From: an uncultured delta proteobacterium | Lineage (GTDB): Bacteria > Desulfobacterota > Desulfobacteria > Desulfobacterales > JAFDCJ01 | NCBI GenBank assembly: GCA_963769935.1 | Contig: CAVYNY010000015.1 | Coordinates: 1-64,000 of the forward strand | Length of the DNA stretch: 64,000 bases | Direction of reading: 5' to 3' | In this document: positions 1 through 64,000 of the stretch, in pieces | Layout of the letters: each line of letters opens with the position of its first letter | Numbering within the stretch: the stretch's first letter is position 1 | Notes under the pieces: model-generated | Told to the model about the DNA's origin: nothing | The model's database searches: none | Seen by the model: only the letters and a program-made list of their open reading frames with translations | Made by a program: the position numbers and the translations under genes

Positions 1-62
1 ATTCGCTTAAAATGAATTATCTTTTCTCGCAACAATTGGGGAGCTAAGGATTCGGATTGATC

Positions 63-423
63 ATGAGAATACTGGTCGCAGAAGACAATCAGGACGCTCT
101 GTTCGTTCTTTTGGATGCTCTCAAGGAAATTGGGGGGTTCAACCATCGACTCGACGGCGAATGGCTCGGGCGCTTTCGAGATGTGTCTCAAGGCCGAATC
201 AATGGGCCAAGGCTATGATCTTGTTATTTCAGATTGGAATATGCCAAATGGCAGTGGTCTCGACTTACTGAAAAGAATGCGCCTCAATTCGCGTTTGGAT
301 AAGATTTGCTTCATCATGCTCACCAATTTTGCTGACCGTATTCATGTTCAAGCCACTCTTCCGTATAAAATTGATGGATTTCTCGTTAAGCCACTGGATA
401 AATGGTTCTGGTCAAGAAATTAA
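63..423 (+). CDS. Single-domain response regulator receiver (CheY-like), frameshifted near 130
   Basis: ATG at 63 gives MRILVAEDNQD; ORF 115..423 continues with YDLVISDWNMPNGSG and FLVKP receiver motifs. Confidence 0.8.
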
Positions 424-445
424 AGGAAGTGGAAGAAAAGCGAAA

Positions 446-2195
446 TCAGATCAAAGAAAGGGCCGAGGTCGACCATCGTGACACGTCATAACGAGTGCTT
501 TGTCTGACTTCGTGGTCCGAAACTTGAGGGTCCTTTCCGGGCTCAAAGCGGGAGAGCTCAGAAGAAGTAGCGGGAAGACTCCAAAGAGCTCCCTGGCCTC
601 TCTTGACACCGAGATCACAAAGCGTCATAAGATCACTCGGCGTTTCAATTCCTTCTGCCACGACCTCAATTTTTAAGTTCTGGAGGATATGAAGAAGGCG
701 CGTTAAGGAGCAAATTTGTTTTTGGTCTACCGACACCTTGGAAATGACGGTGCGATCAAGCTTCACGAGGTCTGGCTCAAGTAAGATAAGCGTCTCGAGA
801 GACCCCTGGCGAAAACCCATCTATCGATGGCGATTTTATCCCGCCGCCTTCAACGTCGTCACAGGTCCTAGCAAACGAAGGATCTCCAATAATACGCTGC
901 TCACTTAGTTCAATGCAGCACTTCCCATTGAGAACTCTTTCGGAATCATTTCGAGAATTTCCTTCGCGCCGATTTCCTTCAGTGTTGAGGGAAGGAGATT
1001 GAAGTGAACCTCCCCTAAAAAGTTTTCCTTGAGAGCATGGGCAATTCCATTTTTCAAAGCCCGAATATCGATATGCGTTGAATTCTCGCCTCGGCACTGA
1101 TGTGAAAGAAATCTTCTGGCATGGTAAAAGGCTCAAACATGGAACGCGTAAGAATCTCGTAGGCGACGGGCTGGCCCCGATCGAGATCCATAGAATAGGG
1201 TCGAACATCGTGACGAGACCTTCGCCCCGTCTAAAACTTTCGATGATATGAGCCAACGAGTTTTCATTCTTTGGAGCCGACGGAGAATTTTTCCACTGAT
1301 AGGTGACTTCGTTTTTTTCAGCGTCTTTACTTTTATAAAGTACGAGGTGGTTTTGGTTTAAAAGATCTTCGATGGTGGCCTTTCCTGTAGACGTGTTCAC
1401 CATCCCTAAAGACACACTGACAAAAATCTGACGCCCCGAGACGTGAAAGGGCTTTTCGGAAACGGCATCGCGTATCCGTTCGGCGACGAGTGTTCCTTCC
1501 GACATTCGTGTGTCTGGGAGTAAGATCATGAATTCGTCTCCACCAATGCGACCCGCATGGTCGGTGGCACGAAGCGAGCGCACGACCCGTTGAGTCACAG
1601 CTTTAAGAATCTTATCTCCGCCATCGCGACCGATATCATCATTGACGTGCTTAAAGTCGTCGAGATCCATAAAGAGGCTAAAAGATTAGATCCTTCGCGA
1701 CGAACCCAAAGAGCTTCGAGAGAGCACTTCTTGAAGTCCTCTTCGATTGAGTAAATTCGTCAACGGATCTCGAATGACAAGTTCTTCAAGCTGTCCTTTG
1801 GCATTTTGAAGGCTGAAGGTTAGCGCTTCGAGTTCTCGTTCTCTTGCTTTTCGACAATCTTGCTCCTGTTTGAGGTTCGACACGGAACGTATGCGAGAAA
1901 TAAATTCAATTTTATCAACGGGCTTACGAATAAAATCGGCGGCCTCTGCGGCGAAGGATGATAAGAGATTTTTAGAATCCCCTTCCGCCGTCACCATGAT
2001 GACCGGAATATCTTCAAGCACCTTATTTGCTTTTATTTCCCGAAGGGCCGAGAGCCCATCCACGTCTGGCATATTAAGATCCATTAAGATGACGTCGATC
2101 GGAGGCTTATCATGGCGATCTGCTTCTAATAGAATCTGAAAAGCATCTTTCGCTGAGGTCGCCAGAATGGGCTTTGGGTAACCCCTTGAGGTTAA
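446..2195 (-). CDS. REC-GGDEF-EAL diguanylate cyclase/phosphodiesterase, 5'-truncated and split by frameshifts
   Basis: ORF 1686..2204 has a receiver (ILMDLNMPDVDG, FIRKP) plus DPLTNLLNRR; ORF 777..1670 has DLDDFK and IGGDEF; ORF 446..820 has EAL motifs VKLDR, VAEGIET, GQG. Confidence 0.85.
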
Positions 2196-2376
2196 CCGCC
2201 GCACCGATGCGGGCCTGCGCTAAACCCGTGCCGAGGGCGCTCAGCCCTACAGCCAGGCCCATGCCCACGGCGATCAAACCCTTGCTTGAATTGCCGTCCG
2301 CCGCGACGGCCGGCCCACTGAACGCCAACATGCACAGCAACAAGTACACTGAAAGGAACAACACCTTGATTTTCAT
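2196..2376 (-). CDS. atpK: V/A-type ATPase proteolipid subunit K/L (c), 3'-truncated
   Basis: Signal-like N-terminus then GLIAVGMGLAVGLSALGTGLAQARIGAA; the second helix carrying the ion-binding Glu is missing. Confidence 0.85.
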
Positions 2377-2422
2377 TACATTTCCTCCTTAAAAGTCCGA
2401 TATCCGAGTTTCCCGACGCCCT

Positions 2423-4397
2423 TTATGACGAAGAATTGCAGATCAACTGAAAAGGGCGATATGGTCTGCCGCTGACCGTATAGAAATCAAACTTGGTAAA
2501 AAACTCGACCCAAATAAGACGAATAGGCTGCAGAAAGTGGCTCACTGTGAGCAGTACGATGAGCAATGCATGCAGCACAAGGCCCATCAGCAGTCCCGCA
2601 AGCATACCGATCATCATACCGGCGCTCCCCAGCAGGTGGTAGAGCGAAAAGCCCAACTCGGTCGCCAGGTTTGCAAGAATGGCCGAGGCCAGACCTACGG
2701 CGTAAATACGAATGTAGCTCATGATGTGGCCCCCCTGGGTCGGCAACTCCGCCAGCATCAGCGGGGCTCCGGCCAGCAGCAGACCGAACAGAAAGACGGC
2801 CGCACCGGCGACCATCGGAACCACGAGCCACCAACGGAAGTCCTTGGCCATAAATGCGCAGGCGAACAGGATCAGGGCGGCAACGCCGCCGAAGTAGCCG
2901 CAGGCCTCCCAGAAGTGGATCTTCTCAGCGCAGCGGTGTGTCCGCGCAGCCTTGAGATAAAAGCCGTACAGCACCTGATACACACCGAAACCGATGGAAA
3001 GCAGAATTAAGCCGTTGGCGGTGGCAACCGTATTGGTGCGCGGAATCAGCAGCGGGATCCAGCCGGGATGGCGTGTCGTCAAAATGCCGAGCCGCTGGAG
3101 GAGGTCGCCGAAGAACTCCCCGTAAAGCAGACCCCAGAGCATCGTCCATAAAATCATCGGTTTCGCGGCGCGCACCACCTGGGCCAACTGAGCCGGTGCA
3201 AGCCGCATTTTAAAAAAATCCACCGTCAACGCTCGATTGCGCCTGACATATCCTGATAGGTACCAGGAAAGCCCGGCAAATACGGCGCCATACCCGATGT
3301 CTCCCACAATCATACCGAACCACAGCGGAAAGAAGACGGCCCGACCCACGTGGGATCCCAGCTGTCGTAGCGCGGTGTGTTCAGGAAAGAAATCAAGGGC
3401 TCGAAGGGTCTGATCCAGGCGGGGTTCTCCAGCAAAACCGGGACCCGCTCGGCTTCGCCTATTGCCCCGGCCGGTTCAAATACATAGTGTATCAGGGGTT
3501 CGAATCGACCCATTACCTCCAGCACCCGGCGCTCCAGGCGCACCGGGACCCAGCCGAACAGCGCGAAGCCGTACCGGGCCGCAGCCATATCCTTCAGGGC
3601 AAGGAGGCAGGCGGATTCGTCCTGGGCGCGATTCCATAAACTTTTGAGCAGCTGACCCGAATTTATCAGATCGCGGCGCATCTTGTCCTCCGAGGAGGCC
3701 AAGGCTTCCGGAACCCGCCGCGCACGCTCCGCAAGCTGCTCGGCCATTGCTCTCAAGCTCAGGTGGGCATATTTTTCAGGACGGGGAAGTTCTCCAGTCC
3801 CTGGCGGCTCAGGATCCCCTTGGCATCCTCGGCATCGCGCTTGAGCACGAGGATTACAACGGCGATGATGCCGTTTGCGCGTCCATGGGCCATCAGAAAA
3901 CGGTCATCGAGCTCTGATGCCAGCTCTTGCGCCAGCGGTGAAAGATCTGCGGCGCTTTCCACCAGAAAAGGCAGGACCGCAAGCCAGGGGCTCTCGTCAA
4001 GACCCTGCACGATTTCCGCCAGGAGTTCTGCAACCGCCCCGTACTGTTCAATCAACTCCAGTTCTTCCCTAAGACGCTCCTGTTCATTTGCCAGAGCGGC
4101 GACCCGCTGTTCAACGGCTGATGCGGCGGCTTCAGCGCCCTCCATATCGCCTGCGAACGGTTTGGCGGACGGATCCGCCCGCAGTCCGAAAAGCCGCAGG
4201 CCATGGTCGGCCGAGGTTGCCACTGCGCTCCAGCGTTTCAGCCGACTTTCCTCTTCACGGCTGAGTTGGTATGGGTTGATCTCGTCGGTGCGCAGCGGAT
4301 CGATCTGCACGACCCCGACACGCTGGAGATGGTCAAGGATCGCGGGAGCAAGCCGTTTGGGACCGGCGATGATAAGCTTTTCCATCTCTGCGATCAC
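2423..4397 (-). CDS. atpI: V/A-type ATPase subunit I (a), split by two frameshifts (~3780, ~3345)
   Basis: Three consecutive ORFs with MIAEMEKLIIAGPK, GWVP, P-Y-DPT, FGMIVGDIGYG, HIMSYIRIYAVGLA and IRLIWVEFFTKF motifs. Confidence 0.9.
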
Positions 4398-4708
4398 GGC
4401 AGCACCTCTGAGAGAATGAACCTGACGGCGAGCTCGATGTTCGAATCCGCCTCACTGCAAATACGCTGCGCCTCTGCTTCGGCCCGCGCCTGCGCCTCCC
4501 CGGCAAGCTTTTCGCTCTCCTCGCTGATGCGGGCCTTCGATGCCGCCTCTAATTGACGGATTTGATTTTCCGCCTCATCCAGGATACGACGGGCCTTTTC
4601 CTGGGCGCCTGCGAGCCTGCGATCGGAGGATTGACGTGCCTCCTCGAGCTTTTTGACGAGTTCTCGATCAAGTTCAGCAAGATTTTTCACCAGTTCAATT
4701 CCCTGCAT
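4394..4708 (-). CDS. V/A-type ATPase peripheral stalk subunit G/H
   Basis: 104 aa Ala/Glu-rich coiled coil overlapping the atpI start; ends AVRFILSEVLP. Confidence 0.75.
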   Translation of the reverse strand: MQGIELVKNLAELDRELVKKLEEARQSSDRRLAGAQEKARRILDEAENQIRQLEAASKARISEESEKLAGEAQARAEAEAQRICSEADSNIELAVRFILSEVLP

Positions 4709-4725
4709 CGCTATCGCTCCCTCAA

Positions 4726-5628
4726 TTATTTAATGTTTTTCCACCCCATCCAAATGGGATGCCCCTCTTTGTCTCGGACATGCAATTCTTCATTGCCCTC
4801 CCCAATTTTTGTCGCAATCAAATAGGGGGTATCGTCCACTACGACCTTTGAACCGGTTACCGTAATCTTGTCGCCTCGATGTAACGTCCTTACTTGACTA
4901 ACAAAATAGCCGGTTGGACCCAAGGCCACCAAAACAGGTTTTTTCGCATCGGTGTAAACCATCAGCGTCATTTCCTCATAATATTCAATCTTCAATATTT
5001 CTCCGCTAATGGTTTCCATGGTCTTGGGATTAAACATTTTTCCGTAGGGGTCTCCCCAGATGCCGGGATAACCGCCGGCCGGGTAATTCGGATAACCGCC
5101 TCGGTAGCCGTGCTGCATTTCCTGCTTCGGAGACGCCGGCGGAGCGACAAGCATCTGATGATAGGGGGCGTGCTGCCGATAAAAGGCGTAAATCCCGGCC
5201 CGCCAAGTTTGATCGCCGATATCAGGCCATTTGTTCTTGTCGAAGCCCGGCGCTTTTGCCAGCTTGGCGCGGGACTGATCGAGGATGAATATGCCTTCGG
5301 CCGGAACGGCTGTCAGGGATTGCCACGGAACGGCAAAAAGCTTGTCGCCGAAACCCATAAATCCGCCGAATTCAAGCACCGCATAGACGATATTGCCGGT
5401 GTCGATGTCAATAACCAGATTATTAATGGTTCCGATATTTTTGCCCTCGAGATTGATCACCTTGGAACCGGTGATGTTATCGACGCGAAAGGCATCGATA
5501 TGTCCACTTTCCGGCACGTTGCCGACCGGACCGGCGGCCCCCTGGCCTGCATTCTGTTGGGCAAACACTCCCATCGCTGAAAGAAGTAAAACAATCGTCA
5601 AAAGGGCCACAAATTGATACTTCCTCAT
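4726..5628 (-). CDS. Secreted PRC-barrel protein with C-terminal OB-fold (MamS/MamX-like) domain, copy 1
   Basis: Signal peptide; PRC motif IG-I-NLVID-G-I-YAVLEFGGFMGFGDKLFAVPW; C-terminal ALGP-GY...GD-ITVTGS...RD-EG-P-W. Confidence 0.75.
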   Translation of the reverse strand: MRKYQFVALLTIVLLLSAMGVFAQQNAGQGAAGPVGNVPESGHIDAFRVDNITGSKVINLEGKNIGTINNLVIDIDTGNIVYAVLEFGGFMGFGDKLFAVPWQSLTAVPAEGIFILDQSRAKLAKAPGFDKNKWPDIGDQTWRAGIYAFYRQHAPYHQMLVAPPASPKQEMQHGYRGGYPNYPAGGYPGIWGDPYGKMFNPKTMETISGEILKIEYYEEMTLMVYTDAKKPVLVALGPTGYFVSQVRTLHRGDKITVTGSKVVVDDTPYLIATKIGEGNEELHVRDKEGHPIWMGWKNIK

Positions 5629-5739
5629 TATTGAATTCCTTTCTTAGTTGGGTGTCGATCTTTCTTTATTCTACTTCGCTTCTTTTGGAAGATTCGGAAG
5701 AAATAAAATTATAATTTAATCTCCTGCCGACAAAAATAT

Positions 5740-5758
5740 ATAGGGTATTTCCTGTATT
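5740..5758. promoter_or_regulatory. Motif 2 site (ATARGG-N6-CWGTATT) upstream of PRC/V-ATPase operon
   Basis: ATAGGGTATTTCCTGTATT; same pattern at 10941 and 14276. Confidence 0.45.
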
Positions 5759-6022
5759 TCTTAGCTGGATATTTTGTATTTTATCTGCTGTCGGCATTCG
5801 GCGGGTGACTGTCCCTGGGCCTAGACAATTCCGGTGCCATTTGGACGGGCCGGGAGGCGGCGATAGCCAATCCCTTTTGGCCTGGAAGAAATACTGTCTT
5901 CTAGACTTAAAGATAAGGGATCCAATGTATAGATTTTGGTTCTTCTTATTGGTACAAAACCGGCGCCGCATAAAATCTTTTTGGGTTCTCCGCCGCAGGC
6001 GGATCCCGGTTAGGATAGTCTC

Positions 6023-6613
6023 ATGAAATACGACCGTATTATCCGATGGCTGCACGCCGGCATCACCTTGGGAGTGAGTGTTCAGCTTTGCTCCAGCCTG
6101 TTTATGGACGTTCCCGCACCGGCACACCCCTTGGCAGGAACCGGCTACCAGGTTTTTTTAGTCCACCGCTGGTCGGGAGTATCTGTTGCAACCCTGGTCA
6201 TCCTCCACTGGTTTTGGGGATTGAGCGGCCATGTGACAGGTGGTTGGGGGCATTTATTTCCATGGTTTTCTGGACCACGGTTCCGGCATCTTATGTCCGA
6301 TATCAGGGATGTGCCAAAATGGCTGCAGGGCGCCTTCCCCAGCCAGCAGGCAGAAACGATACCCCTTGCCGGCGCCATCCACGGGCTGGGGCTGCTGGCG
6401 GTCTCGGCCATGGCCCTAAGCGGTACGATCATTTTCTTCCTTATGGGGCCCCATGGTTCCACGAGTCATCTGGTGGCCATCGTGAGACAGGGGCACTTCT
6501 ACATGGCGAAGGTCATGTGGGCTTATTTTTTGGGTCATGCCGGCATCGCCCTGCTCCACCAGTTACGCGGCGATCGGCTCATTACCAACATGTTTAGTCT
6601 GATTAGAAAGTAA
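6023..6613 (+). CDS. Cytochrome b561 / Ni-hydrogenase cytochrome b-type membrane protein
   Basis: Four hydrophobic segments with spaced His ligands (WLH, VHRWSG, IHG, GHF, GHAG). Confidence 0.8.
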   Translation: MKYDRIIRWLHAGITLGVSVQLCSSLFMDVPAPAHPLAGTGYQVFLVHRWSGVSVATLVILHWFWGLSGHVTGGWGHLFPWFSGPRFRHLMSDIRDVPKWLQGAFPSQQAETIPLAGAIHGLGLLAVSAMALSGTIIFFLMGPHGSTSHLVAIVRQGHFYMAKVMWAYFLGHAGIALLHQLRGDRLITNMFSLIRK

Positions 6614-6646
6614 AGAATCCTGGCCCGGAGGACCAGGTTTTCAAAG
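6610..6646. repeat. GTAAAGAATCCTGGCC hairpin repeat, copy 1
   Basis: gtaaagaatcctggcccggaggaccaggttttcaa; overlaps the TAA stop of the cytochrome b gene. Confidence 0.7.
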
Positions 6647-6766
6647 CTGGAATAACCGGCCTTTGTCTGCCGGCCGATGCCGCATGCCGGGCGACGGGCT
6701 GCCGCCCGTATCGCTGACAGCTCGCAGATCGAAATTTCGGCTGCGCAGGGAAGAGGCGGCAGCTGT

Positions 6767-9481
6767 TTAGCGAAAATCCCCGACGTATTCTCTCTCGATC
6801 AGTACCGGTGCTTTCTGCTGCAAGCGGTATTCACCGAACTGCTGAATCAGTTTGGCTACCAGGCCGGTCCAGCCCGTCTGATGGCTGGCACCCAGACCGG
6901 CGCCGTTGTCGCCGTGAAAATACTCATTGAAAAGAATAAGATCCCGCCAGTGGGGGTCGTTGTGAATCCTTTCCAAGCCCCCGTGAAACGGGCGCCGGCC
7001 GGAATCGTTTTTCAGGAATATCCGTATCAGCCGATTGGACAATTCAGTGGATACCTCCCACAGCGTCATTTGCCGGCCGGAGCCGACCGGGCATTCCACT
7101 TTGAAACTGTCTCCCAGATAATAATGAAATTTTTGCAGCGTCTCGATCAACAGAAAATTGATCGGAAACCAGATCGGACCGCGCCAGTTGGAGTTGCCGC
7201 CGAATAGGCCCGTAGTCGACTCCGCCGGTTCGTAATCGAGTGAAAAATGCCGGCCGCCCGCATCAAAGACGTAGGGGTGATCCGCATGCAGTTTAGACAT
7301 GGACCGAATCCCATAGGGACCCAGAAATTTTTTTTCATCCAACATGTTGCCCAGGATACACCGCAGCTTGTGCATATCAACGATGGACAGCAGCCTCCGG
7401 TCGCCGATCCCCTGTTTTTTCATATCCGCGGAGTCTTTGATCAAATCAGGCCGATTCCGGATGAACCATCCGAACCGACGCTTGAATTCGGGCAACGCCT
7501 CAAGAATAGCGGCATCTACGGTATCAACGGCAAAAAGAGGAATCAAACCGACCAGGGAATGAATTTTCAGGGCAGCGCATTCACCGTCGGGCAGATGAAT
7601 GACATCGAAATAAAGCCCGTCCGCTTCGTTCCATAAACCCTGCGCTGCAGTTCCGAGGCCGTTAATGGCAGCGGCAATATATATGAAATGTTCCAAGAAC
7701 TTGCAGGCGATGTCTTCGTAGCTCGGATTTTGCCCGGCCAGTTCCAGGGCAATGGCCAACATGTTCAGGCAGAACATACCCATCCAACTGGTGCCGTCCG
7801 CCTGCTCCAGGTAGCCGCCGGTGGGCAGGGGCGCGCTGCGATCGAATATACCGATGTTGTCAAGACCGAGGAAGCCGCCTTCAAAGACATTGTTGCCCTT
7901 CATATCCTTTCGATTGACCCACCAGGTAAAATTGAGGAGCAGTTTCTGAAAGACGCGCTCCAGAAAGATCTTGTCCTTGCGGCCATACATCTTCTCCTCG
8001 ATTTTGTATACCCGCCAGGCGGCCCAGGCGTGAACCGGTGGATTCACATCTCCGAAAGCCCACTCATAGGCCGGCAGCTGGCCGTTGGGATGCATATACC
8101 ATTCTCGGGTGAGTCGCAGCAGTTGCTGCTTGGCAAAATCAGGATCGATCATGGCCAGCGGGATGGTATGGAAGGCCAAATCCCAGGCTGCAAACCACGG
8201 ATATTCCCATTTGTCGGGTACAGAGAGAATGTCTTCGCTGTGAATATGCCTCCACTTGCCATTGCGACCCGATTGACGTTCCGCCGGCGGCGGCGGTCCG
8301 GCCGCATCGCCGTTGAGCCAATCGTACACCACATAATGATAGTATTGCTTATTCCACAACAACCCGGCAAATGCCTGTCTTTGGACCCGACGCAGGTCTT
8401 CGGTAAGGGGAAAAGGGCAGATGTGATCATAAAAAGCATCGGCCTCTGCCTTGCGCCGGGTAAATGTAGCTTCAAATTGCTCCCCGAAAGGCTCGCGCAG
8501 GTTTGCGGCCTCACTAAGGCGCAACCGAACGGTTTGGCTTTGGTCGGGTTCGATGCTCAGCGGATAATGGGCCATGGCTTTTGTGCCGGTTTTTTGGGGA
8601 TTGACGGATGCCTGACGACCATGAATAATATAATCGTGGATACCGTCCTTGCGGTAGGCATTCGTATTGGGGACGCCGAACAGCCGCTGACTGTTCGTCT
8701 CGTTTTCGACAAATAGGACTTCCATCGGGCCTTCACAATAAAGCCAGCGCCGGCCCAGCTGGGGATGGAAGGCTTCCAGGACGCTGATGCCTTCAGCGGC
8801 GCTGATGAATGCAAGGGAGGGTCGGGCGGCATCTGCTTCCCAGGACCAGGTGTTGCGAAACCAGAGCGTCGGCAAAAGATGCAGCCCGGCCTTCTCCGGT
8901 CCGCGATTGATGTTGGTTATTTTAATCAGGATATCTTCGGCGGAAACTTTGGCATATTCCACGAAAACGTCGAAATAGCGTCCCTCGTCAAATGCACCCG
9001 TATCCAGCAGTTCAAATTCAAAATCTTTTTGACCCCGGCGGCCGTTTTCCTGCACCAGCTGATTATAAGGATAGGCCTGCTGGGGGTATTTGTAGAGATA
9101 TTTCATATAGGCATGGCTGGGGACGTTGTCCAGATAAAAATAGTATTCCTTGACGTCCTCCCCGTGGTTGCCTTCCTTGCCGCTTAAACCGAATGCTCTT
9201 TCCTTCAGAATCGGATCCCGGCCGTTCCACAGTGCAACGGCGAAACAAAGCCGTTGATGGTTGTCGCAGATGCCGCCCAGACCGTCTTCGCCCCAGCGGT
9301 AGGCGCGCGAGCGGGCCTGGTCATGGGTGAAATATTCCCAGGCGGTTCCGTGCGGGCTGTAGTCCTCCCGCACCGTACCCCAATGGCGTTCACTTAAATA
9401 GGGGCCCCAGCGTCGCCAGTGCGACTTTTGGCTGCGGGCCTCCTCCAGCCGTTTTTCTTCTGCCGTCATTTTTCTACTCAC
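6767..9481 (-). CDS. GH63-like glucosidase (MGH1-like, alpha/alpha-6 barrel)
   Basis: [55 protein letters not shown]. Confidence 0.9.
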
Positions 9482-9615
9482 AACAGCCTTTCACAGTTTC
9501 TGCCGGGAGGTTGACCTGAAGTTTTCTCACCCGTCTTGACCTGCGCTGGCCGACACTTCGCCGGAAATGCGGTATCGAGCGCACGGCTCGTTGCGCATTC
9601 GCCAATGGATCACGG

Positions 9616-9880
9616 TTAAATGCCCAAATTGCTCAGCATCGTCAGCATATTATTCATAACCAGCGTGAGATCAGGGTGCGTGGCCTCAAAATAATGGATA
9701 TCATCTTCAAGGTATCCGATGAGACGATCGTGATTTGCAGGATCAGAAGGCTTCTGCAGCTTGATATCAACATAGTTCAACAGTTTATCCAATTTCTCCC
9801 GCGAGATATCATCAAGGCGGCTCCATTTTGCGTATTTCCGCATCAAGATCCATTTTCAGCTTTTTTAGATTTTCATCCAT
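9616..9880 (-). CDS. DUF4404-family small protein, frameshift near 9820
   Basis: ATG at 9880 (MDENLKKLK); C-terminus FEATHPDLTLVMNNMLTMLSNLGI typical of the family. Confidence 0.65.
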
Positions 9881-9973
9881 CGTTTCAGTGTTGTTTCCCA
9901 TAAATAATTTATAAAACGCAATTTAGTTTGGCTATCCGGTCCAAATTTTCTACGGCATTTCTTGGACGCAACG

Positions 9974-10819
9974 CTAGCCGCCGGTTCGAAACCCGGGATA
10001 AAGCATCATCCCGCCGTCTACAAACAGGGTCGTCCCGGTTATGTAATCCGACTGGTCCGACGCCAGCCACACGGCCGCTCCGGCGACGTCGGCGGTCGAG
10101 CCGATGCGGTCATACGGAATCAGCTGCAGGAGCTTCTGTTCCGCCTCCGGCGTTTGCCAGGCGCTTTTATTGATGGGGGTCTTGATGGCGCCGGGGGCAA
10201 CTGAATTGACCCGAATATGGTAGGCGGCCAGTTCCTGGGCCATCGTTTGCATCAGCATCATCACCCCTCCCTTGGAGGCTGCATAATTGGCATGCCGCGC
10301 CCAGGGAATGGCCTGATGAACCGACGACATGCAAATAATCTTGCCTGCCGCCAGCGACAATTCGGGCACCACCCCCCGGCGAATAAACTCGCAGGCCGCC
10401 TCCCGGGCACACAGAAATTGCCCCGTGAGGTTGACGGATAATACGACGTTCCACTGCTCCAGGGTCATGTCCTGAAACGCCGCATCCCGCTGCAGCCCGG
10501 CGTTGTTGATCAGGATGTCGATGCTGCCGTATGTCGCAAACATTTTGCGGAACATGGCTTTTACCTGGTCCTCCCGGCTGACATCGGCCTGAATGGCCAT
10601 CGCTTTTCCGCCGGCGCTTTCGATATCTTTTACGACCTGATAGGCGTCCTTTTCATTTGAGACATAATTGACCACAACGGATGCCCCGGCCGCCGCCAGG
10701 CCTTTGGCGACTTGCTCACCGATGCCGCTGTTGGCGCCTGTCACCAGGGCACGCTGCCCGGCCAACATCCCGGCCTTTTCATTTGCTGCCGTATTCAATT
10801 TTTGCTTCTCTCCCTTCAA
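9974..10819 (-). CDS. Glucose 1-dehydrogenase-like SDR
   Basis: TGANSGIG, NNAG, SSVHQAIPW, YAASKGG, PGAIKTPIN. Confidence 0.85.
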   Translation of the reverse strand: MKGEKQKLNTAANEKAGMLAGQRALVTGANSGIGEQVAKGLAAAGASVVVNYVSNEKDAYQVVKDIESAGGKAMAIQADVSREDQVKAMFRKMFATYGSIDILINNAGLQRDAAFQDMTLEQWNVVLSVNLTGQFLCAREAACEFIRRGVVPELSLAAGKIICMSSVHQAIPWARHANYAASKGGVMMLMQTMAQELAAYHIRVNSVAPGAIKTPINKSAWQTPEAEQKLLQLIPYDRIGSTADVAGAAVWLASDQSDYITGTTLFVDGGMMLYPGFRTGG

Positions 10820-10940
10820 AAAATATCCATCTCGGCATCTTATAACTTCTATTCAGGGCCTGCCGGTCGCATCATTGTTCAAAATTTTCATGTTGGAATC
10901 TCTACAATACAGCTATTAGTATCGTTCTTTGAAGACCGCT

Positions 10941-10959
10941 ATAAGGTGGAGACTGTATT
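10941..10959. promoter_or_regulatory. Motif 2 site upstream of glucose dehydrogenase operon
   Basis: ATAAGGTGGAGACTGTATT. Confidence 0.4.
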
Positions 10960-11005
10960 TGGCCGCCCATGATTCCCTACTTTCAGGTCCTCAACATACG
11001 TATAA

Positions 11006-11124
11006 GTAAAGAATCCTGGCCCAGCTTCCGGCCCGTAGGGCTTACAGCGCGGAGGGAGGGTCAGGCTTTGACTTCACCCCAGCTTCCGGCTCGCAGAGCC
11101 TACAGCTCGGAGAGAGGGGTGGTG
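11006..11124. repeat. Hairpin repeat copy 2 with two 37-bp CAGCTTCCGG...GGAGRGAG mini-elements (11022-11058, 11080-11116)
   Basis: Direct comparison with copies at 6610, 18968 and 52609. Confidence 0.75.
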
Positions 11125-11159
11125 TTTGCCGAAAGATAATCCCTGGAATAATGGAATTG

Positions 11160-11306
11160 TGGAAAAACGGCCACCGGATCTGTGGGGGATATCAGGGCGA
11201 ACAGCATCAACCCGACGGTGCGCGGCAGCCGGAAATAGCGGCAATTGATAAAGCTGAAAACAGCCGAGAGGCTGATCAAGACCGAGATAATCGTCAGTAT
11301 ATCCAT
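11160..11306 (-). pseudogene. CPA1/NhaP Na+/H+ antiporter remnant
   Basis: NhaP-like N-terminus (FSFINCRYFRLPRTVGLML) fused directly to ALISPTDPVAV, then ends. Confidence 0.7.
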
Positions 11307-11312
11307 GTGTGT

Positions 11313-12872
11313 TTAGTGTAAGCCTTTATCAGGCGCGATGCTTTTTTTTTGACGGAAAAAAATAGTGAACGGAACCAGTGCTGCCGTAGCCAGGGCCAGC
11401 AGCCAAAATGTATCGTTAAATGCCATCATATTCGCCTGTCGCAGCACCCGCTGATAGATCTCATCGAGGGCGGCATTGGCGCCTGCCATTTGCGGCTGGT
11501 GGATTTGCAGCCATTGTTGCACCTGATTGTAATACTGCTGCAAACTCGAATTATAGGGGGTGACATGTTCCGCCAGAAATGTCTGATGCAGCTGGCTGCG
11601 CCGGACAAGAACAGTTGTGCAGAAGGCCACGCCGACACTGCCCCCCAGGTTCCGCAGCAGATTGAAGATCCCCGATGCATTGCCGGTTTCTTCATTGGGG
11701 ATGCCGGAAAAGGTCGCTGCCGAAAGCGGCACGAAGAAAAGCCCCAGGCCGAAGCCCTGCAGGATCCTGGGCCAGACGACTGCCCGAAAGCTGGCCTCCA
11801 GATTAAAACCCGACATCAGCCATAGCGCGCAGGCGCTGATCGTTAGTCCGATCCCCAGCAGCAGTCGCGGACTGACATTTTTTTTCATCATCAGTCCTGC
11901 CAGCGGCATGATAAAAAAGGCTGCGATGCCTCCGGGACCGAGAACCAGCCCCGCCCAAAACGACGTATATCCCATGAGATTCTGCAGGTAAAGCGGAAGC
12001 AGCACAATACTGCCGAAGAGACAGAAAAAACCGGCAAACATAATCAGGTTGCCGACCGCAAAGCTGCGATCCCGAAAAGCTCTCAGATTCACCACCGGGT
12101 GGGGGATGCGCAATTCGACGATCAGAAAAAGAAGCAGGGCCGTCCCGGAGATAAGGCTGAAAGCGACGATAAAGTTCGAGCTGAACCAATCGTCCCGCTG
12201 ACCCTTATCCAGAACAATTTGCAGGCATCCCAGTCCGACGGCCAAAAAAAACAGACCCCATGTATCGATTTTGATCTGACGCCGGCGGATATAGCCGGGG
12301 TCATGGATGAAAAAAAATACCAGCCCAATCGCCAGAATGCCCGCCGGCAGATTTATATAAAATACCCAGCGCCAGTTCCAGGTATCGGTGAGCCAGCCGC
12401 CGAGCACCGGACCCAGAATCGGTGCCAAAACAACTCCCATACCAAAAAAGGCCATCGCCAGACCCCGCTCTTCCTCAGGAAATGATTCCAGCAGGATGGC
12501 CTGCGAAATGGGCTGCAGCCCGCCCCCGCCGATGCCCTGAAAAATCCTGGCGACAATGAGGACCGCCAGCGAGAGTGCGGATCCGCACAGAACCGAACTG
12601 GCAGTGAAGAGGATCAAAGAAAATATAAGGTAGCGCTTCCTGCCGAAAATACCGGCCAGCCAGCCGCTGATCGAAATGATGATCGCATTTGACACCAGAT
12701 AGGAAGTCAGAATCCACGTCACCTCGTCCAGACCCGCACTGAGGCTGCCCTGGATATGAGGCAGCGAGACGTTGACGACGCTGATGTCCATGATCTCGAT
12801 GAACGTCGGCAGCATCACCGTGACGGCCACAATCCATTTGTTGGCCCGATGGGTTTCAAGGGAGGTCGTCAT
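11313..12872 (-). CDS. emrB: DHA2 (EmrB/QacA) MFS efflux permease
   Basis: MDISVVNVSLPHI, WILTSYL, APILGPVLGGWL, WRWVFYINLP; multi-TM. Confidence 0.9.
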   Translation of the reverse strand: MTTSLETHRANKWIVAVTVMLPTFIEIMDISVVNVSLPHIQGSLSAGLDEVTWILTSYLVSNAIIISISGWLAGIFGRKRYLIFSLILFTASSVLCGSALSLAVLIVARIFQGIGGGGLQPISQAILLESFPEEERGLAMAFFGMGVVLAPILGPVLGGWLTDTWNWRWVFYINLPAGILAIGLVFFFIHDPGYIRRRQIKIDTWGLFFLAVGLGCLQIVLDKGQRDDWFSSNFIVAFSLISGTALLLFLIVELRIPHPVVNLRAFRDRSFAVGNLIMFAGFFCLFGSIVLLPLYLQNLMGYTSFWAGLVLGPGGIAAFFIMPLAGLMMKKNVSPRLLLGIGLTISACALWLMSGFNLEASFRAVVWPRILQGFGLGLFFVPLSAATFSGIPNEETGNASGIFNLLRNLGGSVGVAFCTTVLVRRSQLHQTFLAEHVTPYNSSLQQYYNQVQQWLQIHQPQMAGANAALDEIYQRVLRQANMMAFNDTFWLLALATAALVPFTIFFRQKKSIAPDKGLH

Positions 12873-14149
12873 CTTTGTGATTTGGGCTTGGCGCTTGGGT
12901 CTTCCGCCCGCAGCGTCCGGCCGCTGCGATCCGAAGTGTTGATAGTGACTTCCAATGACAATCCCACCCGCAGCGGGTAACCGGGCGGTGGCGGGACAGC
13001 CAGAGAAATTTTTACGGGAATGCGCTGGACGATCTTGATCCAGTTTCCGGTTGCGTTCTCAGGCGGGAGCAGTGAAAAGGCGGCGCCGGTGCCGGCGCGA
13101 ATCCCGACCACTTTTCCATGATACGTATAATCCGGATAGATGTCCGCGTGAATGACGGCCGGCTGCCCGATACGCACATGGGTCAGGTCGGTTTCCTTAA
13201 AATTGGCTTCCACATAAATTTCCTGCAGAGGGACAACCGCCATCAGGGCCAGGCCCGGCTGAATGCGATCCCCGACCTGGACCGATTTCTGGGCGATAAA
13301 ACCGGTGATGGGAGCCGCTAGCGTGCAGTAAGAAAGATTTAATTGGGCTGCATCCAGCTCGGCCCGGTAAACGTCGCGCTGAGCTTTCAAGGAGGCCAGC
13401 CGGTAATGCTCGATATCGTTTTCATAGAGATCGGCGCGGGCCGATTTCAATTGGGCCTCGGCCTGGTTAATTTCTTGCTCGATGGCTGCCAGTGAATCGT
13501 TTTCCGAAGATATCCGGGCATCGACTGCGTCAAGGGCGGCCTGCGTTTGCTTAAATTTGGTGCGCGCCTCATCCCATCGCTGCGCCGCGACGGCACCGTC
13601 GCGAAAAAGTTTTTCATAACGTTTGAAATCCTTTTGGGCTAATGAGAATTGCGCCGCGGCCGCATCCCGCTGACTGTCCAGTTCCAGCAATTGGTTCTTG
13701 GTTGCCCGGTGTTTGTCATGGGCGGCCTTTAATGCGGCTTCCGCGGTCGCGACCTGGGCTTTGGTTTGAATGTCGGTCTGAGAAACGGAAGCTTCAAGGG
13801 CCTGGACGTCGGCTTCGGATTGAGCCAACTGGGCCTGTGCTTTCTGAACCGAAGTTTTGTAAACCGCCGGATCGATTTCCACAAGGGTCTGACCGGGCCT
13901 CACAAAATAATCGTTGTGAACCGGCACCCGCATAACCGTTCCGGACACGCGGCTGCTGATTTGAGCGCTGTCGGCCATGGCATAGGAATCTTCCGTACTG
14001 ACACGGTTGTACTCGAAAAACCACCAATAGGCGGCGCCTGCCGCCGCCAAAATAACGACCAGAAGCCCGAGTATGATAATTTTTTTTTTGCCAAACCGCT
14101 TTTTAGTTTCGGATTTGGATTCGCCGTCACGATTATTCAATTCAGCCAT
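12869..14149 (-). CDS. emrA: HlyD/EmrA membrane fusion protein
   Basis: N-terminal TM, coiled coil, FSLLPPENATGNWIKIVQRIPV. Confidence 0.9.
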   Translation of the reverse strand: MAELNNRDGESKSETKKRFGKKKIIILGLLVVILAAAGAAYWWFFEYNRVSTEDSYAMADSAQISSRVSGTVMRVPVHNDYFVRPGQTLVEIDPAVYKTSVQKAQAQLAQSEADVQALEASVSQTDIQTKAQVATAEAALKAAHDKHRATKNQLLELDSQRDAAAAQFSLAQKDFKRYEKLFRDGAVAAQRWDEARTKFKQTQAALDAVDARISSENDSLAAIEQEINQAEAQLKSARADLYENDIEHYRLASLKAQRDVYRAELDAAQLNLSYCTLAAPITGFIAQKSVQVGDRIQPGLALMAVVPLQEIYVEANFKETDLTHVRIGQPAVIHADIYPDYTYHGKVVGIRAGTGAAFSLLPPENATGNWIKIVQRIPVKISLAVPPPPGYPLRVGLSLEVTINTSDRSGRTLRAEDPSAKPKSQR

Positions 14150-14275
14150 AGTATTTTACTTTTGTAACGGTTCCCACGGTGCAGGTTTAACCATAGGGAC
14201 TGTTAGCAACGGTTTTCAGTTTATACGGATTTGTCCGAAATTTCCTTCTAATAATAATCCCTCACAAAAATATCT

Positions 14276-14294
14276 ATAAGGTAAAACCAGTATT
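14276..14294. promoter_or_regulatory. Motif 2 site upstream of emrAB
   Basis: ATAAGGTAAAACCAGTATT. Confidence 0.45.
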
Positions 14295-14329
14295 TGAGTC
14301 GCGCGGCCATGGTATATGAAGTGCTTTTC

Positions 14330-14421
14330 TGTAGGAAAAACACCTACCGCTCAAAAAGACGATCACTTACAAAAAATTAGGACGGATGCCGATACAATTT
14401 GTGCTTCGAGTGGATTATTTT
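14330..14421 (+). promoter_or_regulatory. Motif 1 promoter module (before BON/DedA-PAP2)
   Basis: TGTAGGA...ACTTAC...CCGATA(14389)-N21-TATTTT. Confidence 0.65.
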
Positions 14422-14449
14422 TGCGGAAAGTCGAGGGCAAAACCGGAAA

Positions 14450-14668
14450 AATGAGATCGGATTGCTTGAGGTCATTAACAAAATCAATGTCCTGGCCTCA
14501 GACCGCTCGGACACCGCCATCCAACGGGATCTGCGTCTAAGATTTCTGGACAGCCTGGACCCGGAGCTGCAGAATATCACCGTCCACGTGGCGGACGGCC
14601 GGGTCACCCTTTCCGGTCGGGTAGACTCCGAATCCCAGAGAAGAAGAGCCGGTCTGATAAATGATTAA
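14450..14668 (+). pseudogene. BON-domain fragment
   Basis: DRSDTAIQRDL...ITVHVADGRVTLSGRVDSESQRRRA; no convincing in-frame start or signal peptide. Confidence 0.6.
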
Positions 14669-16779
14669 TTTCGCAATGTACAATCAACCTCTTTCCATCA
14701 ATCGAGCAATTAGGAAGCGGGGGCTATTGGATTGCTTTCTCGGCAGCCCTTGTCGAGACGACTATCGGTCTCGGCCTCATATTACCCGGCTCGACCATCA
14801 TTCTTTTCCTTGGAACACTGTCCGGACGCGGCTATCTCGACCCGGTTTATCTTATATGCTTTTCGGTCTCGGGGGCCATTATCGGAGACAACCTGAATTT
14901 CTATCTTGGGCGAAAATATGGAACCAAATGGCTGAAAGGCGGGTTCTGGCTGCTAAAGCCCGACCATATTGAAAAAGCCAAACAATTTATGGATGCTCAC
15001 GGCGCAAAGAGCATTTTCCTCGGCCGTTTTATACCCAGCGTCAAGGAGATAGTTCCTTTTATCGCCGGCAGCGTGAGGATGAAGCAAAGAACTTTCATGT
15101 TCTGGAATGTTCTTGGGGCGGTCGGCTGGGGGGTTGAATGGGTTTTTGCCGGTTACATATTCGCGCAATCCCTTAGTCTCGCCGCACTATGGCTTTCACG
15201 GGCCGGTCTGTTTTTTGCCTTTCTTTTCATATTTGGCAGCATCCTCTACTTCTTCAAATGGCTGATTGTCAGAAAAGGAAAACAATTTTTAATCGTTGCC
15301 GCCTCCCTCGGCCGATCGATCAAAGAGGCGGTGATAAAGAATGAACACGCGGCGGTATGGATGCAAAAACATCCGCGCAGCATCTCGTTTTTGAAGAGCC
15401 GGTTTGATCCGAGCAAATTTTCAGGACTGCCCCTTTCCATATTAACGCTGTCGTTTGTCTATGTTCTGGCTTTGTTTGCCGGGATAGTGGAAGACCTGAT
15501 AACGTCCGAACCCATTATTGCCGCAGACATCCGCATTGCCAATCTTTTATCCGCCTTGCGCACCGAGGCCCTGACCGATTTCTTTACCTGGATAACCGTG
15601 CTCGGTAAGAGCCGGGTCATCCTGGGATTCATAGCCATCTCAGTTGGACTCCTATGGATTTGGAGGAAACGCTATTGCATACTCCCTCTTCTAACAGCGG
15701 TTGTCGGCAGTGAGTTTTTTACGTATTTGGGAAAACTCACCTTCCAGCGCCCTCGTCCGGAGATGGCTGTATATTCAGAAAATTCTTTTTCTTTCCCGAG
15801 CGGCCATGCGACGATAGCCGTCGCTTTTTACGGATTTGCGGGGTACCTCATCGCGCGCTTTTCACGTAGCTGGAATAGAAAGGTCAATATATTTTTCATC
15901 ACAATTCTTCTCATTACAGCGATCGGCTTCAGCCGGATATATCTCGGGGAGCATTATGTAAGCGACGTGTGGAGCGGTTATCTTGTCGGAGCGATGTGGC
16001 TGATTATCGCGGTTTCCCTGTCCGAATGGTTGCAGCAGAAAGTTAAGGGTGATCGATTCATATCCCCTGATGCCGGGGCCCGTCCGATCTCTTTTGTTCT
16101 CGCCTTCGTCGCCATCGTGTTCTATGCCGGGTATGCCATAAATTACCATCCTTCGCCGGTGTCAGTTAAATCGATTAGCACTGTTGTTGTCCCGAAAAGT
16201 ACGGATATTTTTACCAATGAACAAATGAAATACACCGAGACGCTGATCGGTGACAGACAAGAGCCGATAAACTTTATTTTCGTAGCCGGGGATGACGGCC
16301 AGCTGGCTGCAACAATGGCGCAGGCTGGGTGGACTTTAACCGACAAGGCGAAAATATCATCTTTTATCAGGGCAGTTAAGGCCTTGATATTAAGAAGGCC
16401 GTATCCATCCGCGCCGATCGCGCCTTCATTCTGGAATACGAAAATACAGGATTTGAGTTTTGCCAAGATGCCGGGACCAAATTGGCTCAGTGATGCGCAG
16501 CATGTTAAAATATGGCGCACCCACTTTGTGCTGAAAAATGGAAATAAAATCTATGTCGGCATGGTTAATGCCAACCATGGTTTCAAGTGGGGCTTTATTC
16601 CGAAAATCAGTCCGGATTTAGATGCTGAACGAGAGTTGTTGTATCAGGATCTTGTTCGGACAGGAAAAACAAAAAATCACTTGAAGATACAGCTGGTAAA
16701 ACCTCAACTCGGAAAAAATTTTATAGGAGAACAATTTTTTACCGACGGCAAGGCCTATATAATTTCACTCGCAATATGA
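14661..16779 (+). CDS. DedA + PAP2 + LssY C-terminal domain membrane protein, frameshifts in 5' part
   Basis: DedA motifs (LPGSTI, GDNLNFYLGR, GRFIP) in frames upstream of and within ORF 14989; PAP2 RPRP, SFPSGHA, SRIYLGEHYVSDV; LssY-like EPINFIF...AGW...D-ER. Confidence 0.85.
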
Positions 16780-16945
16780 TCAGCGAACCGGGCAGGAATT
16801 TCAGGATAGGGACTTTGCTCCAATGGAAATAGTGGAATGTTGCAATAGTGGGAAAATGGTTTTATCGGTTAGTTCGTTTGCCGGTTTGACAAAACGAGTC
16901 AACGGGCCAACCGGCCCACCGGCCAATTGCAGCACCGTCTAACCG

Positions 16946-17037
16946 TGTAAGACGATCACGGACAAAAAAGTCAGTAGATATCCTACCTGAATATCGGAAG
17001 GATTCCGATACCCCCGCCGCGCAGATCTTCTTATTTT
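16946..17037 (+). promoter_or_regulatory. Motif 1 promoter module (before tandem USP and PRC copy 2)
   Basis: TGTAAGA...TCCTAC...CCGATA(17005)-N21-TATTTT. Confidence 0.7.
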
Positions 17038-17097
17038 CGATTTACAAAGAGGAAAAAGACAAAAATCGAATAAATGCGCAGGAGAGGAGAACCTTGC

Positions 17098-17979
17098 ATG
17101 ACGGACGCGGAAAACAGACCGCCTTACATTCTCGTAGCTGATGATTATTCGACAGAAGCCCAGGCGGCCGCCCAGGCGGCTATCCAGATCGCACGCAACC
17201 AGAACCTGGCGGTTCGAGGGCTCTATGTGGTAGACGAGGTCCTGGCCCTTGACACCTATGCCAACTACCATGCCGAACTGCCGCTTCTGTCACGGACATC
17301 TAATGGTGACCACCGCGAACCGACCTCGCGCGCCGAACTCCTGAGTTGGTTCCAGTCCCAGGGGGAGGCAGCCCTGAATCGGCTGCAGAATGCGTGTGCC
17401 GAAGCCGGGGTACCGGTGAGCGCTAAATTACTGGCCGGCGGCGTACCGGAAATGGTAATCCGCGAGGCTGCCCAGGCTCAAATGCTGGCTCTTGGCCGCC
17501 GCGGCCATCGTCACGGGGATGATGTGAGTTCCCTGGGGTACAATTTCCGTAAAATTGCCCATCAAGTGCACCTGCCCATGCTTGTAGGAGGCCTGACAAC
17601 GCCTTCCCTGCATCGTCTGTTATTGGCCTACCACGGCCTGGCGCACGCCGACGAGGCCCTGGCCTGGGCCGCACGGCTGCAGCGGGGTCTATCGGCCGAG
17701 GTAATCGTGCTAACCGTTTTTGATGACACCAAATCCGGCTTATCCGGGATTAGTCTGGAAGAAATCAAGGCCAGGCTGGCGCACAGCGACCTGGCTGCCT
17801 ATCGCTTCTTAACCGGCCAAGGCCGGCTATCGACCGTAATGGCCGACATTGCGGTCGCCCACGATGTCGATCTGATCATCCTGGGCAGTTATCGCCACGG
17901 TTCCCTGGTCGAATGGCTCGTTGGAAGCACCGTGGATCAATTACTGCAGGCGGCATCGTTGCCGATACTCATCGCCTGA
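17098..17979 (+). CDS. Tandem-domain universal stress protein
   Basis: ILVADDYS...LALGRRG; DLIILGSYRHG...GSTVDQLL; RBS GAGGAG. Confidence 0.85.
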   Translation: MTDAENRPPYILVADDYSTEAQAAAQAAIQIARNQNLAVRGLYVVDEVLALDTYANYHAELPLLSRTSNGDHREPTSRAELLSWFQSQGEAALNRLQNACAEAGVPVSAKLLAGGVPEMVIREAAQAQMLALGRRGHRHGDDVSSLGYNFRKIAHQVHLPMLVGGLTTPSLHRLLLAYHGLAHADEALAWAARLQRGLSAEVIVLTVFDDTKSGLSGISLEEIKARLAHSDLAAYRFLTGQGRLSTVMADIAVAHDVDLIILGSYRHGSLVEWLVGSTVDQLLQAASLPILIA

Positions 17980-18029
17980 AGACGCAAATCGATGACTCCC
18001 AGCAAGAATATACAAGGAGGAATTGAAAA

Positions 18030-18935
18030 ATGAAAAAATATCTTTTCGTAACACTTTTGGCCATTGTTATGTTTTTCCCGCCGGAAGGTGTTCTGGCGAA
18101 TGCTAAAAACAGCCCGGTGCAGGACAGCACTACGGGCAGCGTGCGGGAAGGCGATCATATCAATGCTTTTCGCATTGATAAAATTATTGGTTCCGCGGTG
18201 ATGAATCTCGATGGCAAGCGCATAGGAACCATCAATGACCTGGTCATCGACATCGATACGGGAAATATTATGTATGCCGTCCTCGAATTCGGTGGATTTA
18301 TGGGCTTCGGCGACAAGCTGTTTGCCGTTCCCTGGCACTCCCTGACAACGGTTCCGGCCGAAGGAATATTCATCATCGATCAATCAAAAGCAAAACTTGA
18401 AAAAGCCCCGGGTTTTAATAAGAATAATTGGCCGGATGTCGGTGATCGGACCTGGGGAGCCGGGATATACGAATTCTATCGCCACCACGTTCCCGAGCAT
18501 CTGGCTTCTGCGGCTCCGGAAACCTCTCCGCAACAGAAAATTCATCGCGGCTACCTTCCCTATCGAGAGTATGCGGACGAGCTTTACCCTTATCCGGGTG
18601 TTTGGCAAAACATCTATGGAAATTTGTTTAATCCTAAAAAAATAGAAACCGTGAGCGGCGAAATCGTAAGGGTTGAATATCATGAGGAGGCAAGACTGAT
18701 CATTTATACCGACGCGAAAAAGCCTGTTCTGGTGGCTTTAGGACCGACCGGCTATTTAGAAAGCCAGCCCACTACCCTGCGCCCGGGCAATAGGGTAACT
18801 GTGACCGGGTCAGAGGTAGTTGTGGATGATACACCTTTTTTGATCGCTGAAAAAATAAAAAAGGGAAAGGAGGAATTGCAGTTAAGAGACAATGAAGGTA
18901 ACCCCATGTGGATCGGGTGGAAACAAATCAAGTAA
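18030..18935 (+). CDS. Secreted PRC-barrel/OB-fold protein, copy 2
   Basis: Full-length paralogue of 4726..5628 with long identical blocks. Confidence 0.75.
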   Translation: MKKYLFVTLLAIVMFFPPEGVLANAKNSPVQDSTTGSVREGDHINAFRIDKIIGSAVMNLDGKRIGTINDLVIDIDTGNIMYAVLEFGGFMGFGDKLFAVPWHSLTTVPAEGIFIIDQSKAKLEKAPGFNKNNWPDVGDRTWGAGIYEFYRHHVPEHLASAAPETSPQQKIHRGYLPYREYADELYPYPGVWQNIYGNLFNPKKIETVSGEIVRVEYHEEARLIIYTDAKKPVLVALGPTGYLESQPTTLRPGNRVTVTGSEVVVDDTPFLIAEKIKKGKEELQLRDNEGNPMWIGWKQIK

Positions 18936-18967
18936 TTTAACTTCTCGAAATTTCTACAACTGTTTGA

Positions 18968-19003
18968 GTAAAGAATCCTGGCCCGCTGGGCCAGGATTCT
19001 TTA
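18968..19003. terminator. Perfect 16-bp hairpin (repeat copy 3), probable bidirectional terminator
   Basis: taaagaatcctggccc-gct-gggccaggattcttta between convergent genes; includes the kinase stop codon. Confidence 0.7.
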
Positions 19004-19900
19004 TTTATGCAAATTTGATTCCATGGCCCCGGGAATCACCACAGCGGCGCGGGTGCCCTGTCCAGGCTTTGAAATCAGATTCAGCCGACCGCCCAGCCGG
19101 CCGAGACGTTCGCGTATACTGATTAAACCAAACCCATTTTTAATTGCCTGCTCATCGGCCAGACCGGCGACGTCGAACCCGATACCGTCATCCACCACGT
19201 TTATGCGGATCTGGTTGCCTGCGCTGCTGATCGAAATGGTCACATGCCGTGCCTGGGCATGTTTGACGACATTGATCAACAGCTCCCGGATGGTTCGAAA
19301 GAGCAGGACCCGCAAATCCCGGCCCAACGTATCGGTAGTTCCGTCGCCGATGCACTCAACCTGGATCCCATGGGCTTCCTGAATGCGATGCGCGAGGCTG
19401 CGCAATGTTGCCTCCAGGCCGGATTCATCCAAAATCCAGGGATAGAACTCGAACATCAACAACCGGGTTTGTTTAATGGCCTGATCAATAAAGTCGAGAC
19501 ACTCGCCCACCCGCATATGGCGGGTGCCGTCAGGCAAATCCGTCTGCAGGGATTCCAACTTGAAGCGACAACCTGCCAGACATTGAGCGACGGTATCGTG
19601 AAGATCCTGCGCCAGCCGCTGCCGTTCCCGCTCTTCGCTTAACCGCAGCTCCGATGCCAGCGCGCGGACCTGATTCCTGCAGCTGCGCAGCTGCTTCGCG
19701 GCCTGTTTGCACTTCGCAGTTTCCTGCTGCACTTGGGCTTTGGCTTTCAGCAGTCGGACGCTATGCTCCACCACAGTCAGCTTCGACTCACGCAAGGCAG
19801 GTTGAGATTCCATTAAGGGTTGGCTCTTCCATTGGTTCAATTCATCAATTTTATACCTGGCATTCAGCAGGTCCATCTTGATTTTGTCCGAATTTTCCAT
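19001..19900 (-). CDS. Soluble HisKA_3/HATPase_c histidine kinase (NarX/UhpB type) without sensor domain
   Basis: EERERQRLAQDLHD, ELLINVVKHA, DDGIGF, GFGL; RBS AGGAGGAG before ATG 19900; only a coiled coil N-terminally. Confidence 0.9.
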   Translation of the reverse strand: MENSDKIKMDLLNARYKIDELNQWKSQPLMESQPALRESKLTVVEHSVRLLKAKAQVQQETAKCKQAAKQLRSCRNQVRALASELRLSEERERQRLAQDLHDTVAQCLAGCRFKLESLQTDLPDGTRHMRVGECLDFIDQAIKQTRLLMFEFYPWILDESGLEATLRSLAHRIQEAHGIQVECIGDGTTDTLGRDLRVLLFRTIRELLINVVKHAQARHVTISISSAGNQIRINVVDDGIGFDVAGLADEQAIKNGFGLISIRERLGRLGGRLNLISKPGQGTRAAVVIPGAMESNLHK

Positions 19901-19979
19901 AGTCTTGCTCCTCCTTGTGGATTTGACGATCCCGCCGGAATTTCCCGGTTGAACGCAGCCGGCGCGGTTTGATACCGAC

Positions 19980-20072
19980 ACCATATATCTTCCCGCTTAA
20001 ATCCGGTATCGGAGTCTCTCCTATTTTAATGTAAGATTTTGAGAGACTTTTTGTGTCCGTGTTTGTCTTACA
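19980..20072 (-). promoter_or_regulatory. Motif 1 promoter module (before histidine kinase)
   Basis: Minus strand TGTAAGA...TCTTAC...CCGATA-N21-TATGGT. Confidence 0.7.
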
Positions 20073-20434
20073 AGCCGAAACCGGCCAAGGAAACCCGCCC
20101 TCCGGCTTGCCGGCCGGCAGAGCATGCCCTTAAGTTGTATAAAATGTTTTCTTAAAGTGAGCTGCCTTATTGAAAGTCCTTAGCGATATTACGTGATCCG
20201 AGCCGGAGGCCAGTATCGTAGCGCTATAATTGCCTGACTGATTTCTGCCAAACACAAAGAGCTAAAAATGCCAACGTTGGGGCAAAGTACATTGTCGACC
20301 TTATTTTAGGTGGAAAATCGATGTATTTTTGCCGGATGCAGGCGTCGCCTCTTGTGAATCAGGATTAAAAAGCTAATTATTGACCAAGCGAGAAATCTAA
20401 AGAAATTCACAGTAAAGGAGGAGACGGCCATTCC

Positions 20435-22309
20435 ATGAACACCGACAGCTACCCGCCGATCGGCGAATACGGTTTCATCGCTGACTGTCATTCCGCAGCC
20501 CTGGTTTCCAAATCAGGCTCCATCGACTGGTGCTGCATGCCGCGCATCGATTCCAGCAGCTGCTTCGGCAGAATACTCGATTGGAAGAAGGGGGGATCCT
20601 GCCGGATTTCACCCGCGAACCCCTATGAGAGCCGCCGCCGCTACCTGGACCGCACACTCGTTCTCGAAACCACCTTCCAAACCGAGACCGGCCGGGCGCG
20701 CCTTCTCGACTGTTTTACCATGCGCCGCGGCGGAGAGCACGACCCCCATCGGCAGATCCTGCGTGTCATCGAAGGCCTGGAAGGAAAGGTCGATTTCACA
20801 ATAGACATCGTTCCGCGATTCGACTTCGGCGCCATTAAGCCGTGGATTAGACGCTACCGCCAGGATCATCACATGGCTGTCGGCGGCAGCGACGGGCTGC
20901 TCATTTCCAGCGATGCATCCGTAAAAATGAAGCACCGCCACGATTTAGCCGGTTCATGCATTGTCGCTGCCGGGCAGCGCAAGCACCTTTCCATCCTGCA
21001 TCGGCCGCCGGAAAGTCTCGGTGAGAATCTGGTGGACGTACCGGATCCCAGGGAGCAGGACCGCCGCCTGCAGGAAACTATCGAATGGTGGCAAGCCTGG
21101 TCCGGCCAGGGCCAATGCGGCGGACCCTATGCCGACCAGCTGCAACGTTCGGCCATTGTGTTAAAGGGGCTTTCCAACGCGCCGACCGGCGCCATCGCAG
21201 CCGCACCGACCACCTCGCTGCCCGAATCGCCGGGTGGAACCCGCAACTGGGACTATCGCTTTTCATGGATTCGGGACTCTTCTTTCACGGTTCGCTCGCT
21301 GGCCCAGCTGAACTATACCCATGAAGCCGATGGATTCCGAAGGTTCATCGAACGCAGTGCGGCCGGCAGCGCGGATCAACTGCAGGTTCTCTACGGTATC
21401 GGCGGTGAACGGCGCCTGCATGAATATGAAATTGGAGATTTGGAAGGCTATCGCGGGGCAAAACCGGTGCGGATCGGCAACGCCGCCGAAAGCCAGATTC
21501 AGCTGGATGCCTACGGTGAACTTCTGGATCTGGCTTGGCACTGGCACTGCCGCAGGCGCTCCCCGGACCACGACTACTGGGAATTCCTGGTGGAGCTGGT
21601 CAACAAGGTTTGCAGCTGCTGGCAGAGAACTGATTGCGGCATCTGGGAATTTCGCGGGGCACCGCGGCATTTCGTGCATTCCAAGGTTATGTGCTGGGCG
21701 GCGCTCAATTACGGAATCAAGCTGGCCGGCGATCTCCGCCGCAAGGCTCCGCTGCAAAAATGGCAAAAAGCCCGCGCAGCGGTGCGTCGAGCGGTTGAAT
21801 CGCAGGGCTATGATGCTGAGCGTGGCATATTCATTCAGGCCTTTGACCACCCCGGAACGGATGCAGCGCTGCTGCTGCTTCCCATGGTCGGCTTTGTTGC
21901 CTATGACGATAAACGCATGATCCGCACCACAGACGCCGTGCGTGAAGAGCTCGGCCAAGACGGACTGCTGCGCCGCTATTCAGACGGTGATGACGGCATG
22001 CAGGGCCGTGAAGGCGTATTTCTGGCCTGCTCCTTCTGGCTGGCGGAGTGCCTGGCCCGGCAGCACCGGCTGGACGAGGCCCATCAGACCTTAAAACGCG
22101 CCCTTGAGGTGGGCAACGACCTGGGCCTTTTTGCGGAAGAATACGATACCGCGGCCGATGAAATGCTGGGTAATTTCCCGCAGGGACTCACCCATCTGTC
22201 GCTGATCACCGCGGCCGTCGCCCTGAATGAAATCGAAGGGGCTTCGGAGGCCGGCTCCAACAACTGCAAAATCTCAGCGACTCCCGATTCCCGGGGTTCC
22301 GATTCTTAA
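20435..22309 (+). CDS. Glycoside hydrolase family 15 (trehalase/glucoamylase-like)
   Basis: AAPTTSLPE, RNWDYRFSWIRD, GIWE, GNFPQGLTH. Confidence 0.9.
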   Translation: MNTDSYPPIGEYGFIADCHSAALVSKSGSIDWCCMPRIDSSSCFGRILDWKKGGSCRISPANPYESRRRYLDRTLVLETTFQTETGRARLLDCFTMRRGGEHDPHRQILRVIEGLEGKVDFTIDIVPRFDFGAIKPWIRRYRQDHHMAVGGSDGLLISSDASVKMKHRHDLAGSCIVAAGQRKHLSILHRPPESLGENLVDVPDPREQDRRLQETIEWWQAWSGQGQCGGPYADQLQRSAIVLKGLSNAPTGAIAAAPTTSLPESPGGTRNWDYRFSWIRDSSFTVRSLAQLNYTHEADGFRRFIERSAAGSADQLQVLYGIGGERRLHEYEIGDLEGYRGAKPVRIGNAAESQIQLDAYGELLDLAWHWHCRRRSPDHDYWEFLVELVNKVCSCWQRTDCGIWEFRGAPRHFVHSKVMCWAALNYGIKLAGDLRRKAPLQKWQKARAAVRRAVESQGYDAERGIFIQAFDHPGTDAALLLLPMVGFVAYDDKRMIRTTDAVREELGQDGLLRRYSDGDDGMQGREGVFLACSFWLAECLARQHRLDEAHQTLKRALEVGNDLGLFAEEYDTAADEMLGNFPQGLTHLSLITAAVALNEIEGASEAGSNNCKISATPDSRGSDS

Positions 22310-22387
22310 ACAACCGTAAAAAGTTTTGCCGTTATTACGAAGTGGTGGATTTTTAGCACCTCTTGCCGGACGAGTTATTCGGCCGCT

Positions 22388-23705
22388 TTAACGCGCCGGA
22401 CCGGCTTTTCTGGATAGGGGCACCTGCAGTTTTCGCTTCCTGATGAACCGATACACGCCTTCGACCATAAAAGCCAAAAGGAGCATTGCCAATAATATCC
22501 ACAGATGCGAAGGGGTTTTTTGACCGATTTCCCAAATCAAGCTGCCGAGGGCTGCCAAGCACAGCACAACTCCCAGGATCGGTATCCAGCGTCGACTGTC
22601 GGTCTTTTTGGCGAGTGCAGCGTTGGCACCGTTGACGGCAGCAAAAATCAGCAGAAATCCGGCGCTGCCCATCATGGAAATGCTCGAAAGATCAAACAAA
22701 TTTGCAATGACAAGCGTCACCCCGGCCGTAATCAGGAGACCCTCCACCGGTTCGTGCCATACCTTGTGCTCGAGACTCTCGGGCAGTTCACCGTCTTTGG
22801 CGATGATATAACTCAGGCGGGTCGCACCGTATAGCGTGGCGTTGACGGCGGAGGCGGTGGATAAAAGCGCGGCAATCGTGACTCAGAACATACCCGTTTC
22901 GGCCCAGAAAGGGACGAGCGGCGGCGGCGAGCGCATAATCTTTGGCGGCTACGATCTTGTCCACGGACAGATTGCCGATGGTGACGGCGGCCACCATAAT
23001 GTAAAGGCAAATGACAAAACCGACGGCCGAGTAAAACGCCCTCGGCAGCGTTTTGCCGGGATTTCGAACGTCGTCGGCCGTATTGGCGATCAATTCGAAT
23101 CCTTCATAGGCGAGAAAAATAATCATGCCGCCGGCGATCATTTGAACGGGCGCAGACCATTGATCGGGGAGAAGACGATTGACGTCCATGCTCATTGCGC
23201 CCGTAGCAACAAACAGCAGAAGGATTGCGATTTTAACGGCGACAATCCAGTCTTCAACCTCGCCGATAAACTTGGCGCTCAACAGATTCAAGCCGGTAAT
23301 GGCAAGGATGCTGCCGCTGATGAGGACATGCTTCCAGACCGGCTGGGAGCTTTGGGGAAACATGGCCGAGCCATAGCTGCCGAAAGCATATGTATAAAGG
23401 GAAAGCATAACGATATAGCTGATCCAGAGCAGGACGTTCATCGCGCCGGTAAAAAGCCCGGGGCCGAAGGCATTATCGAGAAAGGCGACCGTTCCGCCTT
23501 CGTTGGGATATGTTACCGAAAGCCGCGTGTAAGAATAAGACGTCACCAGTGCAACCAGCCCCGCGATCAAAAAAGCGATCGGCGCCGCCCCGCGGGTCAG
23601 CTGGACCGAGAGGCCGAGGACCGCGAAAATTCCACCCCCCACCATGCCCCCCACCCCGATGGCGACAACACTCCAGTATCCCATTTTCTTTCTATCCGCC
23701 GCCAT
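22388..23705 (-). CDS. APC-family amino acid permease, one frameshift near 22885
   Basis: GVGGMVGGGIF, AYEGFELIAN; continues in second frame STASAVNATLYG to 22388. Confidence 0.85.
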
Positions 23706-23880
23706 ATCGACTTTTCCTATTTTCTTTCTGCATTTGCGTTTTAAGGTAGAGAATATTGTCGCTTTTCATTTCATAGCCCTTCGGACTTGCCCCTGTTGCC
23801 GGGGGTGCGGTGGTAATCCGTTGCCGGTCCGCTCCCGGATCATTGTCGGCGGTACCCGACGCTTCTGGAGGTCGGCTTAA

Positions 23881-24036
23881 GGGTTCGCGAAAAAATTAAT
23901 TCACAATATTAGGCGTTGAGGCGCCCGGACGGCAAGGCGCGAAAACGCAGGAATATCTTGATATTCCGAGTTTTCGCAACGCAGCCGGGCGGGATGCATC
24001 GGCGTATAGAATGTAAAGTTATTTTTGAGTGAGCCC
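23881..24036. mobile_element. 156-bp MITE with terminal inverted repeats and TAA target duplication
   Basis: gggttcgcgaaaaaattaatt ... agttatttttgagtgagccc, flanked by TAA at 23878-23880 and 24037-24039; central palindrome ggaatatc-tt-gatattcc. Confidence 0.75.
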
Positions 24037-25592
24037 TAAGAGGGTGACCCGTTCATTATGTGGCACGCTGCCAGATTTTCCTGGCACTGGAGGTAGGTCG
24101 GCATCACCCAGCTGCGGCCATCCTGAGCGATCAGGATTTCAGCCTCTTCGGGCCCCCAGGTTCCCGCTTGGTAGTTGGGAAATGAATACGGTTTAATCTT
24201 TTCCCATGCCTGTATGATGGGAGACAATACCTGCCAGGCGGCCTCCGTTTGATCGGCCCGCATAAAGAGCGTCGTGTCCCCGCGCATCACATCCAGCAGC
24301 AGCGTCTCATAAGCTTCCGGAGGTTTTACGTCGAAAGCCTCTCGATAGTAGAACTGCATCAAAACAGGCGATAGATGCATGGTCAGCCCGGGGTGTTTGA
24401 CCTCGAAACGCAAAAAAATCCCTTCGTGGGGCTGAATGGCCAGCAGCAGTCGATTCGGACGCGAATCCATCAGGGCGGCCGCGGGAAACGTCTGATGGGG
24501 TACCGGCCGGAATTGAATAGCGACTTCGGAAATTTTAGCCGGCAAGCGCTTGCCGGTGCGCAGGTAGAAAGGAACTCCCTGCCAGCGCCAGTTATCGACG
24601 TAGAGTTTGAGCGCCGCATAGGTTTCCGTAAGCGAGTCCGCTGCGACATCGGGCTCTTCCCGATAGGCCTTGACGCGCTCTGCCTCTATCCAGCCGCCGG
24701 CATACTGACCCCGCACGGCAAAGTCGTTGATCTGCTCAAAGGGGATGGGGCGAATGGCGTGCAGCACATCCACTTTTTTGTTCCGGATCTCATTGCCGTT
24801 GAAGGATACAGGGGCTTCCATGGTGATGAGGCAAAGAATCTGAAGCAGGTGGTTCTGAATCATGTCGCGCAGGGCCCCGGCCCGGTCATAATAGCCGCCG
24901 CGGTGCGCGACCCCCACCGATTCCGCAACGGTAATCTGGACGTGATCGATATAGTGACGGTTCCAGAGCGGTTCAAACAGCGTATTGCCGAAACGGAAGG
25001 CCAGAATGTTCTGGACGGTCTCCTTGCCAAGGTAATGGTCGATCCGGTAAATTTGGGATTCGAGAAAGATGCCCGTCAGGGTCTTGTTCAGTTTCCCGGC
25101 CGATTCAAGGTCCCGGCCAAAGGGTTTTTCAACAACGATGCGAGATTCCTCCCGGTCCGCATACAGTTTGGCATGGTCGAGTTTCCGGGCCAGGTTTTCC
25201 ACCAACCCGGGTGGGACCGCCAGATAGAAGATCTTGTTGGCCTTCGTTTCCCAATCCTTCTCGATCATCGCCACTCGCTTGGCCAGATTTATAAAGCTCT
25301 TGTCGTCATCAAAATCGGCCTCGATATAGAACAGATTCTCCGCAAATGAATGCCAGAATTTCTTGTCGACCTTGCCCCGGCGCGAATTTTTATCCACACC
25401 CTCCTGCAGGTGATGGCGGAATTGGTCGTCTGTCATTTCAACTCGGTCCAACCCCAGCACGATGATGCGCTCGGGCATCCATCCATCCAGATGAAGATTG
25501 TAAAGGGCCGGAATCAGCTTGCGCCAAGTCAGGTCGCCGCCCGCACCGAAAATCACGAAAATGGTGGGGTTCGGCCGAACGTTGTTTTCCAT
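24036..25592 (-). CDS. zwf: Glucose-6-phosphate 1-dehydrogenase
   Basis: GAGGDL, EKPFG, RIDHYLGKE, DMIQNH; RBS GAGGAGG before ATG 25592. Confidence 0.95.
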   Translation of the reverse strand: MENNVRPNPTIFVIFGAGGDLTWRKLIPALYNLHLDGWMPERIIVLGLDRVEMTDDQFRHHLQEGVDKNSRRGKVDKKFWHSFAENLFYIEADFDDDKSFINLAKRVAMIEKDWETKANKIFYLAVPPGLVENLARKLDHAKLYADREESRIVVEKPFGRDLESAGKLNKTLTGIFLESQIYRIDHYLGKETVQNILAFRFGNTLFEPLWNRHYIDHVQITVAESVGVAHRGGYYDRAGALRDMIQNHLLQILCLITMEAPVSFNGNEIRNKKVDVLHAIRPIPFEQINDFAVRGQYAGGWIEAERVKAYREEPDVAADSLTETYAALKLYVDNWRWQGVPFYLRTGKRLPAKISEVAIQFRPVPHQTFPAAALMDSRPNRLLLAIQPHEGIFLRFEVKHPGLTMHLSPVLMQFYYREAFDVKPPEAYETLLLDVMRGDTTLFMRADQTEAAWQVLSPIIQAWEKIKPYSFPNYQAGTWGPEEAEILIAQDGRSWVMPTYLQCQENLAACHIMNGSPS

Positions 25593-26097
25593 GGGGTTCC
25601 TCCTCGGTTTCTTTCCGAATGTCTGTTTCGACTGCGGATTATTTCCATTGCGTGTGAAAAATGTCTTCCGAATCGATATCACATATTTTTTCCGACATGG
25701 TTCTTTCCTCGCAAAGGGTTTTCCTTCATTTTGATTTCTCCTTAATTTGCGGGGCTCCCGGATGATCCGAACACCACAGGTTTGATTGTGGTTTGATCGG
25801 GTTTTGGTCTGGTACCGAATTAATTGCTGCCTCTGCCCGCGGCAGGCGGTCTGAACGCTGACATTTGGGGTGAAGTCATGGCCTGACCCTTCGGACCAGA
25901 CTCTTTTGCTGAATCTAGTTAGGCTGCGCTTGAAACAGAATAAGCGATATACCGTATTTACTGCCCCCCAGGACAGTATTTTGCCTGAGTTGGGCGTTTC
26001 CATCAAGAAGGTTGCAACAATGGTCCGTCCCGAACGGGTGGGGATAAATCTCGCCCCTACCCGGCAGGTTAATCAAGGTAATGCTGTATTGGACTTA

Positions 26098-26281
26098 GGC
26101 TTTTACGGCGAAAACCATTGGCATTATTGATTGATCCTGGATACTGGTTTCCAGTCTTCGCTCTTTCAAAGCTTCGACCCGGCAAGCTGGATGCTGGATT
26201 TTTCTGGATTTCACTGACGGTGCATTACTGAATATCCAGCATCAAGTAACGAGCATCCAGCATCGACCCTGTAAATGCGAT
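26098..26281 (-). repeat. Heptamer-rich (ATGCTGG) dispersed repeat, copy with nested insert
   Basis: Reverse complement aligns with 29944-30070. Confidence 0.7.
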
Positions 26282-26335
26282 GGTCTTAGGCCTACCGCTG
26301 CTGAATGGCCATGCCGATTTATGCAACGTTAAGGC

Positions 26336-26804
26336 TTATTTAGGTATGACCGGTGCGACATTAACACCCAAATGGTAAACCAGTTCACCGCCGTAATAGG
26401 CCGTAATTATCAGCAGGACCACCCCGGCCATCCCCGGCAGAAGCTGCCATCCAACCCACGCCGCCCTGCAGGGGGTACTTGCGCCACAGGACCCAAAGCC
26501 GCAGCAGGCAGTATAAGCTGAAGACAGCTATCGTGATCAGCGCCAGAGTTTCGTGGGTTTCAAGCGGACCCATGGCAAAGCCCTTCGAAACCGCTTTATC
26601 TAAGGCCATATCACCAAAGATCGCAGCAACCCCGGCCGAGAGTGTGCCCAGCAGCAAAGCCCACAATGAAATCAGCGGCAGGCCCTGTCGGCCGGCCAGA
26701 TCTTTTTTTGTCAAGAGCACAATTATGTCCAGGGCCACGGCAGTGATTAAAAAGACAATCGGAAAATGAACCAGCATGGGATGAATAAGCTCGATTGAAA
26801 TCAT
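26336..26804 (-). CDS. DUF2231-family membrane protein, frameshift near 26435
   Basis: IHPMLVHFPI, HE, and AYYGGELVYHLGV in the second frame. Confidence 0.8.
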
Positions 26805-26905
26805 AAGGCCTCCTAACGTTTGAAATTTGAACTCCGTTCAGCAACCGGTAAAACTCGCATCAGCGATATCGTCGGCTGCCTTTTGTCAGACGACTCATCG
26901 CACCT

Positions 26906-26997
26906 ATATTAAAACCCAAAATGCGAATCCCGTATCGGCGCCGGTCTTATTTTTGCGTAAGATTCAGGCGCATTTTTGCGTAGGCATTTGTCTCACA
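26906..26997 (-). promoter_or_regulatory. Motif 1 promoter module (before DUF2231)
   Basis: Minus strand TGTGAGA...TCTTAC...CCGATA-N21-TAATAT. Confidence 0.75.
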
Positions 26998-27060
26998 CGA
27001 CCGATTGCCGCGCCTGGTTGTATGTTCGGCAAGGTGATCGTTTTGGCCGGGGAAGCCTAT

Positions 27061-27152
27061 TGTAAGACAAATATCTACAGAAAGTCGGGGCAAAATCCTA
27101 CCCGATTATCAGACCGGCACCGATACCGGATTCGTACTCAAAAACTTATAGT
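27061..27152 (+). promoter_or_regulatory. Motif 1 promoter module (before receiver/degP)
   Basis: TGTAAGA...TCCTAC...CCGATA(27120)-N21-TATAGT. Confidence 0.75.
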
Positions 27153-27180
27153 GTGTGCAAACAAAGAAAGGTGAAAGGCC

Positions 27181-27570
27181 ATGCTGACCGTCTATATAGT
27201 CGATGATTCCGATGTAATGCGCGAAAGATTAGCGGAGTCGATTTCCGATATTGCGGAAATTGAAGTCACGGGGCAAAGCGGAAATCCCTTCGATGCTCTG
27301 AACAGAATCAAAGCCGAGCATCCGGATATCGTCATATTGGATATACGGCTGCCGGGAAAAAGCGGCATCGATGTGCTCAAAGACATCAAGAAAGAATCCC
27401 CGGCACCCATCGTTATCATGATTACCAACTATCCCTATCGTCAATACCGGCAGGGCTGCATGGCCGCCGGTGCGGATTATTTTTTCAGCAAAATAGACGA
27501 ATTCGAGATGATTGCCCAGGTGTTGCGTAATATGAGCCGCAGCAAATCGCACAACCGCCGGGGCGAATAA
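27181..27570 (+). CDS. Stand-alone receiver domain protein of NarL-like type
   Basis: YIVDDS, VILDIRLPGKSG, GADYFFSK; no HTH output domain. Confidence 0.9.
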   Translation: MLTVYIVDDSDVMRERLAESISDIAEIEVTGQSGNPFDALNRIKAEHPDIVILDIRLPGKSGIDVLKDIKKESPAPIVIMITNYPYRQYRQGCMAAGADYFFSKIDEFEMIAQVLRNMSRSKSHNRRGE

Positions 27571-27731
27571 AAAATCAACGAAAGGAGGAATGGCTCCGCT
27601 TTAATGTAAATTCGGTCGCGACCGTTTACAACCGGTGGCGCGAAACCGTAGACAGCCCATAAAAACTTCGACCATCCGGTTGTGCAGTAAGAAATTTATT
27701 CATCATGAAAATAAGTCAGGAGGAATTCAAC

Positions 27732-29186
27732 ATGAAAAGAAAAATTGTAAACGTTCGATTACTATTACTGGTGTTTACCCTCGTTGGTGCCATCGCTTTA
27801 ATTGCACCGTTCAAATACGTCCTCGCCGCGCAGGGCGACAGCTTTGTTACGCCTCCGAGTTTTGCGGATTTAGCGGACAAGGTCAAAGGATCGGTCGTGA
27901 ACATCTCCACCACTCAGGTGGTGGAAGGAGCTAATCCACTGCTTCCGTTTATGGGGCCCGGCTCACCGTTTGGGAATTTTTTCGGTCCGAATTCTCCGAA
28001 AGGATATTTCGGCATCAATCCGCATGAAAAAATGGAAACCCATGCCTTGGGCTCCGGTTTTGTCATCAGCTCCGACGGGCTGATTCTTACCAACAACCAC
28101 GTGGTTGAAAAAGCAACCGAAATAAAAGTCAAATTAATAGACGGCAGGGTTTACGATGCCAAATTGGTCGGAAGGGACCCGAAAACTGATCTGGCGCTCA
28201 TCCAAGCCAAACCAGATAAATATTTTCCCAAGCCGGTCGTGCTTGGGGATTCGGATGCCATGCGCGTCGGCGACTGGGTCATGGCCGTCGGCAACCCCTT
28301 CGGGTTGGGCAACACGGTGACAACCGGCATCATCAGTGCCAAAAGCCGTGTCCTCGGCGCCGGGCCCTATGATGATTTTCTGCAAACCGATGCCGCGATC
28401 AACCCCGGCAACAGCGGCGGGCCGCTGTTCAATATGCAGGGTCAGGTAATCGGAATCAACACCGCCATCATTGCGCAGGCCCAGGGCATCGGATTTGCCA
28501 TCCCCATCAATATTGCCAAAAATCTTCTGCCCCAGCTCAAAACAGGTAAAATTATCCGGGGATGGCTCGGGATAATGATTCAGGATATCACACCGGAGCT
28601 TGCCAAATCGTTCGATCTCAAGAGTTCAAAGGGGGTCATCATTTCGGATGTGGTCAAAGGCAGTCCGGCTGATCAAGCGTCGCTGCAGCGCGGGGATGTG
28701 ATTGTGCAGTTTAATGGAAAAGAAATTGAAAATGCCCGCATGCTGTCCCAGATGGCGGCGGCAACTGCGCCGAACACGCGCGTCAGCATCGAAATCCTGC
28801 GCAATGGTCAGCCGGAAACCGTCTCCCTGACGGTCGGAACCATGCCCGAAGGGAAGCTGACAACCGCGCCTTCTGAAAAATCAGAACAAGGCGCCTGGGG
28901 CATGACCGTTCAGGAACTCACGCCGCCGGTGGCCGGCCAGCTTGGATTGGAGCCGGGAACAACCGGAGTGGTGATTACCGACATCAAAGCAGGCAGCCCT
29001 GCTGCTGAAGCAGGATTGCAGGCAGGTGATTTAATCACGGAAGTAGGCCACAAGCTTATCAAAAATCTGGATGACTACCAGCAGGCTTTGAAACAGGTAA
29101 AAAGTGGTGAAAATTTGTTGCTGTTGGTCAAACGAGGCAGCGGAGCATTTTATGTCGTGCTGACACCGCCTTCAAAAAACCAGTAG
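27732..29186 (+). CDS. degP: DegP/DegQ (Do) serine endoprotease with two PDZ domains
   Basis: GSGF, TNNHVV, DLAL, QTDAAINPGNSGGPL. Confidence 0.92.
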   Translation: MKRKIVNVRLLLLVFTLVGAIALIAPFKYVLAAQGDSFVTPPSFADLADKVKGSVVNISTTQVVEGANPLLPFMGPGSPFGNFFGPNSPKGYFGINPHEKMETHALGSGFVISSDGLILTNNHVVEKATEIKVKLIDGRVYDAKLVGRDPKTDLALIQAKPDKYFPKPVVLGDSDAMRVGDWVMAVGNPFGLGNTVTTGIISAKSRVLGAGPYDDFLQTDAAINPGNSGGPLFNMQGQVIGINTAIIAQAQGIGFAIPINIAKNLLPQLKTGKIIRGWLGIMIQDITPELAKSFDLKSSKGVIISDVVKGSPADQASLQRGDVIVQFNGKEIENARMLSQMAAATAPNTRVSIEILRNGQPETVSLTVGTMPEGKLTTAPSEKSEQGAWGMTVQELTPPVAGQLGLEPGTTGVVITDIKAGSPAAEAGLQAGDLITEVGHKLIKNLDDYQQALKQVKSGENLLLLVKRGSGAFYVVLTPPSKNQ

Positions 29187-29197
29187 TCCATGATCCG

Positions 29198-29338
29198 CAC
29201 GGGGAAAACCGAATCTTGACGAGTTGAGCGGAAACCCGATGTGTGAAGGCGGAAACATGCGAAGCAATTGGCTGCGCAAAGCCAAGGGGCGGCAGTCCCT
29301 CCGTAAGGACGGGATTGCCGCTTCAGCATTTTCCCGTG
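29198..29338. other. 141-bp highly structured intergenic element (MITE or ncRNA candidate)
   Basis: Ends cacggggaaaa / ttttcccgtg; internal hairpins ttggct-gcgcaa-agccaa and gcggcagtccc-tccgtaaggac-gggattgccgc. Confidence 0.45.
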
Positions 29339-29496
29339 ACAAACTATCAACCGAGTGTTAAGAGCATAAGGCATAACATTCTTCCTATCCGATCAGGAAT
29401 CATTTATAGGCGCTTTCATGGAGCTGCCTGGTATTCAGAAAGTCAGTATTTACTGAAAATTATTCATGCTGAAGAAGAAGAAGGAGGAGAAGTAGC

Positions 29497-29886
29497 ATGC
29501 CGGCCAAAAACATCTACGACCTTTATATAACGGACACAGATAGAAATATTATCCTGGAAGAAAAGTCCGTGGCTGCCGAAACAGCCGAAAAAATTATCCG
29601 GGAACATCCCTGGCGCAGTGAGCTGCAAACCTATGTCCAACTGTGGAAACAGGCCACTAGATTCAGTTTCAGCATCCGTTACATGGAGGCGGTAAAAAAG
29701 TTTGGTGTGGGATTTTCCGATAAGGTGTCGCTGTTTAAATTGCCGCTGCCCTACGTCGGGGCAAGCTATGGCCATTTTGACGATATGGATGATGTCATCG
29801 CGTCGCTGCATCTATTCCTCGAAGGCGAGTTTGAAAAATTGGAACAATTTTTAGCAAGGTATCGCCCCGAACAAAAGGGGGATTAG
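29497..29886 (+). CDS. Hypothetical cytoplasmic protein (129 aa)
   Basis: Strong RBS AGGAGGAG and an isolated ORF; no recognised motif. Confidence 0.7.
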   Translation: MPAKNIYDLYITDTDRNIILEEKSVAAETAEKIIREHPWRSELQTYVQLWKQATRFSFSIRYMEAVKKFGVGFSDKVSLFKLPLPYVGASYGHFDDMDDVIASLHLFLEGEFEKLEQFLARYRPEQKGD

Positions 29887-29943
29887 GTTACCTTAACGTC
29901 GCAAAAATCTGTATAATTATTTAACAGGGGCGGGCGCAAGACC

Positions 29944-30070
29944 GTCGCATTTACGAGGTCGATGCTGGATGCTCGATACTTGATGCTGGATATTCAGCAA
30001 GGCACCGCGAACGAAATCCAGAAACATCAAGCATCAATCCAAAATGCCAATGATTGTCGTCGGGACAGCC
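29944..30070 (+). repeat. Heptamer-rich dispersed repeat, short copy
   Basis: ggtcgatgctggatgctcgatacttgatgctggatattcag...; inverted relative to 26098-26281. Confidence 0.7.
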
Positions 30071-30087
30071 AAAGCATTGCACAGGGT

Positions 30088-32801
30088 TTACTTTGCATCG
30101 CCTTTTGGCGGTATGATCAGAATCTTTTTCAATTCTTCCATTGCATTTCCAAAATTCTGCCATTTTCCCTGTTCCAGTGCTTTCTGAGCATTTTCAAATT
30201 CTTTCTTGGCACGAATCAACTCATCTGTTTGAACCGGGGCGGCAATGGTGTGCTTTTCAGGCTGGGCGGCACCGAAGACGGCTCGCCAGGGCCTGCTCGA
30301 GGGTCGGCTCCATGACCACCTTATCGCCTTGAATGACAATGATGCGTTTCAGCTGGGGGATGTTTATTCCTTCAGCGATGAGATACACCGGCTCCACGTA
30401 GAGAAACGCGTTGTCAATGGGAATCACAATCAAGTTGCCGCGGATGACCCGCGATCCCTTCTGGTCCCAAAGGGACAATTGTTCGGATATCAGGGTATTC
30501 TGATCGATCATGGCTTCAATTTGAATGGGACCGAATGTCAGCCGCTTTTTGGGGAGTTGATAGACGATCAGGTGTCCGTACTGGGGAAAATCACATTTGG
30601 CCGCCATCCACGCGATCATATTGTCCCGGCCCTGGGGGGTAAAGGGCGTCATCAGAAGATACTGAAGCGCTTGCGTGCCGGGCAGACGCATCAGGATGTA
30701 ATAGGGTTCAAGCCGAATTGCGCTGCCCGCATATTTTTCCTGGGGCAAGTCCCAGAGATCCTCCTGGTTGTAAAATACCTGGGGGGTGGTCATATGATAC
30801 GTTCGGTAAAGATCGGCTTGAATGTCAAACAGATCCTCGGGGTAGCGGAGGTGATTTTTCAGATCCTGAGGCATGTCCGCCAGGTCTTTGAAGGCGCCCG
30901 GGAAGGCCCGCCGGTACAAAGCCAGGATCGGGTCCTGGGGGTCCATCACATAAAGCTGCACCGTCCCGTTATAGACGTCCACCACGGCTTTCACCGAGTT
31001 GCGGATGTAATTCAGCCTTATTGAACGCTTTTTCATACGGTGCTGAATAGGGAAAGCGGTCGGATACCGTGTAGGCATCCTGAATCCAGTAGAGTTTTCC
31101 TTCACTGAGCACAAGGTATGGATCCTGATCAAGTTCTAAAAAGGGGGCGATCCGGGCGACACGCTCGCGCACATTGCGCCAGATCTGAATGCGACTTTCG
31201 GGTCCGGTGTATGAAGTGAGCAAAATGTTGATGTCGGACTGGGTCCAGGCAAACAAAGCCCTTTTCCAGAAGCTGTCAAGGGGAATACCCCCTTTGCCCT
31301 GATAGCTGGTGTAGACGTTTTGATCGCCTTTGGGGTAGTCAAACTCCTTGATCTTGGTCGCTACAATTCGGTAGCCGGGTGTTTTTTCACCGTAGTAGAT
31401 CGCCGGCTGATCCACCGTCAAACCGAATGCGGACTCGGGCGGAATATTGTCGATAATGTAGTCGGGCAGGCCCTCGGGAGTCTTTTTGGAGACAAAGTTC
31501 ATGACCGGGCCATAGCCGTGAGTGAACTGAAGGTATTTATTGACCCAGGTTCGGGCCTTGGGGGGCAGCTGGGCCGCCAGTTCACGGGCCGAGAGCATCA
31601 CCTGGTGATAGCCGTCTTCCAGGTGATAGCGATCCACATCCACCTGGTAAAATTGATAATACAGCCGAATTTCCTGGGTCTGACGATAGGTTTGAAGAAT
31701 GGGCCGCCAGTCCCAGATACGAATATTGTCAATTGTTTCCTGATTCTTGGGGATATCATCCAGGGTGAGGTCTCCCAAAGCCGGATAGGACGTTTCCTTA
31801 ATTTGATCGAGCTGAAAAGCCTTGCGGGTAAATTCGATATTATGCTTAAGATACGGCGTTTCCAGTTCAAGTTCGCTGGGCTGCACCTTGAATTTTTGCA
31901 CCAGGCCGGGCAGGATGATAATAATGATAAAATACAAGGCAAAATAACTGCAGAACGCTGATCGGAAGCATCTTAAAACGCCGGGTGAAAAAACCCACGG
32001 CAATCATAATTGCCAGTACAATGGAAGCCAACAGCATGATCCAGAGCGTGATGCGGCTGACGTTATCGGCGGTATACCCCACGCCGTATACCACGCCGGT
32101 CGTTGAATAGAGAAGTTCGAAACGATCCAGATAATACCCCCACCCCCACACGCCGATCAAAAAGATGAAAAGCAGCGGACAGGTGCCCGATCACCTTCCA
32201 GCTGCCGTGCAGGATTTCGCCCCGGCCGAACCGAAACGCCCCAAAGTAGGAATAGGTGAACGAGCACAATGAGCAGGGTTATGAAGGTCAGGCCCATCAT
32301 GCTGTTTTGGATCAGTTCGTAAAAGGGAAGTCGAAAAAGATAAAAGCCGATGTCCTTGCCGAAGATCGGATCCGGTTGGCCGACGGCTCCTCCCCAGTGA
32401 AAACGCAGATAGGTGTCCCACTCGGGATGAAAGTTGAGCGCGAATATCAGACCGATGACGGCCGAGATTACCAGCCCGCCCGCTTTCAAAAACCCGGGGG
32501 TAATCCCGACGCCCGTTTGGGTGTAAATCCGGGTGGTATCTCCATCCATGGCTCGGGGAAAGGCAGCCGTGGTTGCTGCCGCAAACCGGAAATTAATCCA
32601 GGTATAAAGAAAGACGACCAGGAAGGACACACCCGAAAGAGACCATTTGACGGACAGCAGCCGCCAGAAAATATTCAGGTATCCTACCTGCCGCATCCAG
32701 AGCCATTGCTGCATCAAGCCGGATGCCACCAAGCAAAACACAAGTAAAATGAACGCCGCCGCGATCAAGGATCCTAAAATTACAGCAGGTCTTTTTTGCA
32801 T
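30088..32801 (-). CDS. UPF0182 family membrane protein, split by several frameshifts
   Basis: DPIFGKDIGFYLFRLP, NIRIWD, YYQF..VDVDRY, FTHGYG, NYIRNSVK, RGNLIVIPI...LYVEPVY across consecutive ORFs. Confidence 0.9.
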
Positions 32802-32843
32802 GGCTATCCTCCCTAATTAGTGGTTGAACGAAAAACCGTCCAT

Positions 32844-32935
32844 ACTATAAATCTCACAGTTGAACGCAGGTATCGGTGCTGGTCTGATAATCGAGTAGGA
32901 TATTGGTGCTTTTCTCTGTAAATGTTTGTCTTACA
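32844..32935 (-). promoter_or_regulatory. Motif 1 promoter module (before UPF0182)
   Basis: Minus strand TGTAAGA...TCCTAC...CCGATA-N21-TATAGT. Confidence 0.75.
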
Positions 32936-32945
32936 AAATATGGAA

Positions 32946-32974
32946 TTGACAAACGGCATATTCGCATTTATGGT
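32946..32974 (+). promoter_or_regulatory. Sigma70-like promoter for USP
   Basis: TTGACA-N17-TATGGT. Confidence 0.55.
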
Positions 32975-33006
32975 TTAATCATAAAATAAATCTGGAAGAA
33001 GACACT

Positions 33007-33450
33007 ATGAATCGTATCCTGGTTGCCATTGACTTTTCGGAAGTAACCGACGACGTGCTCTCAAAAGCGATAACGCTGACCAAAGCACTGCAAGGCCGGC
33101 TGCGTATACTTCATGTAAATGATTCAGCGCCGTACAGCTATGCTCCCAAGAAGGATACCCCAAGTGAATCGATGCCCCAAATCGCCAAGCCATCGATGGC
33201 GGCCAACAATCTGGGAGCGATTCGGACCCGGATGTCAAAAGAACAGTTCGAGGCAGACTATCGATTGATGGAAGGTCCGGCGGCAGACAATATATTATCG
33301 GCCGCCAGGGAATTCGCGGCCGATATCATTGTGATCGGCGCGCGAGAGCATGGAAAATTTTTCCACTGTTTATTCGATGATACCACCAACTCTCTAATCC
33401 GCCATTCACCGTGTCCCATCCTGGTCGTACCGCATGTGGTCAGCAAATAG
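33007..33450 (+). CDS. Universal stress protein (single domain)
   Basis: RILVAIDFS, ADIIVIGA, SPCPILVVP. Confidence 0.9.
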   Translation: MNRILVAIDFSEVTDDVLSKAITLTKALQGRLRILHVNDSAPYSYAPKKDTPSESMPQIAKPSMAANNLGAIRTRMSKEQFEADYRLMEGPAADNILSAAREFAADIIVIGAREHGKFFHCLFDDTTNSLIRHSPCPILVVPHVVSK

Positions 33451-33466
33451 CAACACCGATTTGGGT

Positions 33467-35446
33467 TTATGAGACGCGCGGCCCAAGTATGGCTAAAATT
33501 TCAGGTTCGTCCATCTTTTCTTTTTCGAGCAATACCTGGGCCATTTTTTCGAGTTTATCGCGTTTGTCCGTCAGCATTTGCTTGGCATCCGCATAGCAGG
33601 CTCGGATAATTTCCTGCGTCTCATCGTCGATCATCTGTCCAAGTTTTTCAGAATGCTGCATCATGCCGGGGCCCTGACCCAGGAACAGATCCTGCTGATG
33701 GTCGACCAGCGATATATTCGGCGCCTGTTGGCTCATACCATAAACCGTGATCATATTACGTGCAATTTTGGCTATTTTTTCCAGGTCATTGGAGGCACCG
33801 GTGGAAACCTCGCCAAAGACAATTTCTTCGGCTGCCCGGCCTCCCAGCAAGCCCTTGATTTTACCGGTCAACTCGCTGCGCGACATCAGAAAACGGTCTT
33901 CCAGCGGGGTTTGCAGCGTGTAGCCCAAAGCGCCGATACCCCGCGGCACAATGGAGACTTTCTGGACCGGATCCGCTCCGGCAGTAAAATGGCCCACGAT
34001 GGCATGCCCGGATTCATGGTAGGCGACCACCTCCCGTTCATGGGGATTGATCAGCTTGTTCTTTTTCTCCAGCCCTGCGATCACCCGCTCGATCGCATCC
34101 TGGAAATGTTGCTGGGAGATTTCGTTCCGGTCTTTACGGGAGGCTAATAAAGCCGCTTCATTGCAGACATTGGCAATTTCAGCCCCTCCAAATCCAGGCG
34201 TTTCAGCAGCCAGTTTGCGCAGGTCGACGTCGTCTTTCAGAGTCAAATTACGGGTATGCACTTCAAATATTCGAACCCGTCCGATAAGATCCGGTCGATC
34301 CACGAGAATCTGGCGGTCAAACCGCCCGGGCCGCAGCAAGGCCGAATCAAGAACCTCGGGCCGGTTGGTGGCCCCCATGATAATGATTCCGATTTGGGGA
34401 TCGAAACCGTCCATTTCGCTGAGCAACTGGTTAAGCGTGTTTTCCCTTTCATCGTTTCTACCCATATAAGGACCCTGGGACCTGCTTTTGCCGACGGCAT
34501 CCAGCTCGTCGATAAAAATAATGCACGGGGCCTTGGCCTTGGCTTCTTTGAAGAGGTCGCGCACCCGGGCGGCGCCGACTCCGACGAACATCTCCACAAA
34601 ATCCGAGCCGCTCAGGTTGAAAAAAGGCACATTGGCTTCCCCGGCCACGGCGCGCGCCAGCAGTGTCTTACCCGTTCCCGGAGGACCTACCAGCATGATG
34701 CCTTTGGGTAGTTTGGCCCCCAGACGCGTGTATTTGCCCGGTTCTTTTAAAAAGGACACGACTTCTTTGACTTCTTCAACCGCCTCATCGACCCCGGCGA
34801 CGTCCTCGAATGTGACTTTGAGCGATGGGTCGACTTCATATATTTTGGCTTTGTTTTTGCCCAGGTTCAAAAAGCCGGCGCCGCCGCCGCCCTTGCCCAT
34901 TTTGCGCATGATCCAACCCCAGACCAGAAAGAGAATGCCGAAAGGAATGATCCAATTGGAGATCAAATGGGCGAAAAAATGCGATTCGATTTTGCCCTGG
35001 TAAGTAACGCCGTGCTGCTGCAGGTCTTCCAGCAGGTTGGGATCGGTGAGGGGGATGACCGTAAATTGGCGTTGAACTTCCTCTTGGCGGGCCTTTTCCG
35101 ATTGCGTCAGGTTTTTTTCAAAATTGAGATACCAGGGGGTTTGTTTTTGCTGCGGGGTGAAGCTGGGCTTAGCGGAGGAGGGAGGGGGCTCGGTTTCGGT
35201 TTTTTTCGCTGCACTGCCGGTCTGCGGGACAGCTTTGGGAGCAGCCTGATCGGATTTCAGTAAACCGTAGATCCTGTCGGATTCCAAAATTACACTTTCG
35301 ACTTTATTCTTTTGAATAAGATCCCGGAATTTGCTGTATGGCAGCTCTTTAACCGCCGGTCCGGAAAAAAACATGGTTTCCAGAAAAAGCATAATCAAAA
35401 ACATAATCAGGTAATAGCCGATGGAAAACTTGGATCGTTGAATCAT
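33467..35446 (-). CDS. ftsH: ATP-dependent zinc metalloprotease FtsH
   Basis: Two TMs, [26 protein letters not shown]. Confidence 0.95.
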
Positions 35447-35530
35447 TAACGCCTCCCCGGAGCAGTTGTCATTAATTTCGCTTATTTGCCAGGCGACTGG
35501 AACGTGCCGCCACCTCTTTAAATTAAACCA

Positions 35531-35622
35531 ATATTAAATCCTGAAAGGCGGTTCGGGTATCGGCGCAGGTCCTATTTTTGTGTCGGATTCCGTGGAGATT
35601 TGCCGTAGGCATTTATCTGACA
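35531..35622 (-). promoter_or_regulatory. Motif 1 promoter module (before ftsH)
   Basis: Minus strand TGTCAGA...TCCGAC...CCGATA-N21-TAATAT. Confidence 0.75.
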
Positions 35623-35692
35623 CGAACTTGCTCAGCCGCACTTGAAAAAACAGCTCCCACAAGATCCTTAAGCTGTTATCAGGTTCCAAATA

Positions 35693-35754
35693 AGTTTCTT
35701 TTTTGATCAGATCGGCCGTTGTTTTGGCCGGCGGCTGGGCTGACACCTGAAACC
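35693..35754. repeat. AGTTTCTT-GATCAGA dispersed repeat
   Basis: Matches 44152-44213 and 44003-44058. Confidence 0.7.
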
Positions 35755-35809
35755 TTTTACACTGGTCAACATCGGCGACAGCCAGGCTGTGGCCTTCTCG
35801 CCGAAACAA

Positions 35810-35901
35810 TGTCAGACAAATATTGACACCAAATCTGGCGAAACTCCTACCTGATTATCAGACCGACACCGATACCGCAATCACCTCCGGCAGCTTATCG
35901 T
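35810..35901 (+). promoter_or_regulatory. Motif 1 promoter module (before P-type H+-ATPase operon)
   Basis: TGTCAGA...TCCTAC...CCGATA(35869)-N21-TATCGT. Confidence 0.75.
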
Positions 35902-35950
35902 GTGTTCAAATTGCAAACCGAAATTTCTTTTCGGACAGAAAGTAAATTGC

Positions 35951-38467
35951 ATGGGCACACCGGCACCCAAAATAGACACGGCAAACGAAGCGCCTGCGGC
36001 AAGCGTTTTCGAAAAGCTTGAATCCAGCCCCAAGGGACTCACTGCCTCAGAGGTCCATAAACGGCTCGAAGCATACGGCTATAATGAAATTGCTGAAAAG
36101 GAAGTAAACCCCCTGGTCAAATTCCTGGGCTACTTCTGGGGGCCGATTCCCTGGATGATCGAGGTCGCGGCCGTGCTCTCAGCCATCGTCCGACACTGGG
36201 CGGATTTTATTATCATCATCGTCCTGCTCGCATTTAACGGGGTGGTGGGCTTCTGGCAGGAATACCAGGCCGGCAACGCGGTGGCGGCACTCAAGAAAAA
36301 GCTGGCGCTGAAAAGCCGGGCTCTGAGAGACGGACACTGGCAGCAAATCAATGCCAAAGAACTGGTGCCCGGCGACATCATCCGTCTGCGTCTGGGAGAC
36401 ATTATCCCGGCCGATGTGATGCTGTTTGACGGCGAGTATCTGAGCGTGGACCAGTCAGCCCTTACCGGAGAATCTTTGCCGGTGAACAAGACCGCGGGCG
36501 ATTCCGCTTACTCGGGCTCGATAGCCAAGCAGGGCGAGATGCTGGGGCTGGTAACAGATACCGGCAACGACACCTATTTCGGCCGAACCGCCAAACTCGT
36601 CGCCAAGGCCAAGCCGGTGTCGCATTTCCAGAAGGCCGTACTGCAGATCGGCGATTATCTGATTTATCTGAGCCTGGGTCTGGTGGTGACCCTCATCCTC
36701 GTACAGCTGTTTCGCGGTACCGCCATGCTCGAGCTGGTTCAGTTCGCTTTGATTCTGACCGTGGCATCCATCCCGGTAGCCATGCCGGCGGTACTTTCGG
36801 TCACCATGGCCGTAGGCGCCCTGGTGCTTTCCAAAATGAAGGCCATCGTCTCCCGCCTGGAATCGATTGAAGAGATGGCCGGGATGGACATTCTGTGTTC
36901 CGACAAGACCGGGACCCTCACCCAGAACAAGCTTACCCTGGGGGATCCCCTGATATTCGAGGCCGAAAGCTCACAGGATCTGATTTTAGCTGCTGCGCTG
37001 GCTTCCAAGGAGGAGGATCAGGATGCCATCGACCTGGCCGTGATCGGTGGGCTTCAGGATCGCGGCGCGCTCAATTCATATCAGCAGCTTAAGTTTGTGC
37101 CCTTTGATCCGGTGGGCAAACGCACCGAAGCCACCATCCGGGGCGACGGCGACCACACCTTCAAGGTCACCAAAGGCGCACCACAGGTCATTCTTGCGCT
37201 GGCCCAGGTCGACCCGCATACCCGGGCCGGGGCTGAGCAGGCAATCAGCGACTTGGCCGCCAAGGGCTACCGCACTCTGGGTGTCGCCCGCGGTGAAGAC
37301 GCCGGCGCCTGGCAGTTTCTGGGAATTTTACCCCTATATGATCCGCCGCGCGAGGACTCGGCCGAGACCATCAGCCAGGCCCGCCGCCATGGGATAGCGG
37401 TAAAAATGGTAACGGGCGACAATCTGGCGATTGCCGGCGAGATTGCGCAGCAGCTCGGGCTGGGAAAGACCGTTTACGCGGCGGATAAGCTGCTGCAAGG
37501 CGACAAAGATGCAACCCGGATGGCAGCCGATACGGCCGAAAAGGTCGAACAGGCCGACGGTTTTGCCCAGGTTTTTCCGGAGCACAAGTACGGCATCGTC
37601 AAAGCCTTGCAGGCCCGCGGCCACATCGTCGGCATGACCGGCGATGGGGTCAACGATGCTCCGGCCCTGAAACAGGCCGATATCGGCATCGCCGTCAGCG
37701 GTGCCACCGACGCCGCTCGGGCGGCGGCATCTTTAGTGCTGACGGCGCCGGGACTATCGGTGGTCATTAATGCCGTGGAAGAGGCGCGCCGGATCTTTGA
37801 GCGTATGAACAGCTATGCCATCTACCGCATCACGGAGACGATCCGCATCATGGTTTTTGTGGTGCTGGCGATGATCGTGTTCAGCTTCTATCCCATCACC
37901 GCCATCATGATCATTCTGCTGGCTTTCCTCAATGACGTCCCCATCATGACCATTGCTTACGACCGGACCGGGCTCGAGCCCAACCCCGTGCACTGGAACA
38001 TGCATCGGGTCATTGCAGTGGCGACGGTAATGGGTCTGACCGGCGTCGCCGGAAGTTTTCTGATGCTTTACCTGGCGGTTGACTGGCTGCATTTAAACAT
38101 CCCCCAGGTCCAAACATATGTATTCCTGAAAATGGCTGTAGCCGGCCATCTGACATTATTTGTGTCCCGCAGCAAAGGGTTTTTTCTCAAAAAGCCTTAT
38201 CCGGCCCCGGTTATGATCTGGTCGGCGGTCGCCACCAAACTGGCAGGTACATTTCTGGCCGCCTATGGGTTCGGTCTGATCACACCGATCACCTGGCGCG
38301 AAATCGCTTTGATCTGGGGCTATTCCATTACCTGGGCTTTTCTGACGGATTGGGCCAAGACAAGGGTTTATCGCCACTTTGGCATGGCAACGACGCGGCA
38401 TAAAAATTTTCTCAATACCGTGAAGCAGTCGCTGCATCACCACGCAGCGCCTACGATCTATCGGTAA
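35951..38467 (+). CDS. Plasma-membrane-type proton-efflux P-type ATPase (P3A)
   Basis: FWGPIPWMIE, TGES, IPVAMP, CSDKTGTLT, GDGVNDAPALK, LNDVPIMTIAYD. Confidence 0.92.
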   Translation: MGTPAPKIDTANEAPAASVFEKLESSPKGLTASEVHKRLEAYGYNEIAEKEVNPLVKFLGYFWGPIPWMIEVAAVLSAIVRHWADFIIIIVLLAFNGVVGFWQEYQAGNAVAALKKKLALKSRALRDGHWQQINAKELVPGDIIRLRLGDIIPADVMLFDGEYLSVDQSALTGESLPVNKTAGDSAYSGSIAKQGEMLGLVTDTGNDTYFGRTAKLVAKAKPVSHFQKAVLQIGDYLIYLSLGLVVTLILVQLFRGTAMLELVQFALILTVASIPVAMPAVLSVTMAVGALVLSKMKAIVSRLESIEEMAGMDILCSDKTGTLTQNKLTLGDPLIFEAESSQDLILAAALASKEEDQDAIDLAVIGGLQDRGALNSYQQLKFVPFDPVGKRTEATIRGDGDHTFKVTKGAPQVILALAQVDPHTRAGAEQAISDLAAKGYRTLGVARGEDAGAWQFLGILPLYDPPREDSAETISQARRHGIAVKMVTGDNLAIAGEIAQQLGLGKTVYAADKLLQGDKDATRMAADTAEKVEQADGFAQVFPEHKYGIVKALQARGHIVGMTGDGVNDAPALKQADIGIAVSGATDAARAAASLVLTAPGLSVVINAVEEARRIFERMNSYAIYRITETIRIMVFVVLAMIVFSFYPITAIMIILLAFLNDVPIMTIAYDRTGLEPNPVHWNMHRVIAVATVMGLTGVAGSFLMLYLAVDWLHLNIPQVQTYVFLKMAVAGHLTLFVSRSKGFFLKKPYPAPVMIWSAVATKLAGTFLAAYGFGLITPITWREIALIWGYSITWAFLTDWAKTRVYRHFGMATTRHKNFLNTVKQSLHHHAAPTIYR

Positions 38468-38513
38468 TTCAGAATAACAAAAAAAGATTATCAACACCAT
38501 TAAGGAGGTTCTC

Positions 38514-40037
38514 ATGTTTAATCGATTGTTTATATCAAACCGTCGCATCCCCGCCCCGTTTAAGAAGATGATAGCCGGTCTGCTGCTGGCTTTTGCAGGT
38601 GCAGGGGTTATTACGGCATGCGCTCAGCAACCGGCGCCGGATAATAAATCTTCCGCTGCAGCTGAATCGTCCCATGCGGTAGTAAGCAGGGTGGATACAA
38701 GCCAGCGGCTGTCGACCGATTTATCCTCTGCCATTGAACAAGTGGCAAATAAAGCGATTCCGGCTGTGGTGCACATTGAAGTGACCGAACACCAGGAAAT
38801 GCCAAATCCTTACTATGCCTATAGGGACAATCCATTTTTCCGCCGCTTTTTCGGACTCCCCAAAAATATGCCGAAAAAGCTTCAAAGGGAAATGGTCGGC
38901 ATCGGCACAGGAGTGATCATCGATGCCGAGGGACATATCCTAACCAACTATCATGTGGTCGGGGGAGCCACTAAAATCGTGGTGACCCTATCAGACGGCA
39001 CCCAATATCCCGCCACGGTGGTAGGGGTGGATCCCGAAACGGATTTAGGCGTTATTAAAATCAACGCCGATAAGCCACTGCCTTTTTTAACCTTTGCAAA
39101 TTCAGACAAAGCCACGGTCGGTCAATGGGTAGTGGCCATCGGCCAATCCAGAGGACTCGACCAGACCGTTACCCAGGGGATTATCAGTGCCAAACATCGA
39201 ACCGGGATCACGGACCCGGGCAGCTACCAGGATTTTCTACAAACCGACGCCGCCATCAACCCGGGCAACAGCGGTGGACCCTTGCTGACGCTTGACGCCC
39301 GGGTCATCGGCATCAACTCAGAAATTGCCTCTCAATCGGGAGGTTTTGAAGGGATCGGATTTGCCATTCCCAGCAATATGGCTACCCATGTCGCCAAAGC
39401 CCTTATTGCCTACGGCAAGGTCGAGCGCGGATGGGTAGGCGTCGGTGCCCAGGATCTTACTCCCAATCTGGCCAAATCTTTCGGTTTAGCGCTTCCAAAG
39501 GGAGCACTGCTGGCGGAGATCGATAAAGATGGACCGGCGGATAAGGCCGGGCTCAAAAAAGGCGATGTCGTCGTCTCTTATCAAGGCCGGCCGGTTGCGG
39601 ATGCCTCCATTTTTCGCAACGATGTGGCAAACTCTCCTATCGGTCAACCGGCACAGGTCGGCATCTGGCGGGACGGTAAAAAACAGGAAATTTCGGTTAC
39701 GGTGGGCAACCTGGAGGATGAACGAAAAGCAGTCGCTGCGGTAGTGAAGGAGCGATTGGGTGTCGTGGTAAGGCCGCTGACCGTTAAAGAGGCTGAAGAT
39801 TACGGGCTGTCGCTGCCGAAAGGCGTAGCTGTTAAATGGGTCGATCCCAAAGGGGCGATCGGTCAGGCCGGATTCGAGGTGGGAGACGTTATTCTGGCCC
39901 TCGACAATCAGCCGGTCCAGGGAGTGGCCAGTTTCGACGAAATGATGATGGCCATTCCTCATCATCAGAAGGCGGTCTTGCTTGCCATCAGCCATAAAAC
40001 CGGGCAGTCCGGCTACGTTCAGATCGAGGTATCGTAG
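38514..40037 (+). CDS. Second DegP/DegQ protease, possible lipoprotein
   Basis: ITAC lipobox-like; TNYHVV, QTDAAINPGNSGGPL, two PDZ domains. Confidence 0.9.
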   Translation: MFNRLFISNRRIPAPFKKMIAGLLLAFAGAGVITACAQQPAPDNKSSAAAESSHAVVSRVDTSQRLSTDLSSAIEQVANKAIPAVVHIEVTEHQEMPNPYYAYRDNPFFRRFFGLPKNMPKKLQREMVGIGTGVIIDAEGHILTNYHVVGGATKIVVTLSDGTQYPATVVGVDPETDLGVIKINADKPLPFLTFANSDKATVGQWVVAIGQSRGLDQTVTQGIISAKHRTGITDPGSYQDFLQTDAAINPGNSGGPLLTLDARVIGINSEIASQSGGFEGIGFAIPSNMATHVAKALIAYGKVERGWVGVGAQDLTPNLAKSFGLALPKGALLAEIDKDGPADKAGLKKGDVVVSYQGRPVADASIFRNDVANSPIGQPAQVGIWRDGKKQEISVTVGNLEDERKAVAAVVKERLGVVVRPLTVKEAEDYGLSLPKGVAVKWVDPKGAIGQAGFEVGDVILALDNQPVQGVASFDEMMMAIPHHQKAVLLAISHKTGQSGYVQIEVS

Positions 40038-40131
40038 CTGCGGTGTTAACGACCGCAGCAATGCATGGAATGTCGAAGATCCGCCTTCGGAGGGGTGAAA
40101 AGATGGAATATTGGAGAATTGGAGAAGATCA

Positions 40132-40968
40132 ATGAGTATTTTTAGCGCAGGGCATTATCTGGGATTGGTTGCTTTAGGGATCGGCGTCGGTTGCTATGGA
40201 ACTTTGATCGGCGCAGGCGGCGGCTTCGTGTTGATGCCGGTCCTTCTGCTGCTGTATCCGCAGCAAGACGCCGATCTGCTGACCAGCATCTCGCTGGCGG
40301 TGGTTTTTTTCAATGCCCTCTCGGGGTCGGAAGCCTATGCGCTGCTGAAACGCATTGACTATCGTTCCGGCTTGATGTTTTCGGCTGCGACCATACCGGG
40401 GGCCGTGCTGGGGGCCCTGAACACGGCATATGTGCCCCGTCGTGTGTTTGATTTAATTTTCAGCGTCTTGTTATTGGCGGCCGCCGTCTTTTTAGGTTGG
40501 CGACCGCGCAAGGCCGGAACCGGTGGAAAATCAATGAACGCTGCTCATCACAAAATGGTGCGGCGGGTGGTCGATGTGCATGGTATCGTGTACGAGTATG
40601 ATTTCAACTGGCTGCTTGGCATGGGGATCAGCCTCATTGTCGGATATGTTTCAAGTTTTTTGGGGATCGGTGGAGGCATTATCCATGTTCCGGCGCTCAG
40701 CTTTCTCTTGAATTTTCCCGTACACATCGCCACCGCCACCTCCCACTTTATTCTGGCCATCATGGCATTGACCGGCACTGTGGTCCACATTTTGACGGGA
40801 ACCTTCGCCCACGGCGTCCATCGAACGATAGCCCTGGCCATTGGGGTGGTCCTGGGCGCTCAAATAGGTGCACGCCTGTCCGAGAGGTTGCAGGGAAGCT
40901 GGATCATCCGGAGTTTGGCAGTTGCTCTGGGACTCGTGGGACTGCGGATTTTAATCGTGGCCTTGTAG
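40132..40968 (+). CDS. TauE/SafE (TSUP) family membrane transporter
   Basis: GTLIGAGGG and GIGGGIIHVP repeats; hydrophobic. Confidence 0.85.
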   Translation: MSIFSAGHYLGLVALGIGVGCYGTLIGAGGGFVLMPVLLLLYPQQDADLLTSISLAVVFFNALSGSEAYALLKRIDYRSGLMFSAATIPGAVLGALNTAYVPRRVFDLIFSVLLLAAAVFLGWRPRKAGTGGKSMNAAHHKMVRRVVDVHGIVYEYDFNWLLGMGISLIVGYVSSFLGIGGGIIHVPALSFLLNFPVHIATATSHFILAIMALTGTVVHILTGTFAHGVHRTIALAIGVVLGAQIGARLSERLQGSWIIRSLAVALGLVGLRILIVAL

Positions 40969-40991
40969 GCCTGGGTCGAGGTATTCGCGCT

Positions 40992-41334
40992 ATGGAAAAG
41001 AAGTATGACAAAAATGTAGATGTAGACAATCTTATTGTGGAAGAGATTCTGGTTTTACTCCAGGAAAAAAGGACCGCCCTCAGAATGGTGCGAATTGGAA
41101 TCGGGGCGATTATCGCCCAGATAACCATCCTCGGTTTTCTGATCGCCACCTCCAAATACTATGAGTGGATGGAGGTTATGCATCTGTGGATTCCGTTTGT
41201 CATTGCTCAACCTGGTCGTGTTGGGGGTTGCCGGCTACTTTATTTTTGGATCGCTCATTTACATACATCGTCTGGATCGCCAGATTCAGAGATACAAAAA
41301 AAGTCATGGCGTAATCTCTAATTTTATGGACTGA
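40992..41334 (+). CDS. Small membrane protein (DUF202-like), frameshift near 41205
   Basis: LLQEKRTALRMVRIG then TM helices; second frame runs to TGA 41334. Confidence 0.55.
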
Positions 41335-41362
41335 AAACCCGGCGGGGTGATGCGGTTCCGAT

Positions 41363-42163
41363 TCACGTTGTCAATTTTTCTGAGGTTGCACGGATTGGTT
41401 TGTGGTTTGGATAAATCTCATGCTGCCGAAGGGAAACAAAAATCAAATAAAGCATTTCAATTTGATTGTTGACGGCTTCGACCAGAATCTTTTCTTCTTG
41501 GTCCAGACATTTTTTGGGGAAAACACAAGCGACCGTAATCATCGAATTATCGCGGCGGGAAGCCACGATACTGTATCCGTCGATCGCCCGGTCGGCAACG
41601 ATGGCTTTGTTGCTGATCCCCTTGATCAAAGAATTCGCATTTTTCCTGGCTTCAAGATGCTCTTTTATCGTTCTTAAGTTGGCTTGACAGATAATTCGGA
41701 TCAAAACCCAGTCAGCATTTACAATTCCCAGCAAATTGCCGGCAAATAAGGCCAGATCGTTTCTAAATTCATTTTCAGTTTTCGGATACCTTCCGAGTCT
41801 GCAAAAAATAGATTGAATTGCTTGAATTTGTATGTTTACCCCACCGATATATTTGAACGCATCGGTAAGCTTGCTCGACAAATCGCAGTTATCTCGGGAT
41901 AATCTGCACGTCTCCTGCCGGTATTTTTTCAATTCTTTTTTATAAATGTCAGATAAAATAAAGGCAATCAAAAGAAGGATGCTGATCAACACCGCTTCCA
42001 CGACATCTTCTTGAATGACATATTTTTTGAACAGCAAAAGATGATGCCTGATAAAAATCGGCGTAAAAACGATCCCCAATAACAGAAACACTATCGTTGC
42101 TATGTAGCTGAATTCAAGAAATTTTGTTTTATCCGCCGCCTTGAATGGTTCCAAAATTCTCAT
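41363..42163 (-). CDS. Hypothetical membrane protein (two N-terminal TMs, coiled coil)
   Basis: 266 aa AT-rich ORF. Confidence 0.7.
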   Translation of the reverse strand: MRILEPFKAADKTKFLEFSYIATIVFLLLGIVFTPIFIRHHLLLFKKYVIQEDVVEAVLISILLLIAFILSDIYKKELKKYRQETCRLSRDNCDLSSKLTDAFKYIGGVNIQIQAIQSIFCRLGRYPKTENEFRNDLALFAGNLLGIVNADWVLIRIICQANLRTIKEHLEARKNANSLIKGISNKAIVADRAIDGYSIVASRRDNSMITVACVFPKKCLDQEEKILVEAVNNQIEMLYLIFVSLRQHEIYPNHKPIRATSEKLTT

Positions 42164-42305
42164 TTATCAAATCCAGCCAGGTTTTATTCAACCTAAAGTT
42201 TTCCTCATAAAGGCCGAGTATAATTATTACCCTCAAGCCCTGGTAAAAGTACCGGGAAAAATTTATCTGGTCAAGATTTTTAAGCTGCAAAAGAGGAGTA
42301 AAAGA

Positions 42306-42578
42306 TTGAAAATCACCCTCATTCTCGCAATTGCCGCCGTGGCAGCGAATATTGCGCTTATATGGTATGCAAAAAAATATAATAAAGCCAAAACCGATGA
42401 AACCTCGGATCCCGAAAATGGATCCTATGCCATTTCGCAAGGATATCTGAATACCCCAGAAGCAAGGCGATTAAGAAAATCAGCAGCCGCTGAGTTGGGT
42501 CTATCGATTAAACAATTGGATCGTATACCTGTCAAGGAAATTAAGCAACTATCCAAGGAGCAGAAATTGATTAATTAG
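42306..42578 (+). CDS. Hypothetical small protein with N-terminal TM
   Basis: GAGGAG RBS before TTG 42306, in frame with ORF 42141..42578. Confidence 0.5.
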   Translation: MKITLILAIAAVAANIALIWYAKKYNKAKTDETSDPENGSYAISQGYLNTPEARRLRKSAAAELGLSIKQLDRIPVKEIKQLSKEQKLIN

Positions 42579-42593
42579 GGTTGCGCCTTGAAC

Positions 42594-42770
42594 TCAAATA
42601 ATCTTCGAGCCCCTTTGCGGCATCTTTTCCGGAATCTCATGCGCCTTATCCAACCGATACCTCATCTCTTTAAACATCGCCGCCGTCTCTTTCAGGAAGC
42701 CCTCAGCCTTGCCCGCCGGGCCCGGACTCCCATATAGTTCTCCCAATAAGAGGTGGGCCATAGATGCAAA
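42594..42770 (-). pseudogene. TPR-like C-terminal gene remnant
   Basis: AHLLLGELYG...KAEGFLKETAAMFKEM resembles a terminal TPR helix pair. Confidence 0.35.
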
Positions 42771-42852
42771 TGTATCATTTTGCTTGCAAATCTTCAATTG
42801 ATAATGATAACAAGCGATTTTTTACCATGAGAGGACATCCTGGAGTCTGCCG

Positions 42853-43782
42853 ATGGGAAACAATAACCAAAGCAGTATGGTATTAGGGACCGTTGCCGCC
42901 GTCTGCGTCGTCTTTTTCTGGTCGGGCTGGATCGTCATCAGCCGGCTCGGGGTGACCCATCATTTGACCGTATACGATGTCACCGGTCTCAGGTACGGCA
43001 TCGGCGCGGTCGTGGCCCTGCCCTATATTGTCTGGTGCCGGGCCTGGCGGGGTCTGACCACCGGCCGGACCCTGGTTCTGACCTTGACCGCCGGTATACC
43101 CTACGCCCTGCTGTCTTATTTCGGACTCTCTTACGCGCCGGCGGCCCACGGCGGGGTGTTCCTGAACGGCTGCCTGCCCGTTTTCACCTCCCTGTTCGCC
43201 TGGATCTGGCTCGGCCAGAAGAGCCGAGCCCCTCAGATTGCAGGTCTGGGCATCATCCTGCTCGGCGTCACGCTGGTCGGTTATGAGGGATTCAGATCTT
43301 CGGGCGGCGGGATGGCCTGGTTGGGTGATTTTCTGTTCCTGGCAGCGATCTCCCTGTTCGCCGTGTTTATGATTGCCAACCGGCTCTGGACCATCACCCC
43401 CGGACAGGTTGTATTTGCAGCGACCATTGTCAGCGCCGTCTTCTATATCCCGGTCTGGCTGCTGTGGCTGGACAGCAACCTGGCGACCGCTCCCGGATCG
43501 GAAATTCTGCTCCAGGGCATTTATCAGGGTCTGGTTCCCAGCGTACTGGGCATATCCTGCCTCAACATCGCCGTTCGCCATATCGGCGCCCACGCAACTT
43601 CAGTCTTTCTTTCGGTCGTGCCCTGCGTGGCAGCCCTGGCGGCCATCCCGATCCTGCACGAGATGCCGGGTCTGCCGGCCTGGCTCGGCATGCTCACGGT
43701 CACCGTCGGCATCCTGCTGGCCCTGGGTATGCTGGGAGGTAAGAAGATAGGAAGTTGGGAAGGTGCGGAAATAAGAAGGTGA
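42853..43782 (+). CDS. DMT/EamA family transporter
   Basis: Ten hydrophobic segments, WSGWIVISR, LRYG, two-fold EamA repeat. Confidence 0.85.
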   Translation: MGNNNQSSMVLGTVAAVCVVFFWSGWIVISRLGVTHHLTVYDVTGLRYGIGAVVALPYIVWCRAWRGLTTGRTLVLTLTAGIPYALLSYFGLSYAPAAHGGVFLNGCLPVFTSLFAWIWLGQKSRAPQIAGLGIILLGVTLVGYEGFRSSGGGMAWLGDFLFLAAISLFAVFMIANRLWTITPGQVVFAATIVSAVFYIPVWLLWLDSNLATAPGSEILLQGIYQGLVPSVLGISCLNIAVRHIGAHATSVFLSVVPCVAALAAIPILHEMPGLPAWLGMLTVTVGILLALGMLGGKKIGSWEGAEIRR

Positions 43783-44002
43783 GAAGTTGAGAAGCTTGGA
43801 AGCCCGGGAAGCTATGAAATGGCGAGCCAGTGTCCCCCCATCAATTTGTGTACCCCGTTAAATTTTTTGCAAAAGACCGCTAAGCGGATTTAACGTGGGC
43901 AATCAAATCAACAAACCCAACGACTCAATCCGCCTCACATTTTAAACAGTATACCCTCTGCCAAGTACCTTTGCACCACAAATCTCGTGTGAAACTACAT
44001 TT

Positions 44003-44213
44003 AGTTTCTTCCACGATCAGACTGGACGCTCGCGGCCAGAGGCGGCGCTTATATGAAAATCCATTTATAGCGACCGATTTCGTAGGGCGGGCCTCCGTGC
44101 CCGCCGAAATGGGTCGGCACGGAGGCCGACCCTACGCCGGCGTCAAACCAAAGTTTCTTTTATGATCAGACCGGCATTTGTTTTGGCCGGCGGCGGCGCT
44201 GACACCTGAAACC
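44003..44213. repeat. Two GATCAGA repeats flanking a GTAG-type REP doublet (44081-44136)
   Basis: cgtagggcgggcctccgtgcccgcc-gaaat-gggtcggcacggaggccgaccctacg. Confidence 0.75.
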
Positions 44214-44246
44214 TTCATCCAACACTAAACACCAAAAAACAAAACA

Positions 44247-45461
44247 CTATTTATTCTCCCCCGCGCCCTCATCCGCATACATGCGCCCCGCTTCGGCCCG
44301 ATTGCCGATAATGGCTTTGACAATGAGAAAATTATTCGGTGGACAGCCCTTGACATGCCGCGCCGTCTTTTTTTCTTTCATGCACAATCCCACCGTGACA
44401 ATGTCTTCCGGGGCCACATCGGCCGGCAGCGGCGCGTCGCCCGTGACCACGGCAACCCCCGGCAGGTACATGAGCTGGTCGGCATTGCGCATGTCGATCA
44501 GGGCGCTCATTACCGTATTGCGGCAACCCGTGCAGGCCGCCTCACCGTGAATCAGCCGAAAGCCCTCCAGCTGCACCGGTTCATCCTCGATGGAGCGCAG
44601 AAAACGGCGTTTGACATTTTGCAGCTTCTCGCCTTTGATTGCGATCTTTGCGGGATCCATCACTCCCAGGCCCCGGGCAGCGGCATTGACCGTCAGCAGT
44701 GTTTCCTTGGGCTCGTAGCCGATGAGACGGGCACAAACCGAATCAACGGCTACCAGATCTTTGCCTGCCAGCACCAAATTCATTTCCACGGGTTTGCCGA
44801 ACACCGGCCCGACTCCTTCCTGGCAGACAATCGCGTCAACCACCGCCAACCGCGGTTTGACAGCCGCCAGCAGGTCGATGACGCCTTCGAAGAGACCCTG
44901 CTGGTGCATGGCCTTCTTGTTTTTATCGGTCAGCAACCCTTTGAGTTTTTTGATGGAACAGGTCATTTCGGTCTGGTCATGGGTTTTGAGCTTGGGCACA
45001 CTGATGATCACATCCGCCTGTTGCACGAGGTCCCAGGTTTCGATGCTTTCAAACACCTTGGCATTTTCAACCGGCATTTGAACGGTCGTTTTAAGCGACT
45101 TTAAATCAATGACTTCATAGCCCATCTCCCGCAATTCCCGATACCCCGACTCCTGGACGACCTTTTCCGAATTGACCCCCACCGCGGAAGACTCGGCAAT
45201 CACCGGCCGTGCGCCGATATCTTTGACAATATCCGCAACTGCCCGGGTTACCTCGGGAATGGTAATGCAGCCCGCCTCCCGCTCCACCGGCGGGGCAACC
45301 CAACTGGGGTTGATCAGAACCAGGTCCTCAGGTTTGACGATATCGCGGATCCCGCCGATGAGATCCAGCGCCTGCTGCACGGCGCGGCGAATTTCATCAT
45401 ATTCCGGCCGCGGTTTGGTTTTGACGATGGAAACCTCTGCTTTTTTGTTGTCCAAGGGCAT
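44247..45461 (-). CDS. DUF362 domain Fe-S protein
   Basis: VPKLKTH, C-terminal ACTGC, GLC and GCPP. Confidence 0.85.
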   Translation of the reverse strand: MPLDNKKAEVSIVKTKPRPEYDEIRRAVQQALDLIGGIRDIVKPEDLVLINPSWVAPPVEREAGCITIPEVTRAVADIVKDIGARPVIAESSAVGVNSEKVVQESGYRELREMGYEVIDLKSLKTTVQMPVENAKVFESIETWDLVQQADVIISVPKLKTHDQTEMTCSIKKLKGLLTDKNKKAMHQQGLFEGVIDLLAAVKPRLAVVDAIVCQEGVGPVFGKPVEMNLVLAGKDLVAVDSVCARLIGYEPKETLLTVNAAARGLGVMDPAKIAIKGEKLQNVKRRFLRSIEDEPVQLEGFRLIHGEAACTGCRNTVMSALIDMRNADQLMYLPGVAVVTGDAPLPADVAPEDIVTVGLCMKEKKTARHVKGCPPNNFLIVKAIIGNRAEAGRMYADEGAGENK

Positions 45462-45496
45462 GGGAAGTACTCCTTGCTTGATTTGATCATTGGTTA

Positions 45497-46399
45497 TTAG
45501 CTATGGGTTAACCCGTATTTCTCAATATTCCTATCTGCCAGGGCCTGCAGTTTTTCTATTTCAGACTGCCCCTGCTCGCTTTTAAATAGATGGCTGTAGC
45601 GTTTTTGCAGTTTCAGATACTCGGCTACGGGGATTTTCTTTTTTATCTTGCGCACAGCGGTGACGGCATTGTTTTGCTTTTCGAACAGCGGCACCAGCCC
45701 GCAGTTGACGCCCATGCGCCCGATCTCCAGGGTCAGATGCGACGCAAAGCTCCAGACGGACGGACAGGGCGTATCGATTTGGATGTAGCGCGGACCATGG
45801 CAACTCATGGCGGTTTTTACTTTTTTCTTCAAATCCCGCAGATAGGCCACCGAAGCGGTGGCGACATAATCGATGCCATGGGCCGCCACAATCTCAGGCA
45901 GATCCTTCTTCATTTCGGCTTTGCCCAGGGACTGCCGGCCGGCCGGAGCGGTCGTGGTGGACGCCCGCACGGGAGTGGCCGCACTGCGCTGCCCGCCGGT
46001 ATTCATATAAGCACCGTTGTCCACACAGATGTACAGAACGTCGTCGCCGCGCTCCAGCATGCCGGACAGGGCGCCGAAACCGATGTCAAAGGTTCCGCCG
46101 TCCCCGCCGATAGCTATCACCCGGGTATCGGCCCGACCTTGGGCCCGCAGGGCGGCCAGTACGCCGGTTGCCACCGCCGGGGCGTTTTCAAACACGTGGT
46201 GTATCCAGGGCACTCGCCAGGGAGAATACCCATAAGGCGAAGAAAACGTCTCCAGGCAGCCGGTCGGTGAAACCACAATCACATTTTCTCCGGTGGCTTC
46301 CAGTATATGGCGGACTGCCAGCGGCATGCCACAGCCATGGCAGGCCCTGTGCCCGGAAACAAAGAGGGATTCTTGTTCGGTATTTGTTGCTTTATTCAT
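45497..46399 (-). CDS. porB: 2-oxoacid:ferredoxin oxidoreductase beta (TPP) subunit
   Basis: GHRACHGCG, GGDGGTFDIG, YMNTGGQRS, PCP. Confidence 0.9.
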   Translation of the reverse strand: MNKATNTEQESLFVSGHRACHGCGMPLAVRHILEATGENVIVVSPTGCLETFSSPYGYSPWRVPWIHHVFENAPAVATGVLAALRAQGRADTRVIAIGGDGGTFDIGFGALSGMLERGDDVLYICVDNGAYMNTGGQRSAATPVRASTTTAPAGRQSLGKAEMKKDLPEIVAAHGIDYVATASVAYLRDLKKKVKTAMSCHGPRYIQIDTPCPSVWSFASHLTLEIGRMGVNCGLVPLFEKQNNAVTAVRKIKKKIPVAEYLKLQKRYSHLFKSEQGQSEIEKLQALADRNIEKYGLTHS

Positions 46400-46497
46400 A
46401 TTTTTCTCCCGATTCAATTGGATCCTCGCGGATCGGGGATCATCCTAACAGGTGTCAGTTTGAATACTTATACCACCATCGTAGTCATCAAGTTATA

Positions 46498-46744
46498 AAA
46501 ATCCCAAATTCCAAGCTCCAAATAACAAATACATTCCAAATCGCAATAACCAATGACCAAAACAGGTCTATCAATGGAAGTAAATCATAATTATTTTCTC
46601 GTGTTTTAAAACTTCTGTGCCTTCGTGATAAGGAATCGCGTAGTTATCTGAAGCGATAACCAAAAATAATTTAATTCCGTTTGGAGCTTTGTATTTGGGT
46701 CATTGCGATTTGTTTGTAATTTGGAATTTGTTATTTGAGATTTT
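46498..46744. repeat. Inverted pair of heptamer-like (AAATYCC) arrays between porA and porB
   Basis: 46498-46563 is complementary to 46679-46744; related to 61536-61750. Confidence 0.7.
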
Positions 46745-46834
46745 CAAGCTGCTGATACTTGAAACCTCATTCTTTCCGGCACATTGGTAATGGCCGCCAA
46801 GTCGCGAGATTGAGCCTCCCCGCATCCCAGCCTT

Positions 46835-48025
46835 TTAGGGTAATATCGCCGGATTCAGGTCCACCCATTCGGCCTCGGGCAGCGGCTGTCCTGTGCGGGC
46901 AATCTCTTCGGCCCGATCAACCAGCCGGCCGATGGTGCCGGCGTTGATTTCCCGCCCGCCGAGTCCGGCGATAAAATCAATTACCAGGGGCGCACCCGGC
47001 CGTCCGCAAAGTTTGGCTTTCAGATCCAAACCGATCGCGCCTTCGCTGCCCATGGACAGATTGGCATCCATGACGGCCAGCACCCGTGCGTTTTTGACGG
47101 CCTGCAGAATCTCTTCATGGGGAAACGGCCGGTAGCAGCGGATCTTAACCAGGCCGACATTTTTGCCGGCGCTCCGCATATCGTCTACCGCATCTTTGAT
47201 TGTTCCCGTCACGGAACCCACGGCGACCAGAATGACATCCGCATCGCCGGTCCGGTAAGCTTCCACCAGCCCGCTGTTATCACGCCCGGTCAATTCGGAC
47301 ACTTCATTCAGAATTGCTTTAATGCGGGGTTTCTGCTCCACCATGGCCTGGTGAATCGCATACTTGAACTCCATCATGACATCGGCCTCCGCATAGGAGC
47401 CCCAGCTCTTGGGATCGGTCGGATCCAGAAAGTGCTCCGGCTTGAAAGGCGGCAGGAATTTATCCACCTCGGCCTGATCGACATAGGTCACCCGCTCATA
47501 AGAGTGTGTCAGCACCCAGCCGTCCATGCAAACCATGACCGGCAGCATGATTTTGGAGTCCTCGGCAATCTTGAAGGCCGCCAGATGCATATCGTAGGCC
47601 TCCTGGGAGCTTTCGACGTAAAACTGAATCAGCCCGGCATCTCTCAAAGACATGGTGTCCTGGTGATCGACCTGAATATTGATCGGCGCCGAAATCGATC
47701 GGTTTACGCCGGTAATCACAAACGGCAGCCGCATGCCCGCACTGGCATAGAGTACCTCGGCCATCAGGAGCAGGCCCTGAGAGGAAGAGGCCGTATAACC
47801 GCGGCTGCCCGCGGCCGAGGCGCCCGACACCACACTGGCGGCCGAAAACTCGGACTCAACCCTGATATATTCGCTTTTGAGTTCACCATCGGCCACCATC
47901 CGGGCCAGCGCTTCGACGATGTGGGTCTGGGGGCTGATGGGAAACGCCGAAATCACGTGCGGCCGGCAGGAACTAACCGCCCGAGCCACCGCCTCGGAAC
48001 CTTCCACAACTTGAATGTTCTCCAT
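46835..48025 (-). CDS. porA: 2-oxoacid:ferredoxin oxidoreductase alpha subunit
   Basis: FPISPQTHIVE, VESEFSA, SSQGL, RPFP, GLGGRE. Confidence 0.92.
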   Translation of the reverse strand: MENIQVVEGSEAVARAVSSCRPHVISAFPISPQTHIVEALARMVADGELKSEYIRVESEFSAASVVSGASAAGSRGYTASSSQGLLLMAEVLYASAGMRLPFVITGVNRSISAPINIQVDHQDTMSLRDAGLIQFYVESSQEAYDMHLAAFKIAEDSKIMLPVMVCMDGWVLTHSYERVTYVDQAEVDKFLPPFKPEHFLDPTDPKSWGSYAEADVMMEFKYAIHQAMVEQKPRIKAILNEVSELTGRDNSGLVEAYRTGDADVILVAVGSVTGTIKDAVDDMRSAGKNVGLVKIRCYRPFPHEEILQAVKNARVLAVMDANLSMGSEGAIGLDLKAKLCGRPGAPLVIDFIAGLGGREINAGTIGRLVDRAEEIARTGQPLPEAEWVDLNPAILP

Positions 48026-48028
48026 GAC

Positions 48029-48286
48029 TTACTTATCCTCCGGAACCATTTCGATGGCATTGGCCGTGCATTCATACGCGCAGATGCCGCAGCCCTTGCA
48101 GAAATCATAATCGATGACATATTGGTCGTTGATGACGCGGACGGCATCATCCGGGCAAACCTCTTGGCAGATACCGCACTGTTTGCAAGTTTCCTGGTCG
48201 ATGACTGGACGTTGATCCCGCCAGTCGCCGGTTTTATATTTTAAAGAGCTGCCGCCCTTGACAACCGCACCTTGAGTGATTTTCAT
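48029..48286 (-). CDS. porD: 2-oxoacid:ferredoxin oxidoreductase delta subunit (2x4Fe-4S)
   Basis: TGDWR, CKQCGICQEVCP, CKGCGICAYEC. Confidence 0.92.
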   Translation of the reverse strand: MKITQGAVVKGGSSLKYKTGDWRDQRPVIDQETCKQCGICQEVCPDDAVRVINDQYVIDYDFCKGCGICAYECTANAIEMVPEDK

Positions 48287-48834
48287 GATACCTCCCCGAC
48301 AAATGCAAGATAACTTTCCTTCACAACCCGGGCGTTTTTCTCGCCGAGTTCGCCCGGAAACTTACTTTGAACCGCCTTCAACACGGCTTCCAGGGACAGC
48401 TCCCGGCTTAAGCCGGCAAACACCCCCAGCAGCGCCGTATTGATGATCGGACGGCCCAGAATACGCCGGGCCAGATTATCGGCCGAGATCGCAAACGCAT
48501 TGGGGTGCTGGATGCCCAGCTCACGGACATCCTTGTCCGTGTTGATCAGTATGGCCCCGCCCGGTTTCAGCCCGTGCTCGACGTCCACCTCTTTTTGGAT
48601 GGTTGCATCCTGAACGATGACGTAATCGGGCTCGTGAATGTGGCTGCGAACCCGGATGGGCCCGTCACTGAGGCGGCAAAAGGCCACGATCGGTTTACCC
48701 CGCCGTTCGCCGCCGCCGCCTAAAAAAGGGAAGGCCTGGCCGTATTTGCCGTCCTCCAGGGCTGCAATCGCCATAAACTGGGCCAGCACCAGAGAGCCCT
48801 GCCCGCCCCTGCCGTGGATGCGAATTTCTTTCAT
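48283..48834 (-). CDS. porC: 2-oxoacid:ferredoxin oxidoreductase gamma subunit
   Basis: EIRIHGRGGQG, ERRG-P. Confidence 0.92.
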   Translation of the reverse strand: MKEIRIHGRGGQGSLVLAQFMAIAALEDGKYGQAFPFLGGGGERRGKPIVAFCRLSDGPIRVRSHIHEPDYVIVQDATIQKEVDVEHGLKPGGAILINTDKDVRELGIQHPNAFAISADNLARRILGRPIINTALLGVFAGLSRELSLEAVLKAVQSKFPGELGEKNARVVKESYLAFVGEVS

Positions 48835-48891
48835 ATGGATTTGCCTTTTTTTTTGCTTATACACCAATGCGAAGATTTAATTAATATCATA

Positions 48892-49944
48892 TTAGACAAC
48901 TGCCGGCAAGGCAACGTCCAGCTTCTCGGCCCAGGGTTCCAGCAAAGGCATGATGGTCGGCGACAATTCGATCCCGTTGGCCAGATACTTCCGGCGCAGG
49001 GCCAATCCATGCCGGCCGGGCAGTCGTACGCCCGTCCCGTCGGGTGGACTTGCGGCGTTGCGGCAGGCTGCCGCCAACCAACCGGACTCCCGTTTAAATT
49101 TCGCCAAGCCTCCGAAAGCCGCTGGATCGATGATTTGCATAAAAACGGACGCACCCCAGCGCTCCGGCCCGTCGGCGCGGCCGAACCCTCCCAGGCTCGC
49201 CGTCAGCGCTTCGACCAGCAATCCCAGCGCAAAACCTTTGTGCCCCGATTCCAATCCGCCCAGAGGTAGAATGGCCCCCGGCGGATCGGTGAAAAGAACC
49301 GCCGGATCGCTGCTGCCGCGACCCTGATTATCGACCAGCCATTCATGGGGCAAGTGCTGCCCGGCCTCATAAAGCCGGGTGGTCAGGCCGTTGGTGGTCG
49401 TGGAGGCGCTGATATCGATCAAGATCGGTTCGCCGTCGGTAGGAAAACCGGCCGCGATTGGATTCGGCGTGTAAACCGGCGTACACCCTCCGTACGGCGT
49501 TACCGACCCGCAGCTGGGATCCGACGACATCAGCAGCATCACAAGCCCGCGATCCGTCGCCCGTTTGAGATAGGCCTGCAGGCAGGCAATGTGATGGCTG
49601 CGCCGGATAACCACCGTCATGACCGGATGCACGCTAATTCGTTCAAATGCCAGTTCCATGGCGCGGGTAACCAACCAGGGGCCCGGCAAATAATCGCCGT
49701 CCCAGGTGACCGCCGCGCCGCGATCCTGCAGTACTTTGGGCTCGCCGGTCGCGGCCATGCCGCTCTCACCGAGCTCTTTCAGATAGGCAGCCAGCAGCTG
49801 CAAGCCATGGGTGGTATGCCCCATCAGATCGCCTTCCACCAGAATATCGGCGACCACGGCCGCCCGTTCGGACGGCAGATCCAATTTTTCCAACAGCGAT
49901 TTAGCGAAGGCGATCAGCTCGCCGGCTTCATAGCGTATACCCAT
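48892..49944 (-). CDS. Ldh_2 family (malate/L-lactate/sulfolactate-type) oxidoreductase
   Basis: GHTTHG, SHH, PNPIAAG, GHKGFAL, RLPG. Confidence 0.9.
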   Translation of the reverse strand: MGIRYEAGELIAFAKSLLEKLDLPSERAAVVADILVEGDLMGHTTHGLQLLAAYLKELGESGMAATGEPKVLQDRGAAVTWDGDYLPGPWLVTRAMELAFERISVHPVMTVVIRRSHHIACLQAYLKRATDRGLVMLLMSSDPSCGSVTPYGGCTPVYTPNPIAAGFPTDGEPILIDISASTTTNGLTTRLYEAGQHLPHEWLVDNQGRGSSDPAVLFTDPPGAILPLGGLESGHKGFALGLLVEALTASLGGFGRADGPERWGASVFMQIIDPAAFGGLAKFKRESGWLAAACRNAASPPDGTGVRLPGRHGLALRRKYLANGIELSPTIMPLLEPWAEKLDVALPAVV

Positions 49945-49968
49945 TTCTTGCTCCTTTGGGGGGGTAAT

Positions 49969-50253
49969 GGTTCTGCGTTCAGGGTTCAGAAGTTCAGGGT
50001 TTAAGGTTTAAGGTCAAAGGTTAAAGGCTACCAGGCTGTGATATTTTCCGATTGGTTACCTCGATTATAGATTATTGCCTGACCGAGTTCATCGCGGTTA
50101 AAAACCGCTCCCACGTGGTTTTTAAACTGTTATGAGGTTCTAAAATGGAGTTTTTTCACTATGAGCTATCAGCTATGAGCTTTTTTTTGACACCTGAAAC
50201 CTTTATCCTTTAACCTTTTACCTTTATCCTTCAACCCTGAACCTCTGAACCCT
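49969..50253. repeat. Inverted heptamer arrays (GGTTCAG/AAGGTTT vs CTGAACC/CCTTTAT) enclosing a REP-like hairpin
   Basis: Left array ~49969-50028, right array ~50200-50253, atcgcggttaaaaaccgctcccac inside. Confidence 0.65.
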
Positions 50254-50280
50254 GCTTGTGAGGGCGAAGCCCCAAACCTT

Positions 50281-51070
50281 TCAACCTTCTGAAATCACTT
50301 TCCTCAGTTTATCCCCGTTGGTCTTCCACCAGTTGAACAAAATTGAGAGGTCCGTCGCGAGGTTGAAATGGCGCACTCCCAGATCGAGATAGTATCTGGC
50401 CTCATCGACGCTGTTGATCTCGGCCCGCGCCGGGACGCCCATGTTAAGAGCCGTTTCAAATACCCGGCGTTCGACCGCTCTCACTTCCGGCGAGTTTCTG
50501 GCACCCGGCCGACCGATGCTCATGGAATAGTCCACCGGTCCCCATTGAATCATATCAATGCCCTTGACCGCAAGGATTTCCTCCAATCGTTCAACCGCCG
50601 GATGACTTTTCGATCATGATCATCACGATAACATCTCTGAGCGCCTGAACGTAGTCGCCCGATCCACCGTAGCCCATATATGCGAAACGCCGCATCCCGA
50701 CACCATGTATACCGCCGTCCGCGGGTGTTTCGGGGCGCACAATGTCTACACACTGCTTTACATCATCAACCGTCCGGCAATCGGCAAACAAGACGCCCTG
50801 AAAACCGGCCCCGATACCGCGCTGGGCCAGAAAGCCCCGCGGCTCCTGATCGATCTTGATGATGGCGGACAGGTCATGCAACTCGGCCGCCCGGCAAAAG
50901 TTATCCAGCGCATACAAATCAAACGGGGCATATTCGGCCAGAAACTCAACGTAGTCAAACATACCGGTGTGCCCGACAGCCTCCACCACCGAAGGCCAGG
51001 AGCTGTGAACCCGGGTGCCGATAGACGGTTGGCCGTCCCGCAACAGCTTGCGCAGTTTATTGGGTCGCAT
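50281..51070 (-). CDS. HpcH/HpaI aldolase family protein, frameshift near 50595
   Basis: FDYVEFLAEYAP, MIE, GIDMIQWGPVDYSMSIG. Confidence 0.85.
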
Positions 51071-51225
51071 TTGCTTTACCTCCAGACATAAACCGGATCG
51101 ATAACCGAAAAAAAGGCTAATTCATAAAATAGCTCGGACTTTCAGGAGTGTTGGAGTGTTGGATAAAAGGCATCAATCCGCCGACCAGGACTCCCTTGCT
51201 CCAGTACTCCGATTTTTATTTGAAG

Positions 51226-51609
51226 TTAACCCAGCTCCTGGACCAGTTCAATGGTTATATCCTCCGGTCCTCGGAAAAAGGCAATTCTCAAGCCGGGGAT
51301 ATTTTTAGGTTCAATGAAAAACGAAAAGCCTCTCTTTTTTAAATCCCGGTAGGCCGCGTCGACGTCTTCGACCTGCAGTCCGAGGTGGTCGTAGCCGAAT
51401 CTCGCCTGGGAAGCATCGCCGACCATCATTTCATCTTCCCGGGCAACCCGCAGATTGACGGTGGTTCCCTGAAGATCGAGCGAAGCGCCGTCGGCCGTTC
51501 CGAATTTCAGACGCGCAATCAGCTCGGCCCCTAAAGCGCCGGTAAAAAAATTGATCATACCCTCCAGATCCTGGCAAATCAAATGAACGTGGTGCAAACG
51601 GTAAGTCAT
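51226..51609 (-). CDS. VOC (glyoxalase-like) family protein
   Basis: LHHVHL, DHLGLQV, GPEDITIELVQ. Confidence 0.88.
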   Translation of the reverse strand: MTYRLHHVHLICQDLEGMINFFTGALGAELIARLKFGTADGASLDLQGTTVNLRVAREDEMMVGDASQARFGYDHLGLQVEDVDAAYRDLKKRGFSFFIEPKNIPGLRIAFFRGPEDITIELVQELG

Positions 51610-51802
51610 TGTGTACCTCCTAGCCCGGACAAGCCGGAACAGCTTTTGTAATGCATTGCTACAGGAGAGGCCCTTAACACAAGGTGGACGGGGTTACAAT
51701 AGGATTCTTCCTTGACAACAATCAGCGATATTTATATATCTCCAGACGTGGCTAACAAGCAAACCGCTGATGACGCATTGTAAATATATGGAGGCGCTCG
51801 TC

Positions 51803-52573
51803 ATGAATAACTTATTCAGCCTGGAACGGAAAGTGGCTATTGTTACCGGCGGCAACGGCGGGATCGGGAAAGGAATTGCGCGGGGTCTGGCCTCCATGGG
51901 AGCCGACCTTGCCATCGTCGGCCGCAATTTGCAGAAAACCGAGGCAGCCGTCAATGAGATCAAGGAAGCGTTCGGAGTCCGGGTCGTCGGTCTGATATGC
52001 GACGTGACCGATGAAAAAGCGGTTAAACAAATGATCGGCAAAGTCCTCCAGGATTTGGGCCGCATCGATATCCTGGTAAATAATGCCGGTATCAACATTC
52101 GCAGGATGCCGCAGGATTACGAGACCTCCGAGTGGGATCAGGTGCTGGCCGGCAATCTGCGCAGCGCGTTTTTGTGCGCCAAATTCGTCTACCCGGCGAT
52201 GAAAGCCGCCGGCGGGGGAAAAATCATCAACATCGGCTCTATGACGACGATTTTCAGCGGGGCCAAGCTGGCACCCTACAGCGCCAGTAAAGGCGGCATC
52301 GTTCAGATGGCCCGCAGTTTGGCCTGCGCCTGGGCTGAGGACAACATCCAGGTCAATGCCATCCTGCCGGGCTGGATCGATACCGAACTGACCCGCCGCG
52401 CCCGCATAGACATCGAAGGCCTTCATGAAAGGGCCGCTGCCAGGACCCCCGCGGGACGCTGGGGTGAACCGCGCGATCTCGCGGGGGCTGCGATTTTTCT
52501 GGCAAGTCCGGCCTCGGATTTCATCACCGGCGTCGCCCTGCCGGTGGACGGCGGATATTCGATCAGTATTTAA
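51803..52573 (+). CDS. SDR oxidoreductase (KduD/gluconate 5-dehydrogenase-like)
   Basis: TGGNGGIG, NNAG, YSASKGG, PGWIDT. Confidence 0.88.
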   Translation: MNNLFSLERKVAIVTGGNGGIGKGIARGLASMGADLAIVGRNLQKTEAAVNEIKEAFGVRVVGLICDVTDEKAVKQMIGKVLQDLGRIDILVNNAGINIRRMPQDYETSEWDQVLAGNLRSAFLCAKFVYPAMKAAGGGKIINIGSMTTIFSGAKLAPYSASKGGIVQMARSLACAWAEDNIQVNAILPGWIDTELTRRARIDIEGLHERAAARTPAGRWGEPRDLAGAAIFLASPASDFITGVALPVDGGYSISI

Positions 52574-52608
52574 TTTAAGAACCGGTTTGCCCCATTCGAA
52601 TGCCTCCG

Positions 52609-52700
52609 GTAAAGAATCCCGACTCAGCTTCCTGCCCGGAGGCTTACAGCCCGGAGGGAGACGACCAGGTTTTCAATGTTTGACCAGGTTTTCAATGTTT
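52609..52700. repeat. Hairpin repeat copy 4 with nested mini-element (52625-52660) and 19-bp tandem duplication
   Basis: gtaaagaatccc...cagcttcctgcccggaggcttacagcccggagggag...(gaccaggttttcaatgttt)x2. Confidence 0.75.
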
Positions 52701-52748
52701 GAATAGATAGGCAGTCCCGATTCATCCGGTTCAGAAAGAAACTCTGTT

Positions 52749-53702
52749 ATGAACTCGTTAACCGTATACTTCCGCCCGCCGGAAGAATTTGTCACCCAGC
52801 TGGGCAATATTGCAGAAGAAATCGAAATAAATGTCTGCCCGAAGCGGGAAGAGCTGATACCCTGTCTGCCCCGCACGGAGATCCTGATCACGCTTTTTGC
52901 TTTTCCGGATGCGGAGCTGATCCGGTTGGCGCCCAACCTGAAATGGATTCAGGCCCTGACTGCCGGAGTTGATCTCTTTCCCTTAAATGAAATCAAAAAA
53001 CAGGGTATTATTCTTACCTGCGGCCGCGGCATACATAAAATTTACATGGCCGAGTACGCCATCGGGGCGATGATCAACCTGGCCCGCAATTTTCATCTGA
53101 TGTTCCGAAACCAGCTCAAGGGCAAATGGGACCGCTCGATTGCTCAGGACGAGATATACGGCCGGACAGCGGGTATTATCGGTCTGGGCAGCATCGGGCA
53201 GGAAATTGCCCGCAAGGCATCAATTCTGGGCATGCGGGTCATCGGTGTTAAAGATACTCCCCGGCCGCTCGAATGGGTCGATCAGGTCTATGGTCCGATG
53301 GAGATGGGTGAGGTTTTTAGACAAAGCGACTACGTCATTAATCTTTTGCCGGATACGCAAGCAACCAGAGGCCTGATCGATAAAACGTTTTTCGCCCTGA
53401 TGAATAAATCCGCCTGCTTTATCAACCTGGGCCGCGGATCCACCGTCAATCAAGCCGATCTGGTCGATGCCCTGCGGGCGAAAACGATCCGCGCCGCGGT
53501 CAGCGATGTTTACGAAGAGGAGCCGCTGCCTGCGAACAGCCCCTTGTGGCAATTGGAGAATGCGATTCTCACCCCGCATATGGCCGGCGTCTCACCGCAG
53601 TATCTCCAGCGGGCAATGGATATTATCCGGCACAATCTTAACGTCTACCTCAGCCGTTCGGGGCAGATGATCAACGTCGTCGATCCGGCGAAGGGGTATT
53701 GA
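52749..53702 (+). CDS. D-2-hydroxyacid dehydrogenase
   Basis: AGVD, GLGSIG, INLGRG, EPLP, TPHMAG. Confidence 0.9.
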   Translation: MNSLTVYFRPPEEFVTQLGNIAEEIEINVCPKREELIPCLPRTEILITLFAFPDAELIRLAPNLKWIQALTAGVDLFPLNEIKKQGIILTCGRGIHKIYMAEYAIGAMINLARNFHLMFRNQLKGKWDRSIAQDEIYGRTAGIIGLGSIGQEIARKASILGMRVIGVKDTPRPLEWVDQVYGPMEMGEVFRQSDYVINLLPDTQATRGLIDKTFFALMNKSACFINLGRGSTVNQADLVDALRAKTIRAAVSDVYEEEPLPANSPLWQLENAILTPHMAGVSPQYLQRAMDIIRHNLNVYLSRSGQMINVVDPAKGY

Positions 53703-53711
53703 AGCAAAGGA

Positions 53712-56700
53712 TTACTTCCCGGTCGTTCTCTTGTCGGGATGAAACAAGGAATAGACGGCCGGGATAAGCACCAGGGTAATCAGCGTCGATCCGGTAAGGC
53801 CGCCGACAACCGCACGTGCCAGCGGGGCCTGGGCCTCGGATCCCTCGCCCATGCCCAGCGCCAGCGGCATCAGGCCGAGGATCGTGGTCAAGGTCGTCAT
53901 CAGAATCGGCCGCAATCTGCGGCGACCGGCCTCAACCAAAGCATCGCGGGTGGGCATCCCGTCCTCAATCAGGCGACCGGCCTGGTCCACCAGAAGAATC
54001 GCGTTGTTGACCACGATCCCTCCCAGCATAATACAGCCGATATAGGACTGTATATTCAGCGTCGTCTTGGTAATAAACAATGTCACCAGCACGCCGACCG
54101 CCGCCAGAGGAACCGAAAACATAACAACCAGCGGATCGCGCAGCGATTCATATTGACAGGCCAGCACCATATAAACGAGGACCAGCGCCAGCACGAGAGA
54201 GATGACCAGTTCCCGGAAGGCCTTCTGCTGTTCTTCGAAACTGCCGGCGACCGTCAGATCGTAGCCGACGGGGCGTGGAATCTGATCCAGCAGCGCCTGC
54301 ACGTCAAGGGCCACGGATCCCAGATCGCGCCCCGCCACGTTGGCGCTGACCGTCACCCGGCGCTGCTGGTCTTTGCGGTCGATCAGAATCGGTCCGCGGC
54401 TCGACTCAGAAGCGACGACATTGCGCAAGCGCTACCTTTTCGCCGGATGCCGTTGTCAGCGTGAGGTTGAGAATTTCGTCCAGGGAGCGCTTCTCGGCAT
54501 CCTTGAGCTGCAGCAAAATGCGGTAGGAATTGCCCCCCGTCCGGTACTCGCCGGCTTTGGAACCGGCCACCGCGGTCTGCAGGAGCTCGGTGACGTTGCG
54601 AACGCTCAAACCGAGATCGGAGACTTTGTCGCGGTTTACGCGGATTTCCTGCTGGGGGATACCGGCTTCGAGACTGGTTTGAACGTCCGTGATGCCCGGT
54701 ACATCCGCAATCAGCTTTGCAGCGCGCCCGGCCAGCGCGTCGAGGGTGGCAAACTCGTGGCCGCGGATCTCGATGGTCAGCCCCTCGTCGCCGCCCAGCA
54801 GTCGTTCCAGCAGAAATTGACCCTGCGGGGCCCGGACACGGATCTCCATGCCGGGAATCTTACCGTCCAAACGGTGCCGCAGGTCCTGGGCGATTGCCAA
54901 ATTGGAGCGTTTGCGCTCGGCGGCCGGCAGCAAAGACAGGCGTATTTCCCCTTCTGAGCCCGCATCGGGCCGCCAGCCGGTAGAGCCGACACTGACCACC
55001 GACGATTCTGTTTCGGGCACGGCCGGTTGAATAATCTGTTCCATTATCCGAGTCTGCCGATCGACCAGGTCGAGGCGGGTGCCGATTTCCATCTTGCCGG
55101 TTACGCGAACCTCGCCCTCATCACTGGGAGGCAGAAATTCAGTGCCGATCAGGGGCAGAAGCAGCAGACTGGCGCCGAGCACAGCCGCCGCCGTAAAGAC
55201 GGTTGCCAACCGATGGCCCAAGACCCAGCGCAGCAAATCCAGGTAAGCGTTCTCGAGACCCTTGAAGACGGCAGTGGCGGCCGCGGCCCAGCGGTTCGTT
55301 CGAGCCGCCGGCTCCTTGGGCCGCTGTCGGCCTGACGTCAGAAGCCTGGACGCCAGCATGGGCACCAGACTCAGCGCCACCATCAGCGAACAGATCAAAG
55401 AAAAGATGATCACGTACGCCAGCTCCCTGAATAGGATGGCCGAAACGCCGCGCACGAAAATCAACGGCAGAAAAATTACCAGCGTGGTTATGGTGCTGGC
55501 GATGATGGCCGTCCCGACCTCCCGGGCGCCTTCCACCGATGCCTTCTCCGGCGCCTCGCCCATCTCACTGCGGCGGCGGAAGATATTTTCGAGCACGACG
55601 ATGGAGCTGTCGACCATCATGCCCACCCCGAGGGCCAGTCCGCCCAGGGTCATCAGATTGAGCGTAAAACCCCCGAAGTATATCAACGCAAACGTGGTCA
55701 CGATTGAGATCGGGATCGACAGGGAAATCACCAGCGTGCTGCGGATGCTGCCCAGGAAAAACAGCAAAACCACGATTGCCAGCCCACCCCCGTAAAGCAC
55801 CGAGCGGGCAACGTTGGCGATGGACCGCTCGATGAAGTTGCCCGTGTTGATGACCGGGACGATGTGGACCTGAGGAAAGGCCTGGTTGACTGCGTCGATT
55901 TCAGCCAGGACGCGTTTGGACACTTCGACCGTATTGGCATTGGCCTGTTTGCGAATACCGATACGCAGTCCGCGATCGCCGTTGACGCGCACGATGCGCG
56001 TCAGCTTCTCATAAGTGTCTTTAACCTCGGCGATTTGACCCAGCGTGATGGCGGCACCATCACGCTGGGCGATGACCGTATCTCGAATCTGATCGAGGTT
56101 GATAAATTCGGCCGGTGCGCGCAGCGTGACTTCATAGCGTCCCTGTTCAATCTTGCCGGCCGGAAGATCGAGGTTGGCATCGCTGATAGCGTCGAGCACC
56201 CCGTCCAGCGGCAGGCCCACGGCCTTGATCCGGTCGGGATCCAGTTCAATTCGGACCTCGCGGTTGAAGCCGCCGAACACGTCTACCTGGGCCACACCCG
56301 GAATGCGGGCGAAGCGGTAGCGGATCTGATTTTCTATAATTTCGGTGAGTTCCACGGGATCGAGATTGCTGGAAACTCCCAATATCACCACCGGAAAGCT
56401 GGCGATGTCGAATTTTCGGATGCGGGGTCGGACGACATCTTCCGGCAGCTCATCGATCTCGTCTTCGAGTTTGCCCTGCACGTCAATCGCTGCCGTGTCG
56501 ATTTCCGTGCCCCACACGAAGCTGACCCGCACCGTGCTTTGGCCCTCGGAGGAAGTGGATGTGATTTGCTCCACCCCGGGCACCGTCGCCACGATCTCTT
56601 CGATAATCTGCGTCACCAGCCGCTCCATGACCTCGGGACTGGCGCCCTCGTATTCGGTTCGGATGGACAGCGTCGGCAGTTCGATGTTGGGCAGCATATC

Positions 56701-56802
56701 GATCTGCAGCCTGCTGAGAGAAACGGCGCCGAGCAGGACCAGGATCAGGGTTACCATGGTCGTAAAAATCGGGCGCTTGACGCTGAAACCCGGTAGATTC
56801 AT
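53712..56802 (-). CDS. RND (AcrB/AcrD/AcrF) permease, frameshift near 54430
   Basis: [36 protein letters not shown]. Confidence 0.92.
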
Positions 56803-58013
56803 TGAGATTCAGCCCTTTCACGGCCGGCAGCGGTTTGGTTTTGCCCGGCGGCGATCGTGATCGGGGAGCCGTCGCTCACCAGTTGCTGCCCCAGGGTTAC
56901 GACCCGACCCGACAGCCCCTCGCCTTCCACCTGCACCCGATCGCCGTCGCGGATGCCCACCTTTACTTCGCGCCAGACGACCGATCGTTCATCCTCACCG
57001 ATGATGAAAACACCGCTTTTGTCGTCACGTTTGGTCAAGGCCTGCTCCGGGACGATGGTGGCCTCCGGCACCCGGGCCAATACCACTGTGGCCCTGATGA
57101 ACATGCCGGGCTTGAGTCGATGCCGGGGATTGTCGATGGTCATTTCGATCCGCGCCTGCCGGGTGGACTTGCGGAAGACGGGGGCAATGCGATCGATGCG
57201 GCCGGTAAACTGTTCGCCCGGATAGGCGTCCGTGGTCAACGCAACGAACTGTCCGGGTTTCAAGTTGGCGTAGTCACTCTCGGTGACGAAAACCACTCCC
57301 ACGATGGGGTTCAGGTCGACGATCAGGAGCAGCGGGGCGTTGGCAGCCACGGTCTGGCCTTCGTCTACATAGCGCTCGGCCACAACGCGATCCTCGTCGC
57401 CGCCGGTCCAGCCGGCAGTTACCTTGGTATAGCCGAGCCGGATATTGGCGGTTTCCAGCGATGATTCGGCCTTGGTAACCTGGGCCGCCGCGACTTTAAG
57501 CTGCGCCTGTTTTGCCAATTGATCCTGCCGGGCGGCATCGAATTCGGAATCGGATGCGATCCCGCGCTTTAAAAGTGACTCGGTGCGTTTAAACTCGCGA
57601 TTGGCCATTTCCAGGTCGCTCGTGGCCTTGGAGAGATTGGCCCTGGCCACTTCCAGATCGGCCTGGGCCTGGGCAACCGCCTGGATATATTCATCATTGT
57701 CCAGCTCGGCCACGACCTGACCGCGCCGTACCGTATCGGCGATATTTACGATCACACGCTCCACGCGGCCGCTTACTTTCGGGGCAACAACGAACTCGGC
57801 CAGAGCTTCCAATTCCCCGCTGAATGTCCGCTGCAACGCGATCGGCCCGTGCTGGATCCGAGCCGCCTCCACCGGCACCGGTCGTACAACCTTAGCGCTT
57901 TTGCTTGCGTCGGCCTGCTCCTGCAGTCGATCGAAAACTACCCAGCCCACTCCCGCCGCGGCTCCAATCAGAAGAACCGTCACAATAAAAATTCTCGGGC
58001 CGCCCGATTTCAT
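56799..58013 (-). CDS. RND periplasmic adaptor (MFP)
   Basis: N-terminal TM, SGRV lipoyl half, coiled coil, LKPGMF. Confidence 0.9.
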   Translation of the reverse strand: MKSGGPRIFIVTVLLIGAAAGVGWVVFDRLQEQADASKSAKVVRPVPVEAARIQHGPIALQRTFSGELEALAEFVVAPKVSGRVERVIVNIADTVRRGQVVAELDNDEYIQAVAQAQADLEVARANLSKATSDLEMANREFKRTESLLKRGIASDSEFDAARQDQLAKQAQLKVAAAQVTKAESSLETANIRLGYTKVTAGWTGGDEDRVVAERYVDEGQTVAANAPLLLIVDLNPIVGVVFVTESDYANLKPGQFVALTTDAYPGEQFTGRIDRIAPVFRKSTRQARIEMTIDNPRHRLKPGMFIRATVVLARVPEATIVPEQALTKRDDKSGVFIIGEDERSVVWREVKVGIRDGDRVQVEGEGLSGRVVTLGQQLVSDGSPITIAAGQNQTAAGRERAESQ

Positions 58014-58242
58014 GGTAAAATACCTTTTTGGTTGTCCTTAAAATTTGACACTGCCGAAAATATGTGCGGTTTCACCCGGCACAAAGTATTAATATTGCAC
58101 TTTCAGGGCTGATTTTGCAATGAAAAAATGGGTTGTCATCATGAAGCAAAAAACTATATAGTCTGCCAGGCACGTTCTAAAACTTAAAAATCGGAGCAAA
58201 GTTGCCGCCATCGGGCGGGATAGGGATTCGTGGGGATCTGAT

Positions 58243-59880
58243 ATGATGTTGGCAAGATGTTATCATCATCTGGCGGAATTATTTGTCATGGGCGCGTTGC
58301 TGCTTGCGGCGGCATCCTGTACGCTGGTCGAAAACCGGATTGACCGCACGGCGGGAGGGCCGAATGTGCCGGCCGATACAGTGGTGCAGATGCGTCCGCA
58401 GCCGGACGAGCAACCTGCCGAGATTACAGCGCGCAAGCTGCCGCCGGGGCCGTTGAAAGTCACCGTCACCGAGGCCATTTTGCTTTGCCTTGAAAACAAC
58501 CGCTCGCTGGTGGTGGAAAGATTGAATCCCTCGATCCAGCAAACCTTTGAGGACCAGGAAAGAGCTGTTTTTGATCCGTCCATCAACGCGGATATCACCG
58601 CCGGCAGGGTAAAAGGCGAACGCCTCGCAAGAACCGGATCTGAAACGGAGGATTTCACCACCGATACCGCTGAAGGCAATATATCTCTATCACAATATTT
58701 TCCGACCGGCACGACGGTTGCCCTGGACGCCGATACGATAATAGATGACTCCTCCCTTTACCAGGACAACTTTTATTCAACCCGCCTGGGCATGACGGTT
58801 ACCCAGGCGCTGCTGAGAGGCTATGGAACGGGTGTGAATCTGGCCCAACTGCAGCAGGCCCGCCTGGATACGCGCATGTCGGAATATGAGCTGCGGGGTT
58901 TTACCGAGTCTCTGGTGGCGGAGGTAGAAAGTACTTACTGGGACTATGCGCTGGCCCGACGTCAGATCGAAATTGTCGAGGAGTCCCTTAAAGTCGCCCA
59001 CCAGCAGCTCAGCGAAACCCAGGAACTGATCACCGTCGGCCGCCTGGCCAAAGCAGAATTGCCGGCCGTTCAGGCTGAGGTTGCCTCCCAGGAGCAGGCG
59101 CTCATCGAAGCACGGGCCGCCAGGGAAACCATCCGCCTGCAGCTGCTGCGGCTGCTCAATCCTGCGGGGCCAGGAATCTGGCAGCGGGAGGTTGATTTAA
59201 TCTATCAGCCGACCCTGCCCGAAATCAAGCTGGCAGACGTTGAGCAGCACGTGGCCGTATCGATGCGCCTGCAGCCGATTTTAAACGAGGCCCGGCTGGA
59301 GATATTAAGCGGCGATCTGGAGCTTGTCAAAACCCGGAACGGACTGCTGCCCTTAATGGATCTTTTCATCGCGCTGGGCAAAAGCGGATACGCCAATTCC
59401 TTCGGCGAATCAATTCGCAATCTCGACAAAGACAATTATGACGCGCTGGCGGGCGTCAGATTCAACTACCCTATTTTTAATCGGGATGCAAAAGCGGTAC
59501 ACCGGCGAGCGCTGTTGAGCCGGGATCAGTCTCAAAAAGCGCTGGAAAACCTTTCCCAGCTTGTGGAAGTCGACGTCCGCACGGCCTACATCTATGTCAA
59601 CAGCACCAAGCAGCAGATTGGCGCTTCAGCCGTCACGCGCAAGTTCGACGAGGAAAAACTGCGGAATGAAATCGAAAAACTACGGGTGGGCAAATCGACC
59701 AGCTTCCTGGTGGCCCAGGCGCAGCGGGATCTGCTGGTCAGCCGGATCGCTGAAGTGCGGGCCCTGGCCAATTACCTCAAGGCGTTGATCGATCTTTACC
59801 GCCAGGACGGATCGCTGCTCGAGCGCCGCAGAATTTCCGCCCCCGGACGTGAACCGGTCCAACTTTCAAAACAGGAATAG
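58243..59880 (+). CDS. TolC family outer membrane efflux protein
   Basis: Lipobox-like AASC; LENNRSL, YWDY, LLP, G-ST-F-V-QAQ patterns. Confidence 0.88.
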   Translation: MMLARCYHHLAELFVMGALLLAAASCTLVENRIDRTAGGPNVPADTVVQMRPQPDEQPAEITARKLPPGPLKVTVTEAILLCLENNRSLVVERLNPSIQQTFEDQERAVFDPSINADITAGRVKGERLARTGSETEDFTTDTAEGNISLSQYFPTGTTVALDADTIIDDSSLYQDNFYSTRLGMTVTQALLRGYGTGVNLAQLQQARLDTRMSEYELRGFTESLVAEVESTYWDYALARRQIEIVEESLKVAHQQLSETQELITVGRLAKAELPAVQAEVASQEQALIEARAARETIRLQLLRLLNPAGPGIWQREVDLIYQPTLPEIKLADVEQHVAVSMRLQPILNEARLEILSGDLELVKTRNGLLPLMDLFIALGKSGYANSFGESIRNLDKDNYDALAGVRFNYPIFNRDAKAVHRRALLSRDQSQKALENLSQLVEVDVRTAYIYVNSTKQQIGASAVTRKFDEEKLRNEIEKLRVGKSTSFLVAQAQRDLLVSRIAEVRALANYLKALIDLYRQDGSLLERRRISAPGREPVQLSKQE

Positions 59881-59992
59881 CTTCGATTAACACAAAAAAT
59901 CCCTAAAATCGTATCAGAGCGGAATCATATGAAACTTCATCTAATCTGAAGGGACGTTCACCGGGACACGCGCTGCTGGAAATCGGACATGC

Positions 59993-61459
59993 TCACGGGG
60001 AATCCGGTGCTGATAGTCGATTCACCAAACGGCTATAGCCGACCAGAGCGGCCATGGCCCGGGCCGCCCGCTCCGGTGACGGCAGAACCACGATGTTCTG
60101 TTCCAACAGCTTTTGGACAAACGGATTGTCCGGACTTTGAAAGGTGAAACCGATCAGCGGTTTTTGATGCCGTTCAAGCAGGTTCGCCACGGAAGCAGCC
60201 TCATCCCTGAAGAGCTTGTCAATTAACTTCGGCATATCGCCTTCGGAAATTCCCATACTTTCCATGTTGCGCCGCACGATTTGAGCGGGCGTTAAAAAAT
60301 AAACCAGCATGCCGTGCGCCCTGTCTTCCGACAGGAGAGCATCGGGAATGGCGCCGAAAAAATCCATCTGATTTTTAGAGAAGGTCAGGTCGACCGGGTT
60401 GTTGAGACTGCCGGTGTGGGGCACCAGGGGCGCAAGTTTAGCCGATGTTTTTTCTGACAACGGCGGCAGATCCAGGCCTGCCCGGCTGCAGGCGTCGGCG
60501 GCGGCGGCGCCGGGTCCGCCGGAATGGGTCTGAATGATCACGCCGTTGCCCTGCGGTCGTTTACAAGCCCCCAGCACCCAGCAGAAGTCAAAAAGTTCAG
60601 GAATCGAGTGGGCCCGTATGATGCCGCTTTGGCGGAACACCCCGTCATAAAGCGCATCCGGACCGGCCAGGGCGCCGGTATGGGAAAAACTTGCCCGCTT
60701 GCCGGCTTCGGATCCGCCGGCGTAATAGGCGACAATGGGTTTGCGGGGGACAATGGAGCGGGCAAGTTCGATAAAAGTCCGGCCTCTGCGGATGGTCTCA
60801 ATGTAAAGCGCAATCACCCTGGTGTGCGGACAGACCGCCAGGTATTCCAGCGCGTCGACGATGTCCACATCGGCTTCATTGCCCACACTGATGCCGGTGG
60901 AAAAACCCAGCTGGAATCGGCTCAGGTAGTCAAACATCTGGGTGATGAAGCTGCCGCTCTGGGAGGCCAGTCCGATAAAACCCGGCCGGCCTTCAAAGGG
61001 CAAAAAAGTTACGTTGAATTTATGATGCGGATTGGCGACCCCCAGGCAGTTCGGACCCAGAAAGCGGATGCCGAATTTTTGGGCGGCGGCCAGCAGTTTT
61101 TTTTCAAGCGCCGGGCCTTCCCCGCCGACTTCCTTGAACCCGCCGGATACCACAATTGCATTCCGGATGCCCTTTTGACCGCAGTCTTCCATCGTCTGCA
61201 GCACGATCCGGGTAGGCAGCACCATCACCGCCAGATCGGGAATCGCCGGCAATTCCCGAACGCTCGGATAGGCTTTCAGATTTAAAACCTGCTTTTCCTG
61301 CGGATGAATCGGATAGATTGGCCCCTCAAATCCCAGCGACTTGAGCGAACTGAGTTGATTGGTGCCCATGGAGGTAAATCGGTTGGACGCACCGAAAAAG
61401 GCAATGCTGCGGGGGTTGACGATAGGATAGAGCGGACTGTCTTTGATATTCGAGATCAT
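59993..61459 (-). CDS. ADP-forming acyl-CoA synthetase alpha-type subunit (CoA-binding)
   Basis: GASN, GPNCLG, SQSG, GNEAD, SHTGALAG, NPVDL; no ATP-grasp domain. Confidence 0.88.
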   Translation of the reverse strand: MISNIKDSPLYPIVNPRSIAFFGASNRFTSMGTNQLSSLKSLGFEGPIYPIHPQEKQVLNLKAYPSVRELPAIPDLAVMVLPTRIVLQTMEDCGQKGIRNAIVVSGGFKEVGGEGPALEKKLLAAAQKFGIRFLGPNCLGVANPHHKFNVTFLPFEGRPGFIGLASQSGSFITQMFDYLSRFQLGFSTGISVGNEADVDIVDALEYLAVCPHTRVIALYIETIRRGRTFIELARSIVPRKPIVAYYAGGSEAGKRASFSHTGALAGPDALYDGVFRQSGIIRAHSIPELFDFCWVLGACKRPQGNGVIIQTHSGGPGAAAADACSRAGLDLPPLSEKTSAKLAPLVPHTGSLNNPVDLTFSKNQMDFFGAIPDALLSEDRAHGMLVYFLTPAQIVRRNMESMGISEGDMPKLIDKLFRDEAASVANLLERHQKPLIGFTFQSPDNPFVQKLLEQNIVVLPSPERAARAMAALVGYSRLVNRLSAPDSP

Positions 61460-61535
61460 TGTGTCCCCACAAATTATTTTTTGGCAAAAAATTTAAAAAC
61501 TTGCCTCTACCAAATTCATTGAAACCAAATGATAA

Positions 61536-61750
61536 AATCCCAAATTTGACACGACTGAGCTCGTCGCAGGCCAAATACCGATGCTGTAAATTCCAAGCAC
61601 CAAATTCCAAATAAATTTCAAATCCCAATACTCAATGACCAAAATTTTTGGTGCGCACTGAAGTGGATTGACCGCTGGTAGTTGTTTGGAATTTCGGATT
61701 TTGGTAGTTGAGTTTTATTTGTTATTTGGGTTTTGTTATTTGGGATTTTC
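61536..61750. repeat. Inverted heptamer-like arrays (AAATYCC family)
   Basis: aaattccaagcaccaaattccaaataaatttcaaatccc... paired with ...tttgttatttgggttttgttatttgggatttt. Confidence 0.65.
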
Positions 61751-61834
61751 AATATTGGAGCTGGCTTCATGATGTTATCACTGGAATCCGTAACGAGAAT
61801 ATGCTGAGTTTAGGCTGGGAATAGACCTAACACA

Positions 61835-62806
61835 TCAGTTCGCCAAATAAAACAGAGTTAACTCCCCTTCAGTCTTCCGCCGTACCTTGTCCTCTTCCTC
61901 CAGGTATCTCAGATGCGCAATCGCCTCCCCCGTGGCAAACCATCTTTGCGCCACCGGGAAGTCGTTCCAATCATCATACTTTAAATCCCAGGTCATCCGG
62001 GAGGCAACCTCAAAGGCCGTCATGGATCTTCCCGCAAGAATGCCGAGCACTTCGTCCAACCGATGGCGATGATGGGTTTTCAGCTCCTCGATCCTGGCCG
62101 CAGGGTTTCTGATGAGACGCCGGTGGCCGGGCAGCACGAGGTCGATCTGCAATCCGGCTACCTTGTCCAGACTGGCTAAATAGTGCTTTAAGGGGTTTTG
62201 TTCATTCGACCAGCACTGTATGTTGGGGGTGATGTCGATTAAAATATGATCGCCGGCGACAAGGAGCTTTTTGGCCGGTTCATACAGGCAGGTGTGTCCC
62301 ATCGTATGGCCGGGAGTTGTCACGCATTTAAAATGATAGTCTCCGGCATGGATTTCGTCACCGTCATCAAGGACCTTTAATTCCGGGATCCAATCCGATC
62401 CATATTTGGCACCGGGATGTTTGTCCAGGGCGGCACGCAGCTCATTTTCAGGAAAGCCGTTGCGGCCGGCGTACGCGATCATGGCCCCAAAGCCTTCCCA
62501 GGACTCCATCAGTTCTTTCTCCGGCCGGCTGAAATAGACATTGCTGGCATCCGTTGCTAGTTTACCGACTAGCCCGAAATGATCGGCGTGCAGATGGGTG
62601 ATAAAAAAATCGGCTTTTTTCAGATCAATACCGAGTTGGTTCAGCCCGGCCTGCATGGCTGCCAGACATTCCCTGCGATTCAAGCCGGTGTCGATGATCA
62701 GACTTCTCTCTGCATCCCGTATCACATAGGAGTTCAAATATTTCAAGGGGCTTTCCGGCAGGGGAATTTCCAGCCGGAAAAGATTGGGCATTATTTCCTG
62801 GCACAT
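61835..62806 (-). CDS. Metallo-beta-lactamase fold hydrolase
   Basis: THLHADH, PGHTMGH, GDH, PGH. Confidence 0.9.
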   Translation of the reverse strand: MCQEIMPNLFRLEIPLPESPLKYLNSYVIRDAERSLIIDTGLNRRECLAAMQAGLNQLGIDLKKADFFITHLHADHFGLVGKLATDASNVYFSRPEKELMESWEGFGAMIAYAGRNGFPENELRAALDKHPGAKYGSDWIPELKVLDDGDEIHAGDYHFKCVTTPGHTMGHTCLYEPAKKLLVAGDHILIDITPNIQCWSNEQNPLKHYLASLDKVAGLQIDLVLPGHRRLIRNPAARIEELKTHHRHRLDEVLGILAGRSMTAFEVASRMTWDLKYDDWNDFPVAQRWFATGEAIAHLRYLEEEDKVRRKTEGELTLFYLAN

Positions 62807-62911
62807 GGTTTTTAGTCCAACGATATGGATAGCAACGTTTCTAGTGCTACTTGATTTTAGGTTACCGTTAAATTTCTAATAGGACAGAAGACAGAAAATA
62901 GATGACAGAAT

Positions 62912-62998
62912 TTCTGAGTTCAGCCCCGCCGGGCCTCTCCGAACTACAGGCCCTACCCTATCCCCGATCTGTATGGCTGCGGCTGGAAGCAAACCCGA
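62912..62998 (-). ncRNA. Candidate structured RNA upstream of MBL gene
   Basis: Closing stem ttcgggtttgcttc / ggggctgaactcagaa, inner hairpin gggcct..aggccc, just downstream of TTGACA-N18-CATATT. Confidence 0.3.
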
Positions 62999-63280
62999 AT
63001 CTATGTCAAAGAGCGGAATATGGCACAGCGCCAATCAATTTGTCAACCCGTATCCGGCGACAAAAGATAGAAGGTGAGAGGGTGAGAAGTTGGGAAGTTG
63101 GGATGAAGGGCAAAGAGCATAGCGCATAGCGCATAGCGTCAAACTCAATCAACCCGTTCAACTTTTATTCAATACGTTTCACAATCCGCAATCCGCAATC
63201 GAAAAGCCCGCAACTTTCGTTGTATAAAAAAATACAATGATTAGATAGCGGGAATGGTGATCTTGTAAGGGAATCTACAA

Positions 63281-64000
63281 TCAATTCTGGAGGGATTGGC
63301 GGGCCACCTGGGCTTCGGTTGATTCAGGATATTTGCTGCAAATTAATTGCAGACACTTCTGGCCTTTGGCGGCCATCCCTTTTTGATCATAGGCCCGGGC
63401 AAGCTTGAGTAAAGCGGTCGAAACCCCCGGCGAGTCCGGCACTTTTTTCAACAGCATGGTCATAATCTTTACCGCGTTTTCCAGGTGGCCGGTGGCCGCA
63501 AACATGATACTGAGTTGAATATATAACTGGGGCGTAAGACGGGCCTGGCTGGTATGGCGGATATATTCCTGATAGATGTCATGCGCCTTTTGGTAAGTGT
63601 TATAGCTGCGCGTGAGCTCAAATATCAATTTTTTTGTCACATTGTGAAATTTTTCATCATCGGGATCCAGTTTGTAGACATTAAAAAGGTGCGTCAGGGC
63701 ATCGATATTTTCCGGCTCTTTGGCCAGCACCTTTTCGAGCAATTGACGCCCCCTTTCCATGTCCAGCTCACCGATGTGTTTCAAGGCTTTTTCAATCAGG
63801 GGAGCTATTTCGTCGACCGGTGCTTCTGCAATCACATCGTGGTCGAAACCAAGGGCAAATTTCAGGCAGATGAAGCCGAAAAGCGCACCTCCGATCAATC
63901 CGCCGATATGGGCCGCATAGGCCACATGGCTGGCCCCGCCGAAAAACAGCTGAAAAAATTCATTTCCCACCCAGATGGGCAAAAGTATGATGGCCGGAAT
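63281..64000 (-). CDS. Rhomboid intramembrane protease with C-terminal TPR region (5' end outside window)
   Basis: VAYAAHIGGLIGG rhomboid His motif followed by TPR-like helices. Confidence 0.8.
   Translation of the reverse strand: MPAIILLPIWVGNEFFQLFFGGASHVAYAAHIGGLIGGALFGFICLKFALGFDHDVIAEAPVDEIAPLIEKALKHIGELDMERGRQLLEKVLAKEPENIDALTHLFNVYKLDPDDEKFHNVTKKLIFELTRSYNTYQKAHDIYQEYIRHTSQARLTPQLYIQLSIMFAATGHLENAVKIMTMLLKKVPDSPGVSTALLKLARAYDQKGMAAKGQKCLQLICSKYPESTEAQVARQSLQN

What the first reader, a model, noticed from the sequence alone, without database searches (positions are those of the whole stretch)
2196..41334. ~39 kb stress/pH-homeostasis island combining two ATP-driven proton pumps, envelope proteases and sugar-to-NADPH enzymes
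Seen: V/A-ATPase subunits, P3A H+-ATPase, an NhaP remnant, two DegP, FtsH, two USPs, DedA-PAP2, BON, two PRC-barrel proteins, EmrAB, UPF0182, GH63-like, GH15, glucose dehydrogenase and zwf, clustered and sharing two promoter motifs. Inference: a co-regulated accessory survival module (acid, osmotic, oxygen or dormancy stress), analogous in concept to the tLST heat-resistance locus (FtsH, DegP) or the DosR regulon (USPs), but with different content.
Basis: partly seen in the sequence, partly recalled or inferred. Interest (0 to 1): 0.7.

Follow-up and report, generated by a model that had tools for sequence, protein, structure and literature searches.

The report
Two-switch stress gene cluster in anaerobes
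A 39-kb block of stress genes in an uncultured sulfate-reducer relative, including a plant-type proton pump, carries two repeated promoter signatures that likely let two unstudied sensor-regulator pairs switch it on, probably to survive air or similar stress; the second pump is cut short in this assembly and would more likely make ATP than expel acid.

Summary
The gene list is mostly right, and two promoter motif families are real. M1 is a 66-bp array of three dimer sites, 23 bp apart, ahead of a -10 box. It heads 8 promoters here, out of 13 hits genome-wide. It recurs in 25 genomes of at least five phyla, and 11 of 35 such loci lie beside one NarL-type regulator whose copy in this genome is on contig C35. 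M2 heads four other promoters and belongs to a much larger regulon (trehalose and glycogen genes, complex I, terminal oxidases). Reshuffled versions of the cluster occur in 2 of 22 congeners (pieces in 3 more), and several genes show signs of lateral exchange. Corrections: only the P3A pump is complete here. The V/A-ATPase stops inside subunit K at 2196, probably an assembly artefact; a complete Thermus-type operon lies on C35. It was not found in the other cluster carriers. The cluster fails the membership tests for tLST, DosR and lxa, and has no mobility genes. Best reading: an accessory general-stress cluster run by two regulators, likely linked to oxygen exposure, not a dedicated acid island. 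Co-expression and the trigger are untested.

The parts
2197..2376 (-). V/A-ATPase subunit K, first 60 codons only; joined at 2196 to unrelated low-GC DNA (probable assembly artefact)
   Evidence: the complete C35 copy matches Thermus-type subunit K, PDB 5gar, E 1e-28; a 699-nt contig of run X2 fits 2196-2747 and runs on 147 nt unlike the window
2423..4397 (-). V/A-ATPase subunit I in three frames; the indels at 3079-3080, 3341 and 3793 are absent from short-read contigs and from the C35 copy
   Evidence: Pfam PF01496, PF18670, PF18274
4394..4708 (-). V/A-ATPase subunit G
   Evidence: PF16999
4726..5628 (-). PRC-barrel protein 1, first gene of the V/A operon; C-terminal part resembles the MamS/MamX domain (lead only)
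   Evidence: PF05239; Atlas feature score 0.90
5737..5760 (-). M2 site upstream of PRC-V/A (not an independent hit: the motif was first seen here and its C35 duplicate was in the training set)
   Evidence: 21.0 bits; similar element upstream of G in L070, L072, L073
6023..6613 (+). cytochrome b561
   Evidence: PF01292
6767..9481 (-). GH63/MGH1-like glycoside hydrolase
   Evidence: PF22422, PF03200
9616..9855 (-). DUF4404 protein (indel at 9823 absent from 3 runs' contigs)
9974..10819 (-). glucose 1-dehydrogenase-like SDR
10938..10961 (-). M2 site upstream of GDH-DUF4404-GH63
   Evidence: 22.6 bits, model trained without contig C15
11190..11312 (-). NhaP 5' remnant, ending in a dispersed genomic repeat
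   Evidence: an X1 contig spans 11099-12561 with no difference
11313..14149 (-). emrA-emrB-like efflux pair
14273..14296 (-). M2 site upstream of emrAB
   Evidence: 19.2 bits
14330..14395 (+). M1 array (weakest copy), upstream of the BON remnant and DedA-PAP2-LssY
   Evidence: 40.8 bits
14381..14668 (+). single BON domain with no start codon found; G008 has 6-BON proteins behind M1
14661..16779 (+). DedA(VTT)-PAP2-LssY membrane protein (one frame change near 14690)
16946..17011 (+). M1 array upstream of USP1-PRC2; the main conserved block of this promoter in G008 and G022
   Evidence: 49.1 bits; footprint alignment
17074..18935 (+). USP1 (two Usp domains) and PRC-barrel protein 2
19001..19984 (-). 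HisKA_3 histidine kinase with no sensor domain found; H, N, G1 and G2 boxes present
20006..20072 (-). M1 array upstream of the kinase
   Evidence: 53.2 bits
20284..20307 (+). M2 site upstream of GH15
   Evidence: 16.8 bits; partly conserved in G008 and G022
20435..22309 (+). GH15 trehalase/glucoamylase-like hydrolase
   Evidence: PF00723, PF19291; below the TreH1 cut-off
22388..23705 (-). APC amino-acid permease (indel at 22884 absent from X1 and X2 contigs)
24036..25592 (-). zwf, glucose-6-phosphate dehydrogenase
   Evidence: TIGR00871
26336..26804 (-). DUF2231 membrane protein (two frames)
26932..26997 (-). M1 array upstream of DUF2231
   Evidence: 47.7 bits
27061..27126 (+). M1 array (strongest) upstream of the receiver and DegP1; TATAGT 21 nt downstream
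   Evidence: 75.2 bits
27181..27570 (+). stand-alone receiver domain with phospho-acceptor Asp
27705..29186 (+). DegP 1, catalytic triad motifs present
29497..29886 (+). 129-aa protein of no known family; 71% identical homologue in the G008 cluster
30088..32801 (-). UPF0182 membrane protein in pieces; five indels are absent from two or more runs' contigs each
32870..32935 (-). M1 array upstream of UPF0182
   Evidence: 70.7 bits
33007..33450 (+). USP2
33467..35446 (-). accessory FtsH (Walker A/B and HExxH present)
35557..35622 (-). M1 array upstream of ftsH
   Evidence: 46.9 bits
35810..35875 (+). M1 array upstream of P3A-DegP2-TauE
   Evidence: 70.3 bits
35954..38467 (+). P3A plasma-membrane-type H+-ATPase, intact
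38514..40968 (+). DegP 2 and TauE/SafE permease
40992..42163 (.). small membrane protein (+, no Pfam hit) and a 266-aa ORF (-) whose 66% identical homologue lies in the G008 cluster; probable right edge

Best explanation
This is an accessory cluster of stress genes whose promoters carry two distinct repeated signatures, and it is likely switched on by two NarL-type two-component systems to help a sulfate-reducer relative survive stress, most likely exposure to air in fluctuating soils and sediments. Shown: M1 is three [RTMRGAC-N5-YYKAY] units with a 23-bp period, the last one ending 21 nt before a TATAGT-like hexamer. It heads BON/DedA, USP1-PRC2, the kinase, DUF2231, receiver-DegP1, UPF0182, ftsH and P3A-DegP2-TauE. 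M2 heads PRC-V/A-ATPase, GDH-GH63, emrAB and GH15. Inferred: the dCache-HAMP-HisKA_3 kinase and 210-aa NarL-type regulator at C35:67936-70354 bind M1 as phased dimers and activate weak sigma-70 promoters in the BvgA manner, with the stand-alone receiver and the sensor-less kinase as feedback parts. The M1 arm would hold cytoplasmic pH (P3A) and clear damaged envelope proteins (FtsH, DegP). A second regulator, likely the NarL-type protein at C22:35.5 kb, would drive M2. That arm would release glucose from trehalose or glycogen (GH15, GH63), make NAD(P)H (GDH; zwf has no site of either motif), and elsewhere in the genome feed complex I and haem-copper oxidases. The Thermus-type V/A enzyme would then act as a reversible ATP synthase. 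Rough odds: M1 is this regulator's site 0.8; general stress role 0.65; oxygen as the main trigger 0.35.
For: M1: a matrix built only from the 35 loci finds 13 sites in G000, 8 of them in this 22-kb stretch, and 0 in 4 Mb of shuffled genome. Parts that were not in the query are conserved at fixed distances: the upstream box 35 nt away in 31 of 35 loci, and a -10-like hexamer at +21 (exact in 19 of 35). 11 of 35 loci hold a full-length relative (at least 50% identity) of the C35 regulator within 3 kb, and 15 of 35 hold a homologue (at least 45%) of a window gene; ten aligned regulators share the LSxKTxSTYR helix. A search with the upstream half alone found G375, in another family, with kinase-regulator (69%)-M1, GH15, M1-receiver-DegP. 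Close regulator orthologues occur in G000, G004 and G008, all M1 carriers, and in none of the 17 genus genomes without M1. M2: 163 sites above 15 bits against 5 in 4 Mb of block-shuffled DNA; 27 lie on C22:28-107 kb among TPS/TPP, TreT, GlgE, glycogen, desulfoferrodoxin and PRC genes, beside HisKA_3 and NarL genes. M2 precedes nuoA and coxB on C35 and cyoA in G013. Strict M2 counts are 16, 11 and 14 in the three full cluster carriers and 0-2 in the other 20 genomes. In G013 the cluster is contiguous with complex I, a bo3-type oxidase and pentose-phosphate genes. G000 has dsrA.
Against: No binding, expression or phenotype data. The M1 regulator is not in the window, and it was not found in 3 of 6 M1-carrying congeners (G005, G013, G022; 81-90% complete). 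24 of 35 M1 loci have no regulator within 3 kb and 20 of 35 have no window-type gene; outside Desulfobacterota the targets differ. Some of the 35 loci are the same DNA as congeneric loci already counted, and the M1 query was derived from this window, so the matrix is not fully independent. G008 carries the cluster but showed no high-scoring A-type oxidase (best 254 bits), which weakens the oxygen link. The M2 regulator is one of at least three similar candidates. zwf, the APC permease, USP2 and cytochrome b561 have no strong site of either motif. The direction in which the V/A enzyme works is not shown; that the Thermus enzyme is an ATP synthase rests on PDB titles and recall.
Confidence: 0.55

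Rival explanations
1. A dedicated acid/pH-homeostasis island in which P3A and the V/A-ATPase both expel protons, fuelled by sugar oxidation.
For: Intact P3A with the AHA2-type TIRI and ND membrane motifs. Relatives carry NhaP, CLC, MgtC, MgtE, Nramp and a YfdX protein in or near the cluster, and Kup lies beside the regulator. In L072 and L073 a V/A operon follows GDH-GH63 as here. E. coli EvgAS, an acid-activated NarL-type system, controls emrKY (PMC8174306, passages).
Against: The V/A operon was found with its subunit A query in 1 of 23 genus genomes at high identity, and not in G008 or G013. It carries M2, not the M1 motif of P3A. NhaP is a remnant here. The regulator scores 123.6 against an EvgA cut-off of 251. 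No decarboxylase or HdeD-type gene in the Pfam scans.
Confidence: 0.2
2. A dormancy or low-energy programme like DosR or lxa, switched on when electron acceptors run out rather than when air arrives.
For: USPs, BON, an ATP-dependent Zn protease and a P-type ATPase overlap with lxa content (PMC3721108, passages). HisKA_3 plus NarL-type architecture as in DosS/DosR (DevR among PDB hits). Trehalose and glycogen genes under M2.
Against: No DosR box at 3 mismatches; FNR/Anr-type box at chance level, 4 against 3.0 expected; the kinase input is dCache-HAMP with no GAF domain found; M2 precedes oxygen-consuming oxidases.
Confidence: 0.15
3. An insertion hot spot where unrelated accessory genes pile up; the motifs travel with the genes and the block has no joint function.
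For: Gene order and content differ in every carrier; remnants (NhaP, BON) and dispersed repeats lie inside; four-fold-site identities differ gene by gene, 32-90%.
Against: M1 sits upstream and on the sense strand of eight different, non-homologous genes with fixed spacing; the same gene set re-clusters in G008, G013, G022, G375 and L043/L052.
Confidence: 0.1

Closest known systems
lxa locus of Burkholderia cenocepacia (PMC3721108, passages read)
   Same: Co-regulated accessory cluster with USPs, phospholipid-binding (BON-type) proteins, an ATP-dependent Zn protease, a P-type ATPase and a shared promoter motif that also marks genes elsewhere.
   Different: The lxa motif is TGA-N6-TCA (Anr/Fnr-like) and helps an aerobe survive anoxia. 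Here the motifs are NarL-type arrays, the host has dsrA, and the cargo adds P3A, two DegP, UPF0182, GH15/GH63/GDH/zwf and a V/A operon.
BvgA-activated promoters Pfha/Pptx of Bordetella (PMC7250471, passages read)
   Same: Several regulator dimers in tandem on one helix face, the last abutting the -35 region of a weak promoter (three dimers at Pfha).
   Different: The period here is 23 bp, not 22; the half-sites differ; the partner is a plain dCache-HAMP-HisKA_3 kinase; the targets are stress genes. Binding here is predicted only.
GacS/GacA (UvrY) and its box TGTAAG-N6-CTTACA (PMC9911603, passages read)
   Same: Best NCBIfam hit of the C35 regulator (199.7 bits); the upstream M1 unit has GacA-like half-sites.
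   Different: Below the 280 cut-off; the palindrome is 19 bp (N7), not 18; two further units follow; the kinase is not a hybrid; the targets are protein genes.
tLST / locus of heat resistance (PMC8290217, passages read)
   Same: Accessory ftsH and degP on a laterally moving stress cluster.
   Different: No clpG/clpK, sHsp20, yfdX, hdeD, trx, kefB or cls in the window; the tLST is highly conserved in order, this cluster is reshuffled.
DosR/DevR regulon of Mycobacterium tuberculosis (content as cited in PMC3721108; box recalled)
   Same: HisKA_3 plus NarL-type control of USP-rich stress genes, clustered and dispersed.
   Different: No DosR box; no GAF sensor domain found; different cargo.
Thermus-type V/A-ATPase (PDB 5gar family) and AHA2/Pma1 P3A pumps (PDB 5ksd)
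   Same: Subunit K of the C35 copy matches at E 1e-28; the P3A matches AHA2 at E 6.5e-197 over residues 12-801.
   Different: The window's V/A copy is cut inside K; both pumps are accessory genes here, under different motifs.

Membership tests
P3A H+-ATPase | TIGR01647 above cut-off; DKTGT, TGES and the M5 Arg / M6 Asp motifs | tested here: met
   1025.1 against 615.5; motifs present and aligned to AHA2
V/A-type ATPase (complete pump) | G, I, K, E, C, F, A, B, D all present in the locus | tested here: not met
   window has G, I and 60 codons of K only; A, B and D found once, on C35; E, C, F on C35 assigned by position, not scanned
V/A-type ATPase (complete pump) | the truncation is real in the chromosome | tested here: inconclusive
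   an X2 contig runs on 147 nt past 2196 with other letters (not seen); the indels are absent from short-read contigs; L069 continues I-K-E at 94-95%; no long reads examined
tLST | clpG/clpK and sHsp20 core; yfdX, hdeD, trx, kefB | tested here: not met
   none among the window ORFs scanned with Pfam (64, 13)
tLST | accessory ftsH and degP | tested here: met
DosR regulon | DosR box in promoters (pattern recalled) | tested here: not met
   0 matches at 3 mismatches
DosR regulon | HisKA_3 kinase with GAF sensor plus NarL-type regulator | tested here: not met
   HisKA_3 and NarL yes; input is dCache_1-HAMP
DosR regulon | induction by hypoxia or NO | not testable with these tools
   no stranded or condition-labelled reads
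lxa locus | Anr/Fnr-type motif | tested here: not met
   FNR-type pattern: 4 matches against 2.99 expected, 34 of 100 shuffles as high; the looser TGA-N6-TCA was not tested
lxa locus | USP, BON-type, Zn protease and P-type ATPase content | tested here: met
   (family-level likeness, orthology not tested)
GacS/GacA (UvrY) | regulator above the NF007018 cut-off | tested here: not met
   199.7 against 280
GacS/GacA (UvrY) | 18-bp TGTAAG-N6-CTTACA box and a hybrid kinase | tested here: not met
   19-bp box; kinase is dCache-HAMP-HisKA_3-HATPase with no receiver
BvgA/EvgA-type activators | phased tandem dimer sites ending at -35 | tested here: met
   consensus of 35 loci gives a 23-bp period and a hexamer at +21; geometry only
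BvgA/EvgA-type activators | EvgA orthology | tested here: not met
   123.6 against 251
BvgA/EvgA-type activators | regulator binds the array | not testable with these tools
   needs EMSA or footprinting
genomic island (mobile) | integrase or transposase, tRNA anchor, flanking direct repeats, GC shift | tested here: not met
   the left edge is unreliable
genomic island (mobile) | patchy distribution and signs of lateral exchange | tested here: met
   3 of 23 genus genomes; M1 in 4 of 301 order genomes; carriers not one clade on gyrB, 4 changes; four-fold identity 70-90% for several genes against 52% for gyrB

The most novel reading that the evidence does not exclude
The window joins C35 through the V/A operon into one block of over 100 kb that gives a sulfate-reducer relative an inducible air mode. 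Stored trehalose and glycogen are burned through the pentose-phosphate route, complex I and bo3/caa3 oxidases; a laterally gained Thermus-type V/A enzyme makes the ATP; a plant-type P3A pump and accessory FtsH/DegP protect the cell; and two undescribed NarL-type systems, one shared across five or more phyla of anaerobes, form the switch.
Probability: 0.2. Interest if true: 0.72.

Novelty: new variant of a known kind. Interest (0 to 1): 0.48.

Why it matters
It supplies a precise, testable regulator-site pair for a stress regulon in uncultured anaerobes, a group in which the one systematic study I read obtained no motif for several such regulators (PMC3333781, passages). It gives a candidate control for a bacterial plant-type proton pump. 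It also suggests how some sulfate-reducer relatives cope with oxygen swings in soils and wetlands. The kind of system (a clustered stress regulon under a NarL-type pair) is known; the motifs, the regulator family and the cargo were not found in my searches. The case also shows that apparent pseudogenes and a truncated operon in this assembly are probably sequence errors.

Tried and rejected
Reading the V/A genes as a decayed duplicate: my first reading, dropped after short-read contigs showed the missing bases. Window 1-2001 has no cover in X1, X2 or X4 and almost none in X7; a hole proves nothing, so it is not counted as evidence. RNA-library contigs of runs X4 and X7 (one study) cover many cluster genes, including a 5,009-nt contig across P3A-DegP2-TauE at about 90% identity; these are relatives' contigs and show neither transcription nor co-expression. 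Rfam and tRNA scans: nothing. M1 in viral contigs: 0. P3A on plasmids: 12 records, all under 60% identity, neighbourhoods not read. A TAGGGACT (DosR-like) word upstream of USP1 is not conserved in G008 or G022. A sigma-28-type reading of CCGATAC (consensus recalled) was set aside because the spacing does not fit and a -10-like hexamer follows at a fixed distance. The short AGTAAAGAATCC repeats and the elements at 11.0, 23.9, 26.2, 29.9 and 35.7 kb are genome-wide dispersed repeats, not cluster motifs. No M1 above 18 bits in 80 V/A-subunit-I loci. In one search the zwf G000-G013 pair was mis-framed (n=1) and dropped; gyrB was missing for 5 of 23 genomes, including G013. The Atlas gave no family for the 129-aa ORF. 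Paper searches that found no description of the motifs or cluster: 'ccgatac + response regulator + binding site + luxr' (7 listings, titles and abstract starts only); 'general stress response, PRC-barrel, trehalose, Deltaproteobacteria, NarL', 4 of 5 terms (2 listings); 'proton-efflux P-type ATPase, bacteria, acid' (11 listings); two EvgA searches gave no usable binding-site text. Most subscription papers, RegPrecise and all supplements were not seen, so a prior description cannot be excluded. No structure prediction or complex job was run.

Full report
Setting. The window is G000:C15:1-64000 of an 8.0-Mb, 41-contig genome (96.7% complete, 5.4% contaminated). It has dsrA, and near-identical loci are labelled Desulfobacterales or Deltaproteobacteria, so it is a probable sulfate-reducer relative.

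Gene content. The P3A pump is intact, passes TIGR01647 and aligns to AHA2 over residues 12-801. FtsH and both DegP proteins keep their catalytic motifs. The block also holds cytochrome b561, DUF4404, a HisKA_3 kinase with no sensor domain found, an APC permease, DUF2231, a stand-alone receiver and TauE.

The second pump. The window has only PRC-G-I and 60 codons of K, then unrelated DNA of 0.469 GC. Window 2196-5820 is 96% identical to C35:9722-13390, where the operon continues to A, B and D. Short-read contigs carry the bases missing at 3079-3080 (4 of 4 runs), 3341 (3 of 4) and 3793 (4 of 4), the same gaps that separate the window from C35. One X2 contig fits 2196-2747 and runs on 147 letters unlike the window; I did not see those letters. 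Over 3428-4868 an X1 contig has 4 differences from the window where C35 has 25, so the window allele is real. Near the join, contigs differ from the window about as often as C35 does (5 and 5; 10 and 12), which suggests a poor consensus at the contig end. Indels in DUF4404, the APC permease and UPF0182 are also absent from two or more runs each. I infer assembly errors and a chimeric join; lesions private to this strain are not excluded. In metagenome contigs a V/A operon follows GDH-GH63 (L073) or GH63 (L072, complete to D), so the link to cluster genes is real. However, a close subunit A was found in only 1 of 23 genus genomes, G000 itself. Subunit K is closest to the Thermus-type enzyme.

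Distribution. Close P3A and FtsH orthologues occur in G000, G008 and G013 of 23 genus genomes. Their neighbourhoods hold the same genes in a different order; G004, G005 and G022 have pieces on short contigs. G013 adds complex I, a bo3-type oxidase, FBPase, pgl, tal, rpiB, tkt, gnd, intact NhaP and CLC. On a gyrB tree of 18 genomes the five M1 carriers need 4 changes, no fewer than shuffled labels (mean 4.5). Four-fold-site identity between G000 and G008 is 52% for gyrB but 70-71% for FtsH, 75% for the N-terminal part of P3A, 90% for part of UPF0182 and 71% for the regulator, while DegP1 (52%) and zwf (32%) are not raised. This points to gene-by-gene lateral exchange, against one core gene only. 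No integrase, tRNA or flanking repeat was found.

Motif M1. The repeat finder showed a shared upstream element of about 70 bp. An exact 31-base pattern matched 35 stretches in 25 genomes of the genome collection, labelled Desulfobacterota, Nitrospirota, Chloroflexota (mostly Dehalococcoidia), Aminicenantes, Spirochaetaceae and one archaeal bin that may be mis-binned. Two features outside the query are conserved: a TGTARGAC-AAA-NN-YYKACA box 35 nt upstream (31 of 35) and a TATAGT-like hexamer at +21. The consensus resolves into three units with a 23-bp period, the middle one weak on its left half. This resembles the phased dimers of BvgA, 22 bp apart with the last at -35 (PMC7250471, passages). 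The half-sites resemble the GacA box with one extra base (PMC9911603, passages). A matrix from those 35 loci finds 13 sites in G000, 8 in window 14.3-35.9 kb, and none in 4 Mb shuffled. A strict pattern hits 6 of 23 genus genomes and 4 of 301 order genomes; the upstream half hits 4 of 401 phylum genomes (counts include G000).

The M1 regulator. One G000 site lies directly behind a dCache-HAMP-HisKA_3 kinase and a 210-aa NarL-type regulator on C35. Relatives of that regulator lie within 3 kb of M1 in 11 of 35 loci, often in the order kinase-regulator-M1-receiver-DegP-P3A or FtsH (L043, L049, L052). G375, found with the upstream half alone, shows the same arrangement plus GH15. The regulator is below the GacA, EvgA, NarL and UhpA cut-offs. 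It was not found in G005, G013 or G022.

Motif M2. A second element (AAATACA-G-G-A-T-Y-N-ACCC-Y-AT) was seen upstream of V/A operons. Trained without contig C15, it finds four window sites above 15 bits and 163 in the genome, against 5 in 4 Mb of block-shuffled DNA. 27 sites lie on C22:28-107 kb with trehalose, glycogen, desulfoferrodoxin, PRC and DksA genes and a NarL-type regulator; others precede nuoA and coxB on C35 and cyoA in G013. M2 is expanded in G000, G008 and G013 only. G008 showed no high-scoring A-type oxidase.

Mechanism. Shown: the genes, the two motif families, their positions, and the link of M1 to one regulator family. Inferred: binding and activation; an M1 arm for cytoplasmic pH and envelope protein quality; an M2 arm for mobilising stored sugar, making reducing power and respiring; and the V/A enzyme as a reversible synthase. 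The trigger is unknown. Oxygen exposure is my first choice because M2 precedes oxidases and complex I in two genomes of a dsrA-bearing lineage; acid and dormancy remain rivals.

Comparison. It works like lxa or DosR (a clustered stress regulon with a shared motif; PMC3721108, passages) but fails their motif tests. It shares only ftsH and degP with the tLST (PMC8290217, passages). In Desulfovibrio, DAP-chip gave no clear targets for DVU2577, DVU2675 or DVUA0137 (PMC3333781, passages). My searches found no description of M1, M2 or this cluster; their coverage is limited and no supplements were read. Earlier scan notes describe similar NarL-type architectures in other genomes but none holds these motif words; they are leads, not support.

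Verdict. A real accessory stress cluster under two predicted regulons; a new variant of a known kind; interest 0.48. The two-pump pH headline is not supported as stated.

Noticed in passing
window 446-2204: REC-GGDEF-EAL gene in several frames, GC 0.469, no second copy in the genome by blastn; probably a foreign contig end joined at 2196.
   Followed up: partly
G000:C35:1-5072: Matches C34 at 89-97% identity, so the start of C35 also looks like strain-mixed or duplicated sequence.
   Followed up: no
G000:C35:28-71 kb (L002, L149, L021): Cytochrome b, CtaG, caa3-type coxAB, a CLC-like gene, HAD, nuo operon, DUF1269, a second haem-copper oxidase, two Kup transporters, CAAX and M50 proteases and the M1 regulator pair; may be the continuation of the window cluster.
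   Followed up: partly
G000:C22:28-107 kb (L152-L154 scanned): Dense M2 cluster: TPS/TPP, TreT, GlgE, glycogen enzymes, desulfoferrodoxin, a third FtsH, DksA, CBS, PRC, DUF2383, with REC-kinases, a PAS-HisKA_3 kinase and a NarL-type regulator.
   Followed up: partly
L018 and L026 (G008:C39:1-40000): Cluster with a second P3A (about 50%), LigD domains, phospholipase D-VTT, PfpI, ABC1 kinase and PRC proteins, and 18 M2-like sites above 12 bits.
   Followed up: partly
L078-L081, L089: Thermus-type V/A operons in other metagenomes lie close to zwf, and in most of these also tkt (L079-L081, L089) and gnd (L079, L089); no M1 there.
   Followed up: partly
window 4726-5628 and 18030-18935: Paralogous PRC-barrel proteins (62% identical) with a C-terminal part resembling the MamS/MamX domain; three copies in the G008 cluster.
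   Followed up: partly
window 10998-11170, 23872-24040, 26085-26340, 29884-30035, 35647-35772, 46497-46747: Dispersed intergenic repeats with many copies in the genome; in run X7 a contig joins across the 23.9-kb element, which suggests it is a recent insertion.
   Followed up: no
window 50281-51070 and 53712-56802: An HpcH-type gene and an AcrB gene are each split over two frames, outside the cluster; probably more assembly errors.
   Followed up: no
L003-L004 (G000:C13:240-263 kb): Smaller related stretch: USP, DegP, RND pump, PRC and UPF0182 pieces, a P-type ATPase C-terminal fragment, USP.
   Followed up: no
L050: M1 lies upstream of a YfdX-domain protein and Nramp in another Deltaproteobacterium; YfdX is a tLST component.
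   Followed up: no
G000:C30:74427-74912 and C13:450502: M1 sites outside the cluster; the genes behind them were not identified.
   Followed up: no

Follow-up and report, generated by a model that had tools for sequence, protein, structure and literature searches.

Eight fixed-geometry promoter arrays in an uncultured desulfobacterial genome and a candidate UvrY-related regulator

Arrays and genes in the window

The window, a 64,000-nt stretch from an uncultured delta proteobacterium (contig CAVYNY010000015.1 of assembly GCA_963769935.1), carries eight modules of 92-93 bp. These and the genes they face are as follows.

14330..14421, +: array 1; units 14330-14348, 14353-14371 and 14376-14394; -10 TATTTT at 14416-14421
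14462..14668, +: BON-domain fragment, 68 aa, first ORF past array 1
14989-16779, +: split DedA/VTT-PAP2-LssY_C gene, after the BON fragment
16946..17037, +: array 2; -10 TATTTT at 17032-17037
17098-17979, +: two-domain universal stress protein (USP), downstream of array 2
18030-18935, +: PRC-barrel protein, after the USP
19980..20072, -: array 3, extra base between units 1 and 2; -10 TATGGT at 19985-19980
19001..19900, -: HisKA_3-HATPase kinase, H-box His kept, no recognised sensor domain; predicted feedback component
26906..26997, -: array 4, divergent from array 5; -10 TAATAT at 26911-26906
26385..26804, -: DUF2231 membrane protein
27061..27152, +: array 5, top score of the eight; -10 TATAGT at 27147-27152
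27181-27570, +: stand-alone receiver protein, the recurrent cross-phylum target
27705-29186, +: DegP/HtrA, after the stand-alone receiver
32844..32935, -: array 6; -10 TATAGT at 32849-32844
30257..32801, -: UPF0182 gene, in three pieces
35531..35622, -: array 7, divergent from array 8; -10 TAATAT at 35536-35531
33467..35446, -: FtsH protease
35810..35901, +: array 8; -10 TATCGT at 35896-35901
35951-38467, +: P3A proton-efflux ATPase, from ATG
38514-40037, +: second DegP, after the P3A ATPase
40111-40968, +: TauE/SafE, after the second DegP

A preliminary description had reported the eight modules, their hexamers (TATAGT, TAATAT and TATTTT twice each, TATGGT and TATCGT) and their target genes; all were found in place, with the refinement that the BON target is a 68-aa fragment. 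Split genes in the window comprise UPF0182, an amino-acid permease, V-ATPase I, BON and DedA-PAP2.

Each array consists of three 19-bp units of the TGTARGA-N5-NCYKACA type with a 23-bp period, followed 21 bp on by TAnnnT. The units had been described as 17-bp palindromes; their number and 23-bp spacing stood, while 19 bp (7-5-7) is the better reading, and in the middle unit the right half is conserved but the left half (columns 23-29) is not. The ungapped alignment of the eight modules held, the sole extra base being that of the 19980 module, which L029 and L103 also have ahead of their kinase ortholog, so it is not a sequencing error. Exactly eight of the 65 CCGATA words in the window (40 on the plus and 25 on the minus strand) are followed by TAnnnT at 21 bp, and these are the eight modules, all of which point at a gene start about 22-95 nt past the predicted +1. 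Genome-wide, CCGATA-N21-TAnnnT alone was not enriched (70 occurrences at 21 bp against 38-76 at 12-31 bp), so that the significance lies in the whole array; single 19-bp units were barely enriched (39 at N5, 23-32 at other spacers). Leave-one-out scores of the modules were 48.2-74.8 bits, with maxima of 14.8 and 17.8 in two locally shuffled genomes. A search of the window against Rfam gave no hits.

Using a matrix built only from other genomes, we detected 13 arrays at 38-88 bits in the 8-Mb genome (G000), each facing a downstream ORF, with none above 16 bits in two shuffles. Eight of the 13 lie within 22 kb, and one Syntrophales locus precedes an IS1595-like ORF, as might be expected of a mobile or recently duplicated repeat. 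This origin is largely refuted, and we consider it extremely improbable: identity among the eight modules is 0.64 inside the array and 0.25-0.28 in the flanks, the conservation being limited to the sites, and the unrelated flanks together with the orientation of every copy toward an ORF argue that the array is not mobile. Moreover, the Syntrophales case is one orthologous locus, and a true repeat of this genome looks different, giving 120 blastn hits with continuous identity.

Recurrence across phyla and promoter register

A GTDB scan returned at least 120 array loci from about ten phyla, though the spacing constancy among these matches is partly built in, as the query allowed only two spacings. 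Arrays turn up in many sediment and groundwater bacteria that are unrelated to one another, with 16 copies in a 2.5-Mb Nitrospiraceae bin. With the strict pattern the distribution was patchy (5 of 22 genus mates and 1 of 300 phylum genomes), and a phylum-wide co-occurrence test was uninformative at 1/300 genomes.

The -10 lay outside the search pattern. Among the matches listed, TAnnnT was found at +21 in 70 of 125 arrays (48 of 88 non-redundant) and the exact hexamer was absent there in 55 of 125; the background was 2.0-2.4 per offset and the reverse-side control gave 4 (all) and 3 (non-redundant). The -35 position, 17 bp from this hexamer, matched TTGACA at only 1-2 of six bases in 98 of the 125 arrays listed, which suggests that the promoters should be weak without an activator. 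A sister clade of the regulator described below (45-50% identity) has two units. Of 16 matched loci, 13 have a TTGACN whose first two bases are the last two of the proximal unit, and in 8 of these 13 TAnnnT follows 17 bp later. This TTGACA in the same register supports the predicted sigma70 geometry, so that the earlier proposal of sigma70 promoters lacking a -35 gains support from data outside the search. Provided that +1 lies 7 nt past the hexamer, the predicted unit centres are -89, -66 and -43. Sediment metatranscriptome contigs (four runs of one study; 6-17% of words) aligned to 16500-36400 and 35330-36130 represented pieces of relatives' target genes; arrays 7 and 8 had no cover in them, and as such contigs cannot give transcription starts we regard this evidence as neutral.

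The sigma28 -10 consensus resembles CCGATA, and FliA is present in G000. That the modules are sigma28 promoters with CCGATA as the -10 element nevertheless has very little probability, given that, among the matches listed, just 3 of 93 arrays have GCCGATAA and 30 have CTGATA variants, that conservation of a sigma70-type -10 is seen 21 bp further on, that the targets are not flagellar, and that no FliA scored above cut-off in array-rich G008 and G359 (two of five genomes).

A candidate UvrY-related regulator

The candidate binder is a NarL-family regulator at C35:67937-68569 of G000 (minus strand), flanked by two arrays. The protein (PF00072 and PF00196) shares 37% identity with E. coli UvrY, has a comparable recognition helix, and retains D8, D9, D54, S82 and K104, with D54 aligning with D54 of UvrY. 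Among the five full receiver-GerE proteins of G000, it alone has a UvrY-type helix. In the PDB no close structure was found, the best match being VraR. The regulator gene is overlapped by that of a dCache-HAMP-HisKA_3 kinase with a periplasmic dCache domain, and genes upstream of such regulators encoded HisKA_3 kinases in all 16 cases scanned. The sensor inputs of these kinases vary (5 dCache, 11 PAS/GAF), so no single signal is implied. The preliminary description had missed the regulator, on another contig, as well as the cross-phylum architecture with lineage-specific targets and the BvgA-fhaB parallel. The NarL regulator nearest the window (C15:79.6 kb) was rejected as the binder: its recognition helix differs, no array lies near it, and it has only 29-35% matches in array loci.

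The regulator and the array were linked from both directions. Starting from the motif, a NarL-family gene was found in 20 of 92 array loci among the matches listed, 19 of the 20 with a UvrY-type helix, and 18 such genes lie on the array's strand and stop 4-942 bp before it. Starting from regulators chosen by protein similarity alone (55-88%), an array of at least 18 bits was present within 300 bp downstream on the same strand in 13 of 34 loci, and the best reverse-strand score over all 58 loci was -3; the other 21 of the 34, two of them cut short, had no array nearby. These data lend comparative support to the earlier prediction of a NarL/LuxR-family activator with a GacA/UvrY-like half-site and supply a specific candidate. 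Alternatively, a different DNA-binding protein could read the array, with the neighbouring regulator genes as passengers of the same islands. Whole-genome searches of 12 array-bearing genomes gave no close regulator ortholog in 5 (G005, G013, G022, G358 and G360), these five being 81-90% complete or gap-joined; G013 is 90% complete in about 40 contigs, and in G358 all that remains of the kinase beside an array is its N-terminal 208 aa, suggestive of local loss. Against a different binder stand the tight same-strand adjacency in both tests, the half-site common to UvrY and the matching architecture shift in the sister clade, and we judge it improbable. In a quick regulator tree, which carried long-branch warnings and on which array labels were assigned by hand from array scans of the loci, regulators with three-unit arrays clustered but did not form one clade (5 changes).

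The regulator might also bind in another register or act as a repressor. Conservation is strongest across the right half of unit 2 and the left half of unit 3 and absent from the left half of unit 2, as if the regulator bound everted, EvgA-like pairs such as TCCTACA-N4-AATCAGA; the overlap of the proximal unit with the -35 position could likewise point to repression by occlusion. We regard either possibility as unlikely, though less so than a different binder. Nothing is conserved upstream of unit 1, whose palindrome is complete and head-to-head; UvrY leaves a head-to-head footprint on this same half-site (PMC4682653), and repression fits poorly with promoters expected to be weak without an activator.

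Relation to known systems and predicted function

The array resembles the csrB box of BarA-UvrY/GacS-GacA in its TGT(A/G)(A/G)GA half-sites, placed head-to-head, and in having a candidate binder of the same protein family (PMC4682653). The csrB box, however, is 18 bp (N4) and a single site near -183 that needs IHF (PMC4682653), whereas all arrays here have 19-bp sites (N5), three of them abutting the -35 position. BarA-UvrY has also been called specific to Gammaproteobacteria (PMC4682653). BarA is a hybrid kinase and the kinase here a simple HisKA_3 protein; likewise, many protein-coding operons take the place of the CsrA/RsmA-sequestering sRNAs that UvrY/GacA regulators target at csrB/csrC. 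The NCBIfam UvrY/SirA/GacA equivalog was the best-scoring family for the regulator, yet at 199.7 bits against a cut-off of 280. No BarA/GacS hybrid kinase was found with PRK11107, which we take to be the BarA model (best score 398 bits, cut-off 890; one control exceeded the cut-off), and no CsrA family member was found in any of five genomes, including G000 (97% complete). Assignment to UvrY/GacA thus fails, with a 19- rather than 18-bp site and neither BarA nor CsrA found in these searches. Betaproteobacterial relatives of the regulator have single N4 sites.

A close parallel is BvgA, also NarL-type, at fhaB, where three dimers bind with the best site distal and the proximal one next to the -35, centred at -88.5, -66.5 and -44.5 compared with the predicted -89, -66 and -43 here (PMC9708447). 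BvgA differs in its 14-bp palindromes, 22-bp period and phosphorelay kinase (19 bp, 23 bp and a simple HisKA_3 kinase here), and in that site number varies among its promoters (two or more; PMC9708447), whereas the three-unit layout is nearly invariant across this regulon and across phyla. By analogy, the array promoter would function as fhaB does under BvgA, with a half-site of the UvrY type; this lowers the surprise, as the mechanism class is already known.

In gene content the cluster is like the hypoxia regulons of mycobacterial DosR and the Burkholderia cenocepacia lxa locus, which also gather USP, BON/phospholipid-binding, cation ATPase, Zn protease and small heat-shock genes under one motif, although the lxa motif is FNR-like (TGA-N6-TCA) and differs from the array consensus (PMC3721108). 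The kinase here also differs in having the periplasmic dCache domain. In an lxa-like Paraburkholderia locus, a lone receiver comes after a regulator related to the present one. The tLST islands are similarly patchy and carry extra FtsH and DegP, with YfdX and Hsp20 being array targets in relatives; by contrast, tLST is reportedly largely constitutive and carries ClpK/ClpG, Trx and KefB, and the parts of its literature available describe no such operator array. We found no description of the motif or regulon in the literature searched (mainly open papers). DAP-chip tables for D. vulgaris (PMC3333781) could bear on related regulators.

The predicted outputs in this genus are protein quality control (FtsH, two DegP and an M50 peptidase), USPs, PRC-barrel and BON proteins and ion pumps (H+-ATPase and Kup), a predicted stress-survival cluster as judged from family names. 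Stress-type families behind arrays in separate lineages include USP, DegP, FtsH, YflT, DUF1269, YfdX, Hsp20 and MsrA, as well as ferritin-like, BON, G6PD/6PGD and group-2-like sigma proteins. Elsewhere, arrays also face genes of metabolism and transport, among them MDH, DctQ and formate dehydrogenase, and, at the single Syntrophales locus, the IS1595-like ORF with a downstream gene, presumably methylmalonyl-CoA-mutase-like. The same regulator and geometry could be only a generic promoter of the family that serves no common stress programme, and the window a decaying acquired island with partly vestigial promoters. The non-stress targets, the varied sensor domains, the split genes and the patchy distribution are consistent with this; in contrast, stress-type families recur behind arrays in separate lineages, and G000 retains all eight arrays and the regulator-kinase pair in intact form. 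We consider this reading a serious if doubtful contender.

We favor, with a probability of roughly three in four, a single fixed-geometry promoter element, likely bound by three dimers of the UvrY-related regulator that would activate sigma70 transcription of the predicted stress cluster. The array, its fixed distance to TAnnnT and to gene starts, its cross-phylum recurrence and the repeated presence of a regulator gene just upstream of it are observed. In the proposed mechanism, the adjacent dCache-HAMP-HisKA_3 kinase would phosphorylate the regulator at Asp54 in response to a periplasmic ligand. One dimer would take the best palindrome, unit 1 at about -89, and two more would join it cooperatively on the weaker units, at about -66 and -43, the 23-bp period corresponding to about 2.2 turns. 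The proximal dimer, overlapping the first two bases of the -35 position, would contact sigma70 region 4 (class II) and replace the missing -35. This would leave the A-rich gaps free for alpha-CTD, an arrangement like that of BvgA at fhaB. Two members of the regulon, the stand-alone receiver and the sensor-less kinase, may damp or tune the circuit. Other lineages have other genes wired to this element.

A broader proposal, which we regard as speculative, is an ancient, cross-phylum general-stress switch shared by anaerobic and deep-branching bacteria. A UvrY-related two-component system with lone-receiver feedback would act through a three-dimer promoter whose geometry has stayed exact to the base pair from Desulfobacterota to Nitrospirota, Chloroflexota and Marinimicrobia. 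It would directly drive stress islands and, in Nitrospirota, a group-2 sigma factor, and GacA/UvrY-Csr control and BvgA-type promoters would be states derived from it. The array unit amounts to a 1-bp spacer shift from the UvrY box, and NarL-family arrays form a natural series that trades operator number against the -35 (two units with TTGACA, or three units with none). The finding allows a test of the role that UvrY-like regulators play outside Gammaproteobacteria, where the Csr sRNA target is lacking. For these mostly uncultured lineages, whose regulons are almost unknown, the 65-bp signature with its near-zero background may allow the predicted regulon of this regulator clade to be read in any genome, and gives candidate functions to several DUF genes.

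Operator arrays in the window and the genome

When the eight window modules are aligned on CCGATA, each resolves into three units of 19 bp that repeat every 23 bp, with the following consensus.

Units of the aligned window modules
Unit 1: TGT(A/C/G)(A/G)GA-N5-RYYKACN
Unit 2: right half WCYKAC, the sole conserved half
Unit 3: WAT(C/A)RGA-N5-DCCGATA

The count of eight in the preliminary description was reproduced, with 8 of the 65 CCGATA words in the window, the same eight, having a TAnnnT hexamer 21 bp on, and all eight modules do face gene starts as proposed there. By itself, CCGATA-N21-TAnnnT is at chance level in a whole-genome count; leave-one-out scores of the eight arrays were 48-75 bits, and two local shuffles of the 8-Mb genome gave maxima of 14.8 and 17.8. 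Across the eight, identity fell from 0.64 within the array to 0.38 in the spacer and 0.25-0.28 in the flanking sequence: it is the sites that are conserved, not a repeat.

The window is the beginning of contig C15 of a genome of 8.0 Mb that is 97% complete. Using a matrix derived from 93 arrays, all from other genomes, we detected 13 arrays at 38-88 bits and none above 16 bits in two shuffles.

Arrays in the genome
C15 (window): arrays 1-8, eight of the 13
C35: two arrays, ahead of an M50 peptidase gene and ahead of a USP-Kup operon
C30: two arrays, ahead of ORFs lacking a family assignment or having a dubious one
C13: one array, ahead of an RND efflux operon
C27, 39707 and 34604, minus strand (locus L016): two two-unit variants, nearly identical to each other, neither with a good -35

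The variant at C27:39707 precedes an HlyD-MFS efflux operon resembling window 11313-14149.

Recurrence elsewhere and a candidate regulator

A strict 65-bp pattern matched 5 of 22 genus mates, none of 38 further genomes from the order and 1 of 300 from the phylum. A GTDB scan yielded at least 120 loci. The 80 matches listed come from 55 assemblies, counted from record names, and include Nitrospirota, Desulfobacterales, Syntrophales, Syntrophobacterales, other Deltaproteobacteria, Dehalococcoidia, Anaerolineae, Marinimicrobia, Aminicenantes, Zixibacteria, Methylomirabilis, Opitutaceae, Spirochaetaceae and Obscuribacteraceae; array geometry is conserved across about ten phyla among these matches. 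Mis-binning may explain two short contigs with arrays that carry the labels archaeon and Phyllobacteriaceae. With the pattern relaxed slightly, one Nitrospiraceae bin of 2.5 Mb gave 16 exact matches. The flanks of the arrays in the genome under study are unlike, and the alternative of a mobile repeat, which had been set against recurrence at gene starts, fails.

Of the 126 distinct arrays analysed, 122 show the shorter of the two spacings admitted by the query. The -10 hexamer, which lies outside the search pattern, was found at +21 in 70 of 125 arrays analysed (48 of 88 with near-duplicates removed), with a background of 2.0-2.4 per offset and counts of 4 and 3 on the reverse side; offsets 22 and 23 were likewise raised (12 and 17). 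The suggestion that these promoters lack a -35 held, the TTGACA position being matched at only 1-2 bases in 98 of the 125 three-unit arrays analysed. A reading of the arrays as sigma28 promoters fails.

A NarL-family gene was present in 20 of the 92 array loci with flanking sequence; 19 of these genes encode a UvrY-like helix, and 18 share the array's strand and stop 4-942 bp before it. Of 17 genes found upstream of these regulators, one partial gene was omitted; all 16 scanned encode HisKA_3 kinases, with dCache (5) or PAS/GAF (11) inputs. The commonest first gene behind the array (about a dozen loci among the matches listed, 42-73% identity) is an ortholog of the lone receiver, the stand-alone receiver protein behind array 5 (27181-27570). 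In G193, a genome of deltaproteobacterial type, the elements are packed in the order TauE, permease, kinase, regulator, array, receiver, DegP, FtsH.

The genome under study has 12 GerE matches, of which five are full receiver-GerE proteins. Among these five, the helix KTVSTYR (KTVNSYR, similar, in UvrY) is found only in the C35 regulator (C35:67937-68569, minus strand), which is 37% identical to E. coli UvrY and scores below the UvrY equivalog cut-off. Its gene is preceded by a dCache-HAMP-HisKA_3 kinase gene, ends ~50 bp ahead of one array and is divergent from another; its close homologs are labelled Desulfobacterales. For 34 loci chosen by similarity to this regulator alone (55-88%), an array of at least 18 bits was detected at 13, on the regulator's strand and no more than 300 bp past it, with 2 of the 13 positive genomes already in the motif-first set and 2 of the 21 negative loci incomplete. 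No reverse-strand score in 58 regulator loci exceeded -3.

In 5 of 12 array-bearing genomes searched whole, namely G005, G013, G022, G358 and G360, no close ortholog was found. In G358, the first 208 kinase residues are kept beside an array-led USP gene and the remainder is missing, which points to deletion; the G358 and G360 assemblies are gap-joined, and G013 is 90% complete in about 40 contigs. Two further genomes, G005 and G022, are 81-85% complete and carry a sister regulator.

This sister clade (helix KTVDTYR, 45-50% identity, 22 loci) shows a two-unit array with the 23-bp period at 16 loci. TTGACN begins at the final two bases of the proximal unit in 13 of these 16, and TAnnnT follows 17 bp past it in 8 of the 13, that is, at +21 from the unit's end. 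This placement independently fixes the sigma70 register, and the position of TTGACN shows an overlap of the proximal unit with the -35 position. No sister-clade regulator was found in the genome under study at E 1e-45. The clade is common in the order (L049-L063, L065-L071), with the two-unit array and TTGACA behind the regulator, followed by apparent solute-binding-protein genes (by eye, from N-termini); it likely represents a local transport regulon. The regulator tree is provisional.

Target genes and the island in the window

The targets named in the preliminary description were borne out by Pfam and NCBIfam.

Genes behind arrays
This genus: USP, PRC-barrel, BON, DegP, FtsH, H+-ATPase, YflT, DUF1269, MgtC, glycosyltransferase
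Nitrospirota bins: Hsp20, MsrA, ferritin-like, cupin, DUF2934; sigma70-family factor directly after the regulator
Elsewhere: G6PD/6PGD, YfdX, further kinases, MDH, DctQ, formate dehydrogenase, IS1595-like ORF

Given these family names, a stress or dormancy role is likely in this genus, though not universal. The order PAS kinase, regulator, array, sigma70-family (group-2-like) factor in Nitrospiraceae (L096:3311-4935, L146:3332-5202) may place an RpoS-like sigma under the direct control of a two-component system. In Syntrophales-type bins (L100, L101, L108, L112, L118, L129, L138), the array is followed by a conserved single-locus ORF that combines a weak IS1595 transposase domain with a Zn ribbon and is possibly a domesticated transposase; the gene after it is methylmalonyl-CoA-mutase-like. 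The P3A H+-ATPase of the window (35951-38467) is of the plasma-membrane type, exceeding the TIGR01647 cut-off, a type uncommon in bacteria.

Several window genes are split or truncated: V-ATPase subunit I (2423-4397), BON and DedA-PAP2 (14462-16779), amino-acid permease (22388-23705) and UPF0182 (30257-32801). DUF2231 (26385-26804) is shorter than its 154-aa orthologs, and RNA contigs of relatives have single-base indels near 22883, 25597 and 31016. These defects may reflect decay or assembly error. Genes for GH63/MGH1 glycoside hydrolase, glucose-1-dehydrogenase-like SDR, GH15 trehalase-like protein and G6PD (6767-10819, 20435-22309, 24036-26006), island companions in relatives, have no array of their own and might form a compatible-solute-to-NADPH module.

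A modular repeat lies between arrays 7 and 8 (35646-35760, core 35691-35756), with a second copy at 44151-44215 and 120 blastn matches in the genome. Its constant core ends CTGACACCTGAAACC, its 5´ modules are exchangeable, and it matches many RNA contigs with dissimilar flanks and nothing in Rfam. The repeat widens the divergent spacing of arrays 7 and 8 to 187 bp, compared with 103-141 bp in L084, L140 and L135.

Relation to described systems

At fhaB, BvgA activates transcription through three dimers at -88.5, -66.5 and -44.5, of which the proximal is class II (PMC9708447); the predicted centres of the array units are similar (-89, -66 and -43). The 18-bp repeat bound by UvrY is far upstream of csrB/C, and PMC4682653 describes UvrY as specific to Gammaproteobacteria. 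The resemblance of the half-site to GacA/UvrY boxes was confirmed by checking the csrB/C repeat sequence, which has the same half-site. By analogy, given the similar predicted dimer centres and the shared half-site, the system would likely work like BvgA-fhaB with a UvrY-type half-site. The system belongs to neither family: it has an N5 spacer, a 23-bp period and a simple kinase, no BarA was found above cut-off, and a search for CsrA found none in five genomes.

The lxa/DosR (PMC3721108) and tLST (PMC8290217) systems overlap in gene content but differ in motif or control, as far as the accessible portions describe them, and the available part of PMC3333781 gives no motif for a matching regulator. 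In betaproteobacteria, relatives of the regulator (L227, Ideonella; L228, an lxa-like Paraburkholderia island) come with single N4 palindromes, TGTNGGA-N4-NCCKACA, adjoining regulator, lone receiver and BON genes. This suggests that lxa-like loci hold an unreported second motif.

Literature searches found no description of the motif or regulon, in line with the initial failure to recognise it as described. The arrays are a real promoter architecture and a predicted regulon of a UvrY-related regulator clade, apparently undescribed; the mechanism class is already known, and the architecture is a variant within that class.
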